This document shows, one piece after another, positions 1 through 64,000 of a stretch of DNA of 64,000 nucleotides. Numbering within the stretch: the first letter of the stretch is position 1; every line of letters starts with the position of its first letter. The position numbers and the translations under genes are program-made. The stretch is from a virus. Its lineage: Duplodnaviria > Heunggongvirae > Uroviricota > Caudoviricetes. Below the pieces are notes generated by a model. That model ran no database searches. It saw only the letters and a program-made list of their open reading frames with translations, and was not told the origin of the DNA. The stretch lies in IMG/VR virus record IMGVR_UViG_3300047483_000428. The stretch is one strand, 5' to 3'.

Positions 1-369
1 CAATCCAAACGTGGAAATACATTTCTCACAACCTTCACACGGTTTTGCAATACCATACACAATCTTATTGCTGGTGGAACTTTTCTGTTTTGCACGAATG
101 ATAAACAAATCACATTTTGCAAGTTGGTCCACAGAAATACGTTTCAGCGCATTTTTGATTGCATCGGTTTCGGCATGAAGATAAATCGCATCTTCATTCT
201 TTTGATACGGAATGATGAAAGGATGTGACTTGAGTTGATTGAAGCCGTAGCTTATGATTTGATTTTTGTGAACAACGGCTGCAACAATCTTTGCATTACC
301 AGTAGCCTCATGGTCGCTGGCAAGAATAAACAACGTATCTACAATCTTACTTTGCTTATGGGTTAGCAT
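1..369 (-). CDS. dCMP/cytidine deaminase family protein (partial; N-terminal part, continues past window start)
   Basis: Minus-strand translation from the ATG at 369 gives MLTHKQSKIV...IYLHAETDAIKNA...IAKPCEGCEKC. It carries the HAE and PCxxC zinc-binding motifs of CDA-fold deaminases. The ORF is still open at position 1. Confidence 0.55.
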   Translation of the reverse strand, partial: MLTHKQSKIVDTLFILASDHEATGNAKIVAAVVHKNQIISYGFNQLKSHPFIIPYQKNEDAIYLHAETDAIKNALKRISVDQLAKCDLFIIRAKQKSSTSNKIVYGIAKPCEGCEKCISTFGL

Positions 370-541
370 GTTCGCATTTCTTTAGAAGATACTGATAAGC
401 GAAATCATTGGTAGAAAGAGGCTCTGGGTCCATTCCAAGAGATAACGATGCGTTCCATACATCAAAACCCAAAAGTGCAAGATGGGCTGCTTGCCAATCT
501 TGCAACAAATGGACCTCATTGTCTACGAGATAAAGATACAA
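356..541 (-). CDS. hypothetical small protein
   Basis: 61 aa minus-strand ORF in the gene-dense run; no recognisable motif. Confidence 0.3.
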   Translation of the reverse strand: MYLYLVDNEVHLLQDWQAAHLALLGFDVWNASLSLGMDPEPLSTNDFAYQYLLKKCEHANP

Positions 542-544
542 TGG

Positions 545-730
545 TTAGTCGCCCATACACTCGCCGGGTTCAACCACGCAACGCTGTTCATACATATTCC
601 AATAGTATTGGTCAACATCAATCTTCCAACGTGCTACTTCCTCACGATTAGTTGTTGCAACAACAATAACGACAATCACAAGAGTAGCAGCAACTGAAAC
701 CAGAATATCACGGATGGTTTGAAGAGTCAT
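545..730 (-). CDS. hypothetical small membrane protein
   Basis: 61 aa with a hydrophobic segment VSVAATLVIVVIVVA. Confidence 0.3.
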   Translation of the reverse strand: MTLQTIRDILVSVAATLVIVVIVVATTNREEVARWKIDVDQYYWNMYEQRCVVEPGECMGD

Positions 731-740
731 TTTATTTTCC

Positions 741-923
741 TTATGCTAAGAGGATGAGGTAAGCGATTGATGCAATCATAAAGAGAAACAGAAGCACCGA
801 AACACTGATTGCGACATTGGCAATGAGTTTTTTATGCCAACGTATCGGCGGCTTTTCTTTTTTGGGTTTTTTACCGAAGATAGCTCGGACCAGTCCACGA
901 AATCGCATATTTACCTTCCACAA
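741..923 (-). CDS. hypothetical small membrane protein
   Basis: 60 aa with a basic N-terminus and a C-terminal TM; overlaps the 3' end of 871..1209, so uncertain. Confidence 0.25.
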   Translation of the reverse strand: MWKVNMRFRGLVRAIFGKKPKKEKPPIRWHKKLIANVAISVSVLLFLFMIASIAYLILLA

Positions 924-1209
924 TGTTGCCCCGTGCAGCGTTCCGTGCGGGAGTGGCCCACGATGCTGCTTTCAGGATGTCACCTTTTTTGAACTTCTTA
1001 TCACCTTCATCTTTCACGATGAAGCCCCACACCGAACCGCCTTTGGTGATTTTGATGTATTTGGAGCCTTCAACTACAACGAGGGAGTCATTGAAGTCTT
1101 CAACCATTTCAGAAAGGATTTCGTTCAGTTCCCGCGTTCCGTTCCGAGTCGTCCATTTGAGGTAGTCTGCCTTGATGGCACTCAGGAGTTCTTCAACTTT
1201 GTCAAGCAT
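871..1209 (-). CDS. hypothetical protein
   Basis: 112 aa ORF immediately downstream of a promoter-motif copy at 1239..1267. Confidence 0.5.
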   Translation of the reverse strand: MLDKVEELLSAIKADYLKWTTRNGTRELNEILSEMVEDFNDSLVVVEGSKYIKITKGGSVWGFIVKDEGDKKFKKGDILKAASWATPARNAARGNIVEGKYAISWTGPSYLR

Positions 1210-1257
1210 GTCTTCTTCTCTCTCTTGGCTACAGATTACTTATAGAGTGATTCGCAG

Positions 1258-1406
1258 TATTTGTCAAGCACTTTTTGGATAAAGATTTGAAAGAACTCTC
1301 CATTCTCCGTTGAGAAGGAGTTCAACCTTCACACCGAGTGACTCAGCATAATGAAACGCACAAGAAAGATCACTGAACTCCATTCGGCCAGCGCGGTATT
1401 TCATGA
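1258..1406 (-). CDS. hypothetical small protein (about 49 aa, below ORF-track cutoff)
   Basis: Hand translation gives MKYRAGRMEFSDLSCAFHYAESLGVKVELLLNGEWRVLSNLYPKSA. An AAGGGA RBS precedes the ATG, and the ORF lies between two promoter-motif copies. Confidence 0.3.
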
Positions 1407-1455
1407 CAGTCCCTTTGTTTTTACAGGATAGTTATATACTGATTCGTTGATATTG

Positions 1456-1635
1456 TCAACCGTCTAAACCACTGTCTTGGTATGGCCAAGATAAATTATG
1501 GTAAACTTCATTCAGAAGTTCGTTGACTTCTTGAATACTGATGGTTTCAAAGTCATCACCAGATATGTTTTTCACGTATTCAAGCAACTCACTTGGAACA
1601 TCGCCCAAGGATTCAAAGTTATACTTCTTCATCAT
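1456..1635 (-). CDS. hypothetical small acidic protein
   Basis: The 82 aa ORF probably starts at the internal MMKKYNF, which has an AAGAGGA RBS. Confidence 0.35.
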   Translation of the reverse strand: MMKKYNFESLGDVPSELLEYVKNISGDDFETISIQEVNELLNEVYHNLSWPYQDSGLDG

Positions 1636-1843
1636 AACGCAGAATATCCTCTTGCCACTTGCCATCCTTGAGAGTTTTACGAGTTTTGATAAACCCGTTG
1701 TCAATCAGATTTTGAATAGTGGAATCGATAATGTGCGGAGCAAGAGCACGTGCTTTGCCTACACCTTTCATATAACCGAGAAGAAAAATAAGGAGTCCAA
1801 TACCAACTCCAATCCAGCCGTTCACATCCGAAAAGTATTCCAT
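1619..1843 (-). CDS. hypothetical membrane protein
   Basis: 74 aa with one TM, GWIGVGIGLLIFLLGY. Confidence 0.4.
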   Translation of the reverse strand: MEYFSDVNGWIGVGIGLLIFLLGYMKGVGKARALAPHIIDSTIQNLIDNGFIKTRKTLKDGKWQEDILRYDEEV

Positions 1844-1889
1844 CTGTTTCTCCTTTATGAGTTGAAGATAGTATGATTCGTATAGTTTG

Positions 1890-2489
1890 TCAAGTAGTTT
1901 CTGTAAATGTTCGTATAATATCTATCACATCGTTAGAATACAAAACATCATAATGGTCTTCATCTATCAAAATATAATCAATGTCTGAGCGGTTCATCAT
2001 ACTGTTTTTTGTGACCACACCATCATTAGGCAACACATGTATTGGATGGTGTCCACTTGTGGTTACTATTTGTGTCCAAGGTATGTCAATATCAATCAGC
2101 TTTGATGAATATATAGGGGGACTTGCGGGGCAAATATCTCTGAATAACTGATAAGATGGAAACATTTGTCTAAAAAATAATGCAAGAGCAGACCCACCAT
2201 ATGGCGTAGATATGGTTATTGCCCCTGCAACGTTTCTTTTTAGTTGATGATACAGGTGAACACTATAGATTCCACCCAATGAGTGAGCAACGAAGAATAT
2301 ATTTTTTAGATGAGAAATCTCATCTTTCATTCGTTCCAAGTTATTTGCAAATGAGTTTCTACTATCGTAATCAAGTAGAGTGTATTGTTGTGGCTGTAAG
2401 TGAGTTATAATATGCGTCCAACAAGAAGGCGATTGATTTGCTCCATGTATGAATACAAGATGTGGAATCGTTGTTAGTTCTGCTGCCAT
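1890..2489 (-). CDS. alpha/beta-hydrolase fold protein (esterase/lipase-like)
   Basis: GxSxG nucleophile elbow AHSLGG with an upstream HG oxyanion motif (FIHGANQS). Confidence 0.6.
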   Translation of the reverse strand: MAAELTTIPHLVFIHGANQSPSCWTHIITHLQPQQYTLLDYDSRNSFANNLERMKDEISHLKNIFFVAHSLGGIYSVHLYHQLKRNVAGAITISTPYGGSALALFFRQMFPSYQLFRDICPASPPIYSSKLIDIDIPWTQIVTTSGHHPIHVLPNDGVVTKNSMMNRSDIDYILIDEDHYDVLYSNDVIDIIRTFTETT

Positions 2490-2495
2490 ACTATC

Positions 2496-2831
2496 TCACT
2501 GTTTGTCTATAACCTTTTCCAACTTTATGAACTCAATGCGATGGTTTGGAACGTATCTCCAAATAGTTTTTTCGTCTCGTTCAATCTCAAATATTGTTTC
2601 TTTTAGACTTATAGATATAACAGTTGCTGGTTCTCCGTCAACATATACGTTGTCACCAGGAGAAAACGCAGGGTTACGTAAAAATGACCATCCTTTTGCA
2701 AAGTTGGTTGCTGTCTCTTTTAGCCATATAGTAACAAAGATTGAAATAAGTAACGCCACCCACGGCATCGCAGCTTCAGTCAAAGTTGTTGCAAATATAT
2801 CAAGGTCGCCCATGTCTTCTCTCCCGCTCAT
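2496..2831 (-). CDS. hypothetical membrane protein
   Basis: 111 aa with an N-terminal TM, WVALLISIFVTIWL. Confidence 0.45.
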   Translation of the reverse strand: MSGREDMGDLDIFATTLTEAAMPWVALLISIFVTIWLKETATNFAKGWSFLRNPAFSPGDNVYVDGEPATVISISLKETIFEIERDEKTIWRYVPNHRIEFIKLEKVIDKQ

Positions 2832-2868
2832 TAGTATTTATCTACTGGCAGAAAAGAAATAAGCATGG

Positions 2869-3321
2869 TTATTTTGTAAGTAAAATTTTCATTGCTTCAT
2901 ATTGTTCCCATGCATCTTGTAGGGCTGGATGTTGCTTGCGAAGTTTTTCTTCGTCATACCTTTCACGCATGGTTGCATCGTAATATTTTTGCCGTGTTGA
3001 AATACCGTCATAATCACTGTTGCTTGAAATATGGCGAAAACGATCTTGTTCACAGTAATCCAAATAGTCAAGTAGATTATATAGTGCATATTCAGTCATA
3101 TTGACGCTTACAGTTTTTACTTTTTTGGCTTTTTTGGCATGGTATGCATCCGCATCCATTGATGCCGTGTATAAAAATTCCGTATTTCTCATGTCATATG
3201 CATAACCAGAATCTTGAACTCTGGCATCATATCGGCGTTCAAACTTTTCAATCTTTTGTTCAAAAATCATTATATACCTCCATAATAGGTATATAATATC
3301 AGTTTTTTGCTTCTTTGTCAA
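2869..3321 (-). CDS. hypothetical protein
   Basis: 150 aa, Tyr/Asp-rich; no motif recognised. Confidence 0.45.
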   Translation of the reverse strand: MTKKQKTDIIYLLWRYIMIFEQKIEKFERRYDARVQDSGYAYDMRNTEFLYTASMDADAYHAKKAKKVKTVSVNMTEYALYNLLDYLDYCEQDRFRHISSNSDYDGISTRQKYYDATMRERYDEEKLRKQHPALQDAWEQYEAMKILLTK

Positions 3322-3391
3322 TCATGGAATTGACAAGTTGAATGTATGCATATCTCAGTATACGCAATCGTTCTTTATGTTTCAATCGTTG

Positions 3392-4522
3392 TTACCTGTA
3401 TTTTTTGAATATTGGGTGGACTTCCAATAGCTTCGTGTTACGTGAAGTATCAAGTCTGTCGTTGATGGAAAAGAATTTAGAAAAATCAGCTTCTTCATTT
3501 GTAATAGATTGTAATATACTCAACAGTCTATTTACAGTATCATAGTCATTTTGATTTAGGCAATTTACTTCTTTTATTTTATCTATTTGAGTAGCCATTT
3601 CATAGTTACTCCATTGATCTATTTTTAGATATTCTGGAGAATGTATTTTATCAAAGTATAAAAACCATTTAGGGAACTGAGAAGAAAAGTAACTATATAT
3701 ATCAAATACTCTATAAACGTTCAACACATTTATCACGGTGTGTATAGCAAATTTCATATTATCAAAACAGAGTTCCTCGTATTTTTTCATATTTGAAATT
3801 ACGACATCGAAGTTGCCATCAGTTCTGAAATAATTATAATGCTCAGTTATATCATCGACTGATACAATTAGATGGATTTGTTTTGCTTTTCGCAGTGAAT
3901 TCAAAATACTATCGGTCGGTAATACAGACCCATTTGTTACTATCTCAATAGAAATGTTCTGTATTAGATTATTATCATCCAGCATATGAATTAGCTTACC
4001 AAATGATTTAGACAATATTGGCTCACCGCCTAATATCTTTATTTTTTCAATGTTTTTTAGAGAATGAAAATCAATTGATGATATATCTGGTTCTTGTAGT
4101 ATTCGGTCTGGAACCCAATTTCCAAGCATAATGTCATCTTGTTTCCACCGACTACTACTTGCCGTTTTACAATGTCTACATTTCATATTACAATGATTAC
4201 TGAACGCAATTTCAATACTTGTTATGTCAGAGTTTGGGTCACCAGTTATTTTTTGGTGCTGTAACATGTAATTATGAAACTGACGCATACTGGTTGCGCC
4301 ACTATCTTCTTCGTTCCAGCAATGGTAGCAACCTTCATCACGAATGCCGTTTTTTAAGTTTTCTCTAACTGAAACCAAGTATGGGTCATTGAATGTTTCT
4401 GTAATAGTTTTACCATCCAGAAACAGTCTTTTATCGTGAAGTGGAGAATACCTACAGCAAGGATTCACCTCACCCATAGTATTGATAGCAAGGTGTGTTT
4501 CACTCAGCAAGCATCGTGTCAT
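3392..4522 (-). CDS. radical SAM domain protein
   Basis: CxxxCxxC cluster motif SNHCNMKCRHC, preceded by an extra Cys-rich N-terminal region (NPCCRY, GCYHCW). Length is 376 aa. Confidence 0.65.
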   Translation of the reverse strand: MTRCLLSETHLAINTMGEVNPCCRYSPLHDKRLFLDGKTITETFNDPYLVSVRENLKNGIRDEGCYHCWNEEDSGATSMRQFHNYMLQHQKITGDPNSDITSIEIAFSNHCNMKCRHCKTASSSRWKQDDIMLGNWVPDRILQEPDISSIDFHSLKNIEKIKILGGEPILSKSFGKLIHMLDDNNLIQNISIEIVTNGSVLPTDSILNSLRKAKQIHLIVSVDDITEHYNYFRTDGNFDVVISNMKKYEELCFDNMKFAIHTVINVLNVYRVFDIYSYFSSQFPKWFLYFDKIHSPEYLKIDQWSNYEMATQIDKIKEVNCLNQNDYDTVNRLLSILQSITNEEADFSKFFSINDRLDTSRNTKLLEVHPIFKKYR

Positions 4523-5343
4523 TTGTTTCCATAAATTTTAGAAAGTGTAGATGGTCCTGCGACTCCATCCGCTGCCAACCCATTGTTGAGTTGAAATCTC
4601 ATCACTGCTTCTTTTGTTGCAGGACCAAAGTTTCCGTCTGCAACTAGTCCAAGTGCTTGCTGTAGCTTTACAACATCATTTCCAGTTGAACCAAGTTTTA
4701 GTGTTGTAGATTTTGATTCTGAAATTTTCCCACCCAAAACAGAAAGTGCTTTGTTGTAATATTTCATTCTGTCTTCAAGACCGTTGAACCCGCCATTGAT
4801 ACGTCTGGTAAGAGCTTTCATGTCTTGTGCATCTGCCAGTGCGTTCAGATTATTTTTTGCCCAAAACCAGCAAGCAGATTCAATCGCACCTTCTTTGGTT
4901 TCAAGATATGAGATTGCTTGGTCTATAGTCATGTTCACAGACTTGGCAAAAGCTGTGTAATTATCTTTTCCGGTGAGTTGTATCAACCCACGACCACGAT
5001 GTTTCCAGCCATCATTTGGCTCAGTGTTACCCATGCGACCAGCATATACTATGTTCGCAATCTTCTCTGGTTGACGAGCATATGCGTTTGCATCACGACC
5101 AGCATTGACAAAATACTTTGGAAATACTCTGTTCAAACCGTCTGCGGAATAGATCAAATTTTCTTGAACGACCGTGAATTGACCGCTCTCATGAGCACAC
5201 TGTGCGAGGAAAGCAGCAACTCTAAGTGGCGAAGTAATATCGTATTTTGGTAATATTTTAGATAGTGGGTCATACCAAGAACCAGCATCTTTATTGTTTG
5301 AAAGTATAGAACACAATTGTTCTTTTGTTATAGGCAATGACAT
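4519..5343 (-). CDS. endolysin: GH19 (chitinase-like) lysozyme domain plus C-terminal peptidoglycan-binding repeats
   Basis: GH19 catalytic signature AAFLAQCAHESG. The C-terminus has tandem PG_binding_1-like repeats (LQQALGLVADGNFGPATKEAV and NNGLAADGVAGPSTL). Confidence 0.8.
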   Translation of the reverse strand: MSLPITKEQLCSILSNNKDAGSWYDPLSKILPKYDITSPLRVAAFLAQCAHESGQFTVVQENLIYSADGLNRVFPKYFVNAGRDANAYARQPEKIANIVYAGRMGNTEPNDGWKHRGRGLIQLTGKDNYTAFAKSVNMTIDQAISYLETKEGAIESACWFWAKNNLNALADAQDMKALTRRINGGFNGLEDRMKYYNKALSVLGGKISESKSTTLKLGSTGNDVVKLQQALGLVADGNFGPATKEAVMRFQLNNGLAADGVAGPSTLSKIYGNK

Positions 5344-5389
5344 ATGCGCCTCCTATGCTTGATATGATATTTATCATATTAGCATCCGA

Positions 5390-5632
5390 TTATGCGTATG
5401 TCATTGCGAATACCGCAGCATCAAACTCGGTATCAAATCTTATCTTTCGTTCTCTATTATATTGAATGACTGTAGCGCCGTTGTCAAATAGCCAGTTTTC
5501 AAACTCTTGGCAGACTTTATGCGCTCTCCATTGTGAAGAATACAAGGCTCCACGATACTGAACCCCGTTGCGCTCCATCCACTTTTCCCATATGTCATCT
5601 AACACATGACTTTCAAGTAGTATCGCCATCAT
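5390..5632 (-). CDS. hypothetical protein
   Basis: 80 aa ORF; Trp-rich. Confidence 0.4.
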   Translation of the reverse strand: MMAILLESHVLDDIWEKWMERNGVQYRGALYSSQWRAHKVCQEFENWLFDNGATVIQYNRERKIRFDTEFDAAVFAMTYA

Positions 5633-6269
5633 ATACCCAAGGGTTTTCTACTTCGTTTATCAATACTGCTTCATAAATCTTTTTGATTTTTACATGTTGA
5701 AGCATCATCGCAGCATAAGAAACTTGCTCATAGGTTTCAAAATATATTGGTTCCGTAGAGTAAATAGAAATTGTATACGGCGTCCATTTTCCGTTGTCTT
5801 TGACATTTAGGGTATCCATGACATCAGTTACAGATTGTGTTGCTGCGTCTCTGTCATTATAGCTTTGGCAAGCAATCATCATCTTGTAACGATACATGCC
5901 ATGATAAAGACCTTTGCGAAGTTCTGCGTTAGTGTTCAATCCACCATACACAGAACTCAAATCTTTACGATAAGGAACAGTGGCTTCTTCTATGAACTGT
6001 GCATAGTTCTCGCACAAATACTGGAAAACATATTCGTCTTCCAAGAAATAAGAATGACACATTTCAACACGAGTTTTATAATCAACTGCCTCTTTTTTCA
6101 AATACCAATCTACATTCTTGAAAGCAGCACGAATGTCTTTGTATCGCTCATTATATTCGTCGCTATCATAACTGTTTCCATTATGATATGCATAATACGA
6201 TGGGCTTTGAAATTTTATGCGATAGGGATACTTATTAAAGTATAGCTTTATTGTTTCTGTTTTTTTCAT
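5613..6269 (-). CDS. hypothetical protein
   Basis: 218 aa ORF in an operon-like run. Confidence 0.5.
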   Translation of the reverse strand: MKKTETIKLYFNKYPYRIKFQSPSYYAYHNGNSYDSDEYNERYKDIRAAFKNVDWYLKKEAVDYKTRVEMCHSYFLEDEYVFQYLCENYAQFIEEATVPYRKDLSSVYGGLNTNAELRKGLYHGMYRYKMMIACQSYNDRDAATQSVTDVMDTLNVKDNGKWTPYTISIYSTEPIYFETYEQVSYAAMMLQHVKIKKIYEAVLINEVENPWVYDGDTT

Positions 6270-6626
6270 TTACCATACCGTTGCAAAAAATAAAGCATCA
6301 TCATTATCCTCAAACATAAAAAGTGGTCCCGCAACATAAAATGGAGATTTGCAGTTATCTTTGCACCATTCAATCATTTCTTTGCGAGTAGCAGAATTAG
6401 AATCCAAATAGACAGGAGTATATCCCATATTTTTGTATTCGTTGACTTCTTTGATTTGTTGTTTCAAATATTCAATCATCATTGACTGACTATTTGATTT
6501 ACCATTTGACCTGCCACTTGTAACAATAGACATTTCTCCTGCCTTCACTCCGTAGCTGTTGTTCATCAGCTTTTTTAGCACAATGTTTTTCAGCGCAATA
6601 CTTACGTCAGTTTTCATGGTCCCCAA
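6270..6626 (-). CDS. hypothetical protein
   Basis: 118 aa ORF. Confidence 0.5.
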   Translation of the reverse strand: MGTMKTDVSIALKNIVLKKLMNNSYGVKAGEMSIVTSGRSNGKSNSQSMMIEYLKQQIKEVNEYKNMGYTPVYLDSNSATRKEMIEWCKDNCKSPFYVAGPLFMFEDNDDALFFATVW

Positions 6627-6919
6627 CTCACAAAATCAACTTGTTCTGCCACAAATAGCATACGAGTGAACTCATCTTCATCAAACTCCGTGTTGTAGTC
6701 TCGTGACTTGATAACCCGAATAGGTTCATCATTCACTTGAAGCCAAACTTTATCTGCATTTTGCGCTCTGCCCATACTAGCATCGGAAAATGCAAAACCC
6801 TCATCATTGAATAGTCTTGGGTGTTTCACTGTCATTTGAGCAAGAGGCAAGCCAAAATGCTCGGCAACATGATGTGAATATCGATACCAGTATCTTACTG
6901 TTGCGTTCTCATAAATCAT
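6614..6919 (-). CDS. hypothetical protein
   Basis: 101 aa ORF; its start overlaps the upstream stop. Confidence 0.45.
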   Translation of the reverse strand: MIYENATVRYWYRYSHHVAEHFGLPLAQMTVKHPRLFNDEGFAFSDASMGRAQNADKVWLQVNDEPIRVIKSRDYNTEFDEDEFTRMLFVAEQVDFVSWGP

Positions 6920-6979
6920 AGTATACTCAGGTTGATGCTTTACTCTACATTTATATATGATTTCTAAATGGTTGTCAAT

Positions 6980-7005
6980 AAAAAAACGCCCCGAAGGGCG
7001 TTTTG
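6980..7005. terminator. bidirectional rho-independent terminator
   Basis: Hairpin CGCCCCGAAGGGCG with an A-run on one side and a T-run on the other; lies downstream of the minus-strand gene 7270..7833. Confidence 0.6.
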
Positions 7006-7269
7006 GTGAGAAGAAAAGTAAGTAACAGACACAGCAATCAACAACGGCCTATACGCCACTCAAGCAATACGCAATCTACAATCTGCAATCAAACCCTAAT
7101 ACCGACCATCAAAATGCAAGTCCGTTGGAATATCGGATAATAATGTCGGAACATGGCAGAAAAGAATGCAAAACCTTGCTTTCATATGAACGTTTTTGTA
7201 ACTTGACAGTTACGAGTCTGTCCTAATCTCTTTCCTTCTCCAAGAGGAACCCAAAGGTTCCTCTATTTC

Positions 7270-7833
7270 TTACAGCACAGATGCTTCCCGTAGAACGGCG
7301 AGTGCATCGTCCGATAGTTCAATCTGAACGCGCACGTTCAGTTCAAGGAGTTCGTCCTGAATAGCTTGCTTGCGAAGTTTCAGTTCAGCAAGGCGGTTTT
7401 TGATTTCCGAAAGTTCGGCTTCATCAAAAATAGATGTGCGAATTTCTTCGTCAAAGCGACCATAAGGGTCAGCCTCACGTCCCTTGATTTTGCCAATCTT
7501 ACCGATTAGCACATCATGGGGAACCGCTGGTGCGATTCCAGAAATACGCTTCATAAGCACAATCTCTTTTTCAAGACGTGCAACCGCAGCAAGGCGGGCA
7601 GAAATGCCATGTGCTTCGTTCTGTGAGCCAACAGCAACACGAATGTCGTAAAGAACATTCAGAAGTTGGTCACGAGTTGCAAGAGCAGCACCGAACTTGC
7701 TTTTTGCAAGGCTGATTTTGTCCGTAGGACGTTCAAACTCATTGATTGAAACTTCTGTAACCAATGGAAGTGCATTGATTGCATCGTTTACTGCACGTTG
7801 AATAGCGTCTGCTTTGCGTAGAGAGATTTTCAT
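7270..7833 (-). CDS. hypothetical coiled-coil protein
   Basis: The ORF track starts at 7869, but a GAGGAAA RBS precedes the internal ATG for MKISLRK at 7833. Confidence 0.5.
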   Translation of the reverse strand: MKISLRKADAIQRAVNDAINALPLVTEVSINEFERPTDKISLAKSKFGAALATRDQLLNVLYDIRVAVGSQNEAHGISARLAAVARLEKEIVLMKRISGIAPAVPHDVLIGKIGKIKGREADPYGRFDEEIRTSIFDEAELSEIKNRLAELKLRKQAIQDELLELNVRVQIELSDDALAVLREASVL

Positions 7834-7885
7834 TTCATTTCCTCGTTTGATTATTTTACTAATATACATGTAAGTGGTTGATTTG

Positions 7886-8074
7886 TCAAGGTTTTTTTTG
7901 AAGTTCAGCTATTTTTTCTTTTGCATCCAACACGTTGTGTAATGCGAAATCAAGAAGATAATCTCCTTGTAATGGGTTGCCATTGTTGTGTTCCAAATAC
8001 AAACGTAGATTTGATATGGCAGTCTCCACATAATCTTCTACTGTATTTTTTGTTGCTAATGCAAACAGACCCAT
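7886..8074 (-). CDS. hypothetical small protein
   Basis: 62 aa ORF. Confidence 0.35.
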   Translation of the reverse strand: MGLFALATKNTVEDYVETAISNLRLYLEHNNGNPLQGDYLLDFALHNVLDAKEKIAELQKKP

Positions 8075-8091
8075 ATTGTTTTCCTTGAAAA

Positions 8092-8168
8092 TGGTGCCCC
8101 CGGCAGGATTCGAACCCGCAACAGTCGGTTTCGAAGACCGATGCTCTATCCAGTTGAACTACAGAGGC
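8092..8168 (-). tRNA. tRNA-Arg (anticodon TCG)
   Basis: 77 nt cloverleaf: D-arm TAGTTCAACTGGATAGAGCA, anticodon arm TCGGT-CTTCGAA-ACCGA, T-arm GGGTTCGAATCC, 3' CCA encoded. Confidence 0.75.
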
Positions 8169-8174
8169 GTTATT

Positions 8175-8807
8175 TTAGTATAGACGATTTTCAACGTCAA
8201 AAGTGGTGATTGGACCTTTTTTGCCTTTCTCATAAACCCCAACACAAAGTCGGTTTGAGTAGAATGCTCCACAATCCAAGTTACAACGATTTATCGCAAA
8301 AATAGGACCATCGCCATGCGGGGTGTGACCATGGTTCAAATACATAGTCGGATGGTCAAATGATGCATACCTACCACGTCTGCGCCAAATCATTGCGTGT
8401 TCAAGTTGCTGGCGTTCCTCAAGATGTTCATCCCAGTCGGCATGAACAAATATATTTTCATCTTCGATGTGATAGATTTTTAGTTTGTTGATCCAACGCA
8501 ATACTTCGTCGTCAATAAGTCCACCAAAACTATCCAGAACCTTTGGGTCATATAACTGATTAGATGAGCACCAATCATACATCAACATATCTTCATGGTT
8601 GCCTTTGAGGCAAATGTATTCCCAACCAGCAGGAGGAACATCCATTAGATAGCGGACAACACCACCACTGTCTGGGCCACGGTCAACATAATCACCAAGG
8701 AAAATAATCTTTCCAGAATCTTGGCGTGAGAATATTTCCTTTAGTGCAAGATCAAGTAAATCTTTTCTTCCATGTATATCTGGTATTGCGTAATATATTT
8801 CACTCAT
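8175..8807 (-). CDS. serine/threonine protein phosphatase (calcineurin-like metallophosphoesterase, lambda-PPase-like)
   Basis: Motifs DIHG, GDYVDRG, GNHE and a His-rich C-terminal region. Confidence 0.8.
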   Translation of the reverse strand: MSEIYYAIPDIHGRKDLLDLALKEIFSRQDSGKIIFLGDYVDRGPDSGGVVRYLMDVPPAGWEYICLKGNHEDMLMYDWCSSNQLYDPKVLDSFGGLIDDEVLRWINKLKIYHIEDENIFVHADWDEHLEERQQLEHAMIWRRRGRYASFDHPTMYLNHGHTPHGDGPIFAINRCNLDCGAFYSNRLCVGVYEKGKKGPITTFDVENRLY

Positions 8808-8826
8808 AATGAATCTTTCTAAATAT

Positions 8827-8983
8827 TGGTCAAGTGGGAAGGACTTGAACCTTCAACTGAATCGCAGCTTACACATACTCTTGCAAATGGGTTCGTCTCG
8901 AGCCTACTACCATCCACTCAATGTGCCTCACTGAAACTCCACGGCCCCTAATGCCGCTGCGTCTACCATTTCGCCACCACTCG
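8827..8983 (-). tRNA. interrupted tRNA-Leu(TAG)-like gene (about 157 nt; canonical 5' half and 3' T-arm/acceptor separated by an approx. 75 nt insert)
   Basis: 5' part CGAGTGG-TG-GCG-AAATGGTAGA-CGC-A-GCGGC-ATTAGGG-GCCGT carries a Leu-type D-arm and anticodon loop. 3' part is GAAGGTTCAAGTCCTTC-CCACTTG-A-CCA. The insert contains a partial duplicate of the 5' half. Confidence 0.35.
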
Positions 8984-9002
8984 TAAGACGATTTTGAGAA
9001 AG

Positions 9003-9165
9003 TCAGCCCTTGTCAAAATCGTCTTGGGATTTATTACCCTTACGCAACTCAACCTTATCATCACGGCGTTGCGCTTTTTTGCTCTTACCATGAGCACCGC
9101 TCTTTTTCGTAATCAAATGTTGCACGAAGGGATTACGAGCCTTCGGTAGTTTCTTTCGTTTCATT
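9003..9165 (-). CDS. hypothetical small basic protein (53 aa, below cutoff)
   Basis: Hand translation gives MKRKKLPKARNPFVQHLITKKSGAHGKSKKAQRRDDKVELRKGNKSQDDFDKG. An AAGGAGA RBS sits 7 nt upstream. Confidence 0.3.
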
Positions 9166-9291
9166 TGTAATCTCCTTGATTTCTACCTTTGCTGTTGATT
9201 TATCAACTTCACTTGCATGGACAAATGCCATTGCATCTTCTTTTTTTGTGGTGATTGCCACTATTTCATCGTCAACAGTCACCACAAACAT
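9126..9291 (-). CDS. hypothetical small protein (about 52 aa)
   Basis: Hand translation gives MFVVTVDDEIVAITTKKEDAMAFVHASEVDKSTAKVEIKEITNETKETTEGS. A GGAG RBS precedes it, and it overlaps the next gene out of frame. Confidence 0.25.
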
Positions 9292-9296
9292 TATTC

Positions 9297-9446
9297 TGTT
9301 TTCTCCGTTTCATAAGGAATGAACTCAACCGTCCATTTACCATCAGACCAAGTTTTCAGATGTTTCATCCAATACTTGAGTTTGCCATACTTCTTCTGAT
9401 GAAGACGAGTAAGGTAGGAAAGATTTCCACTATGGATATTGCTCAT
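9297..9446 (-). CDS. hypothetical small protein (about 49 aa)
   Basis: Hand translation gives MSNIHSGNLSYLTRLHQKKYGKLKYWMKHLKTWSDGKWTVEFIPYETEKTE, with a GGAG RBS. Confidence 0.3.
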
Positions 9447-9616
9447 TCTTTGCTCCATTCGTAAACATCATCAAAGTCAAGACCTTGGGATTTCAGGTCG
9501 CTGGCGATTTTCTTAACTTCTTCAAGGTCACCGTCAAAACCAAGGTCTTCACGAATTGCTTCTTCGGTTTCACCGTGGAAGAACCAGCAGACAGCTTCTT
9601 TGAAAATCTTGGTCAT
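9443..9616 (-). CDS. hypothetical acidic protein
   Basis: Start moved to the internal MTKIFKEA, which has a GAGGGAGA RBS and lies downstream of a promoter-motif copy at 9627..9660. Confidence 0.4.
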   Translation of the reverse strand: MTKIFKEAVCWFFHGETEEAIREDLGFDGDLEEVKKIASDLKSQGLDFDDVYEWSKE

Positions 9617-9626
9617 TTCGTCTCTC

Positions 9627-9660
9627 CCTCTTACTTGTATAGGTATACAGTGATTCGTGG
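9627..9660 (-). promoter_or_regulatory. promoter-like motif copy (minus strand: TTGACT, N17 containing CGAATCAC, TATA-rich -10)
   Basis: Plus strand reads tgtataggtatacagtgattcgtggaaagagtcaa; a member of the family repeated at least 20 times in this window. Confidence 0.5.
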
Positions 9661-9666
9661 AAAGAG

Positions 9667-9837
9667 TCAATAGTCTTTTACTATTTTCAGAGAAGTTTCT
9701 GCTTGAATAGCATCTGCTTCATCAATCGCTTCTTGTTCGGATAAACCAGAAAGTTCATCCCAGTTATCAGACCCAACCACCTTCACCGAAAAGGTGTCAT
9801 CTTCCGAGTCTTGATAGATTGAAATATAAGATTTCAT
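9667..9837 (-). CDS. hypothetical acidic protein
   Basis: Start tentatively at the internal MKSYISIYQD; weak RBS. Confidence 0.3.
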   Translation of the reverse strand: MKSYISIYQDSEDDTFSVKVVGSDNWDELSGLSEQEAIDEADAIQAETSLKIVKDY

Positions 9838-9841
9838 TTCA

Positions 9842-10108
9842 TCACACGCGGGCAAAAGAACGGCCAGAAAAGGCTTCAAGAATACCGTAATACCAATTTT
9901 CATTTGTATCACGAAGAATCGTAAGAGGGGCTTTGTCATTCGCCATTTCAGAAAAGTAACTCTCAACCGTATGATTGGCAATCAATTCTTTCAAGAACTT
10001 TGCTTTAGTGAACGGGCTACCACGGTGTTTGAAACGAGCAACAAACTTGCCCTCGTAACGAACATATTCACCAGAAGTTTCGAACTTAGCTTTTACAAAC
10101 TTCGTCAT
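9842..10108 (-). CDS. hypothetical protein
   Basis: Start moved to the internal MTKFVKAKF, which has an AAGGAGA RBS, directly downstream of promoter motif 10131..10161. Confidence 0.45.
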   Translation of the reverse strand: MTKFVKAKFETSGEYVRYEGKFVARFKHRGSPFTKAKFLKELIANHTVESYFSEMANDKAPLTILRDTNENWYYGILEAFSGRSFARV

Positions 10109-10130
10109 TTCGTATCTCCTTCTCACAGTA

Positions 10131-10161
10131 TGTTTATATACTGATTCGTGAAAGAAGTCAA
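10131..10161 (-). promoter_or_regulatory. promoter-like motif copy
   Basis: Plus strand reads tgtttatatactgattcgtgaaagaagtcaa. Confidence 0.5.
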
Positions 10162-10177
10162 CTACATTGTTGGAAAA

Positions 10178-10252
10178 TGGTGCTGCGAAAGAGGATTGAA
10201 CTCTTGACCTCTTCATTACCAATGAAGTGCTCTACCACTGAGCTACCGCAGC
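10178..10252 (-). tRNA. tRNA-Thr (anticodon GGT)
   Basis: GCTGCGG-TA-GCTC-AGTGGTA-GAGC-A-CTTCA-TTGGTAA-TGAAG-...-AAGAG-TTCAATC-CTCTT-TCGCAGC-A-CCA. Confidence 0.7.
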
Positions 10253-10262
10253 ATAAAAGTAT

Positions 10263-10904
10263 TTATCGTCTTACTACCCAACCACGAAAGTTATAGCTTT
10301 GCCAAACTTGGTCTGCATGACCAAGATATTTCAATTCTTCGGTGATTTCGGCATTAGTCAAACAAAACATCTTACCAATCAAACTGTAATCTTTATCCAA
10401 AATCTCAGTATCGGTGAAGTGTTTTCGTTTTTGGTTGTAGTGTTCTTTTGTCATGATAGAGTTTAGTTTGGCGGTATCACTGAATACCTTTTCGGCAAGT
10501 AGCAGTGTTGCACCGTTGTCTATCAACTCTTTCAACTTTTTTACAACTTGTCGGCGTTTGTATTTACCAAGAAACTGTAACGTGAACATAGATACGATCA
10601 GGTCAACGGATGTAAAGTTTTCCAATGCAGTGATTACATCTTGGTTGAGAAACACAAAATTTTTATCAGACGCCATTTCAACTACGTCAATACCTACGTA
10701 GAAGCCCTCTGTTGAGGCAGAGAGGTCATTGAGAAACTTACCAGTGCTACATCCAATGTCAACGCACTGACCCTCTGGTGGCATGTATTCAAGGGCTATG
10801 GCTCTAAAAACGTCATATAGTCCTTGGTAGTTTGGAATAGAAAGGTTGATGTGATTGTCGAAATCTTCAACCTTCTGAAAGTCAAACTTGTTGTGCATCA
10901 TCAA
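10263..10904 (-). CDS. class I SAM-dependent methyltransferase
   Basis: Motif I CVDIGCSTGKF and motif II VGIDVVE. Confidence 0.6.
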   Translation of the reverse strand: MMMHNKFDFQKVEDFDNHINLSIPNYQGLYDVFRAIALEYMPPEGQCVDIGCSTGKFLNDLSASTEGFYVGIDVVEMASDKNFVFLNQDVITALENFTSVDLIVSMFTLQFLGKYKRRQVVKKLKELIDNGATLLLAEKVFSDTAKLNSIMTKEHYNQKRKHFTDTEILDKDYSLIGKMFCLTNAEITEELKYLGHADQVWQSYNFRGWVVRR

Positions 10905-11775
10905 ATTCCCGTATCAACTCACCAACATGCTGAATGACATTTACCGTCATTCCATTATACACGAACTTTTGAGTATCGGTTAGGTCGCAACCATCAAACC
11001 AATCAATTGGGAACGACTGTAGAAGTAGTCGTTCAGTTGGAGTAACCCTGCGTATTCTATTTTCAGTGATTACCAAATCTGTAAACTGTTTATAGTCTCG
11101 TTTACAAAGAGTTGATGCTAATCCTGATTCGGTAAATTCTGCATTGCTTTGACGAGTGATGTAGGTAAAGGCTTCTTGCCCTCTTTCTGGCTTCGCCTCA
11201 AAACTCCACTCAAAGCCTTGTGAGATAGATTCCACTTTTCTTCTGTGTTCGTCAGTATCACGTTCTCTAAACTTGAAGATTTCGGTTCCAAGGGGGATTC
11301 CGTCACGGACGGCCACAATGTAAACTCTACGTCTTCGTTGGGGAACTCCAAAAAACTTGGAGTCGTAGATTGTCCAAGTCGCATCGTACCCGATTTGGGC
11401 AAGGTCGTGTAGGACGACTTCAATTCCTCTGCCAAGGATTGCAAAGACGTTTTCAATGATCGCATATTTTGGTTTCCCTTCATCTATAAGTCGTAGATAC
11501 TCTTTCCATAATCCAGAACGTTCACCAGTAATGCCAGCACCTTTTCCACCTACAGAAATGTCTTGGCAAGGGAACCCCCCGCACATAACATCATACTCTC
11601 CACCTTTCAGTGAGAGAGTTTTTACGTTGTCAAAAATAACAGCGTTAGGAAAATTCTTTTTTAGAACCCGTGTGGCTGGTTCTTCGATTTCACACATGGC
11701 AGTTATATCAAACCCTGCGCGTTGAAGCCCAAGTTCAAAGCCACCGATTCCACTGAATAGTCCTAATACTTTCAT
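10882..11775 (-). CDS. DNA (cytosine-5)-methyltransferase
   Basis: Motif I LFSGIGG and motif IV GGFPCQDIS (catalytic PC), with ENV-like motifs downstream. Confidence 0.8.
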   Translation of the reverse strand: MKVLGLFSGIGGFELGLQRAGFDITAMCEIEEPATRVLKKNFPNAVIFDNVKTLSLKGGEYDVMCGGFPCQDISVGGKGAGITGERSGLWKEYLRLIDEGKPKYAIIENVFAILGRGIEVVLHDLAQIGYDATWTIYDSKFFGVPQRRRRVYIVAVRDGIPLGTEIFKFRERDTDEHRRKVESISQGFEWSFEAKPERGQEAFTYITRQSNAEFTESGLASTLCKRDYKQFTDLVITENRIRRVTPTERLLLQSFPIDWFDGCDLTDTQKFVYNGMTVNVIQHVGELIREFDDAQQV

Positions 11776-11818
11776 TTTTACCTCATTTTATACATCATAT
11801 CAAAAAAACTCAAATAAG

Positions 11819-12010
11819 TCAAGCCACTAAAAAGTTGGCATCTTCCAAATCTTCTCGTAGGACAAAATCATCAGGAAGTTCAACAGTCTTTCCTTCCATC
11901 ACGCTTTCAATAAGTCTTTTACTTTCAAGTAAACTTTTTCCAGTGTGCTTTCTAACGGCATTTATAGCAGAATATGAGTTTGCTCTATGTTTGCATCCTA
12001 TAATAAGCAT
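11819..12010 (-). CDS. small protein resembling ribosomal protein L7/L12 C-terminal domain
   Basis: SAINAVRKHTGKSLLESKRLIESV...GKTVELPDD parallels the bL12 CTD ([22 protein letters not shown]). Confidence 0.4.
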   Translation of the reverse strand: MLIIGCKHRANSYSAINAVRKHTGKSLLESKRLIESVMEGKTVELPDDFVLREDLEDANFLVA

Positions 12011-12023
12011 TTCCTTTCTCCTT

Positions 12024-12099
12024 TAGAATAATATGGTCCCCAAGGACGGAATCGAACCGCCGACACCATGCTCTTCAGGCAAGTGCTCTACCAACTGAG
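12024..12099 (-). tRNA. tRNA-Phe (anticodon GAA)
   Basis: CCCCAAG-TA-GCTC-AGTTGGTA-GAGC-A-CTTGC-CTGAAGA-GCATG-GTGTC-GGCGG-TTCGATT-CCGTC-CTTGGGG-A-CCA. Has a U28:U42 mismatch and G37. Confidence 0.6.
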
Positions 12100-12355
12100 C
12101 TACTTGGGGACAACCAGTTTTGAGACATGGCGGTCAACCGCTCTTTAACGACAACGGTGGTCGGAACACTTATACATCAGGTTCCTATGACATAACTTTA
12201 CATCGTTTAGCTTACAACGACTGGGAATACATGCTAACCCGCTGCTCCAAAATATTACTATCAGTGACACGAAAGGAGTTGAACCTTCATCTTTACTTTT
12301 TTGGAGTAACGCCTTATCCCTAGTTTTGGCCACGTGTATGTAGTAAAATAATCTA

Positions 12356-12430
12356 TGGTGCGGTCTAATGGATTTGAACCATTGACCTCTGTCGAGTCAG
12401 GACAGCGTTCTACCCCTGAACTAAGGCCGC
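12356..12430 (-). tRNA. tRNA-Val (anticodon GAC), tentative
   Basis: GCGGCCT-TA-GTTC-AGGGGTA-GAAC-G-CTGTC-CTGACTC-GACAG-...-TTCAAAT-...-CCA; position 37 is a pyrimidine. Confidence 0.5.
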
Positions 12431-13152
12431 ATATCTATTTTCAAATTTTCTAACATGGTTCCGTTGAAATCAGCAAACTCAACCTTTTTTGTTGACAAGT
12501 ATTTTTCTGCGACTAATTTAAGATGGTCATAGTTATCTACTATTGTCTTTTTACTTGGTGCTTTTAATTTAGATATATCAAATGGTGTTAGATTTTCTAT
12601 TGGTGTATTACACAGTTCCATATTGGCAAAATCAACAACAGGATCAAAAGTAAGATTTTCCATATATACGATTTCATTATACTGAATATTAAAATCGTTT
12701 CTGCATATATATCCCAAATCCCATAACTGATTATCAACATACCATATAATCATATCATCTGTTATTTCAACTTTATCGAAGTTATGATATTCAACAAATT
12801 CTTTTTTTATATTTGCGATAGCAAGACTCAATGCACTTTGAAAGACATCTTTTCTTAATATGACAATCGTATAATATTTTTTTTGGTAATATCGATCTAT
12901 GACCCCATAGTCTTTCAAATCCACAATTTGAGTAATATGCGTTTTCATTACTACGGGGTCATGTCGTTCAATGAAATTCAGCCGACTATTAAAAAGATTT
13001 GCTATTTCAGACGAAGATGTTATTTCTGGTGGTATTAGAAATGGTTCATTTACACAAACATAATTTTTGTTCAGACTTGTCATGTGATGACAAATCATTC
13101 GTTGCATATATGTCGAACCATTTCTTGGATTACTTATTATTTGAATATTCAT
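12421..13152 (-). CDS. sulfotransferase-like protein (paralog A of 61575..62330)
   Basis: N-terminal ISNPRNGSTY resembles a PAPS 5'-phosphosulfate-binding loop. The shared block RKDVFQSALSLAIA aligns with paralog B's RKNVFDTVMSLALA. Confidence 0.4.
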   Translation of the reverse strand: MNIQIISNPRNGSTYMQRMICHHMTSLNKNYVCVNEPFLIPPEITSSSEIANLFNSRLNFIERHDPVVMKTHITQIVDLKDYGVIDRYYQKKYYTIVILRKDVFQSALSLAIANIKKEFVEYHNFDKVEITDDMIIWYVDNQLWDLGYICRNDFNIQYNEIVYMENLTFDPVVDFANMELCNTPIENLTPFDISKLKAPSKKTIVDNYDHLKLVAEKYLSTKKVEFADFNGTMLENLKIDMRP

Positions 13153-13374
13153 TGTGTTATTCCTTTGAATAATATTTATTCAATAGTGTGCTGCTACGCC
13201 AAAGGAAAACAGAGCCAAAAATATCATAACGAGCGATTATGTTTCTGTTACTGTCCGCATTTTCCCGCCCAGCCTCTCCCTATACCACTTGTTTTCACAG
13301 CCCGATATAGTCTCTTTGCGTTCACGGTGCTTCGTTCCACTCTTTAAAGGATGTGCTGCCTCTAAGCCAACCTC

Positions 13375-14091
13375 CTACTGAACTTTCAAGTAATCATATT
13401 CTCCGCTTAGTAACTTTTCAACAAACGCAGGAACCATTTCTGTTGCAACCCCATCCATACTTTCTGTAAACATATACTTGTTTTCAGAAGGATGTAGATT
13501 GATTTCAACAGTATGTGCTCTTGCTTTTTTCTTTGCAGTCTTCACAAATCCAGCCGCAGGATAAACTGTTCCAGATGTTCCAATCGCAACAAAGATGTCA
13601 CAACGTCTAAGTGCATCATCAATCACTTCCATGTAGTATGGAAATTCACCGAACCAAACGATGTTTGGGCGTAATGCAGGATGATAGCAATCATCACAAA
13701 TATCGTGTGTTTGCATCACTTCATTTGCAGTTGTAATGTCTCCACATTTTCTACAAATAGATTCGTGCAAACTTCCATGCATATGCAATACGTTTTTTGA
13801 CCCTGCTTTTTCATGTAAGTCATCTACGTTTTGAGTAATCAAAGTAACATCAAAATTTGGATTATGCTGTAATGCTGCTAAAGCATAATGCGCTTTGTTT
13901 GGTCTTGCATCGGCAACTTCTTTACGTCTATGGTTATAGAAGTCTAATACAAGTTTTGGATTTTTATAGAAACCTTCTGGGGTTGCTACATCAGTTACAT
14001 CATATTCATTCCAACGTCCATCGGTATCACGAAATGTTTTGATTCCGCTTTCTGCGGAAATTCCCGCCCCTGTCAATATGCATATTTTCAT
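13375..14091 (-). CDS. Sir2-family NAD-dependent protein deacetylase
   Basis: GAGISAESGIKTFR, QNVDDLH, a conserved HG and a CxxC zinc pair. Confidence 0.8.
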   Translation of the reverse strand: MKICILTGAGISAESGIKTFRDTDGRWNEYDVTDVATPEGFYKNPKLVLDFYNHRRKEVADARPNKAHYALAALQHNPNFDVTLITQNVDDLHEKAGSKNVLHMHGSLHESICRKCGDITTANEVMQTHDICDDCYHPALRPNIVWFGEFPYYMEVIDDALRRCDIFVAIGTSGTVYPAAGFVKTAKKKARAHTVEINLHPSENKYMFTESMDGVATEMVPAFVEKLLSGEYDYLKVQ

Positions 14092-14109
14092 TTCGTGTCC
14101 TTATAAGTT

Positions 14110-14185
14110 TGGTGGTGCTGGTAGGAATCGAACCTACGACAACCTAGTTATGAGCCAGGCACTCTACCGACTGAGTTACAGCACC
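14110..14185 (-). tRNA. tRNA with CAT anticodon (Met/fMet/Ile2-type), copy 1
   Basis: GGTGCTG-TA-ACTC-AGTCGGTA-GAGT-G-CCTGG-CTCATAA-CTAGG-TTGTC-GTAGG-TTCGATT-CCTAC-CAGCACC-A-CCA. Confidence 0.75.
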
Positions 14186-14205
14186 GAAAATTCTAGCCAG
14201 AAGCA

Positions 14206-14278
14206 AAACTGTTACGGGATTCGAACCCGCCTCTCCCCCGACTCCGCAGGAGTATCCTTTCCTATAGACGAAACAGTC
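14206..14278 (-). tRNA. degenerate tRNA-like element (possible pseudogene)
   Basis: Acceptor GACTGTT/AACAGTT and T-arm GGCGGG-TTCGAAT-CCCGT are present, but no canonical anticodon arm and no CCA. Confidence 0.25.
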
Positions 14279-14353
14279 TACCTATCAACACCTCTACGAC
14301 GATAATTGAAGATAGTCTTCTAGCTAAGGTAGTCGCAGCTACCTATTCTATGT

Positions 14354-14430
14354 TGGTGGCGGGTGAGGGATTTGAACCCCCGATCTTCTGGTTATGAGCC
14401 AGACGAGATAGACCACTTCTCCAACCCGCA
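14354..14430 (-). tRNA. tRNA with CAT anticodon, copy 2 (position 1 unpaired with 72, initiator-like feature)
   Basis: TGCGGGT-TG-GAGA-AGTGGTCTA-TCTC-G-TCTGG-CTCATAA-CCAGA-AGATC-GGGGG-TTCAAAT-CCCTC-ACCCGCC-A-CCA. Confidence 0.7.
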
Positions 14431-14565
14431 TCAATTGGAGGTCCGTTAGCCGATATAGAGTGGAACCTATATATCCGACCTTGCCGCTTTCGCAGCAAAT
14501 ATTTCACATCATTTTCTCTAATGAGAAGAACAGAGAGGTATGACACGGACCAACATCTTACTGTA

Positions 14566-14655
14566 TGGCGGTGTATACAGGATTCGAACCTGTGGCAGTC
14601 TTTCAACTGCGATGGTTTAGCAAACCACTGGTTTCAGCCACTCACCCAATACACC
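14566..14655 (-). tRNA. tRNA-Ser (anticodon GCT), type II
   Basis: GGTGTAT...GTGGT-TTGCTAA-ACCAT plus an 18 nt variable arm CGCAGTTGAAAGACTGCC, then ACAGG-TTCGAAT-CCTGT-ATACACC-G-CCA. Confidence 0.75.
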
Positions 14656-14656
14656 A

Positions 14657-14851
14657 TTATGTTTTCAGTTGTAAGTTTTTCTCTTTTATGAAGTTAGCAA
14701 TATCGCTTGGCCTAACACGAACTTCCCAATCGTCAATTACATATCCGATTTCGCGTTTGTCAAATGCTCCAACATATCTAATTTTGACATGTGAACGTCC
14801 AACAGAATATTCAAATGTTTGACCATTTACTTCAATCTTACGATAACTCAT
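14657..14851 (-). CDS. hypothetical small protein embedded in tRNA island
   Basis: 64 aa with a strong AAGGAGA RBS 7 nt upstream of the ATG. Confidence 0.5.
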   Translation of the reverse strand: MSYRKIEVNGQTFEYSVGRSHVKIRYVGAFDKREIGYVIDDWEVRVRPSDIANFIKEKNLQLKT

Positions 14852-14894
14852 TTATTTCTCCTTACGGGTTGCTAGGCACAGTGCCTATGGAATA

Positions 14895-14969
14895 TGGCGA
14901 GAGAGGTAGGAATCGAACCCACGACACCGAGTTTTGGAGACTCGTGTTCTACCACTGAACTACACTCCC
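14895..14969 (-). tRNA. tRNA-Trp (anticodon CCA)
   Basis: GGGAGTG-TA-GTTC-AGTGGTA-GAAC-A-CGAGT-CTCCAAA-ACTCG-GTGTC-GTGGG-TTCGATT-CCTAC-CTCTCTC-G-CCA. Confidence 0.75.
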
Positions 14970-15067
14970 ATTTATAGTGGTATCAATCCCCTTACCCCGA
15001 TGATGCTATCTTTGGACAACAGTATCGCTACTGCTTTTCTATGATGGATAGATTGATTACATATTTT

Positions 15068-15143
15068 TGGTGAACGGAGTGGGAATCGAACCCACGACAA
15101 CAGAATTAAAAGTTCCGTGCTCTACCAACTGAGCTACCCGTCC
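15068..15143 (-). tRNA. tRNA-Lys (anticodon TTT)
   Basis: GGACGGG-TA-GCTC-AGTTGGTA-GAGC-A-CGGAA-CTTTTAA-TTCTG-...-GTGGG-TTCGATT-CCCAC-TCCGTTC-A-CCA. Confidence 0.75.
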
Positions 15144-15248
15144 GTAAACTTTACTGGTTCTCACGTCTTGAACCGAATGCTGTCTAGTATTGCGACTCCG
15201 ACTCCCCGCTAATTGCAGGATGGAAGTATCTAGATCAAACACTTATAT

Positions 15249-15325
15249 TGGCACTTCCGACAGGATTCGAACCTGTAACCTTTCGCTTCGTAGGCGAATG
15301 CTCTATCCAGTTGAGCTACGGAAGT
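15249..15325 (-). tRNA. tRNA-Arg (anticodon ACG)
   Basis: ACTTCCG-TA-GCTC-AACTGGATA-GAGC-A-TTCGC-CTACGAA-GCGAA-...-ACAGG-TTCGAAT-CCTGT-CGGAAGT-G-CCA. Confidence 0.75.
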
Positions 15326-15429
15326 ATAAACAGTCGGAGTTTCTTTTAACGTGCTGCCGAATCAGACACAGGTATTTTTGGTGAGTGTTTATCCATCGCA
15401 GGAGGCGCTTCCGCTAGTGGTGTACGGCC

Positions 15430-15470
15430 ACATCAGACCTTGGACATTATGTGGCCACATAATGTCTTGT
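15430..15470. other. stable hairpin in tRNA-island spacer
   Basis: Inverted repeat GGCCACAT...ATGTGGCC (8 bp arms) between tRNA genes; possible processing or termination signal. Confidence 0.3.
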
Positions 15471-15488
15471 CACTTCACACTCATAGTT

Positions 15489-15572
15489 TGGTGGGTGTCC
15501 TTGGAATCGAACCAAGCATAGGTTTCCCTGACGGAGTTACAGTCCGCTGCCTCACCTTGAGGCGGCACACCC
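15489..15572 (-). tRNA. tRNA-Tyr (anticodon GTA), type II, copy 1
   Basis: GGGTGTG...GCGGA-CTGTAAC-TCCGT plus a long variable arm, then CTTGG-TTCGATT-CCAAG-GACACCC-A-CCA. Confidence 0.6.
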
Positions 15573-15767
15573 AAATGTTATGGTGCTGGATTTTTTCGGC
15601 GTCAACACTATGAGCGAGGAAGATAATCCCTCATGGGACTCTATCGCTTATCAACTGCTGACGTTTTGACTTTACGTGGATTAGAATAAACCGCTTCCAC
15701 AACCAGCTTAGATGACCGACCTGTAATATGGTGACTTGACCATATCAGGGAGCATCGGTCGTAATAT

Positions 15768-15856
15768 TGGAGGACGTGGTGTGATTCGAACACACGGTAT
15801 AACTTTCGTTAGCCGGATTTGCAATCCGGTGCCTTGAACCGCTCGGCCACACGTCC
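15768..15856 (-). tRNA. type II (long variable arm, Leu/Ser-like D-arm) tRNA whose anticodon loop reads TTGCAAA (GCA, Cys-type)
   Basis: GGACGTG-TG-GCC-GAGCGGTTCAA-GGC-A-CCGGA-TTGCAAA-TCCGG plus a 17 nt variable arm, then GTGTG-TTCGAAT-CACAC-CACGTCC-T-CCA. Confidence 0.55.
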
Positions 15857-15913
15857 ATTTTTATCTCTTGCATTATGTATAACCTGATTCGCATCAAGAG
15901 TCAACAACTATTT

Positions 15914-16003
15914 TGGCGGATGGTGAGGGATTCGAACCCCCGCTACACTTTCATGTAGCCGCCCTTTCCAGGGGCGGATAATAAACCACTCTAACAACCA
16001 TCC
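15914..16003 (-). tRNA. tRNA-Ser (anticodon GGA), type II
   Basis: GGATGGT...CGCCC-CTGGAAA-GGGCG plus variable arm GCTACATGAAAGTGTAGC, then GGGGG-TTCGAAT-CCCTC-ACCATCC-G-CCA. Confidence 0.7.
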
Positions 16004-16019
16004 ATTGTTTATGGTATTT

Positions 16020-16099
16020 TGGTCCTGCGGGAAGGATTCGAACCTTGCTCTCTCTGATCCACAATCAGATGTGCTAACCGTTAACACTACTTCGCAGGA
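16020..16099 (-). tRNA. tRNA-His (anticodon GTG), tentative
   Basis: Anticodon arm TCTGA-TTGTGGA-TCAGA, T-loop TTCGAAT and a CCA end are clear. The D-arm is irregular and no G-1 is encoded. Confidence 0.5.
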
Positions 16100-16106
16100 T
16101 TATTTT

Positions 16107-16184
<78 letters not shown>

Positions 16185-16195
16185 ACATTTTAGTG

Positions 16196-16314
16196 TGGTG
16201 CGTATGGCTGGACTTGAACCAGCATGTCACCATGACTCATTCAACCACCGTTGAACTTATGGATTTGAACCACCTTACGTCCGTCGACGTGCGTCTACCA
16301 TTTCGCCACATACG
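16196..16314 (-). tRNA. interrupted tRNA-like gene (about 119 nt) with Leu-type 5' half and approx. 50 nt insert before T-arm
   Basis: 5' GCGTATG-TG-GCG-AAATGGTAGA-CGC-A has a D-arm identical to element 8827..8983. 3' GCTGG-TTCAAGT-CCAGC-CATACGC-A-CCA. The acceptor halves pair perfectly; the middle carries two small hairpins instead of an anticodon arm. Confidence 0.3.
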
Positions 16315-16322
16315 CAAATATT

Positions 16323-16397
16323 TGGTTGCCCCTACTGGATTTGAACCAGTGACCTATCCCTTATCAGGGGATTGCTCTACCACTGAGCTAAGAGGCA
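16323..16397 (-). tRNA. tRNA-Ile (anticodon GAT)
   Basis: TGCCTCT-TA-GCTC-AGTGGTA-GAGC-A-ATCCC-CTGATAA-GGGAT-AGGTC-ACTGG-TTCAAAT-CCAGT-AGGGGCA-A-CCA. Confidence 0.75.
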
Positions 16398-16504
16398 TCA
16401 TTATTTGGAAGATAGTATCAAGGGTCGCAAATTCCTTGTGTAGCCCACTTCAAAGCAAACTTAATTACCCAAGCTACTGCGATAGAATACTATCATCAAA
16501 ATAA

Positions 16505-16590
16505 TGGTGTGGGGGGCTGGATTCGAACCAGCGTTGCTTTTCAGCGCCTGATTTACAGTCAGGTGGTTTCAACCGCTCACCCACCCCCAC
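16505..16590 (-). tRNA. tRNA-Tyr (anticodon GTA), type II, copy 2
   Basis: GTGGGGG-TG-GGTG-...-CCTGA-CTGTAAA-TCAGG plus variable arm CGCTGAAAAGCAACG, then CTGG-TTCGAAT-CCAG-CCCCCAC-A-CCA. Confidence 0.65.
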
Positions 16591-17010
16591 AAGAACACAG
16601 TGACCCTAACCGTTCTAACCGCTGAACTACATCGCAGTTTGAAGCCGCAATGGAGGGATTTGAACCCCCGACCTGTGTAGTATGTGTATATTTTCGTAAT
16701 GAGTGCTCTATCTGGATTCGAACCCTCGGACAGCATCAGCCCTACACCTACCGATCTGCTGACCGGAAAATAGGAGATCATTACATAGCCCGCACAACCA
16801 CGAATCGAACGTGTTTTCTTGACAACTGTCTATATAGACCAACTACCAGGTAGCTACAACTGGCTGTTGTGCGATTGTTGATGAGGTTTACCATGAGTCA
16901 TTTTAACTCATCAACAATATTTCTGTTTTCAACTGTAACAACTGTTGGACTCGAACCAACCCCACCTTGTCCTGAAACTACTCGTAGTTATACTACTTTC
17001 GCCCAAGGTT
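16591..17010 (-). other. block of degenerate/non-canonical tRNA-like elements (at least 4 T-arm-like and several D-arm/acceptor-like segments)
   Basis: T-loop-like GGGTTCGAATCC, GGGGGTTCAAATCCC, CACGTTCGATTCGTG and TTGGTTCGAGTCCAA occur with fitting acceptor pairs (e.g. GCACAAC/GTTGTGC), but anticodon arms could not be folded by eye. This block may hold the tRNAs missing from the hand-parsed set (Ala, Asn, Asp, Gln, Glu, Gly, Pro). Confidence 0.25.
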
Positions 17011-17121
17011 TATGACACCCTTGCACCGTATTGTTACATGTGAAAACAGAAATTATTTCATTCTGTTTTTTCTAAATTGTCAAAGAGCAGTGAAGCATCG
17101 CTTCGTTTTCTTACATTGTCT

Positions 17122-17149
17122 TTATATACTGATTCGCTTATAAAGTCAA
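17122..17149 (-). promoter_or_regulatory. promoter-like motif copy at the head of the tRNA array
   Basis: Plus strand reads tttatatactgattcgcttataaagtcaa, oriented to transcribe into the tRNA block at lower coordinates. Confidence 0.45.
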
Positions 17150-17154
17150 CATCT

Positions 17155-17196
17155 TTTTTCAATAAAAAACCCTCCGAAGATTTTCATCTTGGAGGG
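17155..17196 (-). terminator. rho-independent terminator downstream of the LamG-like gene
   Basis: Minus-strand hairpin CCCTCCAAGATGAAAATCTTCGGAGGG followed by TTTTTTATTG. Confidence 0.6.
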
Positions 17197-17365
17197 TTCC
17201 TGTGTTCGTTAGAACTGTATGGATATGTAAGTTACATTCCCATACCAAGACCCTCGCAGCCGCTATACATAAAGCGACCACACCAAGTGCGGCGAATAAT
17301 CATCTTATGTGTAGAAGCGGTTTTCATTGAAAGTCTTAGTCCTTTGTTTGTTTCTATTCTTTATT

Positions 17366-17392
17366 TATAGCACTATCAGAGTGATTCGTCAA
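17366..17392 (-). promoter_or_regulatory. promoter-like motif, variant spacing (TTGACG-N17-TATAAA)
   Basis: Revcomp reads gcTTGACGaatcactctgatagtgcTATAAAtaa, sigma70-like with the CGAATCAC block immediately after the -35. Confidence 0.45.
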
Positions 17393-17436
17393 GCATTATC
17401 TTCTATTTTATTTATCTTTTTTACATTTTTTCTGTA

Positions 17437-18519
17437 TTATAGACCGTAACGTGTCTTATGAGCATTGAAGTTTTGAAGTAGTTCTGTTGCACTCAGTGCT
17501 CTGTTATAGAACCGTATTCCGCCTAACTTTCCATCTAACCAAGCAAAACTGTTATTGGTGGAACCAAACTGCAAAAACTCTGGACTATCAAAAAGGGCAG
17601 TTGTTGACAAATCACTTCTTGTGAATTTCGCAACTCCATTCCTGTAACCAGTAAGTGATGCCCCGCTTCTGACTACTGCAACATGATACCAAGTTCCAGT
17701 GACCATTGGTTCAGAGTTAGACCATAATCCATGATATAACCAGTTTGTGCCATCAAAACTATATCTGAATGTTGGGCGATTTACCGCGCCAAACGCATCT
17801 ATATATAAACCATAACTTCTGTTTGAGGACGCACCTTCTTTTTCAAAAATGGTTTGGTTATTCACAGTATGTGCATCAATATTTACCCATACTTCCCAAG
17901 TGAAGTCGTTTGCGCCAACATCCAAAATGTCAGCTTGTGTATCACAAATAGCAGTAGCAGTAACATCAAAATCTAACACTCCACCATTTGAACTCAAATA
18001 AGTTACATCAGTGAGCGTTCCGTTGTATGCATTTGGTGAAAGGTCGTTCAACACAGTTCCAGTGCCAGGATAACTGTTGCCATCGCCAGGTTCGTAGTAA
18101 AGCTGTAGGCCACGTGTAGTCACAATATCGGTAGTTTCAGAAATGACTTCATATGACGCTGTTATTTGTATATCATTGGCAATACTTGCAAAAGAAACAA
18201 TCGCATCAGATTCTTCAAGGTAAATGCCAATTTCTTTAGTCATCAAAGAAACAGAGGAATTTGCAGGAACAGACACAGTGCTAAAAATAGAGTATGTAAT
18301 GCCATTTCTTGAAATTTGAACTGTAACAAGAGCAGGATATAGTCTATCCACGTTAGTCGCTACTATTTGATTTACTTTTATTAGCTTACCAGAACCAGCC
18401 TCATTGAACAAAATGACTTTTGGTGTTAGTTGTAGAACGGAGGAAACGCTACTTTCTCCGTCTATATTTAGACTATTTGCTATATTTGGTGCAGTCATAT
18501 TATACCTCGTGATCAACAT
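17437..18519 (-). CDS. concanavalin-A-like lectin/glucanase (LamG-like) domain protein
   Basis: C-terminal 200 aa carry a jelly-roll signature (WYHVAVV..SG....YRNG, LDG.L..IR.YNRALS). The N-terminal 160 aa are a different Ser/Thr-rich beta region. Confidence 0.55.
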   Translation of the reverse strand: MLITRYNMTAPNIANSLNIDGESSVSSVLQLTPKVILFNEAGSGKLIKVNQIVATNVDRLYPALVTVQISRNGITYSIFSTVSVPANSSVSLMTKEIGIYLEESDAIVSFASIANDIQITASYEVISETTDIVTTRGLQLYYEPGDGNSYPGTGTVLNDLSPNAYNGTLTDVTYLSSNGGVLDFDVTATAICDTQADILDVGANDFTWEVWVNIDAHTVNNQTIFEKEGASSNRSYGLYIDAFGAVNRPTFRYSFDGTNWLYHGLWSNSEPMVTGTWYHVAVVRSGASLTGYRNGVAKFTRSDLSTTALFDSPEFLQFGSTNNSFAWLDGKLGGIRFYNRALSATELLQNFNAHKTRYGL

Positions 18520-18574
18520 GTATACTTGATTTGAAGTTTTTTGTCAAGAATTATATGCTGTTTTATTTATCTAT

Positions 18575-19702
18575 TTATATTACGATTACGCCAAGTGGCG
18601 GAAACCCATTGAACGCAACCGTTGAGTATGTAGTTGTGTATGCTCCACAGTTCTTGATAAAGATTCTATCACCAGACTTCAAGTCAGTTGGAAACTTTAC
18701 TTTGTTAGTTTCATACAAAACATCAGCACTATCACAGGTAGGACCAGCAAGAACACAGGACATTGTATCATTGCTACGGCAATCTGGTGTCACAAACTGA
18801 TACTTGATTGCTTCTTCTGCGGTTTCTGCAAGGCCACTGAACTTACCAATATCCAAGTAAACCCAACGAACTTCGTCACCTTCATTTTTAGTTGACACAA
18901 GTAGAACATTGGCAGAAATCATACCAACATTTCCAACCATACCACGGCCAGGTTCTGCCATGATATACTCAACAACGCCAAACTTATCCGAAATCATCTG
19001 TGTGAGTAGTTGGCAGTATGCCTCTGAATCGGTGATAGGAACGCCATAGAAGGCAGGAAATCCACCACCTATGTTGAGTAGCTTCATATCAAAGCCATTG
19101 CTTACAGCGTCTTTCCAGACCTCTGAGGCATATGTCAGAGTGTCATCCCACATTTCTGGATGACGAGTTTGCGACCCAACATGGAAGCTAATACCGATTG
19201 GTTTCAGCCCAACAGATTTAGCATACTTCATGAGAGGAATAGCTTTTGATTGTCCGCATCCAAACTTACGACTCAATGGCCATTCCGCTTGTGAGTTTGT
19301 AACTAATAGGCGAATGAATACTTCACTGTTCGGTGCGTATTTTGCTATCTTGTCTAGTTCTTCTTCTGCATCTGCTGCATAAAGTTTGATACCTTGTGCA
19401 TACGCATATTCAAGGTCTGCTGGACGCTTTACCGTGTTTCCAAAACTAATGTGTTCTGGTTTAGCGCCAGCATATAGACATATGCGTATTTCTTCTGCGC
19501 TTGCTGCGTCAAAACGGCATCCAAGTTTGACGAGTTTGTTTATGATTTCCTTTTGTGGATTTGCTTTCACGGCATAGTGAATATGGGCATTTCCAAGTCC
19601 AGATTTCAATTTTTTGTAGTTTTCTTCTACCTTCTCCACATCTAGAACGAGGGTTGGATAGTCGAAAACATTCGAGCGAATGTAATCTTCTAGTTTATCC
19701 AT
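18575..19702 (-). CDS. PLP-dependent decarboxylase, Orn/DAP/Arg decarboxylase family (fold-type III)
   Basis: Family-2 PLP attachment signature HYAVKANPQKEIINKLVKLG, the Gly-rich motif IGGGFP and a C-terminal beta-domain. 375 aa, similar in size to CANSDC/NspC or short ODC. Confidence 0.75.
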   Translation of the reverse strand: MDKLEDYIRSNVFDYPTLVLDVEKVEENYKKLKSGLGNAHIHYAVKANPQKEIINKLVKLGCRFDAASAEEIRICLYAGAKPEHISFGNTVKRPADLEYAYAQGIKLYAADAEEELDKIAKYAPNSEVFIRLLVTNSQAEWPLSRKFGCGQSKAIPLMKYAKSVGLKPIGISFHVGSQTRHPEMWDDTLTYASEVWKDAVSNGFDMKLLNIGGGFPAFYGVPITDSEAYCQLLTQMISDKFGVVEYIMAEPGRGMVGNVGMISANVLLVSTKNEGDEVRWVYLDIGKFSGLAETAEEAIKYQFVTPDCRSNDTMSCVLAGPTCDSADVLYETNKVKFPTDLKSGDRIFIKNCGAYTTTYSTVAFNGFPPLGVIVI

Positions 19703-19747
19703 AGTGTTGTGACCCTTTCGTAAAACAACACAGTTATTTATAAGATA

Positions 19748-19837
19748 TGGCGGAAAGTGTGGGATTCGAACCCACGAGAGGTTTCACCCCCTGCTCGTTT
19801 AGTAGACGAGTGCCATCGACCGCTCGGCCAACTTTCC
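19748..19837 (-). tRNA. type II tRNA with anticodon loop CTACTAA (reads as ACT; atypical)
   Basis: GGAAAGT-TG-GCC-GAGCGGTCGAT-GGC-A-CTCGT-CTACTAA-ACGAG plus a long variable arm, then GTGGG-TTCGAAT-CCCAC-ACTTTCC-G-CCA. Ser/Leu-type architecture. Confidence 0.5.
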
Positions 19838-19840
19838 TTT

Positions 19841-20551
19841 TTATTTTCGTATCACTACCGTATATGAACCAAGTTCCGCATCTGGGTATGATGTCAGCAT
19901 GGGAACAATTTCAACATTCTTATACTTATCAAAAAAACTTTTGTCATAGAATGTAAGTGGAGTAGTTTTGTATTTCTCAGACAATTGCTCAAGTGTTAGA
20001 TTTTGTCTGTTTGCTTGCTTTTCCTTGAAAAGATTCTCTGTTTCTTTATCTTTCACATCGGATATCACAACGCCATATTTTGAGCAACGTAGCATTTCTT
20101 GAGTGACGTAATCAGCATCATCATATGATAGATATTGAAAAACTGAATTTGATATGAACCAATCAACTTTATTATCAGTTATCGGTATTTTTTTATCGGA
20201 AACAAAAAAGTGATGTGCTTGCATAGGAAACAGTATCATGCATTGGTCTATAAGTTGTTTGCTTATATCAATTCCATATACATCATTTCCATATGTGTGG
20301 TGAAGGTAATGTAATAATGCAGCGTTTCCGCATCCAAACTCAGCTATTGACGAATTTGTTTCAACAAAATCCATCATGTATTCTACATACGATTTGAATG
20401 TGTTTTTGTCGCAATCAAAAATGGCCTTGTGCAATTCAAAAGATGAATCAAATACCGATTTGTCAGTTGATACTAGTATTTTGTTTGTTTCTAAAACCCA
20501 TGAAAGATTTGGATTGTTAAATATTTTATTCCATGTTTTTACTTCGGTCAT
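19841..20551 (-). CDS. class I SAM-dependent methyltransferase
   Basis: Motif I IAEFGCGNAALLHYL and motif II VYGIDIS. Confidence 0.6.
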   Translation of the reverse strand: MTEVKTWNKIFNNPNLSWVLETNKILVSTDKSVFDSSFELHKAIFDCDKNTFKSYVEYMMDFVETNSSIAEFGCGNAALLHYLHHTYGNDVYGIDISKQLIDQCMILFPMQAHHFFVSDKKIPITDNKVDWFISNSVFQYLSYDDADYVTQEMLRCSKYGVVISDVKDKETENLFKEKQANRQNLTLEQLSEKYKTTPLTFYDKSFFDKYKNVEIVPMLTSYPDAELGSYTVVIRK

Positions 20552-20777
20552 TCGGAATTTCTTTTCTTACTTTCCAATAAACCCAACTCTCCATACAATG
20601 GTGGCTATCGTTAAATACCAAGTTTATAAACCATACGATGTTTGGTTTGTTAGTTCGTTTCCAATGCCAATTTCTTGCACTAAAAGTTTGATTGCTTTCT
20701 CCACCAATCACTACATTGAAGAGAATACTAAATGCGGTGCCGCATCTTTTTATATAGTTTGTTAATACATTTCTCAT
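20526..20777 (-). CDS. hypothetical protein
   Basis: 83 aa, Trp-rich ORF upstream of the methyltransferase. Confidence 0.3.
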   Translation of the reverse strand: MRNVLTNYIKRCGTAFSILFNVVIGGESNQTFSARNWHWKRTNKPNIVWFINLVFNDSHHCMESWVYWKVRKEIPNDRSKNME

Positions 20778-20954
20778 AAATGTATTTATATAAAACCCCC
20801 AACCAGATGCTTATGCGCGGGAACACGACATTTTACGGTATACCAGCATCATTCTCTGTATCAGAGAGGAACAGATTTTAAAGATTGTTAAGGATAAGTC
20901 CCATCCACAGCCGCATGGGTTAACTTACGTGGCAAATCCAGAGGGTTTTATATT

Positions 20955-21575
20955 TCAAATTTTACCATTCAACTCGTTAAACAAACACAAAGCGTATTCA
21001 TCGTGAGCATCTTTATTTGGATGTGATCCATCCAATGCAGGAGGATATTTTAATCTAATACTATCAAAATCAGATTTCAAAAATTCAAAACTCATCCAAT
21101 TTCCAACACTTTTTGAGGTAATATTAGAAATAGATAAAAGTGCGTGAAAGTTATTTACATCTTTTGACCATAAATATCGGTGTATATGGTCCGCTCTTAA
21201 ATTCAAATCTATTAAACCATCATATTCAGAATATAAGTTTTCATAATACCATTCATACTCTGAATATCTTGGTAGTATAAAAACATCATCCGAGTTTTCT
21301 CTAAAATATGTTGTTCTTGTAATAAAAGACCAATTTACTATAACAATATCATCTTGATGATAACCAAAGTCAACTACAGTTTTCCATATTTTTTTATTAC
21401 TAGCACCAGGAATACTTTTGTTTACTACTTCTTGTATTCCTAGTTTTTCAGCGAGAGTATTTGGCCAACCCATCTTACTTGGATACGATGTTATATATGG
21501 ATATTCATTGGTATGACAATCCTCTAACGAGTGTCCATATGTGTAACTGCAACCAAAAACAACTAATCTACTCAT
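20955..21575 (-). CDS. SGNH/GDSL-like hydrolase (tentative)
   Basis: N-terminal block VVFGCSYTYG is block I-like, a GASN block follows, and the C-terminal DGSHPNKDAH fits the DxxH catalytic pair. Confidence 0.45.
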   Translation of the reverse strand: MSRLVVFGCSYTYGHSLEDCHTNEYPYITSYPSKMGWPNTLAEKLGIQEVVNKSIPGASNKKIWKTVVDFGYHQDDIVIVNWSFITRTTYFRENSDDVFILPRYSEYEWYYENLYSEYDGLIDLNLRADHIHRYLWSKDVNNFHALLSISNITSKSVGNWMSFEFLKSDFDSIRLKYPPALDGSHPNKDAHDEYALCLFNELNGKI

Positions 21576-21586
21576 TTTTTAACCTC

Positions 21587-21683
21587 TGGTGTTGGAGAGG
21601 GATTTGAACCCTGCTTTGAACAATTTGTTTCATCCGCCTGCCCGAATATATGAAACAACATCAGCACACCATGCCAGTCCAAC
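21587..21683 (-). tRNA. tRNA-like element with canonical T-arm/acceptor but a long central hairpin instead of D/anticodon arms
   Basis: 3' AGGG-TTCAAAT-CCCT-CTCCAAC-A-CCA and 5' GTTGGAC pair; the centre is a 9 bp hairpin TTGTTTCAT...ATGAAACAA. Confidence 0.25.
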
Positions 21684-21893
21684 ATAATAAATCGTATGCA
21701 TCTTTATCCCTTCTACCCAGTCCACTGTAGGTGCGCCGTAGCTGGCCACACAGCTTCAACCTAGTCCAGTCTTCAACACTCACGTGCTACGATACACGGC
21801 ATTACTCTGCTTCGGGCTTTTTTTGCGGTTGCTACATCGCTTCTCATCATATGGGTTACCGCCCATACTATCTGTTGCTACACAGAACGTCTA

Positions 21894-21978
21894 TGGTGCC
21901 CGTAGAGGGACTTGAACCCCCACTCCGTTAGGAACCTGATTTTGAGTCAGGCGCGTCTACCAATTTCACCATACGGGC
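21894..21978 (-). tRNA. tRNA-Leu (anticodon CAA), type II
   Basis: GCCCGTA-TG-GTG-AAATTGGTAGA-CGC-G-CCTGA-CTCAAAA-TCAGG plus variable arm TTCCTAACGGAGTG, then GGGGG-TTCAAGT-CCCTC-TACGGGC-A-CCA. Confidence 0.75.
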
Positions 21979-21982
21979 AAAT

Positions 21983-22198
21983 TTATAAATCTTTTGTATT
22001 ATCTATCTCTCTACCAAGAGAAATATTTTTTTGTGCTCTTACTTTGTTGTTTGGCCAAGTCCAACACTGTCCATCATCATCACCAAAACAAACCCACATC
22101 AAGTTATGTTCTGGTCCATAATCTATCAAAACATGCGCCAATGCTGGACCTCTTGGCGTATAAAGAGGTATCGGTGGATTTAGCTGTAACATATTCAT
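21983..22198 (-). CDS. hypothetical protein
   Basis: 71 aa ORF. Confidence 0.35.
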   Translation of the reverse strand: MNMLQLNPPIPLYTPRGPALAHVLIDYGPEHNLMWVCFGDDDGQCWTWPNNKVRAQKNISLGREIDNTKDL

Positions 22199-22220
22199 GT
22201 AAGTTCTCCCCTCACACTAT

Positions 22221-22847
22221 TTATGCTACTGACGCCTCTTTCACAACTTTTGCAACTACTTTATACAAACCAGGATTTACAACTAACGCTTTTGGCATCA
22301 ACTCATGACGAATAAAGTTACGCATATACTTTGTATCGCTGTTACTTTTATCTTCAATCCATTCAATGCTTTTTCGTTCACACCAATCAACAAACTCATA
22401 CTTACGGTTCATACGAAATGGACGAATAACATTCATGTTGCGATATGGAATAACTTTACCAAAACCGTTCAATGACGACCAAATCCAAGTTTCAGTGCAA
22501 TCATCCAAGTGATGACAAGTTACAACTGGCACATCCATACTATAGAAGATTTTGTATCGCTCGTTTCTCCAATGTTCTTCCTGAGACGTATTTTTGGGAG
22601 GGTTTTCATCAGAAATACATGTCTTGATGAGACGTTCACCAAATACAGAATCAAGAAACTTTTCTGCTTCTCTACTTGTTTCAGTTCCGTGATTTACAAA
22701 TAGGGGACGGACTGTATGATTGCGACTTAGGAAGTCAACAACTGCCATACTATCAACGCCGCCACTACAAGCGACAATCACTTCACGTGGGATTTTACCT
22801 TGGATTTTGATCATATTCGAAACAGTCTTTTCCTGTTTGGTGTTCAA
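22221..22847 (-). CDS. PP-loop ATP pyrophosphatase (TilS-like tRNA(Ile)-lysidine synthetase or QueC-like)
   Basis: SGGVDS PP-loop in VIVACSGGVDSMAVVDFL followed by FVNHG. Context of four CAT-anticodon tRNAs favours TilS-like. Confidence 0.6.
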   Translation of the reverse strand: MNTKQEKTVSNMIKIQGKIPREVIVACSGGVDSMAVVDFLSRNHTVRPLFVNHGTETSREAEKFLDSVFGERLIKTCISDENPPKNTSQEEHWRNERYKIFYSMDVPVVTCHHLDDCTETWIWSSLNGFGKVIPYRNMNVIRPFRMNRKYEFVDWCERKSIEWIEDKSNSDTKYMRNFIRHELMPKALVVNPGLYKVVAKVVKEASVA

Positions 22848-23046
22848 ATGTTAGAAGGCCGAGTCGTGGAGACTTCTTATTCGCACATACACCATAATCA
22901 AATCCAAGTTCCCCGTCAAGAGGCAAAAACCATTTACATCCACAACTACAGTCTGGGTAATCTTGATTGTCGGCCCATCGTTTGACTTCTCCACCATAAT
23001 CAGTGTAATCAGATGGAAGGACTTTTATAAACGACATATCAATCAT
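22795..23046 (-). CDS. hypothetical Cys-containing small protein
   Basis: 83 aa with a CSCGCKW motif. Confidence 0.35.
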   Translation of the reverse strand: MIDMSFIKVLPSDYTDYGGEVKRWADNQDYPDCSCGCKWFLPLDGELGFDYGVCANKKSPRLGLLTFEHQTGKDCFEYDQNPR

Positions 23047-23064
23047 ATTCAGACCTTTTTATTT

Positions 23065-23141
23065 TGGTAGTCCCCCTCGGACTTGAACCGAGATATCCGT
23101 TCTTATGAGGAACGCTCATTCACCAATTATGATAGAGGACC
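23065..23141 (-). tRNA. tRNA with CAT anticodon, copy 4
   Basis: GGTCCTC-TA-TCAT-AATTGGTGA-ATGA-G-CGTTC-CTCATAA-GAACG-GATAT-CTCGG-TTCAAGT-CCGAG-GGGGACT-A-CCA. Confidence 0.7.
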
Positions 23142-23255
23142 GTAATTCTGTTCGGTTTGTCGCAGACTCCGAAAAACTGCTTTCAGTAACCTAGACGCAG
23201 AGCATCATCCCTGTAGGACCATTGTCCCGCTACCGCCATCGCATTACCTTCTAAA

Positions 23256-23332
23256 TGGTGCCCCCGGTGGGATTCGAACCCACACTGTAGAGATTTTAAG
23301 TCTCCTGCCTCCTGCCTTTGGGCTACGAGGGC
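23256..23332 (-). tRNA. type I tRNA with anticodon TAA (Leu-type anticodon on a short-variable-arm body)
   Basis: GCCCTCG-TA-GCC-...-GGC-A-GGAGA-CTTAAAA-TCTCT-ACAGT-GTGGG-TTCGAAT-CCCAC-CGGGGGC-A-CCA. Confidence 0.55.
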
Positions 23333-23452
23333 ATTTTATTACTTGTTCCGACACCAGCCCCCAAACCCGCCGTGTCAGTGACTACTTCCATATCCCAAAG
23401 AGAACAGAAAGGAAAAGGTTCTCAACGGTATACTAAGTATCTTTCCTAATAT

Positions 23453-23529
23453 TGGCGATTCCGGCAGGACTCGAACCTGCAACCCACAGCTTAGAAGGCT
23501 GTTGCTCTATCCAGTTGAGCTACGGAACC
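23453..23529 (-). tRNA. tRNA-Arg (anticodon TCT)
   Basis: GGTTCCG-TA-GCTC-AACTGGATA-GAGC-A-ACAGC-CTTCTAA-GCTGT-GGGTT-GCAGG-TTCGAGT-CCTGC-CGGAATC-G-CCA. Confidence 0.75.
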
Positions 23530-23542
23530 ATTATGTAGGTAT

Positions 23543-23692
23543 TTATCAAATTGCTTTCAATTCAGCACGAGACACGCCGTTGTGTCCACGAATAGCATGA
23601 AAGAAAGACAAAGCAGCAGCACGAGTATCAAACACTTTTTCACCAGCATGACGACCGTAGCGGCTCCAAACGACTTTGAACATTTTGTTCAT
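23543..23692 (-). CDS. hypothetical small protein (49 aa)
   Basis: Hand translation gives MNKMFKVVWSRYGRHAGEKVFDTRAAALSFFHAIRGHNGVSRAELKAI. It has an AGAGAGGG RBS and a promoter motif at 23705..23732. Confidence 0.3.
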
Positions 23693-23704
23693 CCCTCTCT
23701 TGAT

Positions 23705-23732
23705 TACTTTCTTACTATAGCCGATTCGTGTT
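23705..23732 (-). promoter_or_regulatory. promoter-like motif copy
   Basis: Plus strand reads ctatagccgattcgtgttagattgtcaa. Confidence 0.45.
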
Positions 23733-23738
23733 AGATTG

Positions 23739-23954
23739 TCAAGACTGTTTTTCCCATTTTACTTTTTTCATTATCTCGTCGTGCCAAGCAAGATGTTTTT
23801 CATACCATTCCACCCGATTGCCACCGTCTTTACGGTCTTCAACAAAAGCATGAAGATGATCAGACATCATTTTAGTTTTGTAGTCTCGTAGAATCTCACT
23901 GATATGAGTTGCCTCAAAATCATCAAGACCAGATATAGTAAGGGTATGAGGCAT
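23739..23954 (-). CDS. hypothetical protein
   Basis: 71 aa. Confidence 0.4.
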   Translation of the reverse strand: MPHTLTISGLDDFEATHISEILRDYKTKMMSDHLHAFVEDRKDGGNRVEWYEKHLAWHDEIMKKVKWEKQS

Positions 23955-24343
23955 CAGCCAAACTCCCGCTTCAGTTTCTTATACATCTTGAAGTCTTCTT
24001 CTGACATAGCGTCAACATCGTTTTCTGCTTGTGCAGCAAGAGTATTGAACAAGATTTGTTTTGCTTCATTTACTTCCGAAACAATATTACTTTCACCAAC
24101 AAACCTACGAGACACTTCCACTTCAACAACCGAAAGGGTTCGCTTGCTGTTGTATTGAACATAGTCAAGATATTCAATGACTTCTTTACGAGTGACGTAA
24201 AGTCTTGCATCCTCAATATTAGTTGAAAACTCTAGTTTTCCAAACATATCGCGAACATAATATTCGCCTGTCGCCTTGTCATAGAATGCGAGTTTGATTA
24301 CTGACATTTGTTTACTTTCAGAGTTTGATGCCAAGAACTTCAA
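23954..24343 (-). CDS. hypothetical protein
   Basis: 129 aa. Confidence 0.45.
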   Translation of the reverse strand: MKFLASNSESKQMSVIKLAFYDKATGEYYVRDMFGKLEFSTNIEDARLYVTRKEVIEYLDYVQYNSKRTLSVVEVEVSRRFVGESNIVSEVNEAKQILFNTLAAQAENDVDAMSEEDFKMYKKLKREFG

Positions 24344-24653
24344 GTTCTTCTGCGGTCAGTTTGCCCAAAGCAACTTTTCGAAGTTCTTCCTTACGCTTTT
24401 CGGCGGCTTCACGAGCACGGCGCTTTTCATCTTTCTCTTTGTGCTTTTTCCACCAAAGACCAAGAGTGCGGCGTTTTACACCAGCTTCATCCCAATCAAC
24501 CAAGTCAAGAACCTTGTTCAACTCGTCTACGCCAAGTTTGCTTTCAAGTGCAGTCAAGATACCGCACATCGAAGCTTCAAGCATATTGTGTTCAGCAACC
24601 TCATCGCGGCTCACACGAACTTCGTCACTCCAACCACCATCACTGCAAGGCAT
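24318..24653 (-). CDS. hypothetical protein with Lys/Glu-rich C-terminus
   Basis: 111 aa. Confidence 0.4.
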   Translation of the reverse strand: MPCSDGGWSDEVRVSRDEVAEHNMLEASMCGILTALESKLGVDELNKVLDLVDWDEAGVKRRTLGLWWKKHKEKDEKRRAREAAEKRKEELRKVALGKLTAEELEVLGIKL

Positions 24654-24687
24654 TTTGTATCTCCTTATGTTTCAGAAGTAGGTTGGT

Positions 24688-24990
24688 TCAGGCGACTGCC
24701 TGAACCTTGCTCACCATCATCGCAGGAACTTTCCAGTTCGTGGTAACATTGTTCAGACCTTTTTGAGAAACAATCAGGTTCTTGCGGTTAACTTTTGTAA
24801 CAACGCCACGAATTACCACACCACGAGCGACAAACTCAACTTCTTCACCGACCACAACAGAGCGAACATTTTGATTAGTGATGAAAGTGCGTTGAAGTTT
24901 GATGCGTTCAGCAATGCGAACGATTTGGTCAAAGTCAGCTTTGCCGATCAGAGTCAGAACAGTGTCCATTTCAGTGGCGGTGAGTTTCAT
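24688..24990 (-). CDS. hypothetical protein
   Basis: Start moved to MKLTATEM, which has an AGAGAGGAAA RBS downstream of promoter motif 25020..25049. Confidence 0.45.
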   Translation of the reverse strand: MKLTATEMDTVLTLIGKADFDQIVRIAERIKLQRTFITNQNVRSVVVGEEVEFVARGVVIRGVVTKVNRKNLIVSQKGLNNVTTNWKVPAMMVSKVQAVA

Positions 24991-25019
24991 TTTGATTTCC
25001 TCTCTTTTGCTTACAGGAT

Positions 25020-25049
25020 ATGTATATCGTGATTCGTTCAGATTGTCAA
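25020..25049 (-). promoter_or_regulatory. promoter-like motif copy
   Basis: Plus strand reads atgtatatcgtgattcgttcagattgtcaa. Confidence 0.5.
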
Positions 25050-25252
25050 GCAGCTTCTTCAACATAGAAGTTGTGGCTTTGGCTGCAAAGTTGATAAAGC
25101 CAAGCATCAACCATGTCGATATACGACTTATACTTTGCAACAGGAACCGCGCCAGTCAACCCCATGTAGGGATCATAAGTAACGCCTTTTGTTTCATACA
25201 CAACGTAGATGGGGTTTTCAATAAACTTGGTTTCCATCATCGTCTCCCTCAT
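25046..25252 (-). CDS. hypothetical protein
   Basis: 68 aa; promoter motif at 25266..25294. Confidence 0.4.
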   Translation of the reverse strand: MRETMMETKFIENPIYVVYETKGVTYDPYMGLTGAVPVAKYKSYIDMVDAWLYQLCSQSHNFYVEEAA

Positions 25253-25290
25253 TGGCTACAGTGTATGTATATCGTGATTCTTTTGGAATG

Positions 25291-25692
25291 TCAACGAAAA
25301 ACCATCGGCAGAACAGAAATAAACATAACAATCATACCACCGATAACAATTTTCATCGTATTGACAGATGATTGCAATTCCCGTGCTTTACGCTTTAGGG
25401 CATATTCTTTGTTCATCAGGTTGCGATGTTCAATTGACAGATTGTCATATAGGTATTTCAGGGTTCGGTAATCAGCAGAGTTATTATTTTGCTTGTGATA
25501 ATTGTAATATGCCAGAGCCTTCTCATACCAATACTTTGCAGTATGGCCATTATAAGTAACTTCTTCTGACTTTTGACCAAAAGATTGAGTTACTTTTCCA
25601 CCTTTCTTTCGTGCCATTCGCAAACAAGCAATTGCTTCGTCTTCAGAAGTGGTGCTCATAGCCTTGGCGATAAGTTGGTCAGTCGTGCTCAT
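25291..25692 (-). CDS. hypothetical C-terminally membrane-anchored protein
   Basis: 133 aa with a C-terminal TM, IVIGGMIVMFISVLPMVF. Confidence 0.45.
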   Translation of the reverse strand: MSTTDQLIAKAMSTTSEDEAIACLRMARKKGGKVTQSFGQKSEEVTYNGHTAKYWYEKALAYYNYHKQNNNSADYRTLKYLYDNLSIEHRNLMNKEYALKRKARELQSSVNTMKIVIGGMIVMFISVLPMVFR

Positions 25693-25937
25693 TTTACTTC
25701 CACTTCTCGATATTGAACTTCAAGCCATCCGTTGGATGGTCCTGCATTTGGGAGCCAACGACCTTTCACATACTCATGTTCGAACCCATGGTTTGGTAAG
25801 TCAGCGTAAGCCTCTTCGGCTGTTGGCCAACGATCAAGAACTACCGCGCTGGTGGGATAGTTACAACCATATTGGTCAACTTGTTGAATGACGACTTGCC
25901 ATTCACACCGAATTGTTTTTGTTCTGAAGTTTTTCAT
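25689..25937 (-). CDS. hypothetical protein
   Basis: 82 aa. Confidence 0.4.
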   Translation of the reverse strand: MKNFRTKTIRCEWQVVIQQVDQYGCNYPTSAVVLDRWPTAEEAYADLPNHGFEHEYVKGRWLPNAGPSNGWLEVQYREVEVK

Positions 25938-26107
25938 CAGTAATCCCGCTCAGTTTCAAACATCACGCCAAAGACAAACATCAAGGCAAGCCCTGGAATA
26001 GCAAGAGCAGCAGCAATCCAAAGAGAAACCCCTTCATCGATGCAACCAGCGGCAATCACCATAAGAAGGCCAATCATTACCATCACAGTGCGAAACCAAG
26101 CCATCAT
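25937..26107 (-). CDS. hypothetical small membrane protein (56 aa)
   Basis: Hand translation gives MMAWFRTVMVMIGLLMVIAAGCIDEGVSLWIAAALAIPGLALMFVFGVMFETERDY; two TMs. Confidence 0.3.
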   Translation of the reverse strand: MMAWFRTVMVMIGLLMVIAAGCIDEGVSLWIAAALAIPGLALMFVFGVMFETERDY

Positions 26108-26122
26108 ATTTTCCTTTTCTGA

Positions 26123-26386
26123 TTAGGTGCGAACCGAAATGGTAGAACCGTCTTTGAACTTCATATAGAAGCCATCATAGTAGTCGGCATCACCATGGTC
26201 TTTTTCAAACTTACCATATTCTTCTTCAAGGGCATCGTAGGCAATCACGGGAACAGACGTATGAAACAGTTTGGCATCACGAGGATCAAACTTGACAAAC
26301 TGTGCAAGATGAGCGATGGTAGTTGACGTGTCACCTTCTGCGGGTTTAATCAGAAGTTTGGAACCAAAGTGCGAAGCGAGAGTTTT
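26123..26386 (-). CDS. hypothetical protein
   Basis: Start moved to MKTLASHF, which has an AAGGAGA RBS, downstream of promoter motif 26417..26445. Confidence 0.4.
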   Translation of the reverse strand, partial: KTLASHFGSKLLIKPAEGDTSTTIAHLAQFVKFDPRDAKLFHTSVPVIAYDALEEEYGKFEKDHGDADYYDGFYMKFKDGSTISVRT

Positions 26387-26416
26387 CATGATTGTCTCCT
26401 TGTTTGCTACAAGATA

Positions 26417-26445
26417 TGTATATAGTGATTCGTTGTTCTTGTCAA
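26417..26445 (-). promoter_or_regulatory. promoter-like motif copy
   Basis: Plus strand reads atgtatatagtgattcgttgttcttgtcaa. Confidence 0.5.
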
Positions 26446-26654
26446 TCCACATTCGGCTCAAGACGGAAGAACCACGACTTTTTGTTTTCGGAAAACTTCG
26501 CAAGAACACGGTCACCGCAATGACGGTAGGTGTTCATCAAACGAAGGCAAGCGAGTTCGGAACCAAATACATACATCGTTCCGCCAATTTCCTCAACCTC
26601 AAGATTTTCTTTGGCATGGATTTCAAACTCACGCTTGGCACGGAAAAGGTTCAT
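26442..26654 (-). CDS. hypothetical protein
   Basis: 70 aa; promoter motif at 26684..26712. Confidence 0.4.
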   Translation of the reverse strand: MNLFRAKREFEIHAKENLEVEEIGGTMYVFGSELACLRLMNTYRHCGDRVLAKFSENKKSWFFRLEPNVD

Positions 26655-26683
26655 CTGGTTTCCTCTCTCTTGGTTACAGATTA

Positions 26684-26712
26684 CTTATATAGTGATTCGT
26701 ATGGATTGTCAA
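26684..26712 (-). promoter_or_regulatory. promoter-like motif copy
   Basis: Plus strand reads acttatatagtgattcgtatggattgtcaa. Confidence 0.5.
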
Positions 26713-26722
26713 TAGAAAAAAC

Positions 26723-27973
26723 TCAAGCGGCGGCAACCGCTTGAGTCCGAGCACGTTTCATGCCTTCTTTGATTTTTTCAACTTTCTTTTCACCATTCGG
26801 GAAAACATCGTTGAACTTCACACTCTTGAACGCTTCCCACTTGGTCAGCAGAACGTCCAGTTGGTCAACAGAGTTGTTTTCACTACCCAGACGACCACGC
26901 TCATCGCACATACCAACCCGATGCAGAACATTCACAGTTTCAGGATCATTCAGCGAACCCATTTCATCAAACATCTTGACAAAAGTTTTCGGGTTCAGAT
27001 CATCCAGTTTGTGCATATTCATGTGAAACCGAGTAGCTTTCATCGCACGGTCACGCATCTTAGCAGGAACAGTCAGACGGTCAGCAAAGGCTTCCACAAC
27101 GGGAACACCCTTCACATCATGCCCGAAGTGCTTAGGAAAGTCTTCTTTCCGAGTCAGACCTTTACCAAAGTCATGAACCAGTGCAGCAAACCGAGTTTCC
27201 AGATCAAACCCAAACTTGGCAGCTTGAGTCAGAACCAGCATGGTATGCTCAAAGGCATTACCTTCGGGGTGCCAACGGCGACTTTCCATCGCAGAACACA
27301 GTGCATACACTTCGGGAAACAGAACATGCAGAGCATCACATTCCAGCAGCGTATCAAAGAACAGGCGAGGATGGGGTTCCATCAGAGCACGGCTCAGTTC
27401 TTTCCACACCCGTTCAGCAGTCAGTTCGTTCAGAACGCCCTTCTTGGCCATCGTATGAACCAGTTCACGAGTTTCCTTGGCAACAGTCCATTCCGCACCA
27501 AAACGAGCACGGAACCGAGCCAGACGCAGAACCCGAACAGGGTCTTCAACGAAAGCATTAGAAGTATGACGCAGAACTTTGGCATTCAGATCATCTTGAC
27601 CACCAAAGGGGTCAAACAGAGCAAAACTACCTTCATCGCCTTCAACAAAGAACTCAGTGTCTTCCATGCGTTGCAGAGACATGCTGTTGATGGTCAGGTC
27701 ACGTCGACCCAGGTCTTCTTCCAGCGTCACATCAGTGCCGAACTCAGAAGTGAAACCCAGATACCCAGTGCCAGTCTTTTTTTCACGACGAGCCAGAGCA
27801 AATTCTTCACCAGTTTCGGGGTGCAGAAACACAGGAAAATCAGCGCCAACTTTTTCAAAGCCAGCAGCCAGCATTTCTTCGACCGTGGAACCGACCACGA
27901 CAAAATCTTTATCTTTCGGCTCCATGCCCATCAGCATATCGCGAACAGCACCGCCGACCAGAAATGTTTGCAT
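26723..27973 (-). CDS. cca: CCA-adding tRNA nucleotidyltransferase (class II polymerase-beta head plus HD domain)
   Basis: N-terminal GGAVRD...DxD head motif (LVGGAVRDMLMG..KDKDFVV) and HD-domain signature ALVHDFGKG. Start placed at the internal MQTFLV (GAAAGGAA RBS), because a promoter motif and terminator lie inside the longer ORF-track frame. Confidence 0.8.
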   Translation of the reverse strand: MQTFLVGGAVRDMLMGMEPKDKDFVVVGSTVEEMLAAGFEKVGADFPVFLHPETGEEFALARREKKTGTGYLGFTSEFGTDVTLEEDLGRRDLTINSMSLQRMEDTEFFVEGDEGSFALFDPFGGQDDLNAKVLRHTSNAFVEDPVRVLRLARFRARFGAEWTVAKETRELVHTMAKKGVLNELTAERVWKELSRALMEPHPRLFFDTLLECDALHVLFPEVYALCSAMESRRWHPEGNAFEHTMLVLTQAAKFGFDLETRFAALVHDFGKGLTRKEDFPKHFGHDVKGVPVVEAFADRLTVPAKMRDRAMKATRFHMNMHKLDDLNPKTFVKMFDEMGSLNDPETVNVLHRVGMCDERGRLGSENNSVDQLDVLLTKWEAFKSVKFNDVFPNGEKKVEKIKEGMKRARTQAVAAA

Positions 27974-28002
27974 TGGTGATTCCTTTCTCATTACTGTTAC
28001 AC

Positions 28003-28029
28003 CATACAGTATGATTCTTACCTTGTCAA
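28003..28029 (-). promoter_or_regulatory. promoter-like motif copy upstream of the CCA-adding enzyme gene
   Basis: Plus strand reads catacagtatgattcttaccttgtcaa. Confidence 0.45.
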
Positions 28030-28060
28030 ATAAAAAAGAGGGTTTCCCCTCTTTATTTTT
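28030..28060. terminator. bidirectional rho-independent terminator
   Basis: Hairpin AAGAGGGTTTCCCCTCTT flanked by an A-run and a T-run. Confidence 0.6.
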
Positions 28061-28253
28061 GTTCCACAACTCGTATTTCTTGTTCGGCAATCATATACCA
28101 ATCAGGTGCGATTGCTTCTGGTGGCTCATTGAATGAGTTGATATGGTCACGATACTTGATGGCTTCTTCTATCGTATCAAACAAAGCATATTCTCGTTTT
28201 TGTCCCCAACCACGTTCTGATTCAATAGTGCAGACTTCGTATTTTACTTTCAT
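28053..28253 (-). CDS. hypothetical protein
   Basis: 66 aa; variant promoter motif at 28278..28310. Confidence 0.4.
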   Translation of the reverse strand: MKVKYEVCTIESERGWGQKREYALFDTIEEAIKYRDHINSFNEPPEAIAPDWYMIAEQEIRVVEQK

Positions 28254-28311
28254 CTTCGGTTCCTTTCTGTTTCTATACTTCTATGATAAGTTGATAACCC
28301 AAGATTGTCAA

Positions 28312-28340
28312 ATAAAAAAGGCGACCGAAGCCGCCTTTTG
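28312..28340. terminator. rho-independent terminator
   Basis: Hairpin GGCGACCGAAGCCGCC with an A-run and a T-run. Confidence 0.55.
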
Positions 28341-28346
28341 TTGAGA

Positions 28347-28892
28347 TTATCGTAGTTTGAGTGGTTCTTCGACACCAGTCTTGAACGCTTCTTCAGTTCG
28401 GGCATTGGTCACAATCTTGTAGTCGTCAAGATTAATTTTTGGATATCCAGCGACTCGCATCCAAGTGCCTTGCCAGAATGAACCAAGGGCAGTTTCATAT
28501 ACACGTTTCTGATCAATCAACCGAGTTTGGGCAGTTGCAAAGTCAATACGACCCGCTTCAATCATGCGTTGTAGTTGAGTGTATACAGTGCTGTCAATGG
28601 TTGGGTTTTGTTCCTGAATGAACTGGAACATAGCTTTTGAACCTTCTTCTCCATAACGAGCATCAAGGGCAGCGGTTACAACCGCAGTCAAATCGTCTCG
28701 TTGCATTGCGGGGATTTGAGCGGCTTCCGCAATACGATTACTGTATTGAGCAAGAATGTTTTTGTTGTCTTCAAATGTTGCGACAATCTGATTTTCAAGT
28801 CGGTTACCAGTGTTATACGCGGACACATAACTCATGAACACAAGGCCAACCAGACCGACAACAAAGACAAGGGCAGCGATTAGGTATTTCAT
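28347..28892 (-). CDS. LemA family membrane protein
   Basis: N-terminal TM followed by YNTGNRLENQIVATFEDNKNILAQYSNR...AQIPAMQRDDL, matching the LemA architecture. Confidence 0.6.
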   Translation of the reverse strand: MKYLIAALVFVVGLVGLVFMSYVSAYNTGNRLENQIVATFEDNKNILAQYSNRIAEAAQIPAMQRDDLTAVVTAALDARYGEEGSKAMFQFIQEQNPTIDSTVYTQLQRMIEAGRIDFATAQTRLIDQKRVYETALGSFWQGTWMRVAGYPKINLDDYKIVTNARTEEAFKTGVEEPLKLR

Positions 28893-28902
28893 CTTTTTCT
28901 CC

Positions 28903-30012
28903 TTAGACGATTTTATATTTGTTCATCACATAGGTGATTGCAGGGGTTACAATTAGAAGCACGATGAGTGCCAAGACAAATGCCCAAGTAGGCGGAACAA
29001 TGTCGTTGGACAGGTATTCAAAGTCGTCCATTGATTGAAGTTTGTAGTCGCTTCGAATCACATTCCCAATATAGGTATTGATCGTATCAATGTCAAGAAC
29101 TTTCGCATCATAAATTGCATCACGGATTTTCACGTTTACAATGCTATCTTCACTCCAACTACGCACATCCACCCAAGAAATATTGTTGTCTGCCATACCA
29201 ATCACAACGATTACGTCATTGATATTATGGGCATCCCAAGATTGTGCCAGTTGTTCAGCAAAGTCTTGATTCTTACTGGTTACTACAATGATTACGTTTG
29301 CGCCAGTTTTCACAATATCAGAGTTTAGAATAGAAAGTTTCTTGTTCCATTCTGCTTTCATTGTTTCTGGCATAGAATAATCAACAGTAATCACACGGTC
29401 AGAACGATAGAAGTCATAGATGGCAGGATAGGAGATAGAAGGCAGTTCTTCTGGTTTCAGATGTTTGTTGAAGAGACTTGTAGACGCACCACGAATATAG
29501 TTTGTATACGATACTTGACCAGATACAGGGTCACCAACATTCGCTTCTGCAACGCGAGGCGGAATGTTTACGCCTTGGGCATCAACACGAGAAATTTGAT
29601 ACGTGTCAATCGTTGTTTCAATAAAATACTTTTGTTCCCAAGAATATTTTGAACGATATTGAGTTTTGTATTTTGGAGTGCAAGTGCGTTTATTATTGAC
29701 GGTTGTGCAAGTTTGCCCATTCCTTACCGTTCTTGTTTGTTGATTGGTGCAGAAGCTATCTGGCCAATCGCTCCAATATTGATTGCAAGACTTTCTTTCT
29801 TTGACGAGTTCAGTTACTACGCCATTTACGAATTTTACATCACTTGTCTGTGACCCAATGCCAGCAAGAAATACCAGAAAAATGATAAGACTTGTTGCTA
29901 CAAATTGAATAGCAACTTCACCCCAAGTGATGTTCATGTGTAGGAAGGTCTTTGTGATTCCAATCCATATCACAACAGGGATAAGGAATAGAAAGGCATA
30001 GTATGCGGTCAT
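28903..30012 (-). CDS. membrane protein (N-terminal 2 TM, large extracytoplasmic domain, C-terminal TM); likely LemA partner
   Basis: TM segments at 1-50 and a C-terminal FVLALIVLLIVTPAITYV; co-operonic with LemA (11 nt gap). Confidence 0.5.
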   Translation of the reverse strand: MTAYYAFLFLIPVVIWIGITKTFLHMNITWGEVAIQFVATSLIIFLVFLAGIGSQTSDVKFVNGVVTELVKERKSCNQYWSDWPDSFCTNQQTRTVRNGQTCTTVNNKRTCTPKYKTQYRSKYSWEQKYFIETTIDTYQISRVDAQGVNIPPRVAEANVGDPVSGQVSYTNYIRGASTSLFNKHLKPEELPSISYPAIYDFYRSDRVITVDYSMPETMKAEWNKKLSILNSDIVKTGANVIIVVTSKNQDFAEQLAQSWDAHNINDVIVVIGMADNNISWVDVRSWSEDSIVNVKIRDAIYDAKVLDIDTINTYIGNVIRSDYKLQSMDDFEYLSNDIVPPTWAFVLALIVLLIVTPAITYVMNKYKIV

Positions 30013-30043
30013 GTGATTTCCTATCGGTTATTTCGAATCCATA

Positions 30044-30070
30044 CATATACTATGCAGATTCATTTGTCAA
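30044..30070 (-). promoter_or_regulatory. promoter-like motif copy
   Basis: Plus strand reads acatatactatgcagattcatttgtcaa, upstream of the 28903..30012 operon. Confidence 0.5.
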
Positions 30071-30619
30071 GTGGATTCATACAGATACTTACTCTGTAAG
30101 TATCAAATTATGATGGACACTCATTCCTTGCTATCGCTTCGTCATTCATATCCATCATAATTTTTTAGTTATGATATTATTTTCTTATATCATTTCCAGA
30201 GCCAAGATACACTTTGCCTTCAGGCTGGCAAGCGTGTATCTATGGGGAAATCTTTTCCGTCACACTGATACTTCATACAGAACAACCTTGTTACGTCAGG
30301 TTATGGTGGTCACGCGGTGCCATTTTACGTTCTAACTTATTATGACGCAGACTTGCTATAGCTGTATGAATAACATTAGCAGTCTTGCGGGTTCCCTAAG
30401 TGTCATGGATTGCCCGCTCATTTTTCAAGTGGTCATCTTGATTACATAAACGAACTCTGGCATCGGTAAAATGCCAGAGCACACATTGTCACTATATCTA
30501 TTCGCATAGTGGTTTATTACTACCGAAAACGTAACAGAGGATACATCCTCATTGTCTGTGTTATAAGTTTTACTACCTTTATATGACAGGTATACACCTG
30601 ACTTTATAAGAGTATCATA

Positions 30620-30656
30620 GACTCTATGATTCGGTCAACATACTACTTTGTCAAAG
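30620..30656 (-). promoter_or_regulatory. promoter-like motif, variant, at the far end of the 620 bp gap
   Basis: Plus strand reads ctctatgattcggtcaacatactactttgtcaaag. Confidence 0.35.
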
Positions 30657-30895
30657 TATGCTTTTAGTTCAGTGAATCCACCAATGTGATTTCCATCTAC
30701 CCATATTTGAGGATATGTTCTTGGAGTGTAATTTACTGCCGCACATTCTGCAAGCATGTTTTCTTTCGCTCCATCCACAAACTCAACATTCAGTTCTTCA
30801 TACTGAACACCACGAATTTGCAATAGAGTTTTTGCCTGAATGCAATAACTGCATCCATTCTTGGTATATATTTTTGCTTTCATTTTTTCATCCAT
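30635..30895 (-). CDS. glutaredoxin (NrdH/GrxA-like)
   Basis: CxxC active site KNGCSYCIQAK in a thioredoxin-fold-sized (86 aa) protein, with a conserved TYPQIWVDGNHIGGF. Confidence 0.75.
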   Translation of the reverse strand: MDEKMKAKIYTKNGCSYCIQAKTLLQIRGVQYEELNVEFVDGAKENMLAECAAVNYTPRTYPQIWVDGNHIGGFTELKAYFDKVVC

Positions 30896-31202
30896 ATAAT
30901 AAAATAAGATGCGCCTTTACTTCATCAGACGCATTCGTTTTGTTGACCCATTCGTCAAAATTATATCGTTCACCATTCAAATAGAAGTCTGAAAACTCAT
31001 TTTCAATAATATCGGCTGGACCATCATTGCGATGTATCTTGCCATAACGATAATATATCTTTCTATTTACAGTGTGGTCAATATATGCAGCACCTTTCTC
31101 TCTATGAAGACACCCGTATCTATAATACATTGTAATGTTTCCATCTTGATATATGGTATATTTATGGTCGCCTTTACTTTTGGGTCTTTTGTAGTTCTTC
31201 AT
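30888..31202 (-). CDS. hypothetical protein
   Basis: 104 aa, Tyr-rich. Confidence 0.4.
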   Translation of the reverse strand: MKNYKRPKSKGDHKYTIYQDGNITMYYRYGCLHREKGAAYIDHTVNRKIYYRYGKIHRNDGPADIIENEFSDFYLNGERYNFDEWVNKTNASDEVKAHLILLYG

Positions 31203-31602
31203 TCGTTACTCTTTTTCTTAGGTCACTTGAACTAAATCTGTGATCTCTTTGGTTGAAGTAAATTTCAATTCCACGTTTTTTGCAGATGTCTCTGCCTGTG
31301 AAATCCATGTCTCTGTATTCAACACCAAGAATACGAATATCAATATGCATACCAGAAAGAATATCTTCCAAGTCTTGTTCGGTAGCGTATGGGATAATTT
31401 CATCAACATACTTACATGCTCTTAGTTGCAAGTATCTCTCAACCACAGTTTGAACTGGTTTGTTCTTCTGTGGGCGGTCTATTGTCGGGTCAGTTTGAAG
31501 TCCTACAATAAGATAGTCACACACTGTTTTAGCTTCTTCAAGCATCAGTGTGTGACCTGAGTGTAGTAAATCAAATGACGAAGCTGTAAATCCTACTTTC
31601 AT
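31174..31602 (-). CDS. cytidylyltransferase-family nucleotidyltransferase (TagD/RfaE-domain-II-like)
   Basis: HxGH motif SFDLLHSGH. The run YLIVGLQTD...ERYLQLRACKYVDEIIP parallels TagD (GTFDLLHWGH...YLVVAISTD...YVDEVIP). Confidence 0.65.
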   Translation of the reverse strand: MKVGFTASSFDLLHSGHTLMLEEAKTVCDYLIVGLQTDPTIDRPQKNKPVQTVVERYLQLRACKYVDEIIPYATEQDLEDILSGMHIDIRILGVEYRDMDFTGRDICKKRGIEIYFNQRDHRFSSSDLRKRVTNEELQKTQK

Positions 31603-31603
31603 T

Positions 31604-31876
31604 CTATATCAACATTGTAAATATTGCTGCATCATCTTCGTTGCGAAAACTGAGAGTTGCCATCATACTATATTTGTCAAAATATATTCCTATGTCTTTT
31701 CCACAGTTTTCAGAAAGAAGGTTACGAAAATCTTTGATGCATTTTTTTATATGATGGTTGTCGTAATTTCCTAAATCGAAACTAACAACAACAGTGTATG
31801 GAAGTCCAGCCCCGTGTATGTATCGCGAGTTAACGATGTTTACTTTATAATCGAGGTTGGAGTTCTTATCATACAT
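31604..31876 (-). CDS. hypothetical protein
   Basis: 90 aa. Confidence 0.4.
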   Translation of the reverse strand: MYDKNSNLDYKVNIVNSRYIHGAGLPYTVVVSFDLGNYDNHHIKKCIKDFRNLLSENCGKDIGIYFDKYSMMATLSFRNEDDAAIFTMLI

Positions 31877-31882
31877 TCATTA

Positions 31883-32083
31883 TCAGCCAACAATATCCTT
31901 GATACGTTTTGCTTCCTCTGCTTTCTTTTCTACAGTTTTACCAGCAATAAGCAGTGCTATACCTACAAGCAGGGGAGAAAGAATGAAGGCTACTATGCCC
32001 CAACCCCAACCATTTCGACCCCAAGAGTTTGCCCAATATCCTACGCCAAACGAGAATATTAGTAGAAAGAATAGAATTTCCAT
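31883..32083 (-). CDS. hypothetical small membrane protein
   Basis: 66 aa with two TMs. Confidence 0.35.
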   Translation of the reverse strand: MEILFFLLIFSFGVGYWANSWGRNGWGWGIVAFILSPLLVGIALLIAGKTVEKKAEEAKRIKDIVG

Positions 32084-32092
32084 TTTGTTTCC

Positions 32093-33265
32093 TTACATTT
32101 TTGTTGTTGTGGACTCATATGTCCGATTATACTGATTATTTACCCTAATAAATGTGGTGCATTTACTGAGTTGTTTCAAGGTAGGTGCGCCAACATAAGT
32201 GCAAGTTGAACGTATTCCGCCAAGAATAGTTTGAATGGTATTGGATACATTTCCACGATACGGAACCAATACTTCTCTGCCTTCACTTGCCCGATAATCT
32301 TTGAGGCCACCAAAGTGTTTAGTGTTAGCAGCATCGCTACTCATACCATAGAACTGAACAAATTTCTTTTCTGCGATGATGGGTTGAAAACTTTCAAAAG
32401 TTTCTGGTGTGCCAGTGTGTTTGTATTCACCTGTGTTATACCATTTACTTATCACCTCGCCACCACCTTCGTCATGGCCAGCCAACATGCCACCTAGCAT
32501 TACAAAGTCAGCACCCCCTGCAAAAGCCTTGGCAACGTCCCCAGAACAAGAACAGCCCCCGTCAGCAATAATATGTCCACCAAGACCATGAGCCGCATCC
32601 GCGCACTCAATGATAGCCGAGAGTTGGGGATAACCGACACCAGTTTGTATCCGAGTGGTGCAGACGCTACCAGGACCAATCCCAACTTTAACAATGTCTG
32701 CTCCATTTAGAATCAATTCCTGTGTTTGGTCTGCGGTAACAACGTTTCCTGCGATGATAACGATGTTTGGATATATTTTGCGAATGTTTTTTACATGTTC
32801 AACAAAATGCTGACTGTATCCATTTGCAACATCAATACAAAGATATTTTAGATTATCACCAACTCTGGCATAAACCTGAACAAACTTGTCATAGTCTGCA
32901 TTACTGGTGCCAATACTCATAGCTACATGTTGAGTTCTACGTTCAACGTTTTGTGAAAAGAACTCAACGAGTTCATCCATCGAATATGTTTTTACCAAGC
33001 AAGTAAAAATGCTTTGGCTGGATAGAACGTCTGCCATTTCAAATGTTCCAACACCATCCATGTTTGCAGCCATGATGGGAACCCCCTTGTATTGAGAGTA
33101 GTTACGATCAAACACTTCATTCATGGTTTCGTTTGGACCAGAAACATAGTTTCTAAATGTATATGACCGTTCCAGACTTACATCTGAACGGCTTTTGAGT
33201 GTGCTTCGTTTTGGGCGAATTAGAACATCGCTGTAATCCAGCAATACTTCATTTTCTATGCGCAT
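32093..33265 (-). CDS. guaC: GMP reductase
   Basis: Near-colinear with bacterial GuaC: [105 protein letters not shown]. Confidence 0.85.
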
Positions 33266-33467
33266 TCTTATTCCTATTTTTTACATGTTGTTTTATGAAA
33301 TCAACAGGAACACTTGGATTTAAATTAATCAATTCCTGTTCAGTATACGATTCTGGTTTACGAACCCCAAACTTGTCAAATTGTTCGTAAGCCCAATCGG
33401 TCATTTCTTTTTTGTTTTTAAAACGCATCTGCATTTTCCATATGATAAAGGGTGGGACGTTGCCCAC
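33249..33467 (-). CDS. hypothetical protein
   Basis: 72 aa. Confidence 0.35.
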
Positions 33468-33478
33468 CCTTTTTTTTA
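33449..33478 (+). terminator. terminator-like hairpin with T-run on plus strand
   Basis: AGGGTGGGACGTTGCCCACCCT followed by TTTTTTTT. Confidence 0.4.
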
Positions 33479-33748
33479 CTTACCGAGAATTGTTTTGAAC
33501 TCTGTCAGGGTGTCGGCATCAACAAGGTCGCTTCGGTATAGCGCGTATCGTTTTGTGTTTCCGTTATAAACACCGACTTCGGTGACATCACCACGGTCAT
33601 TCGTGGATAGCATACCGTAAAGATTTTCCTTGCCACGATGTTGTTTCACAAGTTTGATTGCTTCATCTAGCGAAGGTGTCCGAGAACGCCGCTGGTTTGA
33701 TTGATTTGATTGTGGGCGACGATTCTTCTGGGTATTTGGGTTTGCCAT
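33476..33748 (-). CDS. hypothetical basic protein
   Basis: 90 aa with a basic N-terminus (QKNRRPQSNQSNQRRSR). Confidence 0.45.
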   Translation of the reverse strand: MANPNTQKNRRPQSNQSNQRRSRTPSLDEAIKLVKQHRGKENLYGMLSTNDRGDVTEVGVYNGNTKRYALYRSDLVDADTLTEFKTILGK

Positions 33749-34037
33749 ATTTTCCTCATATTGACAAATTTAAGAAGAGAAAGTTTTTGATTTGGGTGAG
33801 CATTTCTCGTTGCGGCTTCACCGATTAATAATATTAAAATAACGATGACGGTTACATGACACTTACTCCAAGTGGAGGTTGAAGGTTAGTTTTTTGTTTT
33901 ACGAGCAGCATTCCCATTATTCGGCGCTCATCATACTAAATTAGTCTCATATATCTATAAGTCAGTCATAACATTAAGATGTAACCGTCATCGTCGCATT
34001 TTATTCTCCACGGTTAAGTTCTTGTTTCTGATACATT

Positions 34038-34067
34038 ATTTATAGCAGATTCGTATATCGTTGTCAA
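34038..34067 (-). promoter_or_regulatory. promoter-like motif copy
   Basis: Plus strand reads ttatttatagcagattcgtatatcgttgtcaa. Confidence 0.45.
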
Positions 34068-34603
34068 GAACCTTTTTTCTCGTCTTTGTAGAAAATGTGA
34101 TCCTCAATCTCAACGGTTTCTACAAATTTTGAACTCCAGTAAGGGTCAACGTAGTCGGCATGATACATAGTCGCGCCATTCGTTGGGTCTGGAATTTGGC
34201 CGTATGAATACATTGCAATTTCGGCAACGAATTGTGCAAGCATCCAAGATGTTTCGTCGTTTGGTTTATCCGATTTGCCATCCTCTGTCCAAGAGAATTG
34301 GCCATCTTGCCATACAACTTCACATACGCTTTTCGGATATTGTTCGTCTTTTACCCGATTGAGTGTAACCCAAGCAACTGCCCGTTGCCCAAGAAACGAT
34401 TGGTTTCGTGCCTCAAAATAGATATTTTTTGCAAGGCAATCTGTTTGTTTTTCAATGTTCACTTTTTGAACTTGATTGTCAATAGACGTAGCCATCGCTA
34501 TACGTCTTTCTGACTCTGCTTTAACCTCATGAACTCCGAGACCCGCAAGTCCTATTGCTACAGTAGCATTCATGAGAAACGCTGCAAGGTGTAACCTTTT
34601 CAT
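34064..34603 (-). CDS. SleB/CwlJ-family cell-wall hydrolase with signal peptide
   Basis: Signal peptide MKRLHLAAFLMNATVAIGLAGLGVHEVKA, then Hydrolase_2 signatures CLAKNIYFEAR, AVAWVTLNRV and CEVVWQDGQFSW. Confidence 0.7.
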   Translation of the reverse strand: MKRLHLAAFLMNATVAIGLAGLGVHEVKAESERRIAMATSIDNQVQKVNIEKQTDCLAKNIYFEARNQSFLGQRAVAWVTLNRVKDEQYPKSVCEVVWQDGQFSWTEDGKSDKPNDETSWMLAQFVAEIAMYSYGQIPDPTNGATMYHADYVDPYWSSKFVETVEIEDHIFYKDEKKGS

Positions 34604-34635
34604 TGTCGCTCCATGTTTGTTTCTTTTGCATCTTA

Positions 34636-34664
34636 CTTATATTCTGATTCGTCGGTCGTGTCAA
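34636..34664 (-). promoter_or_regulatory. promoter-like motif copy upstream of the SleB-like gene
   Basis: Plus strand reads cttatattctgattcgtcggtcgtgtcaa. Confidence 0.5.
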
Positions 34665-34667
34665 TGA

Positions 34668-35216
34668 TTATTTTGCGAAAATTTTCAAAATTTCGAGTTC
34701 TATATAATCTTTGTTTCGTTCAATATAAGCAATATCACCAATTGAACATCCTAATAGTTCTTTTCCAACTGGCGATCTATGACTTATAACGCCCTCAGAC
34801 GGATTGCTGTCCGTCTCTCCAAGGATTGTGTATGTTATAATTTTGTCAGTCGATAAGTTTTTCACAGTCACACTCAGCCCAACTTCGACCTTACTATATT
34901 CCCCCTTTGCTTTTGTTGGTATGATAGTATATGTTTCTGCTATGAATTGGAGTTTTGCAATCTCCATATCCAATCTCATCATTTCTTCGAGTGCCATAGA
35001 AAATTCTTCATTTTCTTCTACGCCCCCGTTTTCTCTGGCATCTTTAATTTGCTCAGAAATTAGTGGTTTCTTTTTGGAAAGAATTTGAATTTTTTCCAAA
35101 ATTTGTTTTCGTCCCTGTTCGGTAATAATGTCCCCACTCAATTCTTTGTATTCCTTGTTATTATTATTGTTGTGGTTGTATTTATCGTAAACAACAAATG
35201 ATAGTGCATTATTCAT
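34668..35216 (-). CDS. GreA/GreB-family domain protein
   Basis: C-terminal FKBP-like Gre signature ISHRSPVGKELLGCSIGDIAYIE plus an N-terminal coiled-coil region. Confidence 0.55.
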   Translation of the reverse strand: MNNALSFVVYDKYNHNNNNNKEYKELSGDIITEQGRKQILEKIQILSKKKPLISEQIKDARENGGVEENEEFSMALEEMMRLDMEIAKLQFIAETYTIIPTKAKGEYSKVEVGLSVTVKNLSTDKIITYTILGETDSNPSEGVISHRSPVGKELLGCSIGDIAYIERNKDYIELEILKIFAK

Positions 35217-35481
35217 TGTTTGTCAGCCTTTCACTAATGAGAGAGAAAACTTCAAATAAGTCATCGTCAATATCATTCAAATGATTGATGTGTGCTTGAA
35301 ATAACATGCTCAGTAAAATCATATTCTCTGCTGTTTGCACGTCATACGCATTGTATTTGTATTTCAAAAGTATGGTGATAATGGATTTCATGAGTTCAAG
35401 AGACTCTACTTCGTCTTGCGGACGATAGGTAGAGTCTTCTTTTTTGGACCGATATTCATCCAAACTTACTATGTTAGTCAT
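35209..35481 (-). CDS. hypothetical protein
   Basis: 90 aa. Confidence 0.4.
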   Translation of the reverse strand: MTNIVSLDEYRSKKEDSTYRPQDEVESLELMKSIITILLKYKYNAYDVQTAENMILLSMLFQAHINHLNDIDDDLFEVFSLISERLTNNE

Positions 35482-36017
35482 CGGATATTCAAACCCAATG
35501 TGGCGATAGCATCTTGGACGGATTTTGCTTGAAATTTCGCATCCTGTAGTGGGTCATGCTTCAAAAACGTGTATGCTTTCCTTGGGTCGTCTGGCAAAAT
35601 ACTAAACAGTGTGGCACTGTCTTTGATTGCCCAGTATGGCCAAGGAACGGGAGAATCGTATTGCTTGCACATGTTTTGTATAATTCCAACGTCCATCAAA
35701 ATACGTTGTGACCAGATGGCATCACAGCCAACATACCATTTTTTCAAATGGCGAAGCATTTCATGTGGGGAAACACGCCCTTCTGGTGAGAACGCCATTT
35801 CAATTGCGTCTTTGTCTTGTGTGGACCACCAATCCAACGTTTCTGTGCTTACCGTTCTACCAGTGCTTTCCTGATAGTCAATATCCACCCGATAGAAAAA
35901 CTCATCAAATGGATTTTCTTTACTGTTTGGATTAAATTTTACCCCACCGATGGATAAAACTTGTGCTGTTGGAGACACATCAAGCGTCTCCAAATCAATC
36001 ATTGCATGTATTGTCAT
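35478..36017 (-). CDS. DEDDh-family 3'-5' exonuclease (DexA/oligoribonuclease-like)
   Basis: Exo I motif IDLETLD near the N-terminus and a distal HD..D..Q block (KHDPLQDA); 179 aa. Confidence 0.6.
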   Translation of the reverse strand: MTIHAMIDLETLDVSPTAQVLSIGGVKFNPNSKENPFDEFFYRVDIDYQESTGRTVSTETLDWWSTQDKDAIEMAFSPEGRVSPHEMLRHLKKWYVGCDAIWSQRILMDVGIIQNMCKQYDSPVPWPYWAIKDSATLFSILPDDPRKAYTFLKHDPLQDAKFQAKSVQDAIATLGLNIR

Positions 36018-36031
36018 TATTTTCCTATTCT

Positions 36032-36490
36032 TTATACGCCAAACAGTTCAGACGCAATTGCGCCAACTTGTTTCATGTCGGCAAGAACACCCCAGTGAGA
36101 CTTTGCCCACTTCATAATCTCGCCCTTATTTTGGACCTGTTTGCCACCGAAGGCGAATACCAGCTTTGAACGAATTTCTTCTTCTGAGGCCATTTGTGGC
36201 AGAACACCAGAAAGAATATTCTTTTCAAAGTTTAGAGCAACACGCCGACCATCATCAATATTCAGCTTCAAGTTTTCGTCAATAGTGACGATAAGTTTCT
36301 GAATAACCTTGATGGCTTCGTCTTCTGTGGTTTCGCGGTTGCCGTTATTCTTGCCAACCTTTTCAATTTCGCTAAGTGCAAAAAGAATGGATGGCGCAAT
36401 GGGACTGCGAGTTTTACGCAGTGCGATGGATTCAGCTTTTAGTTTTTCAATAACACTCATTTTCTTTTCCTTAGCTACATAGTCCAGCAA
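36032..36490 (-). CDS. hypothetical protein (weak GatB/YqeY-like helical pattern)
   Basis: 152 aa. Confidence 0.35.
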   Translation of the reverse strand: MLDYVAKEKKMSVIEKLKAESIALRKTRSPIAPSILFALSEIEKVGKNNGNRETTEDEAIKVIQKLIVTIDENLKLNIDDGRRVALNFEKNILSGVLPQMASEEEIRSKLVFAFGGKQVQNKGEIMKWAKSHWGVLADMKQVGAIASELFGV

Positions 36491-36866
36491 GCATTTGGTA
36501 ATGTTCCCATGCTTCTTTTACTGCGGGAACGTTTTCAAGTTCATCAACAGGAACAGCACAATCAAGCCAGTAATAATTCAACCGAAGTGGATGTGTTCCA
36601 AATTTACGTGGTTGATGTATTTTTCCACCACTGTATAGCTTGACTGCCAGCTTTCTAAACTCATCATAATTGTCAATATGTGCGGACCATTCTGGATTTG
36701 ACCATCCACCACGGGTATAGCCTTCCCAAATCTGATTCCATTCTGAGTCAATGTTTGGATCAACATCTGTTCTGGCGACAATCACCAACACATCATGATA
36801 GTCAACTTTTCCTTCAAAAATGTCGCGAAGGCAACGACTAAAACTCAATCCAACTTTCATTTGCAT
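36471..36866 (-). CDS. hypothetical protein, tandem paralog 1 (conserved C-terminus WEHYQMLAGLCS)
   Basis: Shares a start-region pattern and the C-terminal VKxAW(D/E)HYQMLAGLC motif with 36857..37264. Confidence 0.45.
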   Translation of the reverse strand: MQMKVGLSFSRCLRDIFEGKVDYHDVLVIVARTDVDPNIDSEWNQIWEGYTRGGWSNPEWSAHIDNYDEFRKLAVKLYSGGKIHQPRKFGTHPLRLNYYWLDCAVPVDELENVPAVKEAWEHYQMLAGLCS

Positions 36867-37264
36867 AACCCTGCTAACATTTGGTAGTGGTCCCAAGCCA
36901 ACTTGACTGCTGGCTCCATGTCTTGTTCTCGTAAATTTATTTGATACCAATGACTCCGTGCAGCTTGTTTTGCTCTCACGAGTAAGTTGACTGGATTACC
37001 AGTATCGCGAATTACTATAGCACCATCCTGATACAATGTCAAGCACAAATGGTAAACTTCTTCAAAATCAAATAGATGAAAAACGTTTTTACCGTTTGAT
37101 AGGTTTATTACCATAGGGTCTACTTGGGTATCATACCAATGAGTGAATGAATCCATGCTTCTTATGTTTACGTCATGTGCAATGATACAGTAAACATCGT
37201 TCAAATCAACTTTTTTCAGTAGAATATCACTGATGCAGTATGTAAGATTTGTCCCAAGTAACAT
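36857..37264 (-). CDS. hypothetical protein, tandem paralog 2 (C-terminus WDHYQMLAGLCK)
   Basis: See paralog 1. Confidence 0.45.
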   Translation of the reverse strand: MLLGTNLTYCISDILLKKVDLNDVYCIIAHDVNIRSMDSFTHWYDTQVDPMVINLSNGKNVFHLFDFEEVYHLCLTLYQDGAIVIRDTGNPVNLLVRAKQAARSHWYQINLREQDMEPAVKLAWDHYQMLAGLCK

Positions 37265-37983
37265 TATAACTTTCTTAGTTTATCGTTCACTTCAATGACC
37301 TTACGAAGAATTTCACTGTTGCTGAACTTCAAAAACGCCTCTGTATCTTTTGGAAAGCAATATCCACCGAACCCTAGCCCGCCCTCATCATTTGGTGCCA
37401 TCATGTGACTTGGACCCATATTTGGAAATTGTGCAAGAATATTCACCATAGAGTAAAAATTAGCTTCTGGAACGAGAGAGTATATCTCGTGAAAGAACGC
37501 AACCTTTGTTGCAAGCCACACGTTGTGCATATACTTTACCATGCTTGCAGTATGTCTGTCGGTTTCCATGACATTGGCTTCAATGTATGAAAACACGTGT
37601 TTCCAATAAAACAATTGCGCATGGTCGCCGCCAATAACCATAACTTTTTGGTTCTTGAAATCTTCATACGCATGAGCCGCCCGTAAAAATTCTGGATAAT
37701 AACTTACATTATCTGGATATAGTGCAATGAGGTCAGGCGGAACTGTGCTTTTCAACAGTATGGGAATATCACCGAGTTTCCCAATGATGAACCGTATTAG
37801 TGAATCATCACATTTTCCATCTACAGTTGGAGTTGGCAAACATATAATTGCTGATTGATAGTTGGAAAAACTGGAAAGGTCAGTTTCCAGTTTTGGGTCA
37901 ACCCGACCTACAACATAACCATTTCTTTCTAGGCTTGTCGCAACAGTTTCGCCAACAAATCCACATCCGATAACTAGTATCAT
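37264..37983 (-). CDS. UDP-glucose/GDP-mannose dehydrogenase-family protein, short form (lacks C-terminal UDP-sugar-binding domain)
   Basis: N-terminal Rossmann MILVIGCGFVGETVA and a central-domain catalytic region GGLGFGGYCFPKDT (cf. Ugd GYGGYCLPKDT); only 239 aa. Confidence 0.6.
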   Translation of the reverse strand: MILVIGCGFVGETVATSLERNGYVVGRVDPKLETDLSSFSNYQSAIICLPTPTVDGKCDDSLIRFIIGKLGDIPILLKSTVPPDLIALYPDNVSYYPEFLRAAHAYEDFKNQKVMVIGGDHAQLFYWKHVFSYIEANVMETDRHTASMVKYMHNVWLATKVAFFHEIYSLVPEANFYSMVNILAQFPNMGPSHMMAPNDEGGLGFGGYCFPKDTEAFLKFSNSEILRKVIEVNDKLRKL

Positions 37984-38282
37984 TCTTCTATCTCAGCCCA
38001 CCAACAACGACAAAAAATTTCTTTGTTCGGAAAACTATCTATGATTGATTGCGGATAGCCTTCTGAAACCAACCAACGCTCAAAATCAAAATCTTCTCCC
38101 AACAGAAAATATTCGTCATGCATCTGTTTTGGAAATCCATACTTCCAACCTTCTGGCGGATCGACCATTAGAACTTTTTGCATTTCATTCCTCTCTTTTT
38201 GAAAGTAGATACATTTTCCAATAGTGCTCAAAACACTTTGGGTATTGTTGAGGGTTTGGGATTTTACTCCCAAACATTTCAA
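37980..38282 (-). CDS. hypothetical protein
   Basis: 100 aa; overlaps the UGDH-like start (ATGA). Confidence 0.4.
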   Translation of the reverse strand: MKCLGVKSQTLNNTQSVLSTIGKCIYFQKERNEMQKVLMVDPPEGWKYGFPKQMHDEYFLLGEDFDFERWLVSEGYPQSIIDSFPNKEIFCRCWWAEIEE

Positions 38283-38318
38283 TGAACTCTTTGATTTGGT
38301 CGTCAGTTGGTTTTGCTT

Positions 38319-39140
38319 TTACGTCCACAGACTTGCTCTAACTTTGATTAGGCGAATAAGCATTTCGGTATCTTCTTCTTCGTATGCTTTTTCCATTTCG
38401 CGGATTTTGTCATGCATTGCACGAGTGTTCCACTTTTCTTCGTCTGGGTCATCTTCAAGAAAATCAACACCGCGTCCACGTTTGTTTTCGCAGTATTCGC
38501 TCCAACCGCTCACATCGTATGGGTCTGGACGGTTAGGATAAACCTCTGTCCACCACATATAAAGGTCGTAGATTTCTTTTGCAGCAATAGACTGTGCGGT
38601 TGGTTGTGCTTGATCTTTTTTATCTTCATCAAGCCATTCTTCGTCGGTGAGGTCCATTTCCCATTTTAGATGACCAATACCAGCTTCGGCACTTCGCCAA
38701 GTGCGAGTGCGCCAACGGCCAACTTGCCACCACTTCATACCTTTTTGTTTTTCTTCACACCAACGATAGTTGCAGTATGCCGTTTCAATCTCTACAAAGT
38801 CAACAAGTTCATCAAAAAGACAAATAAGAATACGACTGTCAAAGTCTTGATACTGACCAGGCTTGATATGTTTTGGATGTGCAACCAAGGCATTGCTTTG
38901 GTCAATCCAGCGGTTGACAACATAATATTTCATATCATACAGTCGGTCAACAGGCCAGTTGACAAAGTTTTGAATTTTGTCAAGACCTTCTTCTGCCAGC
39001 CAATAACGGAAAGAATGTTTCTGCTTGGCTTCATTCTTCCACTGCTTCCAGCCAGAGCCAGATGCAGCATATGGTTTTTCAGTTCCGCGTAGCCAATCAG
39101 CAAACTTACTACAAGACCAATAGTTATTTCGAAACGCCAT
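38319..39140 (-). CDS. hypothetical Trp-rich protein
   Basis: 273 aa. Confidence 0.45.
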   Translation of the reverse strand: MAFRNNYWSCSKFADWLRGTEKPYAASGSGWKQWKNEAKQKHSFRYWLAEEGLDKIQNFVNWPVDRLYDMKYYVVNRWIDQSNALVAHPKHIKPGQYQDFDSRILICLFDELVDFVEIETAYCNYRWCEEKQKGMKWWQVGRWRTRTWRSAEAGIGHLKWEMDLTDEEWLDEDKKDQAQPTAQSIAAKEIYDLYMWWTEVYPNRPDPYDVSGWSEYCENKRGRGVDFLEDDPDEEKWNTRAMHDKIREMEKAYEEEDTEMLIRLIKVRASLWT

Positions 39141-39513
39141 CTTTTTTCATCCTTTGATTACGAAACTCTTTTACATCATCTATCGCAGATTTCAATACCG
39201 CAGAGTAGTTCAGTGCGGTTTGTTCAGTTAGGACAATAGTAGTCTCCATGTCTGCATATCCTTTTGTAAGGATTTGCCAGATTTGCTTCCACCGATTAGA
39301 CTTCCACCATTTGGTATGCTGCTTATGATATAGGTGAACTTGAACGAACATATCATCCGCTTCTACTTCAATCGTATGAGCGCAATCTTCATTACTGCAA
39401 TCACATTGAACATAGTAGAACTTAGAATCTCCAAAGTCCCCTTGTTTTAGAATACCCGATGCTGGTGTCTCTGGTGTCATGCTTCTTTGACCTTTCCGTT
39501 TTCGTAATCCCAT
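39124..39513 (-). CDS. hypothetical Cys/His-containing protein
   Basis: 129 aa with CDCSNEDCAH. Confidence 0.4.
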   Translation of the reverse strand: MGLRKRKGQRSMTPETPASGILKQGDFGDSKFYYVQCDCSNEDCAHTIEVEADDMFVQVHLYHKQHTKWWKSNRWKQIWQILTKGYADMETTIVLTEQTALNYSAVLKSAIDDVKEFRNQRMKKDGVSK

Positions 39514-39710
39514 CCTTGTCCACCAAGGATTTCCATCATTTTATACATTTCTGCTTTTTCTTGGCATTGTTTTGGTTGGCCAATACTGCCAACCATAGCA
39601 AAACAAGTAGTGCAACGATACCCAATATCTGATTCAGAATCCCACCTTGCAACATTGCCACAAGGTGAGATAATAAATTTTGCCATCATTGTTTTGTTGC
39701 TTCCATGCAT
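39477..39710 (-). CDS. hypothetical Cys-rich small protein
   Basis: 77 aa with CGN...CTTC. Confidence 0.35.
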   Translation of the reverse strand: MHGSNKTMMAKFIISPCGNVARWDSESDIGYRCTTCFAMVGSIGQPKQCQEKAEMYKMMEILGGQGWDYENGKVKEA

Positions 39711-39991
39711 CCAAGATAGGACACGCCAGCAACTGTTTCTGGTGATGCAGTTGGCATGTCATCGTATACCATCTTTACAATCATATGTGCAATTTGCTGA
39801 TCTAACCCATTTGCTATCATTGCGGCATATACAGCAGATGCAGTTTGTCCTTGGTCGCGCATTGATGCCGTTGCGCCCGTCAGCTTTCCCATATTCATAC
39901 ACAGAGCATCACGTTGTTCGTCTGATAGTTGTTGTGCAGAAGCGGCTAATGGAGCCACAAGCAGCATCGCAGTCAACAGTAGGTATTTCAT
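39686..39991 (-). CDS. secreted/periplasmic small protein
   Basis: Start at the internal MKYLLLTAMLLVAPLAASA, which is a signal peptide. Confidence 0.45.
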   Translation of the reverse strand: MKYLLLTAMLLVAPLAASAQQLSDEQRDALCMNMGKLTGATASMRDQGQTASAVYAAMIANGLDQQIAHMIVKMVYDDMPTASPETVAGVSYLGCMEATKQ

Positions 39992-40011
39992 TTTTATCTC
40001 CAAATAATAGG

Positions 40012-40353
40012 TTATGCAACGCCCTGTAGAATTTTCCACATGTGAGCGGTCTTCTGTTTTTCCACCCAAGATGAGCGGATGCCATTGGTGTCTTTGCACC
40101 AATTCTTGAAGTTATCCTCATTGCCAAAACTACCATTTGGAAATTCAAGATAAATCCACTTTGCCTGACGAGACATCATGGGTGCATTGAAGTGGTCTGC
40201 TCGTGCAGAAGCAAGATACAGATTTCCAGCCAGCAATGCGGTAGTATATCCACCCGGTTCGATACCATGAAACAGATATAGTTCCAACGCTTCTACCATG
40301 TAGTTGTTGAAAATATCGTTTGGGATATCAAACACTCCACGAATGTCGTTCAT
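40012..40353 (-). CDS. hypothetical protein
   Basis: Start moved to MNDIRGVF (ATGA overlap with upstream gene). Confidence 0.4.
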   Translation of the reverse strand: MNDIRGVFDIPNDIFNNYMVEALELYLFHGIEPGGYTTALLAGNLYLASARADHFNAPMMSRQAKWIYLEFPNGSFGNEDNFKNWCKDTNGIRSSWVEKQKTAHMWKILQGVA

Positions 40354-40568
40354 TCTTTCGCCTTTTTCTCTAAGATTTCGATGTATTGTAGCACACGATC
40401 CAGACGATTCGCAAGGGTATAAAACCCTTCGTCCCACATCCAATCAATATCTTGTTCTAGCATCTTTTTTAGGCTGTCAGAATTTGGCATTGTTTTCTCC
40501 ATTGCACCAAAGTTTTTTGTTAGAGTTACGTGGATTAGGTTGGCCGTTTGGCCAACCTTACTGGTCAA
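40350..40568 (-). CDS. hypothetical protein
   Basis: 72 aa. Confidence 0.35.
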   Translation of the reverse strand: MTSKVGQTANLIHVTLTKNFGAMEKTMPNSDSLKKMLEQDIDWMWDEGFYTLANRLDRVLQYIEILEKKAKE

Positions 40569-41199
40569 GTGGCGTAGTTGCTAGTTTTACGCCTTCAAAA
40601 TACTTCGTAGCTTTTTCGCTCTTGGTATCAACTGCCGTGACTTTTGCAATTGTGATGCCTTTGGTTTCATCAGTTTTTAGCAGCAAATCGCCAACTGCAA
40701 CTGAACCCTCTTTGCCAAGATACGCATATTCGGTTCCTTGGCCATTGAATTTGACAGAGAAGGTGAATGGCATAACCACTTCAATATCCCGCTTGTCAAA
40801 CGCTTCAAGGTCGCCAGAACCCTTCATTTCAAGAACATACTTCCCAGTGCTGTTGATCGCAAGACCAACGCCAAACCGTGGAGCCTGTTCTTTTGTTTGA
40901 AATAGTTTACCCTTCATTGTGTTGCCTTTCTGCTCATTGTTTCCGTCAATCTTCACAAACTCACTCATATGACGATAAGAAATCATCCCACCACTATGCT
41001 CATAGCGGGCAGAAACCTTATCGTTACCATACACACTTTCAACTATAAGTGGTCGTGTTCCAAACCCAAGGCGAACTCTGTCGCCTACTACAAGTTTCAT
41101 ACTGTTTCCTTTTTTCTTCTGCTTCGTGTTTTTGTTATATGGTTGATCAAACCAACCATCAACCATATGGTCAATGTAATCGTCTGTGTAATCACTCAT
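40558..41199 (-). CDS. hypothetical protein
   Basis: 213 aa. Confidence 0.45.
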   Translation of the reverse strand: MSDYTDDYIDHMVDGWFDQPYNKNTKQKKKGNSMKLVVGDRVRLGFGTRPLIVESVYGNDKVSARYEHSGGMISYRHMSEFVKIDGNNEQKGNTMKGKLFQTKEQAPRFGVGLAINSTGKYVLEMKGSGDLEAFDKRDIEVVMPFTFSVKFNGQGTEYAYLGKEGSVAVGDLLLKTDETKGITIAKVTAVDTKSEKATKYFEGVKLATTPLDQ

Positions 41200-41233
41200 G
41201 TCTCTTTTCCTTAGTTCAAATATACTACTATAA

Positions 41234-41527
41234 TCATTCGCCTAAGTCAAGGACTTTATTAGGTTTTTTTACAGCTTTTATTCTATCTTCCATCGTCATC
41301 GGCGGTTGTGGGTCTACACTCCAATGTGGACTTCCCCATCGCCTTCTTTGATTTTCTTCGTATGTTTCTTCTTTACTGAGATATTCGCCAGACCAACTGT
41401 CTATCACATCTGCCATTTCATATAGGGCTGAAACAACACTCGCATTGTCACCCCAACGACTTTCTCTATCATCATGTTTTTTCAAATACTCTGCACGGTC
41501 ACGAAATGCATCTGCTAAACTTTTCAT
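41234..41527 (-). CDS. hypothetical protein
   Basis: 97 aa. Confidence 0.4.
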   Translation of the reverse strand: MKSLADAFRDRAEYLKKHDDRESRWGDNASVVSALYEMADVIDSWSGEYLSKEETYEENQRRRWGSPHWSVDPQPPMTMEDRIKAVKKPNKVLDLGE

Positions 41528-41528
41528 C

Positions 41529-41921
41529 TTATCCGTTTACCATACCAAACCATACGGCATCGGCTTCATATGCAAATACAAAATGATTTTGAAGACGAAT
41601 GTATGCGCCTGGTTTTAGATTTTGTTCACACCACTGCATTGCTGCTTTTGCTTGTAATGACGTTACCTTGACTTTGGTATACTTGTATTTGTCAACAATT
41701 TCAGAAAACTTGTGAAACTTCTGACGGTTTGGCAACCGAACAAAATGCTGATAATGAACTTTCTGCATAATAACAGACCCCTTTTCATAAATCATTGAAC
41801 CAATATAATCTTCTGACGACATTGGTTGAACGCCAATAATATCATTGGCGATGATATTTGGCATAACTCGTCTGATGATAGGTAATAATACCTTGGCAGT
41901 GTTAGGGTCTAACTCACTCAT
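41529..41921 (-). CDS. hypothetical protein
   Basis: 130 aa. Confidence 0.45.
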   Translation of the reverse strand: MSELDPNTAKVLLPIIRRVMPNIIANDIIGVQPMSSEDYIGSMIYEKGSVIMQKVHYQHFVRLPNRQKFHKFSEIVDKYKYTKVKVTSLQAKAAMQWCEQNLKPGAYIRLQNHFVFAYEADAVWFGMVNG

Positions 41922-42168
41922 ACTGATAATCCACTTCTTTTAGCATTTCGGAAATTCTGGCCAAGTTGTTTGCCCATGAGCCAGAGATTGTAATATAGTG
42001 CAATTCGCAAGTTTCTTCAAGCACTTTCTCATATTCAAAGTTGAAATCTATCTCGTCATCCATTAGCAACTTGATAAATTTGCGAACTTGTGACACATCA
42101 CGAAAATGAAACTCAAGTTCCCAAGTGCATATACTTGCTCTGCCATTTACTACTGGCTTATATGTCAA
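41914..42168 (-). CDS. hypothetical protein
   Basis: 84 aa. Confidence 0.4.
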   Translation of the reverse strand: MTYKPVVNGRASICTWELEFHFRDVSQVRKFIKLLMDDEIDFNFEYEKVLEETCELHYITISGSWANNLARISEMLKEVDYQYE

Positions 42169-42740
42169 AATCCATGTTCCTTTTTGTATTCTGTAAGCCA
42201 GTTTACTGCTCTTACTCGTTCTCTATCCCAACGAGGAATATGTTCTTCATACCCAACTGAGTCTGGCCAAGTCATTGGCTTCACATATGAGTATGGCGCT
42301 GAAAGTTTTTGAATGGCTTCATCAATAGTTACATTGCCATTTGAACCAAACACTCCTGCAATATTGGCAGCTTCATGCTTGCCAAGACCTTCAAGGGTTG
42401 AAATACCAAGGGCAGTTTCCGCCCAACACTTCATACATGACGCAGCAACACAAGTGCAATCGCCCATATGAGAATATTGAAGTTCACTCACCAGCGCATT
42501 GACTCGAGAATCGTTTTCATCCATATCACATATTCGTTGCCACTTTGAGGCACGTTTTAGAATATCAGCGTTAGACAGTGAAGGTGACTTTTGGTTGATA
42601 GTTTCTTCCAACGTTAGCTGAAGATCGCATAGAATTTCAACATAATCCTCATTTTGAAGATACATACAAATACGTTGACGATCCCGTTCATCAACGTCAA
42701 CCGTTGTCCACAGTGGATTTTGATGCCAGTTTATTTTCAT
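42165..42740 (-). CDS. hypothetical Cys-rich protein
   Basis: 191 aa. Confidence 0.45.
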   Translation of the reverse strand: MKINWHQNPLWTTVDVDERDRQRICMYLQNEDYVEILCDLQLTLEETINQKSPSLSNADILKRASKWQRICDMDENDSRVNALVSELQYSHMGDCTCVAASCMKCWAETALGISTLEGLGKHEAANIAGVFGSNGNVTIDEAIQKLSAPYSYVKPMTWPDSVGYEEHIPRWDRERVRAVNWLTEYKKEHGF

Positions 42741-43177
42741 TCGTATTTTGTGCTTTCTCGCTTACTTACCAGTCTATGGTTTTTACAATCCTCAAAGAAC
42801 GCTTCAATGTTTTCGCTTGTGCGACTTACTTTATAGCACAATGTTCCACCAAAGTAAACAAGATACTCTTGTAATGCGTAGCACTCCAACACAATAGTAT
42901 AAGCAGTTGTCATAGCCGCACCACCCATTCCACCATGACCAAGGGCGGTGCTACCCCAAGTTTGAGGAAACATTGCGTAAACCCAAAAGTCACGAGTAGT
43001 TGGGCGTCTTACCGCAGGAGTGGTTGCATGCATTGCAGCAGCACGTTCTTCCGAAGTTTTAGCCTTGCGAATAGCTTCAATGTCACGCTGTTCATACTCA
43101 ATGTCACTGAACCCTTCATATTGAGCATGTGCCAACGCATCGTGTAACTCACGGATAGGATTTTCTACATACATCAT
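42737..43177 (-). CDS. hypothetical protein
   Basis: 146 aa. Confidence 0.45.
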   Translation of the reverse strand: MMYVENPIRELHDALAHAQYEGFSDIEYEQRDIEAIRKAKTSEERAAAMHATTPAVRRPTTRDFWVYAMFPQTWGSTALGHGGMGGAAMTTAYTIVLECYALQEYLVYFGGTLCYKVSRTSENIEAFFEDCKNHRLVSKRESTKYE

Positions 43178-43455
43178 TTAGTCCTCACAATATATCTGCC
43201 TACTTGTTTGATCTTCATTTTCTTTTTCAGGCGGCGCATATGCTTTCCCCTGATTTGAAGAAGATGTTCCCCGTTGATTCGCATACCATCAGGAAAGATT
43301 TCAAGTCTTTCTTCAACTTTGTTTTTTAGTTCGCGAGTAGAATACCAATGCTGGATTCCTTTTGGCTTATCAATAACCGCTTTGCCATTACGAAGGATGC
43401 GACCCTTTACATATCCAAGCTCGATAAGTCGGCGCTTTTTATCTTCTGTCATCAT
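43174..43455 (-). CDS. hypothetical basic protein
   Basis: 93 aa. Confidence 0.4.
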   Translation of the reverse strand: MMTEDKKRRLIELGYVKGRILRNGKAVIDKPKGIQHWYSTRELKNKVEERLEIFPDGMRINGEHLLQIRGKHMRRLKKKMKIKQVGRYIVRTK

Positions 43456-43763
43456 TTCTTGATACTCCCTCCAATCAAGTATGAAACTGCCCAGAACAAC
43501 GCAGTTGAACCGTTTTCAGTCTCATAATGCACATCCAGCCAGTCAAGAAACTCTGCCAGTTTTTCTTGTGCATCTATTGGCAACGGATTGGTTCCGATTG
43601 GAGTTTCAAGTGCATGATAAACCGCAGGACAAGGATCGGCAAGTTTGCCCCATCCACTTGGTGTATCGGCGGTATCACACTTTTTACATACATAATCGTA
43701 GTGTGAACTATCACGCCATTCTAAATCATGGCTTGGATGTGCTTGGCTCATTTTCTTCTCCAC
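43452..43763 (-). CDS. hypothetical Cys-containing protein
   Basis: 103 aa with CKKCD...PCP. Confidence 0.4.
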   Translation of the reverse strand: MEKKMSQAHPSHDLEWRDSSHYDYVCKKCDTADTPSGWGKLADPCPAVYHALETPIGTNPLPIDAQEKLAEFLDWLDVHYETENGSTALFWAVSYLIGGSIKK

Positions 43764-43938
43764 AAACAGGGCAATGGTTTTCTCTTACATTGAATGAAGT
43801 AAGAAAGGCATTTGACGTTCCTACATAAGAGCCTCTTGCCCAACGAACAGTTTTATCATAAAGTGCATCGCAACACTTGCAACGCACAAGATTGTGCTGG
43901 TTGGAATAAGTCATTTTTTCTTCTGAAAGCAAGTGCAT
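43726..43938 (-). CDS. small zinc-ribbon-like protein
   Basis: 70 aa with CKCCD...HCPVCGE. Confidence 0.4.
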   Translation of the reverse strand: MHLLSEEKMTYSNQHNLVRCKCCDALYDKTVRWARGSYVGTSNAFLTSFNVRENHCPVCGEENEPSTSKP

Positions 43939-43990
43939 TTGGGGCCGCAGCTACTTCCACGATGTTCAAAGTTGTTTGGACAAATCAGTT

Positions 43991-44215
43991 TCATTTCTTT
44001 CCCCACGTATCAATAAAATAGTTGGCGTCATCCTGAGAAGGAAAGTCCATGGTAATAGTAGGAGAATCCCCGTTTGTGTATTTCATAAACACTTTGATGT
44101 TGTTGGTAGCCAACCAACTTTTTACATCTTGTGTCAAATTCCATTCTCCTTGCTGAGAACTTGGCTCAACAAGGTTACGATGGTCTTTGTAGTGAAATAT
44201 AACTTGATGTATCAT
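43991..44215 (-). CDS. hypothetical protein
   Basis: 74 aa; followed by two further ATGA-coupled 49-aa-class ORFs (44214..44363 and about 44360..44456) that I did not list separately. Confidence 0.4.
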   Translation of the reverse strand: MIHQVIFHYKDHRNLVEPSSQQGEWNLTQDVKSWLATNNIKVFMKYTNGDSPTITMDFPSQDDANYFIDTWGKK

Positions 44216-44456
44216 TCTATAAGAACTCCCCGTGTCCCCCAGTTGTTCAGATCAGACAGACGATGAACTTTACGCCAATCGTCTGCATAGTCGCCGCCCT
44301 CATAGAAAACTTCGGTTTCTGGCGGAAACTTTTTTAGTTCTTCAATCAGTTCTTTGACTGTCATTTTCTTTCTCTTTCAGAAGTTCAAGAAGCCTTTCTT
44401 CCAATGCTGGCATTCTGTAACCATGAAACGCACCAAGCATAATCTCACCTTCAAGG

Positions 44457-44693
44457 TCATAAATCAACTGTTGTCGTTCTTTCGCTGTCATCTTCTATTC
44501 CTTCTTCTTGAATGATTTCTATCACACGCATAATCGCATGACGGGTCATGTGACATTCATCTTTATACCGTTGAATGATTTCATCCTTGGTCAGTGGAGA
44601 ATGCCTAAAGCCAACTTCAAGTGAGTTATATGTTGGGTTTTCTAAACAAGAAGCCCAATATTCAAGATTTATCAATACATCACTTGTTTTCAT
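44457..44693 (-). CDS. hypothetical protein
   Basis: 78 aa. Confidence 0.4.
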   Translation of the reverse strand: MKTSDVLINLEYWASCLENPTYNSLEVGFRHSPLTKDEIIQRYKDECHMTRHAIMRVIEIIQEEGIEDDSERTTTVDL

Positions 44694-44827
44694 TTGAATT
44701 TCCTTGATGAATGATAACCTTTCTCCGTTCTTTTACCAACTCTACGATACTATGCAAAGACGCTTCATCGTCTGTTGTGATGAAACGTCTCATAGCATCT
44801 TTGATTTGTGTGTTTATTCGGCGTAGG

Positions 44828-45211
44828 TCATTCGACACTTTTTGGTTTCCATAACTTGGCGAACTTCAACACATTCGGCAAAGGTTCATCATCACGATAA
44901 GGACATACTACCACGCAACTATCGCGTCCGTCAAGAGTTTTCTTTTCATGACCAAGATAAACATCTGGAAGTGCGGCAATCTTGTCAAACTCTTTTTGGC
45001 TTACTCTCACTACACATTTCTTGAATGAGTTTTCAAGCCAGTCAATATATTGCGGATACTTGTATGGCCCGTCATCTACAATACGGTCAAGGTCAGTATG
45101 ACACTTAGTGAAGTAAAGATGAGCACCAAGCATAGAATGAGCGACAAGAGTTGGCGTCATATAGTCTGGAAACTCATCCAGAACAGCGATATATAGTTTC
45201 ATTCGTCCCAA
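44828..45211 (-). CDS. hypothetical protein
   Basis: 127 aa. Confidence 0.45.
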   Translation of the reverse strand: MGRMKLYIAVLDEFPDYMTPTLVAHSMLGAHLYFTKCHTDLDRIVDDGPYKYPQYIDWLENSFKKCVVRVSQKEFDKIAALPDVYLGHEKKTLDGRDSCVVVCPYRDDEPLPNVLKFAKLWKPKSVE

Positions 45212-45359
45212 TCCACTAAGGTTTCCATAAGTTTATATAGCCCCATATCAGCAATATGCTGTTGAAATGCTTCTTCTGCCGTTTGTCCCCAATATAAAGA
45301 GGGAACAAGGTTTGGTGCTTGATGTTGCATCCACCAAGTTTTATATGCGGTATATGCTT

Positions 45360-45599
45360 TCATTCTTGCTTCCACCCTTGCTGCTTTTGGTATTCGGCAT
45401 GACCCAAGTTGATCAACATTTCAATAAACTTTGGATCAAACTGCATAGCGGGTTCAACCATATTGATCAGATTCCAACCATGACGATGATTGCACCTTCC
45501 AAGATAAAGGGCATAGCCTTTGCCATGCCTTTCAATCGTGTATTTGCCTTCACATTTACAAGGTTCAAAGAGTGCGGACAAGCTATTTACTTCGGTCAT
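45360..45599 (-). CDS. hypothetical protein
   Basis: 79 aa. Confidence 0.4.
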   Translation of the reverse strand: MTEVNSLSALFEPCKCEGKYTIERHGKGYALYLGRCNHRHGWNLINMVEPAMQFDPKFIEMLINLGHAEYQKQQGWKQE

Positions 45600-46408
45600 C
45601 CGCGATAGTCTCCTACTCCCAGTCCTTCCATTTCTTTCAATGAACGATAACCCGGCCTTACAGGCACTACTGTGAGATTGATCCAGCTTTCAATACCAAC
45701 GCCATCGTGTGCATCTTCAATTTTGATATGCAGAGCATTAGACCTTGCCCAAGCAGTGAGTTCATTCCAGATGTCTTGATGTGCAGCCTTGCCTTTTACA
45801 GCTTCCTGCACCCATTTCCTGCGGTCATAATCCTTGATTTTGATCAATGGAACTCTGCCATCAATAATAGAAGCAGTCAGAGTGGAAATCGTATCATCTT
45901 TGAGACGGGTTAGCGAAAGCCGTTCTTTGCGAATCTTTTCACGATCCGCGCTTGCTTGTTTTTCAAGCCCTTCAATTTTTGCTTTTTCAAGTTCATCAAG
46001 GGTAGCAGCCAGTTTTTGGCCAAGAGTTTGTGTCGTCATAGCAGTTGCAGTCTCCAAAAGTTTCACATCTTCTGGCGTAGTCCAGAAGATTCCACTACCA
46101 AGTGTTCCATTTGCTTTCAGCGGAGTAATCCAAAACACATGTTGGTCTGGGTGAACTTTCACCACTTGGCAAATAGTGCCAGCGGACGGACCCCATCCTT
46201 CTGCCATATCGCTGATTACTTCCACATTCATACCAACTTTGAACATCGTTTGTTTCCTTGGGTTTGGTTTGTTGAGTTCAATCAAAACGTTCACAAGGTA
46301 AGGATTTGGAACACATTCCCCCTTGTTGTGTCCCATCATAGATGATACTTGACCACAAGTCAAGCAGAAATATCCATGAGAAAGGCCATTCGGGCGAATG
46401 TGTTCCAT
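45596..46408 (-). CDS. hypothetical protein with N-terminal Cys/His cluster and coiled coil
   Basis: 270 aa. Confidence 0.45.
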   Translation of the reverse strand: MEHIRPNGLSHGYFCLTCGQVSSMMGHNKGECVPNPYLVNVLIELNKPNPRKQTMFKVGMNVEVISDMAEGWGPSAGTICQVVKVHPDQHVFWITPLKANGTLGSGIFWTTPEDVKLLETATAMTTQTLGQKLAATLDELEKAKIEGLEKQASADREKIRKERLSLTRLKDDTISTLTASIIDGRVPLIKIKDYDRRKWVQEAVKGKAAHQDIWNELTAWARSNALHIKIEDAHDGVGIESWINLTVVPVRPGYRSLKEMEGLGVGDYRG

Positions 46409-46413
46409 TTTAG

Positions 46414-47175
46414 TTACTCCGATTTAGGGCAAAACTTACCAAGTTGTGGGACTTCAAAGAAGCCATAACGGTTCATGATTTGTCGTGCTTCTTCAACAGT
46501 GCCGCGATGGTAGTATCCACCAGCAACCGATTGTTCCGTCATAACAACAGGAACCATGCCATACGGCAGTTCTACGAACTCTGCGGCAATACCGTCAAAC
46601 TTGTCTTGTGGAATGACCCAGACCGCTACAGCTTCTTCTTCGCCACCCCAAGGATTTTCAATTTTTTCCGCGTAGTAGTAGCAATCTTGTGGGGTCAGTT
46701 CTTTTTCTTTGACAATAAGGCTTTCTTTTTCCTTTTCGTCACTTTCAATTTTGGTAGCAAGTGCATCAAGAAAATCGTCAAGAGACAGGTTCATAAAGTC
46801 GTCAGAGAAATCAACACCAGTATCTTGTTCTTTTTCTGAAACTTCTTCTGCAAGTTCTTCAAGAAGGGTCAGTGCTTCGGAACCTTCTGCGAACTCGTCA
46901 TTATCTTCATCTTCATCTTCATCGTCATCATCTGCCACGTCATCATCTTCTTCGTCTTCATACGGATGGTAGTGTTCGGAAATCTCAAAATCAGCATTGT
47001 CATGAAGTTCCAAGTCTTCTTCCCGCCAGCCGATATCTTCATTCAGGTCAGTCAGTTTTTGAATACGGGCTTGACGTGCAGCAGCCGTTGAAAAGACCTC
47101 AATCGGTGAATAGAAGATATTGCAATCTTCACGGCTTCCATGGTCAACATCATAGATAAGAACGTATACAGTCAT
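46414..47175 (-). CDS. highly acidic protein (poly-Asp/Glu tract)
   Basis: Contains YEDEEDDDVADDDDEDEDEDNDEFAEG. Confidence 0.45.
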   Translation of the reverse strand: MTVYVLIYDVDHGSREDCNIFYSPIEVFSTAAARQARIQKLTDLNEDIGWREEDLELHDNADFEISEHYHPYEDEEDDDVADDDDEDEDEDNDEFAEGSEALTLLEELAEEVSEKEQDTGVDFSDDFMNLSLDDFLDALATKIESDEKEKESLIVKEKELTPQDCYYYAEKIENPWGGEEEAVAVWVIPQDKFDGIAAEFVELPYGMVPVVMTEQSVAGGYYHRGTVEEARQIMNRYGFFEVPQLGKFCPKSE

Positions 47176-47441
47176 TTTGCTTCGCTTTCCATTACAAAGA
47201 AGGTGGGTTCATAGTCAAGTTCAAATACAAAGTATCGTTTATTTCCTGATTCGTCAATAGCTATAATGCGTTCATCCGAATCTTTCATCCACTCCCAACC
47301 ATCGCGGTGACTATACAGATACTTACAAAAGTTAGTAATATCCCAATCAATCATCAAATCGGAAGTATCGATGATGTGACTAGGCTCCAAGTCACCATCA
47401 AAATCTTTGTATTCTTGTTCCAAATACAACTTATACTTCAT
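47172..47441 (-). CDS. hypothetical protein
   Basis: 89 aa. Confidence 0.4.
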   Translation of the reverse strand: MKYKLYLEQEYKDFDGDLEPSHIIDTSDLMIDWDITNFCKYLYSHRDGWEWMKDSDERIIAIDESGNKRYFVFELDYEPTFFVMESEAK

Positions 47442-48151
47442 TAGTAGTCTCGCTTTCCATAAGTGAACTTTTTGATCGAACCAGTGATGCTCACATCATC
47501 AACAAGCAACTCATGAGACAATGCAGCAGCAAGGCCAGGCCAATCATCTGCAAACATGTTGCACTCATAGCTATAGGTATTATTGGTGCCACCACCACCA
47601 GTGCCAGTGTGAATACCAGTTCCACGGAACGTATCAGAACCAAACCCAAGATCATGGCTGGTTTGGAATGAGATACGCCCTTTCCAACCGGGGTAATAGC
47701 GAGGAACCCCCTCTTTGTCTCCGTTCCCGCACCAGTTGGTTTTCTTCCCACGTGGCGCAGAATGTGAATTGGAAACTTGTTGGCTGTAAGTCAAATCCAA
47801 ATAATGGATTTTGATCCAATATTCTGAGCGAATGTGAGCACGACGAGTTGCCCAACCAGTATGACCATGTTGAATTAGATTGTCAAAGAAAAACTCTGGA
47901 CTGGTTTCAATCCAATCAATAATGTCTTTGAATGTCGGCTGATTGTAGAAAGTAGCAAATTTACGCTGATGAATGTTTTGACGCGCCCGCTTATGCATAC
48001 GGTTTTCGCGAAGGTCTTTCAAATGTTTGAGGTATGCCTTCTTGGTCGCAAACAACTCGCTTGTCCAAGGGCATTGATATACTTTTGAGATTTTTGCTTC
48101 GCTCACTGGAATCATCTTTCCATTTGCTTTGTATGCTTGAATCGCGGGCAT
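47441..48151 (-). CDS. hypothetical protein with Gly-rich C-terminal region
   Basis: 236 aa. Confidence 0.45.
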   Translation of the reverse strand: MPAIQAYKANGKMIPVSEAKISKVYQCPWTSELFATKKAYLKHLKDLRENRMHKRARQNIHQRKFATFYNQPTFKDIIDWIETSPEFFFDNLIQHGHTGWATRRAHIRSEYWIKIHYLDLTYSQQVSNSHSAPRGKKTNWCGNGDKEGVPRYYPGWKGRISFQTSHDLGFGSDTFRGTGIHTGTGGGGTNNTYSYECNMFADDWPGLAAALSHELLVDDVSITGSIKKFTYGKRDY

Positions 48152-48204
48152 TTTAGTTTCCTATTGTTTCATCACAACAGTTATGCCACAGAATGGCATA
48201 ACTG

Positions 48205-48552
48205 TCAAGAACCTTTTTTCTTATCCCAATAATCTTTTGGCATATTTGTCCATTGCGTTGACCAGTAGAACACAATGAAATACAGGTTCAGTTGCGCGTG
48301 TGGGCAGTCATACCAAAACTTGTGAAGTCCAAAGTTTTCAAAACCCCAAATCTTACGCATCCAAGAGTCGTCTTTGAACTCTCGCATTGCTTGACGCATT
48401 TCTTTGTCAACCAGTCCAACCTTGAAATAGCACCCATACCAATCGGACCCAAGAGTCTTTTCGGTTTGATACCACTCAACGCCGAGTTCTCCCTTCCAAC
48501 AAAGTTTGAACTTCCACGGGTATTGTTTTACTTTTTCCATATCAGTCCCCAC
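48205..48552 (-). CDS. hypothetical Trp-rich protein
   Basis: 115 aa. Confidence 0.4.
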   Translation of the reverse strand: MGTDMEKVKQYPWKFKLCWKGELGVEWYQTEKTLGSDWYGCYFKVGLVDKEMRQAMREFKDDSWMRKIWGFENFGLHKFWYDCPHAQLNLYFIVFYWSTQWTNMPKDYWDKKKGS

Positions 48553-49552
48553 CTTTCAGAAGGAACTGATTGCTGATTGTCTTGAAGCTGAAACTTGGGT
48601 CTTCGTTGCACTTCCACACAAGACCTTCACGAACCTTATGGGCGATACTTGGACCTTCGGCAATAGCAAGACCTTGTTCAACCGAAGCAGGGGATTTCCA
48701 GTCATTACCAAGAACAGGAGCATGGTCAAAGTATTTTGCATTGCAGACCATGCGCCGAGTCTTTGGTTCTAGGTATTCATGCTTCTGAATGTCGAAGACG
48801 TCGAACACGAAGAACTTGTGTTCAGTGAACCCTTCGCGGTTTCCTTGAATACCTGGGCCCATGACTTCACCTTGAACAGCGTAACCGTTCGGAATGCGAT
48901 CACCGATCTTGAGAGCCATTGCAACAAGGGTGTTGTCTCGGTTCTCGTCATTGATCTTGAGTTCAAGGTTCCTACTGCAAACGCGAACTTCGCCTTCCCA
49001 ACGGAAGATAGTGCAACTGGTTCCGTCCAGTTTCATAGTTACTTCGTAAGTAACATCACCCTTATCCTGAATCTCTTGGAAACAGTTTTGGATACGTTCT
49101 TGGTCAGTTTTAGGAATCAGGCTGGTAGGAAACAGACCGCGAACTTGACCAGCAAGTTGAGCAGGGATTTCTGGTTCCCACTTTTGAATACCAAGGATTT
49201 CGGTTACATCAACTCCTTCTTCTGGAAGAGTAAAGAACAGTTTTCCTTTCACACCTTCCGCATCAAGTTTCAAAAGAAGACCTTGTGAAACTTGCCCACG
49301 CAGTTTGACAGTGCGAAGCCGTTCACCTTTCACCCCATTGTATTCACGAGGTTCTTGTCCTTTTGACAGGAACGCAGCAAGTTCAGTTGGCACCCAAGAG
49401 TCGATTTCAAGGTAAACGGCAAGGTCACCAACTTGAAACTCGTCTTTCTTGACCACAACTTTCCAGCCATCAACTGTGGCCACAACAATAGCATCAGCAC
49501 CTTCAATGGGCTGAATGTCGGCAATCCGACGAATAGAGGCTAGTTTACGCAT
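48542..49552 (-). CDS. ATP-dependent RNA ligase (nucleotidyltransferase superfamily)
   Basis: Motif I KxDG as KLDGTSCTIF. Start placed at MRKLASIRR (ATGA-coupled to the upstream ORF). Confidence 0.5.
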   Translation of the reverse strand: MRKLASIRRIADIQPIEGADAIVVATVDGWKVVVKKDEFQVGDLAVYLEIDSWVPTELAAFLSKGQEPREYNGVKGERLRTVKLRGQVSQGLLLKLDAEGVKGKLFFTLPEEGVDVTEILGIQKWEPEIPAQLAGQVRGLFPTSLIPKTDQERIQNCFQEIQDKGDVTYEVTMKLDGTSCTIFRWEGEVRVCSRNLELKINDENRDNTLVAMALKIGDRIPNGYAVQGEVMGPGIQGNREGFTEHKFFVFDVFDIQKHEYLEPKTRRMVCNAKYFDHAPVLGNDWKSPASVEQGLAIAEGPSIAHKVREGLVWKCNEDPSFSFKTISNQFLLKGGD

Positions 49553-49911
49553 TATTTTTTCTCCCGAATAAAGGCAGTGAGTGGAGTTCCGTATCCACAT
49601 TGTAAGTCCGAATGAAGATTTCCACCGTTGATGGAGTCTGTCAGATAGTCCATTTCAGTATAGCCATACCGATCAATGCCATTGCCAATCCCAACGTATT
49701 CACCGTCAGCATCAAAGGCAGAGTATCCGTAACTGTCAAAACCTTCACTGTCGTAGTCGCCAAACATGGTTTTTTCATCATATTCGATTCCATCTTCATA
49801 GACTTCTTGATTCCATTCTGCGGGGACTTCGCCATAGCAGTTGTATTTGAACATTTCCCATCCGCTTTCATTGGCGTGAGGGCAGAGAGGTGAATATTTT
49901 CCAGTGCTCAT
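49552..49911 (-). CDS. hypothetical acidic protein
   Basis: 119 aa. Confidence 0.4.
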   Translation of the reverse strand: MSTGKYSPLCPHANESGWEMFKYNCYGEVPAEWNQEVYEDGIEYDEKTMFGDYDSEGFDSYGYSAFDADGEYVGIGNGIDRYGYTEMDYLTDSINGGNLHSDLQCGYGTPLTAFIREKK

Positions 49912-49922
49912 TTTGTATTCCT

Positions 49923-50150
49923 TCAGATTTCGCCGTTCAGACCGACATAGACCGCAATGGTTTTGATGTCATGTTCACGAAAGCCTTCCATCGCAAGACA
50001 GTTGCGAAGATATTTCAACAGTCGTTCTTCGTCCGCTTTGATTTGCGGCATCTGATTTTCAAGCATATTCCAAATGGAAAACGACTTCCAAGGTTTCAGA
50101 AACCCCGAAGTGAAGCTATTGCAGAACGACTCAAAACGACGATAGTCCAT
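49923..50150 (-). CDS. hypothetical protein
   Basis: 75 aa; promoter motif at 50176..50206. Confidence 0.4.
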   Translation of the reverse strand: MDYRRFESFCNSFTSGFLKPWKSFSIWNMLENQMPQIKADEERLLKYLRNCLAMEGFREHDIKTIAVYVGLNGEI

Positions 50151-50175
50151 ATCATCACCTCTCTTGGTTACATAT

Positions 50176-50206
50176 TATGTATACAGTGATTCGTCAGGAA
50201 TGTCAA
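50176..50206 (-). promoter_or_regulatory. promoter-like motif copy
   Basis: Plus strand reads ttatgtatacagtgattcgtcaggaatgtcaa. Confidence 0.5.
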
Positions 50207-50754
50207 GAGTATGATTTCAAAAAGTTGCGAACATATTCATCGGAAGCATCGCCCATATCTTTGCCTTCGTCCATCACATGATGCTGATTGCCAAATTTAG
50301 CAAGTTTGCGGCCAGCAGCATCATTATCACATACACAAATGACGGGACGATTCTTTCTCGCCACCCATAACCAACGAGCCACAGAACTGTCCAGATCATT
50401 AGAAAGGGTGGCAATAGCAGAATAGCCATAAGAAGTAAGTCGAGCAGCATCAAAAACACCTTCTGTTACAAACAATACGTTTGAGAATGACCAAGATTCA
50501 AGACCCCAAACCCCGACCACTTTATCTTTTCGCCAAGTGAAATATCGACCATCTTTGGGATGGTTGAATGCTTTTTTGTCACCAGCAGGGCGATATTGCT
50601 GATAGCCAACCATTTGACCAGAAAGGTTCCACAATGGAAAAGTGGCAACGCCTTCTTCTTCATCCACCCAAGCAGTGTGAACGTTCAAGTCAAAGTGTCT
50701 GGACTTCAAGTTTTCAAGAACGGTCACATTATTACTCCTTCTTATCAAAAGCAA
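50203..50754 (-). CDS. Toprim-domain protein (primase/topoisomerase-like fold)
   Basis: Contains VTEGVFDAARL...ICVCDNDAAGRKLA, the Toprim conserved Glu and DxD. Confidence 0.45.
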   Translation of the reverse strand: MLLIRRSNNVTVLENLKSRHFDLNVHTAWVDEEEGVATFPLWNLSGQMVGYQQYRPAGDKKAFNHPKDGRYFTWRKDKVVGVWGLESWSFSNVLFVTEGVFDAARLTSYGYSAIATLSNDLDSSVARWLWVARKNRPVICVCDNDAAGRKLAKFGNQHHVMDEGKDMGDASDEYVRNFLKSYS

Positions 50755-50784
50755 TATACGACGATTCGTGTAGAATGTAAAGAC

Positions 50785-50970
50785 TTATTTTTGTTGGTCA
50801 ATCATTTCTTTACGCCAATCGGCATAAAAAATGAAACTCAAGTATCCAAGAACAATCATGGCAGAATACCACAAAAAGTCTACGGTTGTGGCAGCAGCGA
50901 GTGTCATCATAAGACTAGCAGACATTCCATCTGCAATCCACAAACAAACAAAGTAATCATACCACTTCAT
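50785..50970 (-). CDS. hypothetical small membrane protein
   Basis: 61 aa with two TMs. Confidence 0.35.
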   Translation of the reverse strand: MKWYDYFVCLWIADGMSASLMMTLAAATTVDFLWYSAMIVLGYLSFIFYADWRKEMIDQQK

Positions 50971-51443
50971 TATTCATCCTTTGCGGTTTGTTTCAATTCT
51001 GGTAGCCAAGTTTCATAATCGTTTAGAAACTTTATGAGTCCATCTGGTGAATCAGCATAGATTGGCGCAGCTTCGATAATTTTCGTAAGAGCATCAACCT
51101 TGCGCTGCAAGATGTTCCGTTGAATAATTGCGTTTGCAACATGGTCATCAATAAACGCAGCAAGAGGAACATTTTGTGAGTTGAGCATATCCCGAATGGT
51201 TGAACACACCGCACCTTCCATTCCATCGTTTTCATGATACTTGGCTATGGCTTCATCCCGTTCATACACTAACGATGTAATCGCTATCGCAGCTTCTTTT
51301 TGAATAGGTGGAGTTTCAAACGTGCGAACAAACTCACTGGGGTTGTCTGGTTCTTCTCCACCGGCGGGACCAAGACCGTCTGTGATAGGAATACGATACT
51401 GGCCAAGTAGACGTTGAACCAGACTTGTGTGTTCGTGTGTCAT
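50970..51443 (-). CDS. hypothetical protein
   Basis: 157 aa. Confidence 0.45.
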   Translation of the reverse strand: MTHEHTSLVQRLLGQYRIPITDGLGPAGGEEPDNPSEFVRTFETPPIQKEAAIAITSLVYERDEAIAKYHENDGMEGAVCSTIRDMLNSQNVPLAAFIDDHVANAIIQRNILQRKVDALTKIIEAAPIYADSPDGLIKFLNDYETWLPELKQTAKDE

Positions 51444-51444
51444 A

Positions 51445-51843
51445 TTAGTTATCCCTTATAAACATATCTTTTGCAATTCGTTCCAATGAAAGGTATTCTT
51501 TTTCTGTCATGCCGTTCATATATGAGTTGTAGCGTCTCTTCTCAAGTCCATCTATATATTTTTTGAACCGATAGATATTATAACGTGATGCTCTTCCCAC
51601 AATTGGGGTGTCTCGCAGATTGGTGTAAGAGTATGGGTATGTTCCAATCCATACCGCCACATCCCCATACCTGACCGTATACGTTCCTGTATATTCTCCT
51701 TCTACATTTCTATCCAAGATGTCTTGAATGAAATTGTCAATGTTGCGATTGTAGGGAGCAGACAAGGCCCAAAATGCAGGACGAAGAATGACAGTTGAGT
51801 AAAAAAGTATTCTACTCAACTTATTTTTTGTGCTTTGGTTCAT
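51445..51843 (-). CDS. hypothetical protein
   Basis: 132 aa. Confidence 0.4.
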   Translation of the reverse strand: MNQSTKNKLSRILFYSTVILRPAFWALSAPYNRNIDNFIQDILDRNVEGEYTGTYTVRYGDVAVWIGTYPYSYTNLRDTPIVGRASRYNIYRFKKYIDGLEKRRYNSYMNGMTEKEYLSLERIAKDMFIRDN

Positions 51844-51853
51844 TTATTTTCAC

Positions 51854-52255
51854 CTACCGATGCAGAGAGAACTGTTTCATATATTCGGCTTCTTCTTCGG
51901 TGTAAACAAACACCCAAGCACAAGTAACTTCACAGCTTACAAAAACATCACCATAAAAGTTACGCCAAGGGTAGGTAGGATCAACCGTCATCCCACTGTT
52001 TGGAATGACACTGGTGATTTGATTGATGACATCCAGAGGTTCATGCAGAACCAGTGTGACGCCAAAAGACCGATCTTCTTTCCATTGTGCAACCGCATTG
52101 AATAGTGCAGCAGTTTTGAAATCCAAGGGCGCAAGTTTCGACGATTCCACAAATTCGTCAAAGTCAGATTGCGCGTGTGCAGCTTGCGCCATAGCCTTGC
52201 CAGGATTCATGTCCTGAATGTCTTTGCGCATGATAATATACAGTTTCGGTTCCAT
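51854..52255 (-). CDS. hypothetical protein
   Basis: 133 aa. Confidence 0.45.
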   Translation of the reverse strand: MEPKLYIIMRKDIQDMNPGKAMAQAAHAQSDFDEFVESSKLAPLDFKTAALFNAVAQWKEDRSFGVTLVLHEPLDVINQITSVIPNSGMTVDPTYPWRNFYGDVFVSCEVTCAWVFVYTEEEAEYMKQFSLHR

Positions 52256-52257
52256 TT

Positions 52258-52533
52258 TTACTCCATTGTGAACAACATCATTGCCTTATCTATATCAGAC
52301 AATGTGCAGTATGTCAACCATTCTTTGAAGGACATATCACATCCCTCTACATAGAAAAAGAAAACGCCATCCCGAATAATAGCAGGACCATTCGTGTTAT
52401 GGAGTTTTCCATTTTTTAGATACATTGTTCCAAGCGTTACATCAACCCTCTTGGTTTCACCTTCGGTTACGGTAATAACCCTACTGCAAGTGTAGTTGTC
52501 AATTGTGATGGATGTATTCTTAGCCCTTTCCAT
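52258..52533 (-). CDS. hypothetical protein
   Basis: 91 aa. Confidence 0.4.
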   Translation of the reverse strand: MERAKNTSITIDNYTCSRVITVTEGETKRVDVTLGTMYLKNGKLHNTNGPAIIRDGVFFFYVEGCDMSFKEWLTYCTLSDIDKAMMLFTME

Positions 52534-53215
52534 AGATATTCTCGTCGGTGATTTCCAAATTGTTCAAATCCACATCAACGTAGTCAAGTTCTCCAAGGCA
52601 CATAAAAACTGTATTTCCATACTGGTGACGCATTGTATGATGCCAATGTCCGAAAAACCAAAAATCAGGCCGATGAATATCAAGCATCGCATCAAATGCT
52701 TGGGCGGTTCTCGTTTTATATTCTACGCCCTTGATAATTCCAGTATTGAAAAACATTTCGCGTGAGATTTTTTGCGGGCAATCATGTGTAATCATGATGC
52801 TTGGTTTTACAAACGAATACAGTTCAATAAATCGTTGGAACTGCTCATCGGAACATTGTTCATCTGCCCACCAATCCACATCCTCTGTGCGATGATACCA
52901 ACCGGGCGCACCATCTGGTCCATCAATACTCCACGCCCCGCCAACAAACATCACATCGTTTTCAACAGTTCCATCAGGAATCCATCCAACCATTTCAGAC
53001 CTACACATAGAAGGCTTGTCGTGGTTTCCACGAATAAATCGGTGTTTCCCATCTTTGTGAAAGTCATTCACACTTTCAACCCAGTAGTCGCTTTGGCCAA
53101 ATCCAATACCAAAGTCGCCAACTTGAATAGTGGGACCATCAAAGTCTCCAATGGAATATGCCTTGTAATCATTCACCATTCCGTGAATGTCGCCAATAAG
53201 TCTTGTCAATGTCAT
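52520..53215 (-). CDS. calcineurin-like metallophosphoesterase (second copy)
   Basis: Motifs GDIHG, GDFG, GNHD and GHWHH. Confidence 0.75.
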   Translation of the reverse strand: MTLTRLIGDIHGMVNDYKAYSIGDFDGPTIQVGDFGIGFGQSDYWVESVNDFHKDGKHRFIRGNHDKPSMCRSEMVGWIPDGTVENDVMFVGGAWSIDGPDGAPGWYHRTEDVDWWADEQCSDEQFQRFIELYSFVKPSIMITHDCPQKISREMFFNTGIIKGVEYKTRTAQAFDAMLDIHRPDFWFFGHWHHTMRHQYGNTVFMCLGELDYVDVDLNNLEITDENIYGKG

Positions 53216-53391
53216 TGTGATACTTCCTCCAAGAAACTTTCAATGTCTTCTTTTAGGCAATATCCATCGCAGTCAGTGCCATCATAAAATGCAGTGGCAC
53301 TGAGCACGTCAAGCACATAAGGGCTTTTGTCGCATTTGTTGAGTAGTTCCAGTGCTGCTTTCAGAAGCACAACGGCGCGATCTTCTTCCAT
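53215..53391 (-). CDS. hypothetical small acidic protein (58 aa)
   Basis: Hand translation gives MEEDRAVVLLKAALELLNKCDKSPYVLDVLSATAFYDGTDCDGYCLKEDIESFLEEVSQ. It has a GGAG RBS and is ATGA-coupled to the phosphoesterase gene. Confidence 0.3.
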
Positions 53392-53466
53392 AAGAAAACT
53401 CCAGTTAGGTTACGGCTACATAATAGCATCTAACTGGAGTCTTGTCAAGTAAAAGTATTTTTATTT

Positions 53467-54531
53467 TTATGGTGTGGGGTTACTTGGTGGTGTCGCATTA
53501 GCCGAGTTGGCGTCAGCTTCGTCCAACACTCTGTTGAATTCTCGTAAACGCTTTATAACAGACTGGAAATCAACAATCGTTGTCCAACGGTCAATGAAGT
53601 ATGTAAGCGCACTTTCAACTCGTCCAAACGCATTTAGAACTTGTATGAGAACACCAAATGTAACCAACTGTGCGAAATAGCTTGGTGCCAGCACAACAAG
53701 AGCCACGTTTCCTGCTATCATACCAAATGCGGTTTGCCATACACCAAATCCCATATACCAGTTGAACAAACGATAATAGTTACGTTTGATTGAAGCAAAC
53801 ATAGGGAATAGGTCTGCGGTCAAACGATGGTTGAAATCATCTTCGGAATGAACTAACTTCTTTCTAAACTGTGCTTCTACCACTTGGTTGTTATATTCTA
53901 ACCCAGGAAGTTTTATACCCAACAAGAATGACAGCAATGTTCCGCCCAAGGACATGGTAAGAGCAACCCACACCAAGAACCCAGGAATTATTTGGTCGCC
54001 CCACACTGGCAGTCCTTCGCTCAGATTCCACAAAACTGGCAAGAAAGCTGCAAGAACAAAAATCTTATTCACAAATCCAGCAAATAGACCTTGTAGTGTT
54101 TTTCCAAAGACCATCAAGTCTTCTTGTATACGCTGTGAGCCACCTTCAATCTTTGCCGTTGATTTTTCCCAACGCTTTAGATAATACATCGTGTTTGCTT
54201 CTCTCCATGCAAACGTGTAACGCTGTGTTTGCCACGTTGAATAAACTGCGATTGGAGTGTATAGCACAATGATTTCCAAGAAACTGGGAACAATCATTTC
54301 GGAGTCGATTCTTAGCATTAGAAAGTCAAAAAATCTTCCTGTATCCCAACCCCATAACAATTCCCAAAAGGTTTCCTCTTGTAGCGTTTGTATGGCATCA
54401 TAGAACTCTCTGTTCCACGCATTATAATATACGAGAATTTCAACGCTATACCAACCAACGAATAGCAACCATGCTAACATTAGCCAAGAATATAACGCGG
54501 TTTCTCTGTTCCAAAAGAAACTTTTTAGCAT
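53467..54531 (-). CDS. polytopic inner-membrane protein (at least 6 TM), transporter-like
   Basis: 354 aa with multiple hydrophobic helices and a C-terminal Pro/Ser/Asn-rich tail; first gene of the membrane module. Confidence 0.5.
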   Translation of the reverse strand: MLKSFFWNRETALYSWLMLAWLLFVGWYSVEILVYYNAWNREFYDAIQTLQEETFWELLWGWDTGRFFDFLMLRIDSEMIVPSFLEIIVLYTPIAVYSTWQTQRYTFAWREANTMYYLKRWEKSTAKIEGGSQRIQEDLMVFGKTLQGLFAGFVNKIFVLAAFLPVLWNLSEGLPVWGDQIIPGFLVWVALTMSLGGTLLSFLLGIKLPGLEYNNQVVEAQFRKKLVHSEDDFNHRLTADLFPMFASIKRNYYRLFNWYMGFGVWQTAFGMIAGNVALVVLAPSYFAQLVTFGVLIQVLNAFGRVESALTYFIDRWTTIVDFQSVIKRLREFNRVLDEADANSANATPPSNPTP

Positions 54532-54542
54532 TTTTTATCTCC

Positions 54543-55406
54543 CTACTCTAATCCACTTATTGGGTTAGCAGCAGTAAAACCCCAAAAGTTTCTATAATTT
54601 GTTGCGATGTTAAGTAATCCTGGCTTAACTTTAAAGTCATCTGGCTTTAGCCAATACATATTCGAATTTGGTATTTGAATGAATAGTTGTCTTACGTCTG
54701 CATCTGTGACGCCCAAATCTTCAAGTAACGATAACAAGCTACTGGCAACTCTCAACGTTGATGATTCGACTTGCGACTGGTTCATTCCTCCACCAGCGCC
54801 TTCTGGGGTTGCAGGAGAATGTATACCAAACCATACATCGCCAATCAGATAGCGAACATCACCAGCCAAGAATAGCAGACCACAAGCACTGGCGCATATT
54901 GAGTTTCCCTCCATACCAGAGTCTTTTGGTGCTATCAATCCTGGTTGGTATATATTTTTCCCCATGTCATTATAAACTGGGGTTGCACGGACAACCGTTA
55001 CTACGTCCCGTATTTTGAAATGTGCAGCCAGACATGAACCATCTGCAAGACTTCCGCCAGGGCTTTCTAAAATAACAGTGAAATGGTCTGGTAACAACGG
55101 GACGATTTTTTGACAATCGCCTTCTTTTATGCCACCAGTTAATGTATACAAGTTGTCATCAATCTGTTTGAACTCTAACCCAACTTCTTCTACCGCAGTA
55201 ACTTCTTTTGAGGGATTGTTTAGTTCAGTGTATAACTCGTTGTATGCGTTATATGACATTCTTATTTGATTTCCAGCTAACAACATTATGATGATTATTA
55301 GCGAGAGCATTAATGGCTGTGAAATCAGCCTACGTATCGCTCTATATATCCACAATCCCTCTATTGATTCAAATATAAAGAGTCTAACCTTCTTCCATAT
55401 ATTCAT
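54543..55406 (-). CDS. membrane-anchored ClpP/crotonase-fold serine protease (NfeD/SppA S49-like)
   Basis: N-terminal TM (LMLSLIIIIMLLAG) then ILESPGGSLADGSCLAAHF...GNSICASACGLLFLAGD, the SPGG and Ser-x-x-x-Cys/Ala pattern of S49/NfeD. Confidence 0.55.
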   Translation of the reverse strand: MNIWKKVRLFIFESIEGLWIYRAIRRLISQPLMLSLIIIIMLLAGNQIRMSYNAYNELYTELNNPSKEVTAVEEVGLEFKQIDDNLYTLTGGIKEGDCQKIVPLLPDHFTVILESPGGSLADGSCLAAHFKIRDVVTVVRATPVYNDMGKNIYQPGLIAPKDSGMEGNSICASACGLLFLAGDVRYLIGDVWFGIHSPATPEGAGGGMNQSQVESSTLRVASSLLSLLEDLGVTDADVRQLFIQIPNSNMYWLKPDDFKVKPGLLNIATNYRNFWGFTAANPISGLE

Positions 55407-55439
55407 ATTGGTTTCCCCTATATTGTATTGTTATTTTAG

Positions 55440-55700
55440 TTACTGTGCGGGTGTGTCTGGTTGTTGTTTTGATTGTTCCGCAACTGCGGCATCATATTCT
55501 TGACGTGTCATACATTGTGACCTTGAATAGACAGTCCATTCTATGTCAATTTGCGTCTTTTGATTTTCTAGCATTTGGGCATGTGCTTTGCAATCTTCCA
55601 AAGACGTATACGGTATGTGTTGAATAATCGGTGCTCCGAGTTGCACATTGAACACCGATACTATAAAGTAAACCACTACTAGGACTGCATTGTATTCCAT
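55440..55700 (-). CDS. small single-pass membrane protein
   Basis: 86 aa with an N-terminal TM. Confidence 0.4.
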   Translation of the reverse strand: MEYNAVLVVVYFIVSVFNVQLGAPIIQHIPYTSLEDCKAHAQMLENQKTQIDIEWTVYSRSQCMTRQEYDAAVAEQSKQQPDTPAQ

Positions 55701-55701
55701 A

Positions 55702-56187
55702 TCAATTTCCTTTTAAATTGTCTGGATCAGTAACAACAAAGTCATAGGTGTTATATTCTCCACCCTGCGTTTGCCCTTTGCCTACTCCAGTTCCATCTTG
55801 GTCTGCACCTTCTTGACCAATTTTTTGGCCTTTGCCTTCTTCTTGTGCTTTTGCTGCTTCATCCATCGCCTTTTTGTTTTGCTCAGTATTTGGAATACTA
55901 TACAGTCTAGGCTTTTCAGTTTCAGTCGGCCATGCCCAAACATAAATCACATCACCATCAACAATGTGATTTATATAAAAACTGTCATTTGGAATTGGAG
56001 TAACAACGGGAAATCCTAAAAGGTTCTGTAATGTGAGATAACTTGTAATGACACTAACGAATGTTACTGGTATGATTATAAAAGTAATCAGGAAATTTTT
56101 ATAGTTTCTTATCGCTACCCACAATACAACAATTGATAGGAACATAAGGGATATTAAAATAGGTAACAATTCGCTGCTATATATCAT
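55702..56187 (-). CDS. membrane protein with Gly/Gln-rich C-terminal tail
   Basis: Two to three N-terminal TMs; C-terminal QEEGKGQKIGQEGADQDGTGVGKGQTQGG. Confidence 0.45.
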   Translation of the reverse strand: MIYSSELLPILISLMFLSIVVLWVAIRNYKNFLITFIIIPVTFVSVITSYLTLQNLLGFPVVTPIPNDSFYINHIVDGDVIYVWAWPTETEKPRLYSIPNTEQNKKAMDEAAKAQEEGKGQKIGQEGADQDGTGVGKGQTQGGEYNTYDFVVTDPDNLKGN

Positions 56188-56193
56188 TTTATT

Positions 56194-56907
56194 TTACTCT
56201 ACATTTATGAAACTTGACCCTGCGGTATATTTTTTATTAGATTTTTGCAATCCACCACTGACAAACGTGTCAGATATAAGTGAACCACTAATTCTGGAAT
56301 TGGATTTTATTACTATATTTTCAGTAGGAAATCTAAAATTGCTTGCCTTTCCATTTTCATCTAAATCGAATTGTAGGATTGGAACGATTTGGCCTTTATC
56401 TTTATATCTGTGTTCTGAAGTATATACTTCTTGATACGGATTCACACGTATCATTTTAAAAGACAATGGAGAATATGGGTCTGGATTATTTTTATTTTCA
56501 TACTTATTGAAAACGTGGGCCATAACTGTATAAGTTCCTGGGATAATTCCACGCATTGTAGTAACTTCCCGATTGGTTTTTACAATAGTCTCTGTCCCAT
56601 CTGGGGATTCATACGTATCGTTACTTTTACCAAGATCGTCTCTTTCAAGATTGAGTAAACCGCCATCTTTACTCAAGAAACTTACGGTTATTCCATTTGG
56701 GTCTCTTACCCAAATATCAATATCGTCATACGATTCTGAGTCCCATTCGATGGCGAATAGGTATTCAGCTTTTGATGGTATATCATTTTTTTTCGCTTGC
56801 GGATTGATTAAAATAAATGCAACCGTGAACAAAAATACAAATCCCACCAACAAGTTGAATAACAAATCATTAAATGCTATGCCACTTCCGTAGTGTGATC
56901 TTTTCAT
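56194..56907 (-). CDS. MotB/ExbD/TolR-like stator subunit (single TM with conserved Asp, periplasmic domain of unknown fold)
   Basis: N-terminal GIAFNDLLFNLLVGFVFLFTVAFIL parallels the ExbD/TolR/MotB TM (FIDVMLVLLIIF / ADLMTLLMAFF), with Asp at the cytoplasmic end of the helix. Sits immediately downstream of the MotA-like gene. Confidence 0.5.
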   Translation of the reverse strand: MKRSHYGSGIAFNDLLFNLLVGFVFLFTVAFILINPQAKKNDIPSKAEYLFAIEWDSESYDDIDIWVRDPNGITVSFLSKDGGLLNLERDDLGKSNDTYESPDGTETIVKTNREVTTMRGIIPGTYTVMAHVFNKYENKNNPDPYSPLSFKMIRVNPYQEVYTSEHRYKDKGQIVPILQFDLDENGKASNFRFPTENIVIKSNSRISGSLISDTFVSGGLQKSNKKYTAGSSFINVE

Positions 56908-56908
56908 A

Positions 56909-57382
56909 TCATTGGTTGCCTGACTCTAAATTGACAAGTTGTATCTTTAATACTTGACTACATACCAACCCGACAAGAGTAGTATATAGTGCAGTGCTCA
57001 TACCAAGCGCCATTGCGACAAGTGCAGATTTTAGTGTTTCTGGATTAGAAGCATCTATTTCAGCAAACGAACCGCCTAGCATCATAATAAAACCAGCAAC
57101 GGTTCCAATCATACCAAGTGTCAACATAGTTTCACTTATGAACCATGCAATTTCGGTTCTTTCTTCTACTATTTTGTTTTTGGAATTTTCGTAAGACAAT
57201 TTTCCAACAAACAAACTTGCAATTATATACAACGCTATAATCAAGACGCTTATTTTAGTTGTATCCTTGGTGTAAATTTCCCAAGTCCATCCAAAGATGT
57301 ATGCAATGTATCCCATAACTAATGATAAACAAAAAACTAGCCACCATTTTAGAACTTTAGACATTAATACTTCTCCACACAT
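56909..57382 (-). CDS. MotA/TolQ/ExbB-family proton-channel protein (short form, 4 TM)
   Basis: C-terminal TMs carry the family signature TMLTLGMIGTVAGFIMMLGG...ALVAMALGMSTALYTTLVGLVCS (cf. MotA GMIGTV.GL...LG.GIAVAL.TT.YG). Confidence 0.6.
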   Translation of the reverse strand: MCGEVLMSKVLKWWLVFCLSLVMGYIAYIFGWTWEIYTKDTTKISVLIIALYIIASLFVGKLSYENSKNKIVEERTEIAWFISETMLTLGMIGTVAGFIMMLGGSFAEIDASNPETLKSALVAMALGMSTALYTTLVGLVCSQVLKIQLVNLESGNQ

Positions 57383-57525
57383 TCACACAAACTAATTCAT
57401 TTATTTATTTATCTATTTTGTCTGTATATAACGAATAATCAAAATCCACTTTTGTGGTATTACTGCCACAATAAAAAAAGAACAGTGAGTAATCACTGTT
57501 CTTTTATTTTGATTTATTTTTACTG

Positions 57526-58161
57526 TTAGTATGTTTCTACAACCACGTCAGCAATACCATGTTGGACTGCTTCTTCTGGTGTTAGCCAGTGGTCTGTTTT
57601 TGGCGCAAGCAAGTGCTTACGAATATACTTTTCCGTTTTGCCAGTGCATTTGATGTAGTGTTCAAGCAACTTGTCGTTTGTCCAATCCATGTGTTTGCGG
57701 CTTTCAACCATATCATGGTATTGGCCACGAGTGCCACCACTAAATTCATGGCTCATAACAGCGGTGTTTTGTGTCAGGTAACGGTGTCCCTTTTCTCCTG
57801 ACATCATGAGCATCACACCACAACTTGCAATGCTTCCCATTCCATAGGTATATACTGGAATACGACTTTGTTTGATAATGTCAATCAGATGCATACAACT
57901 GTCAACGTAACCACCAGGGCTGTTGATATATAGATGAATCACTTCTGGTGCTCTATCGGCTGGCATCAAGTTGTATTCCATAATCATTTTTACTAGTGGC
58001 ATACAATTTTCTTGATTGAACTCTTTGTCCATAAACAACACACCATTGTCGCGCAAGTATTCACCTAGCTGTTTTGGTGGACTTGGTGGCGCTGGCGGTG
58101 GTGGTGGAGGGGTTTGTGGCGCTGGTGTTTCTTTTGGAACGGGGATGACTTTGTTTTTCAT
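57526..58161 (-). CDS. ClpP-like serine protease with Pro-rich N-terminal linker
   Basis: Contains YINSPGGYVDSCMHLIDII...GMGSIASCGVMLMMSG...MSHEFSGG, ClpP-like Ser/His regions. The N-terminus is PAPQTPPPPPPAPPSPP. Confidence 0.7.
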   Translation of the reverse strand: MKNKVIPVPKETPAPQTPPPPPPAPPSPPKQLGEYLRDNGVLFMDKEFNQENCMPLVKMIMEYNLMPADRAPEVIHLYINSPGGYVDSCMHLIDIIKQSRIPVYTYGMGSIASCGVMLMMSGEKGHRYLTQNTAVMSHEFSGGTRGQYHDMVESRKHMDWTNDKLLEHYIKCTGKTEKYIRKHLLAPKTDHWLTPEEAVQHGIADVVVETY

Positions 58162-58178
58162 TTTATGTTTCTTTCTTA

Positions 58179-58445
58179 TTAGTCGTCTTCATCATCAGTA
58201 TTTAGTTCGGTCCATTCTGTTTCAATGTGACATTCAGCGAAAAAGGTGCCTTCCACTCCTTCTTTTCCGTATACAAAAATACTTGGGCCATCTATGTCTT
58301 TTGACATGAACACGTGATGAAACCAAAGGTCGCCCGTGGTTTCTAGGCTTTCGCATAAATAGTCAAGTTCATTGCGAACCTTTGCGACTTGTTCAGCAGT
58401 CGGAATGATTTCGCCTTCCCATACAATGTCATAATTTTCAATCAT
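58179..58445 (-). CDS. hypothetical acidic protein
   Basis: 88 aa. Confidence 0.4.
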   Translation of the reverse strand: MIENYDIVWEGEIIPTAEQVAKVRNELDYLCESLETTGDLWFHHVFMSKDIDGPSIFVYGKEGVEGTFFAECHIETEWTELNTDDEDD

Positions 58446-58666
58446 CTACATTTCTCAATCATCTGACGTGCCATTGCAGTATCATTTCTTTCTTCCAATT
58501 CTTCGTCTATCATAGAAAGTATTAGCAATTCACGAAGCACAATTACTTCTTTTACGGTTTCTTCTGGGAGTGAGCGAATCCATCGCTCTAACTCGTCTAC
58601 TGTTTCCAAACTCCACATCTTGTCTAATAGGCGGCACTGACTTTCTGACATTCCTTGTAGGATCAC
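58442..58666 (-). CDS. hypothetical protein
   Basis: 74 aa. Confidence 0.4.
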   Translation of the reverse strand: MILQGMSESQCRLLDKMWSLETVDELERWIRSLPEETVKEVIVLRELLILSMIDEELEERNDTAMARQMIEKCR

Positions 58667-58823
58667 TTTTTATTCCCTTTATCGTTTGCGATAGCACGAA
58701 GTGTTTTACTAAGTTTTATCTTGTCTTTTTTGGATAGTTTTTCGTTTTGTTCGTCCAAGCAGTCTTCGCAGAAGGGCGAACCATATTCTGCACAATCTTT
58801 GCAATCTTTTGGTATATCGCTCA
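58664..58823 (-). CDS. small Cys-rich zinc-ribbon-like protein (53 aa)
   Basis: Hand translation gives MSDIPKDCKDCAEYGSPFCEDCLDEQNEKLSKKDKIKLSKTLRAIANDKGNKK, with an AAGGAGA RBS. Confidence 0.3.
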
Positions 58824-58871
58824 TGTAGATTCTCCTTCGGAATAATATACTCTACAAATGCCACGATGTCA

Positions 58872-58902
58872 ACAAAAAAGGCGACCGAAGTCGCCTTTTT
58901 TG
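58872..58902. terminator. bidirectional rho-independent terminator after the SPFH gene
   Basis: Hairpin GGCGACCGAAGTCGCC with a flanking A6 run and T6 run. Confidence 0.65.
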
Positions 58903-58914
58903 ATTCTTGTGTGG

Positions 58915-60312
58915 TTACTGCTTTACAGGGTTTCCGATAGTAGGATCAACACTCAGTTGCTTTGCAGAGTTTAGCATCATCAGTTGCATAAACTGGTCTA
59001 CGGTTCCAAGTGCATTTCCCGCAGTCCCATCGCTACCACCACCAGCAATCACAGTGGAAGGAACATTGATTTTAGATGCGGCGTCTGCCCATACACGTTG
59101 TGCTTCAACCCAAGCATCAAGTTTCTGTTGTAGCGCACCGTCAGCTTCAAGGATAGCTTGTTTGGCGTAGGCTTCTGCATCGGCAGCAACAGTTACAGAT
59201 TGTGCGTCAACCTTTGCACGTTCCAGATTGATTTCCGAGGTTTCTTGTGCAATTCGGGCTTCCTCGCGGATACGTTCAGCTTCAATTAGAGCAAGTTTTT
59301 TCGTGGTTTCGGCGTTTGTAGTCTTTTCAATCTGTTCCACTTTTGCTTCTGCTTGACGCTTGGCAATGTCAGTTTCACCTTGTTGAATAGCCAGCAGACG
59401 CTGTTCTTCTTGCTCAAGGCGTTGTTCACGAGCAACTACACGACGAGACGCAGCTTTCTTACGTTCACCAATTTGACGCTCATATTCATCATCTGGGTCA
59501 ATGTTTTCAAGAATTGCAGATGATACAACAACACCGATTTCCGCAAAGTCATGTGGGGTTCGGATGTCATTGCCGCTTGCGTCTGTCACTTTTTCCATCA
59601 TAACACGACGAACTTCTGTGTCGCCAACTTCTGAAGTGTCGGCAGCAACATCGCTACTTGATGGAGCGGCACGACTAGGAATTACGCCACCCGCTTGGTT
59701 GAAAGACACTTGACGAACTTGCGCACGACCCTTTTCAACAGTATCTTTGAACTCGCTCTTGAATTGGTCCCGCTTACCACCAGAGTAGTATTCTTCCATG
59801 GTAAACATGTTGGAAACCGAGTCAAGCGATGCAGTAACGGCAGGTTTCAGAGTAGTGCTAATCAGACGCTCAGGACTACGGAAGGTTCGTGCCATCGTCA
59901 AGAATTGTTCTTGATCTTGTGGGATTGCAAAACGAGTGGTCTGAGTAACATCACCTGTCCAGTTGTCTGCTAGGCGAACACGATATGGACCCGTGACAGA
60001 ACTGCCATCCGCTTCAATATCAATCGTGTTTGCGACTGTAATGAAGTGAGGCCATGCGGTAGAAGTTCCCCAACCGACAAAAAACCAACCTGTTTCGCAA
60101 ACTGCGGTTTCTGTTCCAAAAATACTCCGAGTGTGTTGGCAGTATCCAGCGTCATTGTAACTTACGGCCCCAAGACCGATAATTGCAACACCAAAAACGG
60201 CGACCGCAGATGAAACGATTGTTTTTACTTTTCGTAGTTCAGGCACCAGAGGCACAGCTTTGATTGCGATTGCCGCAATAATAAAGACGATGCCTAGAAT
60301 AAGTCCAGTCAT
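58915..60312 (-). CDS. SPFH/Band-7 (flotillin/YqiK-like) membrane protein
   Basis: N-terminal TM, an SPFH domain, then a long Ala/Glu-rich coiled coil (EAKVEQIEKT...ERAKVDAQSVTVAADAEAYAKQAILEADGALQQKL) typical of flotillin/HflK/C. Confidence 0.75.
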   Translation of the reverse strand: MTGLILGIVFIIAAIAIKAVPLVPELRKVKTIVSSAVAVFGVAIIGLGAVSYNDAGYCQHTRSIFGTETAVCETGWFFVGWGTSTAWPHFITVANTIDIEADGSSVTGPYRVRLADNWTGDVTQTTRFAIPQDQEQFLTMARTFRSPERLISTTLKPAVTASLDSVSNMFTMEEYYSGGKRDQFKSEFKDTVEKGRAQVRQVSFNQAGGVIPSRAAPSSSDVAADTSEVGDTEVRRVMMEKVTDASGNDIRTPHDFAEIGVVVSSAILENIDPDDEYERQIGERKKAASRRVVAREQRLEQEEQRLLAIQQGETDIAKRQAEAKVEQIEKTTNAETTKKLALIEAERIREEARIAQETSEINLERAKVDAQSVTVAADAEAYAKQAILEADGALQQKLDAWVEAQRVWADAASKINVPSTVIAGGGSDGTAGNALGTVDQFMQLMMLNSAKQLSVDPTIGNPVKQ

Positions 60313-60342
60313 TATTTTATCCTTTGTTAGATTGTGTGTGAG

Positions 60343-60489
60343 TTAGTTTTGTTCTGAACCGTAGTTCATAAGCGTTTCGTGGTTTTCAATAACGTGCCAT
60401 ACCATGCGTTCAATAGCTTTGCTAACAAACCACAGTCCACCAAACATAAGCACGTTTGGGATTACATAGTATACAACTACATCTACCAT
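60343..60489 (-). CDS. small membrane protein (48 aa) co-transcribed with the SPFH gene
   Basis: Hand translation gives MVDVVVYYVIPNVLMFGGLWFVSKAIERMVWHVIENHETLMNYGSEQN, with an AAGGAAA RBS downstream of promoter motif 60536..60568. Confidence 0.3.
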   Translation of the reverse strand: MVDVVVYYVIPNVLMFGGLWFVSKAIERMVWHVIENHETLMNYGSEQN

Positions 60490-60535
60490 GTCGTTTTCCT
60501 TCGTATTGAGTTTGCACTATTGCTCACTCTTATGT

Positions 60536-60568
60536 GTTATATATAGTATAGATTCGTGTCAATGTCAA
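60536..60568 (-). promoter_or_regulatory. promoter-like motif copy heading the SPFH operon
   Basis: Plus strand reads atatatagtatagattcgtgtcaatgtcaa. Confidence 0.5.
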
Positions 60569-60757
60569 GAGGATAGTAAGTGAAAAGCAAGATTTTCTGT
60601 TGTTGCATACTTTCTATAAGTATAGGTGTATTCCATCCTTCCGCCCATAATCATAACTTTAGTGCATATTCTCAAAAACATCCACCTTTTAGTGAAAATG
60701 CACCAACCAAATGGATTGATGCATCTTACTTCTTTGCAGTCTATTATACGCTCATCA

Positions 60758-61096
60758 TTACGCAAAGTTCACCGAAACTCCACATCCGCAGCCAGATTGT
60801 GCATTTGGATTGAAAAGTTCAATTTTACTTCCAGTGATATCGCTGACATAATCAACAGTCGTTCCGATAAGATACATTAGGCTGTGACTGTCAACATACA
60901 GAGTGAAGTTATCGTATTCTTGAACCTCATCGCCAAACATATGGTCCTTGACTTCATCGAATATTTCCCAATGGTATTGGAAACCCGCGCATCCACCACC
61001 GATGATGCCAAACTTCACCAGTTTTCCAGATGCGATATTAGTAAAGTGATTGATTGCTTTGTCGGTTAGTGTCACAACACTCATTTTTTTCTCCAT
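60758..61096 (-). CDS. HesB/IscA-family iron-sulfur cluster insertion protein
   Basis: C-terminal CGCGVSVNFA matches the conserved Cys-Gly-Cys of A-type carriers; an N-terminal Cys lies in GGGCAGFQY. Confidence 0.65.
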   Translation of the reverse strand: MEKKMSVVTLTDKAINHFTNIASGKLVKFGIIGGGCAGFQYHWEIFDEVKDHMFGDEVQEYDNFTLYVDSHSLMYLIGTTVDYVSDITGSKIELFNPNAQSGCGCGVSVNFA

Positions 61097-61578
61097 TTTG
61101 TGATAGATAGTCCGCTATCTATTATTTCGTTATTGTGAATATAGAATTGGCTTGTTATTTTTTCTTTTGGTAAAAACACGTCACAATCATATATTCCACT
61201 AATATTACTTATCCACAATTCATCTATAATATCAAGGCAGTCTTCAATAAGCGAAGCGCCGCCGATGACCCATGTAATGTATTCCGAGTATCTAGTTTCT
61301 ATGATTTCCTTGATGATTCTAGAAGGATTGCCACTATATACTCCATGGGGTGCGTTCTTCCATTCATTTGGATTCATGGAAGACGATATTACAAAGTTCA
61401 GACGGTTGGATAGTGGTTTATATGGAAGGCTATCCCATGTCTTTCTTCCCATTACCACCGAATGACCATTGGTGCAATCTTTGAACCATTTCAAGTCGGC
61501 AGAGTTACGGGGCCATGGCAAGTCGCCGTTCTTTCCTATGCCCCAATTGTCGTCCATTGCAAATATTGCGTTTATCAT
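61081..61578 (-). CDS. frd: dihydrofolate reductase
   Basis: N-terminal MINAIFAMDDNWGIGKNGDLPWP with the DHFR signature, and LNFVISSS downstream; 165 aa. Confidence 0.85.
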   Translation of the reverse strand: MINAIFAMDDNWGIGKNGDLPWPRNSADLKWFKDCTNGHSVVMGRKTWDSLPYKPLSNRLNFVISSSMNPNEWKNAPHGVYSGNPSRIIKEIIETRYSEYITWVIGGASLIEDCLDIIDELWISNISGIYDCDVFLPKEKITSQFYIHNNEIIDSGLSITKWRKK

Positions 61579-62330
61579 GATTTTGGTATAAATCTCTCGT
61601 AGTTGGCAAACTCTTCATCAAGAAACCCATCTGGTTTTACTAACTTTATCTTGTTTGAAACCATAAAGCTATTGAAATATCTTCTGAGTTGTTCAATGTT
61701 GTCAATTGATGATTCTTTTGATGGTCCCCGATGAACCCTGCTTTCCATACTTTCTATGTAAGTTGGAATGAAGCCAGATTTCTTCACATCTGCTATTGGG
61801 TCAGATGTCAAATCTTCATAATAAATCACTTTATTGTATACGATACCAAGTTCATTACTTCTAAACTTTCGATAGTTGTTTAGACAGTCAAGTAGTGTTC
61901 GGTGAAATATATCAATAGGAACGGATTTTTTGTCAACTGTGGCGTCTTTATCATAGAACCAAACATCTTTTGTTCGGGCTAACGCCAGACTCATAACGGT
62001 GTCAAACACATTTTTACGAACAAGCACAACAGTGTGCCAATCAAGAGACATATACCTATCCCAAAGATTATTTCCCATACTGTGAAGATGAAACATGTTG
62101 AACATGTGATTTTTGACAAGACAATGGTTTGATTTGGTAAACGCCTCTACACGCTCTTCCGCATATTTTGGAAATTCATCACGGGAAATCTTCTCTCTCG
62201 CGGTAATCCAGTCAATATTGAATGGTTCATACTGTATCTCAAAGTCTGGATATTCTCTGATGTATCGTTCAAGCAACCCGGCATAATATGTGCTGCCGGA
62301 TCGCGGATGTGTAAGTAATTGTATTCTCAT
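61575..62330 (-). CDS. sulfotransferase-like protein (paralog B of 12421..13152)
   Basis: Start at MRIQLLTHPRSGSTYY. Shares PRxGSTY, EPF and VVLVRKNVFDTVMSLALA blocks with paralog A. ATGA-coupled to the S8 protease gene. Confidence 0.45.
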   Translation of the reverse strand: MRIQLLTHPRSGSTYYAGLLERYIREYPDFEIQYEPFNIDWITAREKISRDEFPKYAEERVEAFTKSNHCLVKNHMFNMFHLHSMGNNLWDRYMSLDWHTVVLVRKNVFDTVMSLALARTKDVWFYDKDATVDKKSVPIDIFHRTLLDCLNNYRKFRSNELGIVYNKVIYYEDLTSDPIADVKKSGFIPTYIESMESRVHRGPSKESSIDNIEQLRRYFNSFMVSNKIKLVKPDGFLDEEFANYERFIPKS

Positions 62331-62331
62331 A

Positions 62332-64000
62332 TTAGAACCTTTGTGTAAGGGTAAAGCCAATCTGTGGCGCGGTTTCGCCAGCAATACCCATGTAATTTTC
62401 GCGAACTTCTGCAAACATAGAAACGTTAGTCATTGGTGCTACGTCTACATTGTAAAACACACCAAGATTTACTTCACGACTATTATTCGCAAGAGATTCA
62501 GTTGCAGAAGCAGATGATACCACACCTTCAGCACTTACGGAAGATGCATATTCCATTGACACTTCCCCAGATTGAATGGAAACTGGAAGTGCCGCCACAA
62601 CTCCAAAGTGTCCGTTTTTCGTGTTGAATTTTGCACCAATGCTTGCTGTGTTGCTGATTATAGTTCCAGCACTTTTCATCATAGAGTTATCTCCAACATT
62701 CAGGTCAGTCGCACCAAATCCAATACTCCCAAACAGTGAGCCGTTTCCAGTTTGAATTTCTGGATTGAAACTTACATAAGTTGTAGTCGCACCAGTTACA
62801 TTCATGATTGGACTGTTCGCCGTGTTTCCAAGGAATGAACCATCTTCTTTCATCATCCCGAATGTCATAAATCCTGCGTTATATGATAGACCATAGTTTG
62901 TTCCATCAGTGTTTGTAGATACAGCAACATTGCCGATATTGATATTTAGTCCTTTTGTATAACCCATGTAATTGTCTGCATTTGAGTTATACGATGCTGC
63001 CAGAACTGGGTTCACCATGCGAGTATCAGTAGCAACGTTCAGTTTGTTGCCATCAACATAAAAGTTTCGATCATAGTCATCAACGACCATCATACTGGAC
63101 AACGAAGCCATATTCATCCCTGCAACAGAAAGTTGCCCATCAAGCGAAGCGGTTGCCCCATCAATCCGACCAGTCGTAGGAATACCAATTGCACCCTGTG
63201 GAGACGTTGCGTTATCAAGGTCCATGACGCCTTGACCGTGAATATTTACATTATAGCCAGCAAACGATTTGTCCGCAGTTTCCATGAGTAGTTTTACAAT
63301 ATTATCGCCTGTCATGTATGGCCACATTTGATGAACTAGTGCTACGCCACCAGAAATAGCGGGAGCAGCCATAGATGTTCCACTCAGAGCACGATAGTCC
63401 CCACCATTATCGGTTGAAGTGACCCAAGAACCAGGAGCCATCAAATAATAGTCGCTAACACGATAGGTATTGTTACACTGATTAGTTACGGAATTGTAAT
63501 CATAGCACATTGTTCCAGCACGGTTTGAGTAAGAAGCAATATTATTTGTTCCAAGGTCAAACGAACCAGCAATGATTACCCGACCGTCAAGTGCAAGGTT
63601 GCCATTTTCATCAGTGATAGTGGCATAGTGAGCAGGAAACGCTGGAAATGCCAACCCTTGGTTACCAGCAGCCACAACAAGAACAGTGTCATTTCCACTC
63701 ATCGCACTGATAACAGGAGCAGTGAAGTTGTTGCTATCTAGCACTTGGTTGTAACCAAGAGATTGGTATGGGCTGTAGGTGCTATAGTAAAAACCATCGC
63801 CAATAGACACTACACTATTACGGTATGTAGAATCCATACTCATTTCGGCACTTACGTTTACTACATCTGCGCCATTTGATACTGCCCATGCGATACCATT
63901 ACCAAGTTGGTCAAGTTCAATATATCCGCTATCATGACCAATTTTGCCAATCAACAGGTCAGCGTCAGGCGCAACACCAGTCATGCCAACGCCATCTAAT
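62332..64000 (-). CDS. S8 subtilisin-family serine protease with beta-barrel-like C-terminal domain (partial; N-terminus beyond window end)
   Basis: Asn oxyanion VVAAGNQG and catalytic Ser in LSGTSMAAPAISGGVALV. The C-terminal 250 aa are Gly/Ser/Asn/Thr-rich with alternating hydrophobics ending ...IGFTLTQRF (aromatic terminus, autotransporter/OMP-like). Confidence 0.7.
   Translation of the reverse strand, partial: LDGVGMTGVAPDADLLIGKIGHDSGYIELDQLGNGIAWAVSNGADVVNVSAEMSMDSTYRNSVVSIGDGFYYSTYSPYQSLGYNQVLDSNNFTAPVISAMSGNDTVLVVAAGNQGLAFPAFPAHYATITDENGNLALDGRVIIAGSFDLGTNNIASYSNRAGTMCYDYNSVTNQCNNTYRVSDYYLMAPGSWVTSTDNGGDYRALSGTSMAAPAISGGVALVHQMWPYMTGDNIVKLLMETADKSFAGYNVNIHGQGVMDLDNATSPQGAIGIPTTGRIDGATASLDGQLSVAGMNMASLSSMMVVDDYDRNFYVDGNKLNVATDTRMVNPVLAASYNSNADNYMGYTKGLNINIGNVAVSTNTDGTNYGLSYNAGFMTFGMMKEDGSFLGNTANSPIMNVTGATTTYVSFNPEIQTGNGSLFGSIGFGATDLNVGDNSMMKSAGTIISNTASIGAKFNTKNGHFGVVAALPVSIQSGEVSMEYASSVSAEGVVSSASATESLANNSREVNLGVFYNVDVAPMTNVSMFAEVRENYMGIAGETAPQIGFTLTQRF

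Follow-up and report, generated by a model that had tools for sequence, protein, structure and literature searches.

Two elements in a 64,000-nucleotide stretch of phage DNA (Caudoviricetes, IMG/VR record IMGVR_UViG_3300047483_000428; hereafter the window, meaning the whole stretch that was analysed) combine the upper half of a tRNA-Leu with a bulky lower half of their own. We favour, at a probability of roughly 0.55, the reading that both are functional non-canonical RNA genes derived from tRNA-Leu, which act as tRNA mimics and are not ordinary decoders, introns or pseudogenes. E1, a gene of 157 nt, lies at 8827..8983 (read 8983..8827) and E2, a gene of 120 nt, at 16196..16315 (read 16315..16196), both on the minus strand and both supported by their Rfam tRNA scores, their folds and their orthologs. 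We demonstrate here the anatomy of the two elements, their conservation and covariation, the large family to which they belong and the portability of one variable-arm module. A preliminary description of this DNA had reported a paired acceptor stem, the same Leu-type D-arm, a T-arm and CCA in both elements, all of which the sequence and the Rfam tRNA scores confirm. It placed the second copy at 16196..16314, with the right start and an end one base short of the true 16315, and its insert sizes of ~75 and ~50 nt come close to the actual 81-83 nt in E1 and net gain of ~45 nt in E2. It offered four interpretations, namely permuted or intron-containing tRNAs, decayed duplicates and tRNA-derived structured RNAs, and the last alone survives the analysis.

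Read along the minus strand, E1 has a 7-bp acceptor stem with one G-U pair (5′ strand 8983-8977, 3′ strand 8837-8831; CGAGUGG/CCACUUG), a Leu-type D-arm (8974-8959; GCG-AAAUGGUAGA-CGC) and an anticodon-like hairpin (8957-8941; GCGGC-AUUAGGG-GCCGU) with a 5-bp stem and a 7-nt loop that contains U33, UAG and G37. There follows a giant variable arm (8939-8859), an 81-nt rod with helices of 5, 4, 6 and 8 bp in the window fold, whose base forms an uninterrupted, covarying helix between G44 and AGUU. The AGUU precedes the T-arm (8854-8838; GAAGG-UUCAAGU-CCUUC), and the element ends in A73 at 8830 and CCA at 8829-8827. Minimum-free-energy folding gives a cloverleaf that has a long arm and a canonical-looking anticodon hairpin. 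The Rfam tRNA model (gathering score 29) covers the whole of E1 at 36.0 bits and accommodates an insertion of 83 nt between its positions 44 and 45. Elongator tRNAs are ~70-95 nt long, with a variable region of at most ~21 nt, and E1 and E2 measure 157 and 120 nt; both the length of E1 and its variable region, as given by the 83 nt inserted in the covariance-model alignment, are outside these limits. The readable anticodon arm that had been described earlier, with loop AUUAGGG and anticodon UAG, is present in the window copy, and so is the partial duplicate of the 5′ half within the insert, in which GAGUGG and UGGUAG recur and which the orthologs retain. An alternative fold through the internal GAGUGG copy was rejected; its pairing is possible in the window and cannot form in the ortholog on contig L006. 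The variable-arm segment searched against Rfam gave a single chance-level match (CRISPR-DR16; 12.9 bits against a gathering score of 35, E = 5), and inspection of the arm by eye revealed no hammerhead or kink-turn signatures.

E2, also read along the minus strand, has a perfect 7-bp acceptor stem (16315-16309 with 16206-16200; GCGUAUG/CAUACGC) and the same D-arm as E1 (16306-16291). Indeed, the 20-mer GTGGCGAAATGGTAGACGCA, common to the two elements, occurs exactly twice in the window, where no occurrence is expected (100 shuffles). The D-arm and T-arm of E2 are separated by four hairpins: hairpin 1 (16290-16277; ACGUC-GACG-GACGU, with a 5-bp stem and the 4-nt loop GACG), the T-arm-like hairpin 2 (16273-16259; GUGG-UUCAAAU-CCAU), and hairpins 3 (16256-16239) and 4 (16236-16226). 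The T-arm (16223-16207; GCUGG-UUCAAGU-CCAGC) leads to A73 at 16199 and CCA at 16198-16196. E2 scores 40.3 bits against the Rfam tRNA model, with 60 nt replacing 15 anticodon-arm positions, and its fold has no anticodon loop anywhere. We considered hairpin 2 as an anticodon arm (CAA) and rejected it, since the variant UUCGAAU in L006 fits a T-loop change at R57 and not a Leu anticodon. The internal T-arm of E2, UGGUUCAAAUCCAU, is identical to the T-arm of the tRNA-Val in the array.

The nucleotides U8, A14, A15-U48, G18G19, U54-U55-C56, A73 and CCA can all be read in both E1 and E2. The 3-70 pair, A-U in E1 and G-C in E2, is not the Ala-type G3-U70 of tmRNA. Compared with class II tRNA-Leu (RF00005), the elements retain the 7-bp acceptor, U8, the Leu D-arm (A14, A15, G18G19, A20a), U48, the T-arm, A73 and CCA. 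They differ in the variable arm (~13-21 nt in class II tRNA-Leu, 81 nt in E1), in the lack of an anticodon arm in E2 and in the loop of E1, whose length is not conserved; furthermore, ARAGORN calls neither element, and no tmRNA in the window. A canonical anticodon arm, with a 5-bp stem, a 7-nt loop, U33 and a purine at 37, is found only in the window copy of E1, and neither in its orthologs nor in E2. In a genome scan, the D-arm of E1 and E2 proved identical to that of ordinary alphaproteobacterial tRNA-Leu genes. In Escherichia coli, Leu identity resides in A73, A15-U48, G18G19, A20a and the D/T-loop contacts, and neither the anticodon nor the long variable arm is needed by LeuRS, which still charges variants without both arms (PMC9976931). 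All the bacterial Leu identity elements listed in that work are found in the sequences of E1 and E2. Since bacterial LeuRS ignores the anticodon and the variable arm, and all known bacterial Leu identity elements are retained, leucine charging of the two RNAs is probable. The E1 ortholog on contig L097 carries A18 and G55, which replace the G18-U55 contact that E. coli LeuRS requires (PMC9976931).

Through the proteins adjoining E1 and E2 we reached syntenic relatives on a 92.6-kb contig (L006), on contig L099 and on a 347-kb contig (L097), the last of which indicates a jumbo-phage clade. Both elements are kept at the same syntenic positions in these related phages, E1 in L006, L099 and L097 and E2 in L006 and L097, and the relatives carry the same interrupted architecture, with no uninterrupted tRNA seen at the orthologous sites. 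In all four phages E1 is directly upstream of the same metallophosphoesterase gene, from which it is 19 nt away in the window, and directly after the same 13-bp hairpin (AAGACGAUUUUGA ... UCAAAAUCGUCUU; 8985..9025, minus strand), which ends one nucleotide before the E1 5′ end and has no U-tract. In L006 and L099 the whole of this hairpin can be read and is identical; in L097 only its 3′ arm was read, which is identical as well. A promoter and terminator scan of 7800-17600 stayed at background level, and the hairpin adjoining E1 was not called as a terminator.

The consensus fold of the four E1 orthologs contains 44 pairs, with 96.6% of cells paired. Eight of these pairs change on both sides among the four sequences, compared with 2.5 ± 1.1 in column shuffles (0 of 500 reached eight) and with 0-2 compensatory pairs in slid-structure controls. 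Five of the eight belong to the long arm, three at its base and two in its middle helix, and the acceptor stem accounts for the other three. The internal loops of the arm are invariant among orthologs (AGUGAGG / GUAAG; GCAAGAG), and its apical part is conserved as UGGUAGUAGG..CG..ACGA..CC. The insert is the best-conserved part of E1, while the anticodon-like loop varies in length, being AUUAGGG in the window and AUGAG, AGGAG and ACGAGAG in the orthologs (7, 5, 5 and 7 nt), with only A32, A35 and G36 constant across the four. L097 combines a 4-bp stem with a 7-nt loop that contains GAG and C33, and the loops of 5 nt are those of L006 and L099. Even these two sequences are distinguished by a compensated G-C/A-U swap in the arm, which argues that selection on the arm is independent of a canonical loop. 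Three phages share E2 at 96% identity, whereas their surrounding DNA outside tRNA genes is ~67-86% identical, and hairpin 1 of E2 has gained a compensated base pair and undergone one compensatory double change while retaining the loop GACG. Together, the compensatory pairs of E1 and the conservation and compensated changes of E2 in effect rule out decay.

In an ordinary tRNA-Leu, ~40 nt lie between the D-arm and the T-loop. We scanned metagenomes for the exact Leu D-arm followed by 62-92 nt and then a T-loop, and obtained 84 loci, 72 of which have at least six of seven acceptor pairs at the register predicted for a tRNA. Most have all seven, a run with a chance of ~0.001. A few matches that are bacterial partial tandem duplications of tRNA-Leu were set aside. 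The 72 loci reduce to 56 distinct sequences of 109-139 nt, and U8 (56/56), U48 (56/56) and A73 (46/56), none of which was imposed by the search pattern, recur among them; CCA is encoded in only 3 of the 56. The acceptor stems of the family covary, with four to six pair types at every position, and an anticodon-like hairpin is present in only about four members. The middles are not alignable, and 52 distinct ones contain no k-mer enriched above shuffles; the middles nevertheless exceed shuffled sequences in structure (mean z −1.08, p = 7e-10). Twenty distinct sequences have in common the acceptor stem AGUCAGG and a near-identical T-arm and upper half, with wholly different middles and no common sequence next to the middle; the IMG/VR viral contig L003 carries an element of the same type. 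Introns would need conserved anticodon-arm exons flanking the middles, and none was found, which disfavours an intron reading for the family.

Where checked, the genomic contexts of the family are phage-like, with genes for thymidylate synthase, exonuclease, primase and RNA ligases, and tRNA arrays. Further members are found on large viral contigs (L115), in the assemblies of two cultured bacteria, Komagataeibacter nataicola LMG 1536 (L106, which encodes CCA) and Flavobacterium facile T-12 (L102), and in several MAGs. When proteins within 3 kb of the 72 loci were clustered, no broadly common family emerged (the largest cluster covers seven loci), and two RNA ligase genes flank the element in one lineage only (L028, L051 and L056). 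Rfam assigned the E1 and E2 loci (at E ≤ 10) and 12 family loci (at the gathering threshold) to the tRNA model, and to no ribozyme, riboswitch, intron or tmRNA. IMG/VR gave no match when scanned with the metallophosphoesterase protein, with the conserved core of the E1 arm or with the D-arm and a gap of 60-90 nt; a gap of 92-122 nt recovered one true relative, L003, and a looser pattern added L115, a family member, and L118, a Leu tRNA whose anticodon loop contains an insert. A further candidate at the 92-122 nt gap, L004, was a false positive made of two adjacent tRNAs. Leu tRNAs with short variable loops do exist in phages, as seen in L004 and at 23256..23332 of the window.

The search that gathered the family prescribed an exact Leu D-arm, so part of the family's apparent specificity for Leu comes from the pattern itself, and non-Leu examples exist. 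At locus L087, two elongated tRNA genes lie ~50 nt apart, one with a Leu-type D-arm and the other (L087b) with a class I Asn(GUU)-type body, and they carry homologous variable-arm inserts of ~65 nt on these two different bodies. The same ~65-nt module sits in L086 on a third body, whose 'anticodon' hairpin is a tetraloop. At least in this lineage, the insert behaves as a unit able to sit on different tRNA bodies. Overall, the family appears to be widespread, sizeable and undescribed; our literature search found no description of it, the nearest being the 'enigmatic introns' of Lak megaphages (PMC6784885).

E1 and E2 belong to a minus-strand array of 23 tRNA genes called by ARAGORN between 8092 and 23529, which is interleaved with co-oriented ORFs, and both are co-oriented with the array and the surrounding genes. 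The tRNAs tightly abut ORFs all along the array; E2 sits between two tRNAs and does not adjoin an ORF. The window encodes several RNA enzymes, namely a CCA-adding enzyme (26723..28090), a TilS-like PP-loop enzyme, an RNA ligase, an Rv2179c-like 3′-5′ exoribonuclease and an FtsJ-like methyltransferase. Genes for peptidoglycan-binding and cell-wall hydrolase proteins, together with the bacterial-type encoded CCA, place these genes in a bacterial phage, and the Sir2 gene of the array has its best cellular matches in alphaproteobacteria. Contigs identical to this DNA exist in two metagenomes (SRR29492106 and JGI 3300051215). No close phage is present in a reference collection of 50,697 phage records, in which megablast and blastn searches with both loci returned only a tRNA-Met fragment and a 33-nt chance match. 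For the middles of E1 and E2, a search of the window for antisense targets found only 11-mers, at the level of chance. The same array contains a YrlA-like element at 16591..16690, with a weak match to RF02553 (30.4 bits against a gathering score of 69); no Ro60 gene was found in the window.

We propose that E1 and E2 are transcribed together with the tRNA array and that their upper halves recruit tRNA maturation, including 5′ processing by RNase P, 3′ trimming and CCA repair by the phage CCA-adding enzyme. The products of this processing would be stable RNAs of 157 and 120 nt, which LeuRS would probably charge with leucine. The bulky, lineage-specific lower half would block or alter ribosomal decoding, suggesting a role off the ribosome. 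It is likely to be the functional cargo, presumably a protein- or RNA-binding module or a decoy surface, for which the tRNA body would serve as a natural scaffold.

The strongest rival to this mimic reading holds that E1 decodes CUN codons on the ribosome as a functional tRNA-Leu(UAG). It would then be an extreme case of a class II tRNA, with a variable arm enlarged to 81 nt, and this arm might confer an additional property, for instance binding to a protein or resistance to a tRNA-cleaving defence. We regard decoding by E1 as doubtful, and it deserves to be taken seriously. The window copy is fully canonical (5-bp stem, 7-nt loop, U33, UAG and G37), A35-G36 is present in all four orthologs, and L097 presents GAG in a 7-nt loop. 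Such a tRNA would also have work to do: CUN makes up 570 of the 818 leucine codons of the phage (70%), and the only Leu tRNAs called in the array are Leu(CAA) and Leu(UAA), with no other CUN reader. Furthermore, the tRNAs of L087 pair canonical-looking anticodon loops with a comparable variable-arm module. Against decoding, the loop has 5 nt in L006 and L099, in a lineage in which the arm is still under selection, and L097 has a 4-bp stem and C33; the reading is moreover inapplicable to E2. To our knowledge, no ribosome-functional tRNA has a variable arm as long as that of E1, which we also count against it. The suggestion that both elements are intron-containing tRNAs would instead have the inserts excised as intervening sequences and the halves rejoined by a nuclease and the phage RNA ligase to give ordinary short tRNAs. 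E1 without its arm would indeed be a type I tRNA-Leu(UAG), comparable to the short-variable-loop Leu tRNAs of L004 and window 23256..23332; an RNA ligase gene is present in the window, one family member lies between two RNA ligase genes, and the Lak phages provide a precedent (PMC6784885). Nevertheless, E2 and ~50 family members have no anticodon arm to restore, the members with the AGUCAGG stem have no conserved exons beside the middle, and the E1 insert is more conserved than the loop that it would serve, a loop which itself varies in length. A group I intron in tRNA-Leu is an insert of more than ~200 nt in the anticodon loop (34/35) with a P1-P9 core; here the inserts are 60-83 nt, lie in or replace the variable and anticodon region, and Rfam returned no Intron_gpI match at E ≤ 10 for either locus. 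The bulge-helix-bulge intron of tRNAs, which is cut by a host splicing endonuclease, has a 4-bp helix between two 3-nt bulges where exon and intron meet, a geometry not predicted for E1, where the base of the arm is a continuous helix. E1 and E2 are therefore unlikely to be removable introns, and we assign excision a quite small probability.

Permutation, which had also been suggested, is excluded by the normal order of the 5′ and 3′ halves, model positions 1-71 being matched in order in both elements. A purely cis-acting role is a different matter, in which the elements would be tRNA-like punctuation that directs RNase P and RNase Z cuts, separating and stabilising the flanking mRNAs, with no role for the free RNA. 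The position of E1 is consistent with this, since it directly precedes the same gene in four of four phages, with a conserved hairpin abutting its 5′ end, and since tRNAs abut ORFs tightly throughout the array. Ordinary tRNAs of the same array would suffice for such a function, however, and it leaves unexplained the 81-nt arm with its invariant loops, the encoded A73-CCA, and E2, which sits between two tRNAs; we consider it rather unlikely. The last of the earlier suggestions, that the elements are functionless decayed duplicates or recombination scars of tRNA-Leu genes, is already largely refuted and, in our judgement, very improbable. The identity of the internal T-arm of E2 to that of tRNA-Val suggests a mosaic origin, and bacteria do contain genuine cases in which part of a tRNA-Leu gene is duplicated in tandem (L030, L032, L105 and L110). 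Decay is nonetheless contradicted by the syntenic retention of both elements and by their conservation at or above the level of tRNAs (96% identity for E2) in flanking DNA that is 67-86% identical, by the eight compensatory pairs of E1 and the compensated base-pair insertion in hairpin 1 of E2, and by perfect acceptor stems and intact tertiary-pair nucleotides.

As tRNA mimics, E1 and E2 can be compared with several known RNAs. Both tmRNA and the staphylococcal cell-wall tRNA-Gly species are aminoacylated without being ordinary decoders, with identity elements outside the anticodon; tmRNA differs from E1 and E2 in its Ala identity (G3-U70), pseudoknots and tag reading frame, and the staphylococcal species are of normal size. 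The species 1 and 2 RNAs of phage T4 (rnaC and rnaD) are likewise small stable RNAs of ~120-140 nt in a co-oriented phage tRNA cluster, according to the T4 annotation, and rnaC ends in a T-arm and an acceptor-like helix. However, rnaC reaches only 17.5 bits with a tRNA-type model and lacks any recognisable D-arm, whereas E1 and E2 are far more tRNA-like and of Leu type, and comparison by reading, without alignment, showed no resemblance between the T4 sequences and E1 or E2. The likeness is one of location and size, and processing and stability are predicted for the E1 and E2 RNAs. YrlA and the bacterial Y RNAs (RF02553) are non-decoding RNAs with a tRNA-like elbow, formed by D and T arms and a Levitt pair, and are substrates of tRNA enzymes; protection from nucleases has been proposed as a role (Chen et al., 2014, PMC4201824). 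In YrlA, which is permuted, the ends form the Ro60-binding stem and the 'acceptor' is a closed hairpin with no free A73-CCA, unlike in E1 and E2, which have the normal 5′/3′ topology and a potentially chargeable end and gave no match to RF02553 at E ≤ 10. By analogy, the closest natural counterparts are the YrlA-type tRNA mimics and the T4 species 1 and 2 RNAs. In Lak megaphages, tRNAs with 'enigmatic introns' were predicted using eukaryotic tRNAscan settings (Devoto et al., 2019, PMC6784885). These too are huge-phage tRNA genes with conserved insertions that make them too long for bacterial finders; the Lak inserts lie within otherwise complete tRNAs, whereas those of E1 and E2 lie in or replace the variable and anticodon region, and most of the family has no anticodon. 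The closest working analogy is man-made, the engineered tRNA scaffold of Ponchon and Dardel from 2007, in which a structured foreign RNA reportedly replaces the anticodon arm and the chimera is said to be processed and protected like a tRNA. We found no description in the literature of a natural use of this design by phages.

A broader proposal, which we put forward tentatively and with some doubt, is that phages encode widespread LeuRS-chargeable, non-decoding tRNA scaffolds, in which a Leu upper half carries a swappable, hypervariable lower-half cargo. If this is true, the Leu upper half would be kept because LeuRS ignores the anticodon, and it would provide processing, stability and perhaps a leucyl ester. 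The scaffold RNAs could then be decoys or inhibitors of tRNA-directed host defences or enzymes, or off-ribosome donors of leucine, and E1, E2 and their 56 metagenomic relatives would be the first natural instance of a tRNA-scaffold design.

Phage tRNA arrays are usually read as patches for codon usage or as replacements for tRNAs destroyed by host defences. In this clade the array additionally contains four or more conserved RNAs that have the shape of a tRNA and are probably unable to decode. Two of these are members of a family that occurs in many phage-like metagenome contigs, on large viral contigs and in two or more cultured bacteria. The family retains the part of tRNA-Leu that is used by LeuRS and the processing enzymes, and the remainder varies freely, which leads to the testable prediction that the RNAs are charged but do not decode, and suggests that the engineered tRNA scaffold has a counterpart in nature. 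Because standard tRNA finders miss these genes, censuses of phage tRNAs are expected to undercount them, or to mislabel them as pseudogenes or intron-containing tRNAs.

Besides E1 and E2, two tRNA-Leu-like RNA genes sharing an identical D-arm, the minus strand of the window carries a 97-nt gene (21588..21684) that ARAGORN designated 'tRNA-Tyr(ata)'. An acceptor stem and a T-arm are present in this gene, and the anticodon arm is replaced by an interrupted long hairpin of 12 bp. Its counterpart in the syntenic relative L097 (3276-3372) is 99% identical, although the genomes themselves are far more diverged, and we therefore count it as a third conserved tRNA-like RNA. A Y RNA-like element (YrlA, RF02553) lies on the minus strand at 16591..16690, directly upstream of tRNA-Tyr, and scores 30.4 bits against the RF02553 model, whose gathering score is 69. 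In this element a T-arm is followed by an acceptor-like closed hairpin and a D-arm, with a basal stem closing the whole. The element is conserved, with two compensatory pairs, in L097 (26.7 bits) and in a second syntenic relative, L006. The window contains no Ro60 gene.

In the most divergent E1 ortholog (L097:14957-15112), D-loop position 18 is A and T-loop position 55 is G, and thus the G18-U55 elbow contact is altered at both partners. Elsewhere, a metagenomic relative of E1 and E2 (5108-5209 within L028:3892-7370) is flanked by Rnl2-like and Rnl1-like RNA ligase genes, an arrangement seen in one lineage only (L028, L051 and L056). A homologous variable-arm module of ~65 nt is shared by two elongated tRNAs that lie side by side and differ in body (L087:8251-8568), and one of the two tRNAs combines a UUG (Gln) anticodon loop with a Leu-type D-arm and A73. 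In two tRNA-Leu(UAA)-like genes, one from an Armatimonadota MAG (L107:5943-6053) and one on the minus strand of a 171-kb viral contig (L118, ~2609-2721), a hairpin of ~45 nt interrupts the anticodon loop between CUU and AAAA. Group I introns of cyanobacterial tRNA-Leu occupy this position, but an insert of ~45 nt falls far short of the size of such an intron.

The minus strand also encodes a TilS-like PP-loop protein (22221..22814) adjoining tRNA(CAU), a CCA-adding enzyme (26723..28090), an Rv2179c-like 3'-5' exoribonuclease (35478..36017) and an RNA ligase (48542..49600) that carries a PHA02142 OB domain. The tRNA-Ser(ACU) at 19748..19837 (minus strand) has an unusual A34, and the gene is kept in L097 (5174-5261). 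Short phage Leu tRNAs of 76-77 nt with a type I variable loop include the window's Leu(UAA) tRNA with a non-Leu-type D-arm (23256..23332, minus strand) and, on another viral contig, a Leu(CAG) tRNA whose D-arm is identical to that of E1 and E2 (L004:65-140).

A minus-strand ORF-poor stretch of ~520 nt (16700..17160) heads the dense tRNA block; it is preceded by a terminator-like hairpin (~17200-17160) and a promoter-like site, TTGACT-17-TATATA (~17150-17120), and holds several T-arm-like hairpins, such as GUUGG-UUCGAGU-CCAAC at ~16962-16945. Two minus-strand tRNA-model matches of normal length, at 12267..12337 (37.4 bits) and 14206..14278 (31 bits), received no ARAGORN call; L097 has 'tRNA-???' calls at seemingly corresponding places (7502-7580 and 9814-9886). 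Further tRNA-like RNAs may lie within the ORF-poor stretch.

Follow-up and report, generated by a model that had tools for sequence, protein, structure and literature searches.

Large phage tRNA arrays, phage-encoded tilS genes, CCA-adding enzymes and RNA ligases have each been described before. We analysed a 64-kb stretch of IMG/VR record IMGVR_UViG_3300047483_000428 (hereafter, the window) and studied the island at positions 12034-23529, where ~20 working tRNA genes, ~7 tRNA look-alikes and a shortened lysidine synthase occupy 11.5 kb. With reasonable probability, we consider that a large virulent phage uses this locus as its tRNA island, with an AUA-reading cassette served by TilS. Its less ordinary components are a tRNA-Cys with an extended arm, a 77-nt class-I UAA tRNA, a conserved tRNA-Ser(ACU), and several tRNA-like RNAs, permuted or with a CCA end, in which compensatory changes are seen with respect to a close relative. 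A virion structural PHROG is present, IMG/VR contigs as long as 381 kb carry relatives of the TilS protein, and the nearest isolates are large myoviruses. The likely source is an uncultivated large virulent phage to which the large myoviruses of Sinorhizobium and Agrobacterium are related only distantly.

tRNAs were searched for with ARAGORN (default settings) and Rfam (gathering threshold, plus a more permissive run). ARAGORN detected 23 tRNAs in the window, all on the minus strand, 21 of them within the island. At the gathering threshold, Rfam matched 17 of these 21 and both outside genes, with E-values from 1e-9 to 6e-14 for most and weaker ones for tRNA-His and the second initiator-like tRNA; its 21 matches across the window include two weak ones of its own, at 12267-12337 (37.4 bits) and 14206-14278 (31.0 bits). 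The island inventory comprises 16 regular tRNAs, 4 irregular tRNAs that keep the cloverleaf and the CCA end (Tyr 15489, Ser GGA 15914, His 16020 and fMet-like 16107), and 7 tRNA-like RNAs (12264, 14205, 16196, 16591, 16788, 16935 and 21588), which are unlikely to be decoders. Given this inventory, the "about 25 tRNA genes" of the initial annotation is a fair count, and its view of a tRNA island with embedded accessory genes is borne out. ARAGORN reproduced every anticodon listed there (Phe GAA, Val GAC, four CAT, Ser GCT, Trp, Lys, Arg ACG, two Tyr GTA, Ser GGA, His, Ile GAT, Leu CAA and Arg TCT), and both programs support the Arg(TCG) and Thr(GGT) genes that it placed outside the island. Cys(GCA), Ser(ACT) and Leu(TAA) were not named there. 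A syntenic relative keeps most island tRNAs, with 80-95% nucleotide identity.

Table 1 Features in and around the tRNA island (all on the minus strand; bit scores after tRNAs are Rfam)
Feature	Coordinates	Evidence
tRNA-Arg(TCG), outside main block	8092..8168	ARAGORN; 61.8 bits
Calcineurin-like metallophosphoesterase, 210 aa	8175..8807	Pfam Metallophos E 4.7e-10
CCA-ending tRNA-like RNA, 157 nt	8827..8983	Permissive Rfam tRNA 36 bits; ARAGORN intron mode
tRNA-Thr(GGT), outside main block	10178..10252	ARAGORN; 71.7 bits
SAM methyltransferase	10263..10904	Pfam methyltransferase and FtsJ domains
tRNA-Phe(GAA)	12034..12109	ARAGORN; 65.7 bits
tRNA-like RNA without CCA	12264..12339	37.4 bits; ARAGORN relaxed threshold only
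tRNA-Val(GAC)	12356..12430	ARAGORN; 60.1 bits
243-aa protein	12421..13152	DUF7448 gene in its place in L232
Sir2/CobB-family NAD-dependent deacylase	13375..14091	Pfam SIR2 E 2.3e-46
Elongator tRNA-Met(CAT)	14110..14185	ARAGORN; 72.6 bits
tRNA-like RNA without CCA, irregular anticodon arm	14205..14279	31.0 bits; ARAGORN relaxed threshold only
Initiator-like tRNA(CAT)	14354..14430	ARAGORN; 59.1 bits
Structured RNA between two tRNAs, 135 nt	14431..14565	Fold z-score -2.9
tRNA-Ser(GCT)	14566..14655	ARAGORN; 57.2 bits
tRNA-Trp(CCA)	14895..14969	ARAGORN; 63.3 bits
tRNA-Lys(TTT)	15068..15143	ARAGORN; 68 bits
tRNA-Arg(ACG)	15249..15325	ARAGORN; 69.6 bits
Irregular tRNA-Tyr(GTA), odd D-arm, CCA end	15489..15572	ARAGORN
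tRNA-Cys(GCA), 89 nt	15768..15856	ARAGORN; 59.7 bits
Irregular tRNA-Ser(GGA), 6-bp anticodon stem	15914..16003	ARAGORN
tRNA-His(GTG)	16020..16098	ARAGORN; 34.9 bits (16025-16096)
Second initiator-like tRNA(CAT), irregular	16107..16184	ARAGORN; 41.9 bits (16111-16181)
CCA-ending tRNA-like RNA, 120 nt	16196..16315	ARAGORN intron mode
tRNA-Ile(GAT)	16323..16397	ARAGORN; 72.6 bits
tRNA-Tyr(GTA), regular class II	16505..16590	ARAGORN; 63.1 bits
Permuted tRNA-like element	16591..16690	Permissive Rfam YrlA 30.4 bits (gathering score 69)
tRNA-like RNA without CCA	16788..16874	ARAGORN at 80% threshold only; fold
tRNA-like RNA without CCA	16935..17038	ARAGORN relaxed with intron; fold z -2.1
Head of tRNA-like block	17150..17400	Promoter-like hexamers, 31-codon ORF, intrinsic terminator
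Concanavalin/LamG-domain protein, 360 aa	17437..18519	Pfam Laminin_G_3 E 1.2e-21
PLP-dependent Orn/DAP/Arg decarboxylase	18575..19702	Pfam; syntenic in L232
tRNA-Ser(ACT), class II	19748..19837	ARAGORN; 54.7 bits
SAM-dependent methyltransferase, 236 aa	19841..20551	Pfam Methyltransf_11 and Methyltransf_25
206-aa protein, borderline DUF6071	20955..21575	Pfam 26.3 bits (cut-off 27)
CCA-ending tRNA-like RNA, ~97 nt	21587..21684	ARAGORN "Tyr(ata)"
tRNA-Leu(CAA), class II	21894..21978	ARAGORN; 56.7 bits
71-aa ORF directly downstream of tilS	21983..22198	Conserved in closest relatives only
Mini-TilS, 197 aa, PP-loop catalytic domain	22221..22814	PF01171, TIGR02432, PDB matches
83-aa Cys-rich ORF between CAT tRNA 23065 and tilS	22795..23046	Closest relatives only
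Candidate tRNA-Ile2(CAT, read as LAU)	23065..23141	ARAGORN; 52.3 bits (permissive)
Class-I tRNA, UAA (Leu) anticodon, 77 nt	23256..23332	ARAGORN; 58.5 bits
tRNA-Arg(TCT), first gene of conserved cassette	23453..23529	ARAGORN; 68.8 bits
Multifunctional CCA-adding/repair enzyme	26723..27973	NF008137 480 bits (cut-off 451)
Rv2179c-like 3'-5' exoribonuclease	35478..36017	Pfam E 3.1e-29
ATP-dependent RNA ligase, Deinococcus DRB0094 (DraRnl) type	48542..49552	TIGR02306 200 bits (cut-off 151)

The four CAT tRNAs (14110, 14354, 16107 and 23065) are all real and share the CTCATAA loop exactly, as had been proposed. Their assignment to an elongator Met, an Ile2 candidate and an initiator-like type also stands, except that there are two initiator-like copies rather than one. 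The elongator has G1-C72, G4-C69 and a regular D-arm. The initiator-like tRNA 14354 has a U1.C72 mismatch and A11:U24, with two of the three anticodon-stem G-C pairs expected of an initiator. Its counterpart at 16107 has U1-A72, is identical in L232, and resembles E. coli tRNA-fMet in its body when the two are aligned, with one extra base ahead of the D-stem. The remaining tRNA, at 23065, lies 250 nt upstream of the PP-loop gene and combines G1.U72, C4-G69, C5-G68, A37, A38, A73 and the T-loop UUCAAGU, thereby including the C4-G69 pair and A37 named in advance as marks of a TilS substrate; it is the likely tRNA-Ile2. The position agrees: in other phage arrays the equivalent slot is occupied by Arg(tct)-Leu(taa)-Ile(tat)-Met(cat), and therefore an AUA reader belongs at the CAT position of the cassette. 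None of the 25 TilS loci examined has an Ile(tat) tRNA. Against the Ile2 assignment, C4-G69 and C5-G68, the determinants for E. coli-type TilS, are not kept in the TilS-adjacent CAT tRNAs of relatives, and G1.U72 is not limited to CAT tRNAs.

The PP-loop ATPase, initially described as TilS/QueC-like, is a real ORF that profiles as TilS. With its likely start at the ATG at 22814, it has the same length as its closest homologue. The TilS N-domain model TIGR02432 gives 103.7 bits against a curated NCBIfam cut-off of 93.6, PF01171 is the sole Pfam match, all three PDB sequence matches (1wy5, 1ni5 and 3a2k) are TilS, and the motifs SGGxDS, HHLDD and W.ED.SN..Y.RN are kept. QueC, which yields only a 24-bit PP-loop match whereas TilS is above cut-off, was rejected. 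The C-terminal tRNA-binding domains of TilS are absent from the 197-aa protein, and the best 120 of its 1809 homologues are all 191-261 aa long. The AlphaFold model is poor (pLDDT 62), with only the generic PP-loop fold visible. The lack of C-terminal domains is a difficulty for this reading, as the enzyme would have to distinguish tRNA-Ile2 from the phage's own Met and fMet tRNAs, with which it has the CUCAUAA loop in common.

The cassette Arg(tct)-Leu(taa)-CAT tRNA(s)-TilS recurs in the related phage contigs L001-L006 and L232-L235; in L024 and L007, a CAT tRNA lies 50-750 nt away from TilS. Judged by this gene order, the conserved core of the island consists of tRNA-Arg(UCU), tRNA-Leu(UAA), tRNA(CAU) and tilS. 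Minus-strand transcription would provide the infected cell with ~20 phage tRNAs, which may top up or replace host tRNAs during translation of phage genes favouring A/U-ending codons. The three cassette tRNAs would read AGA, UUA and AUA, respectively, and the adjacent catalytic-domain-only TilS would convert C34 of the 23065 tRNA-Ile2 to lysidine, so that its reading changes from Met/AUG to Ile/AUA. The remaining CAT tRNAs comprise an elongator Met and two of initiator type. The codon-usage support proposed in the initial annotation is consistent with the phage's own codons, in which ATA and AGA account for 23% each of the Ile and Arg codons, respectively, and AGT is commoner than AGC. TTA accounts for just 10% of Leu codons, which counts against the proposed role of the island. 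So does the lack of seven isotypes: as reported initially, tRNAs for Ala, Asn, Asp, Gln, Glu, Gly and Pro were not found, here anywhere in the 64-kb window. The suggestion that they hide in block 16591..17010 did not hold: this block contains a permuted element and two tRNA-like RNAs, and all three RNAs at 16591-17038 lack both a CCA end and a regular anticodon arm.

Several tRNAs are of the "wrong" structural class, which, like the restriction of TilS to its catalytic domain, had not been recognised initially; the extended-arm Cys, class-I UAA, Ser(ACU) and A73-bearing His tRNAs appear to be re-styled. The tRNA-Cys has U73, acceptor and T stems of 7 and 5 bp, and an extended variable arm (4-bp stem and GAAA loop). 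Such tRNAs occur on 41 viral contigs and on Phycisphaerales chromosomes, with 23 distinct phage sequences among them, and an alignment of the family shows 13 covarying pairs. The class-I UAA tRNA has A73 and belongs to a family found in L003-L006 with UAA or CAA anticodons. The tRNA-Ser(ACT) has G73 and A34 in the loop CUACUAA, with the same anticodon in L001, L002 and L232, while tRNA-His lacks G-1, has A73 and a T-stem of 4 bp, and is of the same type in L002 and L232. In the permissive Rfam run, the irregular Tyr tRNA, kept in L232, L012 and L016, had a tRNA-Sec-like profile as its sole match (33.7 bits), and the irregular Ser(GGA) tRNA, missing from the close relative L232, also had a tRNA-Sec-like match (33.5 bits).

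The RNase P and 3'-end processing that releases the tRNAs probably also frees at least seven tRNA-like or structured RNAs, and substitutions in the non-canonical RNAs relative to L232 and L002 keep base pairing. The 8827 RNA, whose 5' part is kept in L232, has a Leu-type D-arm, an acceptor stem, a T-arm and 77 extra nucleotides in the anticodon loop. The 16196 RNA (-40.2 kcal/mol, z -1.8), absent from L232, combines a Leu-type D-arm with three additional hairpins, of which one resembles a T-arm. The 21587 RNA comprises an acceptor stem, a D-like hairpin, a 6+5-bp extended arm with a GGCAGG loop and a T-arm, and its acceptor and T-stem pairs are compensatory among orthologues in L002 and L232. 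Among the RNAs without CCA, 12264 has the anticodon loop CCAAAAA with C33 and a compensatory D-stem change (C-G to U-A) relative to L232; 14205 is 97-99% conserved in L232; 16788 has a perfect 7-bp acceptor stem, a D-arm, a T-arm and an aberrant 11-nt anticodon loop, with a compensatory D-stem change (G-C to A-U) and a diverged anticodon arm relative to L232; and 16935, which has a T-arm and a terminal stem of 9 bp, is strongly diverged or replaced in L232. For the 14431 RNA, comparison with its L232 and L002 orthologues gives 7 covarying pairs; it matched no Rfam family in the permissive run and nothing in isolated phages.

The permuted element at 16591 is ordered as variable loop, T-arm, 7-bp acceptor hairpin, D-arm and degenerate GUC anticodon arm, a topology like that of the YrlA tRNA-like domain, with a YrlA score below gathering. 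The L232 orthologue scores 27.8 bits for YrlA, and between the two the D-stem and T-stem show compensatory changes and the acceptor hairpin changes from G.U to A-U. Alternatively, the element may consist of remnants of two tRNA genes. Its T-arm is identical to that of the fMet-like tRNAs. The ORF (17232-17327) and the terminator (about 17163-17197) that head the tRNA-like block lie in a region with zero substitutions relative to L232 over ~220 nt; weak leader-type Rfam matches there are due to the terminator.

The island also appears to hold movable accessory genes. The 12421 protein has no match in Pfam, NCBIfam or PHROG, and the LamG-domain protein is absent from L232. The deacylase is syntenic in L232 and scores 280 bits against an NCBIfam cut-off of 318; the decarboxylase is closest to LysA (NCBIfam lysA 158.7 bits, under the 297.9 cut-off). 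Outside the island, the best match of the 10263 methyltransferase is CmoA of the tRNA cmo5U pathway, at a sub-threshold 57.9 bits (NCBIfam cut-off 193).

The CCA-adding enzyme and RNA ligase identified initially both exceed curated NCBIfam cut-offs. The former combines nucleotidyltransferase and HD modules (Pfam PolyA_pol, RNA-binding and HD domains); the latter is of the nick-sealing DraRnl type. Both would be available for maturing or maintaining island RNAs. This repertoire may plausibly serve to evade or repair anticodon-nuclease damage. Among the ~45 ORFs scanned, neither a polynucleotide kinase nor an Rnl1/RtcB-type partner turned up. The 8175 phosphoesterase, which belongs to PHROG 246 (NinI-like phosphatase) and weakly matches the Pnkp phosphatase segment, is a possible RNA-end healing enzyme.

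The tRNA island is real: ARAGORN with default settings found 23 tRNA genes in the window, all on the minus strand and 21 of them within 12034–23529, and Rfam gave independent support with 21 tRNA matches in the window at the gathering threshold. A tRNA density this high is not attainable by chance, which confirms the observation. The overall reading of the initial annotation proved largely right, and every anticodon it had read by hand was reproduced by ARAGORN, together with three tRNAs it had not named, Cys(GCA), Ser(ACT) and Leu(TAA). What did not stand is its suggestion that seven missing isotypes (Ala, Asn, Asp, Gln, Glu, Gly and Pro) might hide in the unparsed block between 16591 and about 17010: none is encoded by any of the atypical elements there. 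The ARAGORN set includes two Tyr, two fMet-like and three Arg tRNAs as well as Lys and His, and a CCA end is encoded in all regular tRNAs.

The two programs differ at individual genes. The RF00005 model (gathering score 29 bits) matched 18 in-range ARAGORN genes at 34.9–72.6 bits and two weak tRNA-like elements. Two Rfam matches, 12267–12337 (37.4 bits) and 14206–14278 (31.0 bits), were missed by ARAGORN, and the tRNA at 23065 scored 52.3 bits in a more permissive Rfam run. Tyr 15489 and Ser(GGA) 15914 matched the tRNA-Sec model alone, below its threshold, and the element at 21588 was not among the RF00005 matches. As the tRNA-like RNAs show, in islands of this kind the default tRNA callers err in both directions, by over-calling and by under-calling.

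Large phage tRNA islands accompanied by tilS, a CCA enzyme and an RNA ligase are already described as a class, and the tRNA gene clusters of T4, T5 and KVP40 are further ones to which that of the window can be likened. Large and jumbo phages (for the latter, see the survey PMC7824862) likewise have many tRNA genes in a single block of uniform orientation, with small ORFs and auxiliary genes in between, and carry the genes for a CCA-adding enzyme and for RNA ligases at other places in the genome. Compared with known phage clusters, the array in the window is set apart by having both a TilS cassette and several tRNAs whose class is non-standard. Its less ordinary features are an AGA/UUA/AUA cassette in which a domain-less TilS and a CAU tRNA are physically paired in a conserved way, a group of class-swapped tRNAs and a group of conserved tRNA-like RNAs.

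At the DNA level, a megablast search of 50,697 deposited phage genomes returned only single-tRNA matches to the island. Closer relatives were found among JGI contigs: five of them (L232–L236) carry P0001, a TilS homologue 91% identical to that of the window, and share with the window the syntenic order GMP reductase, CCA enzyme, TilS, decarboxylase, Sir2 and DNA methylase at 80–95% nucleotide identity. Between the window and L232, a close syntenic relative, whole units have been gained or lost. L232 is without Ser(GGA), the 120-nt RNA, the LamG gene and the DUF6071 and methyltransferase genes, and instead carries one extra tRNA-like unit and other ORFs. Island content has thus turned over fast between two otherwise highly similar genomes.

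Features of the tRNA island and its surroundings (all on the minus strand of the window; numbers in names are start coordinates)
Feature	Coordinates	Counterparts in relatives	Description
tRNA-Arg(TCG)	8092–8168		outside the island
157-nt RNA (8827)	8827–8983		encoded CCA
tRNA-Thr(GGT)	10178–10252		outside the island
Methyltransferase gene	10263–10904		adjoins tRNA-Thr
Element 12264	12264–12339	L232, 97–99% identical	compensatory D-stem change
CAT tRNA 14110	14110–14185		regular body, G1-C72, G4-C69
Element 14205	14205–14279	L232, 97–99% identical	
CAT tRNA 14354	14354–14430		acceptor UGCGGGU/ACCCGCC, A11:U24
135-nt RNA	14431–14565	L232 13420–13554; L002 17157–17292	multi-hairpin, between two tRNAs
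tRNA-Cys(GCA)	15768–15856	L002, L003, L005, L010, L016, L020, L111–L150; L151–L230	U73, 7/5 acceptor/T stems, 5-bp anticodon stem, variable-arm hairpin
tRNA-Ser(GGA)	15914–16003		
tRNA-His	16020–16098	compare L002 19134–19209	A73, no G-1, 4-bp T-stem
CAT tRNA 16107	16107–16184		A11:U24, one extra base before D-stem, 41.9 bits (Rfam)
120-nt RNA (16196)	16196–16315		encoded CCA
Element 16591	16591–16690	L232 11360–11460	variable loop, T-arm, 7-bp acceptor-like hairpin (9-nt loop), D-arm, degenerate GUC anticodon arm
Element 16788	16788–16874	L232	acceptor stem, D-arm and T-arm kept; one compensatory D-stem change; anticodon arm diverged
Element 16935	16935–17038	largely replaced in L232	almost unalignable with counterpart
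LamG gene	17437–18519		
PLP-dependent decarboxylase gene	18575–19702	syntenic in L232	
tRNA-Ser(ACU)	19748–19837	L001/L002 12180–12269; L232 9333–9422	
DUF6071 and methyltransferase genes	19841–21575		
97-nt RNA (21588)	21587–21684	L002, L232	encoded CCA; compensatory acceptor and T-stem pairs
PP-loop gene (mini-TilS)	22221–22814		
CAT tRNA 23065	23065–23141		G1.U72, C4-G69, C5-G68, A37, A38, A73, T-loop UUCAAGU
tRNA with UAA anticodon	23256–23332	L003 9745–9821, 11469–11545; L004–L006	77 nt, class I, A73, short variable loop

Three of the tRNA-like RNAs are oversized. These RNAs of 97, 120 and 157 nt possess an acceptor stem and a T-arm, and their anticodon regions are expanded or multi-hairpin. 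They bring to mind the stable RNAs species 1 and 2 (rnaC, rnaD) of phage T4, non-decoding RNAs of 100–160 nt within the T4 tRNA cluster that have acceptor-like terminal stems and CCA ends and are presumably co-processed with tRNAs. The elements in the window differ in keeping recognizable D-arms and T-arms.

Element 16591 has a permuted order, and its GUC anticodon arm abuts tRNA-Tyr. It aligns end to end with the YrlA model RF02553 with only 30.4 bits (gathering score 69); its L232 orthologue scores 27.8 bits. The T-arm, closed acceptor-like hairpin and D-arm follow each other in the same order in YrlA, and both RNAs end where the anticodon stem would be (PMC4201824); the YrlA of M. smegmatis has a 7-bp acceptor stem, is cleaved by RNase P and has CCA added (PMC4201824). 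A genuine YrlA/Rsr system was nevertheless rejected on the sub-threshold score, the deletion of the Ro-binding helix in the RF02553 alignment and the absence of an rsr (Ro60/TROVE) gene, no TROVE domain being present among the scanned ORFs of the window. Ten differences separate 16591 from its counterpart in L232: four make up two compensatory pairs, in the D-stem and the T-stem, one changes G.U to A-U in the hairpin, and the remainder lie in loops or single strands. We give a little less than an even chance to the possibility that 16591 is a functional tRNA mimic.

A serious alternative, although its own chances are somewhat short of even, is that elements 12264, 14205, 16196, 16591, 16788, 16935, 21588 and 8827 are tRNA gene fragments, decaying or recombined, which duplication, deletion and gene conversion have left as by-products in an array with rapid turnover and which have no function of their own. 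The absence of Ser(GGA) and the 120-nt RNA from L232, the extra tRNA-like unit there and the near-unalignable 16935 would be expected of such an array. The T-arm of 16591 is identical to the T-arms of both fMet-like tRNAs, so gene conversion is possible for this element, and two deletions after a tandem duplication would likewise give its complementary acceptor strands and leave the permuted order as the expected remainder. Fold z-scores are mostly unremarkable, and Chen et al. warned that dimeric tRNAs give false YrlA matches (PMC4201824). The pattern of change argues otherwise. Differences from L232 are located in loops or are compensatory, as in the D-stems of 16591, 16788 and 12264, and those in the acceptor stem and T-stem of 21588 are compensatory relative to L002. 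The encoded CCA is kept in three of the elements, as in every genuine tRNA here, and 12264 and 14205 are almost unchanged in L232 despite the divergence of the spacers that flank them.

The 135-nt RNA contains seven covarying pairs across three phages, matched no Rfam family and had no blastn match in isolated phages, and we regard it as a candidate new phage non-coding RNA. No further orthologue of this RNA, of the 97-nt RNA or of the permuted element came from exact-pattern scans, which returned the known contig or nothing. For the 77-nt and 24-nt insertions, group I and archaeal-type introns were rejected on size and on domain of life. About 220 nt of the window (~17150–17370) are without substitution relative to L232, in a neighborhood that differs by about 10%. 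Within it lie promoter-like hexamers (TTGACG/TATAAA), an ORF of 31 codons (17232–17327) and, just upstream of the tRNA-like block, a strong intrinsic terminator; the stretch may represent a small RNA, or else serve as a leader or regulatory unit. The promoter and terminator scan was uninformative because its counts equaled the shuffled expectation.

Several tRNAs that are competent for decoding depart from their class. Long-arm tRNA-Cys of the type in the window is common among the tRNA arrays of phages. The fold of the long-arm tRNA-Cys is supported by 13 covarying pairs in an alignment of seven lineages, and the variable arm itself forms a stem of 2–4 bp that covaries under a GNRA loop. An exact-pattern scan found this tRNA in 41 IMG/VR contigs, in which 23 distinct long-arm and five short-arm tRNA-Cys sequences occur, and in 81 GTDB species genomes, where the gene is chromosomal and single-copy; nearly all of these genomes belong to Phycisphaerales or other Planctomycetota. 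It had no blastn match in isolated phages. Mukai et al. (2017; PMC5389517) described a long-variable-arm tRNA-Cys that shares U73 and GCA with the one in the window. The selC*/allo-tRNAs of that study (PMC5389517) have 8/4 or 9/3 stems, whereas the tRNA-Cys in the window and all its aligned relatives have 7/5 stems, and literature searches yielded a description only of the 8/4 selC* tRNA-Cys and none of the 7/5 type. The same authors found irregular (8/4) tRNA-Ser and tRNA-His in clusters of alpha-proteobacterial phages, and in the window an irregular Ser lies beside a tRNA-His in the style with A73 and no G-1 that they noted as alpha-proteobacterial (PMC5389517). Folding Ser(GGA) and His of the window in an 8/4 arrangement achieved no pairing. 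A73 is found in most of the His tRNAs that related arrays encode, in many cases together with G1.U72.

The 77-nt class-I tRNA belongs to a family with UAA or CAA anticodons whose members co-occur with normal class-II tRNA-Leu in several phages. The tRNA-Ser(ACU) is conserved in three lineages, and its anticodon arm (CUCGU CUACUAA ACGAG) resembles that of E. coli tRNA-Arg(ACG), the TadA substrate; deamination of A34 would permit AGA misreading. Class-swapped tRNAs such as these could serve as natural experiments in identity, raising the questions of which synthetase charges the long-arm Cys and the short-armed UAA tRNA and whether a changed tRNA shape protects against tRNA-cutting defence systems.

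The enzymes of tRNA maintenance were assigned as the initial annotation had proposed. The CCA-adding enzyme matched NF008137 (multifunctional CCA addition/repair) at 480 bits against a cut-off of 451 and is composed of PolyA_pol, PolyA_pol_RNAbd and HD domains (Pfam). The RNA ligase matched TIGR02306 (DRB0094/DraRnl type) at 200 bits against 151.15. The window further encodes two metallophosphoesterases and an Rv2179c-like 3'-5' exoribonuclease. About 45 of the larger ORFs were scanned for polynucleotide kinase, Rnl1, RtcB and TROVE; none was found among them, and there was a weak match to the phosphatase segment of Pnkp only. The methyltransferase gene that adjoins tRNA-Thr had CmoA, an enzyme of the tRNA cmo5U34 pathway, as its best NCBIfam match, below threshold. 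RNA-repair and maintenance enzymes are common in jumbo phages (PMC7824862).

Such a gene set raises the possibility that the island serves mainly for defence evasion and repair. Phage tRNAs would replace host tRNAs cut or depleted by tRNases (PrrC/RloC, PARIS, retron-Eco7 PtuAB, VapC, OLD or Schlafen types being candidate attackers), altered architectures would make poor nuclease substrates, and the CCA enzyme, phosphoesterases and RNA ligase would mend damaged ends. We consider this unlikely as the main role. Evasion of tRNA-cutting defences by phage tRNAs is an established idea in other phages (PMC10264068, PMC11555353, PMC12445682, PMC13056530; survey PMC7824862). The Tyr, fMet-like, Lys, Arg and His tRNAs of the window are classic nuclease targets, Cys, Leu and Ser(ACU) show structural class swaps, and the HD-domain CCA/repair enzyme, the ligase, both metallophosphoesterases and the exoribonuclease would supply the repair. 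The set of scanned ORFs, however, holds no polynucleotide kinase, Rnl1 or RtcB, and the Lys, Tyr and Arg anticodon loops are canonical. The ligase is of the DraRnl type, which seals nicks, whereas the T4 Rnl1 type rejoins anticodon loops. Defence evasion is also compatible with codon supplementation, and both can hold.

A broader proposal, which we consider improbable as a whole, is that this clade of phages keeps a partly private translation set instead of mere copies of host tRNAs. The tRNA classes would be swapped on purpose, Cys gaining a variable-arm hairpin, the UAA/CAA "Leu" losing its long arm and Ser carrying A34. AUA decoding would be self-contained, by means of a TilS reduced to its catalytic domain, which would have no need to read the acceptor stem because its substrate is encoded beside it. 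CCA-ending tRNA mimics, one of them permuted and YrlA-like, would be co-expressed as decoys or cofactors, and the combined effect would be escape from host nucleases that recognize tRNA shape. If this were true, the 7/5 long-variable-arm tRNA-Cys would be a natural and previously unremarked class common to phages and Phycisphaerales.

The four CAT-anticodon tRNAs all have exactly the CTCATAA loop that had been read by hand. The first, 14110, is read as elongator Met from its sequence features. The body of 14354 shares the overall plan of E. coli tRNA-fMet, to which 16107 looks even closer in sequence. Three consecutive G-C pairs in the anticodon stem (29-41, 30-40, 31-39), by which an initiator was to be recognized, are absent from both copies, each of which has two G-C pairs and a U29-A41 or A29-U41 pair. 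The other initiator hallmark, a non-Watson-Crick 1:72, is represented by a U1.C72 mismatch in 14354, and 16107 has a weak U1-A72 pair. We assign both as probable initiator-type tRNAs, though they fall short of the full set of textbook criteria.

The fourth, 23065, differs in its neighborhood. It lies 250 nt upstream of tilS, and this linkage is kept in L001–L007, L024 and L232–L235. In ten of these loci (L001–L006 and L232–L235) the order Arg(tct), Leu(taa), one or two CAT tRNAs and TilS is the same as that of the window from 23529 to 22221, and in L024 and L007 a CAT tRNA lies 50–750 nt from TilS. Other phage arrays have the order Arg(tct), Leu(taa), Ile(tat) and Met(cat), with Ile(tat) in the same slot. 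An Ile(tat) tRNA is found neither in the window nor in any of 25 TilS loci; the slot next to the tRNAs that read AGA and UUA is therefore the place of an AUA reader, and comparison of the arrays suggests that this reader is either a UAU tRNA or a CAU tRNA with TilS. Phage codon usage is in keeping with such a cassette, ATA making up 23% of Ile and AGA 23% of Arg codons. The slot and the codon usage together form the strongest argument for 23065 as a candidate tRNA-Ile2 and the presumptive substrate of the 197-aa PP-loop protein (mini-TilS). E. coli TilS recognizes CAU with A37/A38 and C4-G69/C5-G68, and all of these determinants are present in 23065; pairs 4-69 and 5-68 vary in the TilS-adjacent CAT tRNAs of relatives. 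G1.U72 was discarded as a signature of TilS substrates, being found with many different anticodons (61 of 474 unique tRNAs). In eight other phage loci (L115, L118, L124, L128, L132, L134, L135 and L147), a 91–94-nt tRNA-Ile(UAU) with a long variable arm, G1.U72 and A73 occupies the cassette position held in the window by the CAT tRNA and TilS.

The PP-loop protein, for which the initial annotation had left a choice between TilS and QueC, is of the TilS type. It scored 103.7 bits with the TIGR02432 equivalog domain (NCBIfam cut-off 93.6), and the solved structures matched by sequence in the PDB (1wy5, 1ni5 and 3a2k) are all TilS. The QueC reading fell away, as no QueC model appeared in the NCBIfam output and the PHROG QueC match (24 bits) covered only PP-loop residues 22–63. 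Translation probably begins at the ATG at 22814, so that the protein has 197 aa and is equal in length to P0001. Aligned to 1wy5 and 1ni5, it retains the motifs SGGxDS (as SGGVDS), HHLDD and W.ED.SN..Y.RN, and it has none of the CxxC Fe-S motifs that characterize TtcA and TtuA. The N-terminal ATP-pyrophosphatase domain and its motifs are shared with cellular TilS (E. coli MesJ 1ni5, A. aeolicus 1wy5, G. kaustophilus 3a2k; 317–464 aa), which continue into one or two C-terminal domains that hold the tRNA body and acceptor stem, whereas the phage protein ends after the catalytic domain. Its length and a sole Pfam domain, PF01171, identify it as the catalytic domain alone, with no C-terminal tRNA-binding domain (CTD1 with or without CTD2), and with the full-length TilS model NF007942 it reached 62.9 bits, the cut-off being 606. 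Two ORFs of 71 and 83 aa on either side of tilS were rejected as missing tRNA-binding subunits, as they are conserved only in the closest relatives.

This short form is widespread. At E <= 1e-10 we recovered 1809 homologues, the top 120 of which are all 191–261 aa long with PF01171 only; many short-form homologues lie on contigs of more than 100 kb, and relatives of the protein occur on IMG/VR contigs of up to 381 kb. More than 1800 members and 47 invariant columns in a 22-sequence alignment indicate that the family is under selection. It includes the 203-aa "tilS" of the Pseudomonas jumbo phages PA5oct and MIJ3, which is 44% identical and has the same PP-loop-only architecture; its function is reported as unknown (PMC6892783). 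In PA5oct no tRNA adjoins tilS, whereas in the window and about a dozen related contigs tilS directly follows a CAT tRNA. An AlphaFold model of mini-TilS had a mean pLDDT of 62 (below 50 in the second half), and Foldseek with this weak model returned generic PP-loop enzymes at an rmsd of ~15 Å, TtuA, LarE and GMP synthase first; the result speaks for a generic PP-loop fold only and was not used as a basis for subfamily assignment.

That the protein is not a lysidine synthase for a phage tRNA and 23065 is a further tRNA-Met (the truncated enzyme acting on host tRNAs, catalyzing a different PP-loop reaction or being a domain remnant) appears very unlikely: the missing C-terminal domains, the same short gene away from any tRNA in PA5oct and MIJ3, the enzymes heading the fold search and the coexistence of a G1.U72 CAT tRNA with Ile(UAU) in some related arrays would suit it, but the score above the curated TilS N-domain cut-off, the PDB sequence matches to TilS only, the signs of selection, the conserved CAT tRNA linkage and the lack of TtcA/TtuA-like Fe-S motifs speak against it. 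Phage tilS genes have been noted since 2019; here tilS stands in an operon-like, conserved cassette with its presumptive substrate, and one small enzyme and one tRNA would be enough to test both a TilS without a tRNA-body-binding domain and its avoidance of tRNA-Met.

Downstream of tilS by 2.5 kb lies the PLP-dependent decarboxylase gene, whose best match is LysA, below cut-off. LysA, diaminopimelate decarboxylase, makes lysine, the co-substrate of TilS; the proximity of the two genes may be a coincidence.

The window has a G+C content of 40.6% and genes on the minus strand throughout, and a neighboring gene matched a virion structural PHROG. A conserved 369-aa protein is 33–35% identical to proteins of the Sinorhizobium phages phiN3 and phiM12 and the Agrobacterium phage Atu_ph07. 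The His tRNAs with A73 and the nearest isolated phages, which infect Sinorhizobium and Agrobacterium, hint at an alpha-proteobacterial host, a hint that conflicts with the one towards Phycisphaerales from the type of tRNA-Cys. A metagenome scan with the Sir2 protein found relatives at ~55% identity only, consistent with cellular CobB genes, and the LamG protein had no informative match among viral contigs. The window also encodes a twitch-domain radical SAM protein, a GMP reductase (above the curated cut-off), a GreA/GreB-like factor, an SbmA/BacA-family transporter and a ClpP protease; the coordinates of these five accessory genes, as a list, are 3392–4522, 32093–33265, 34668–35216, 53467–54531 and 57526–58161.
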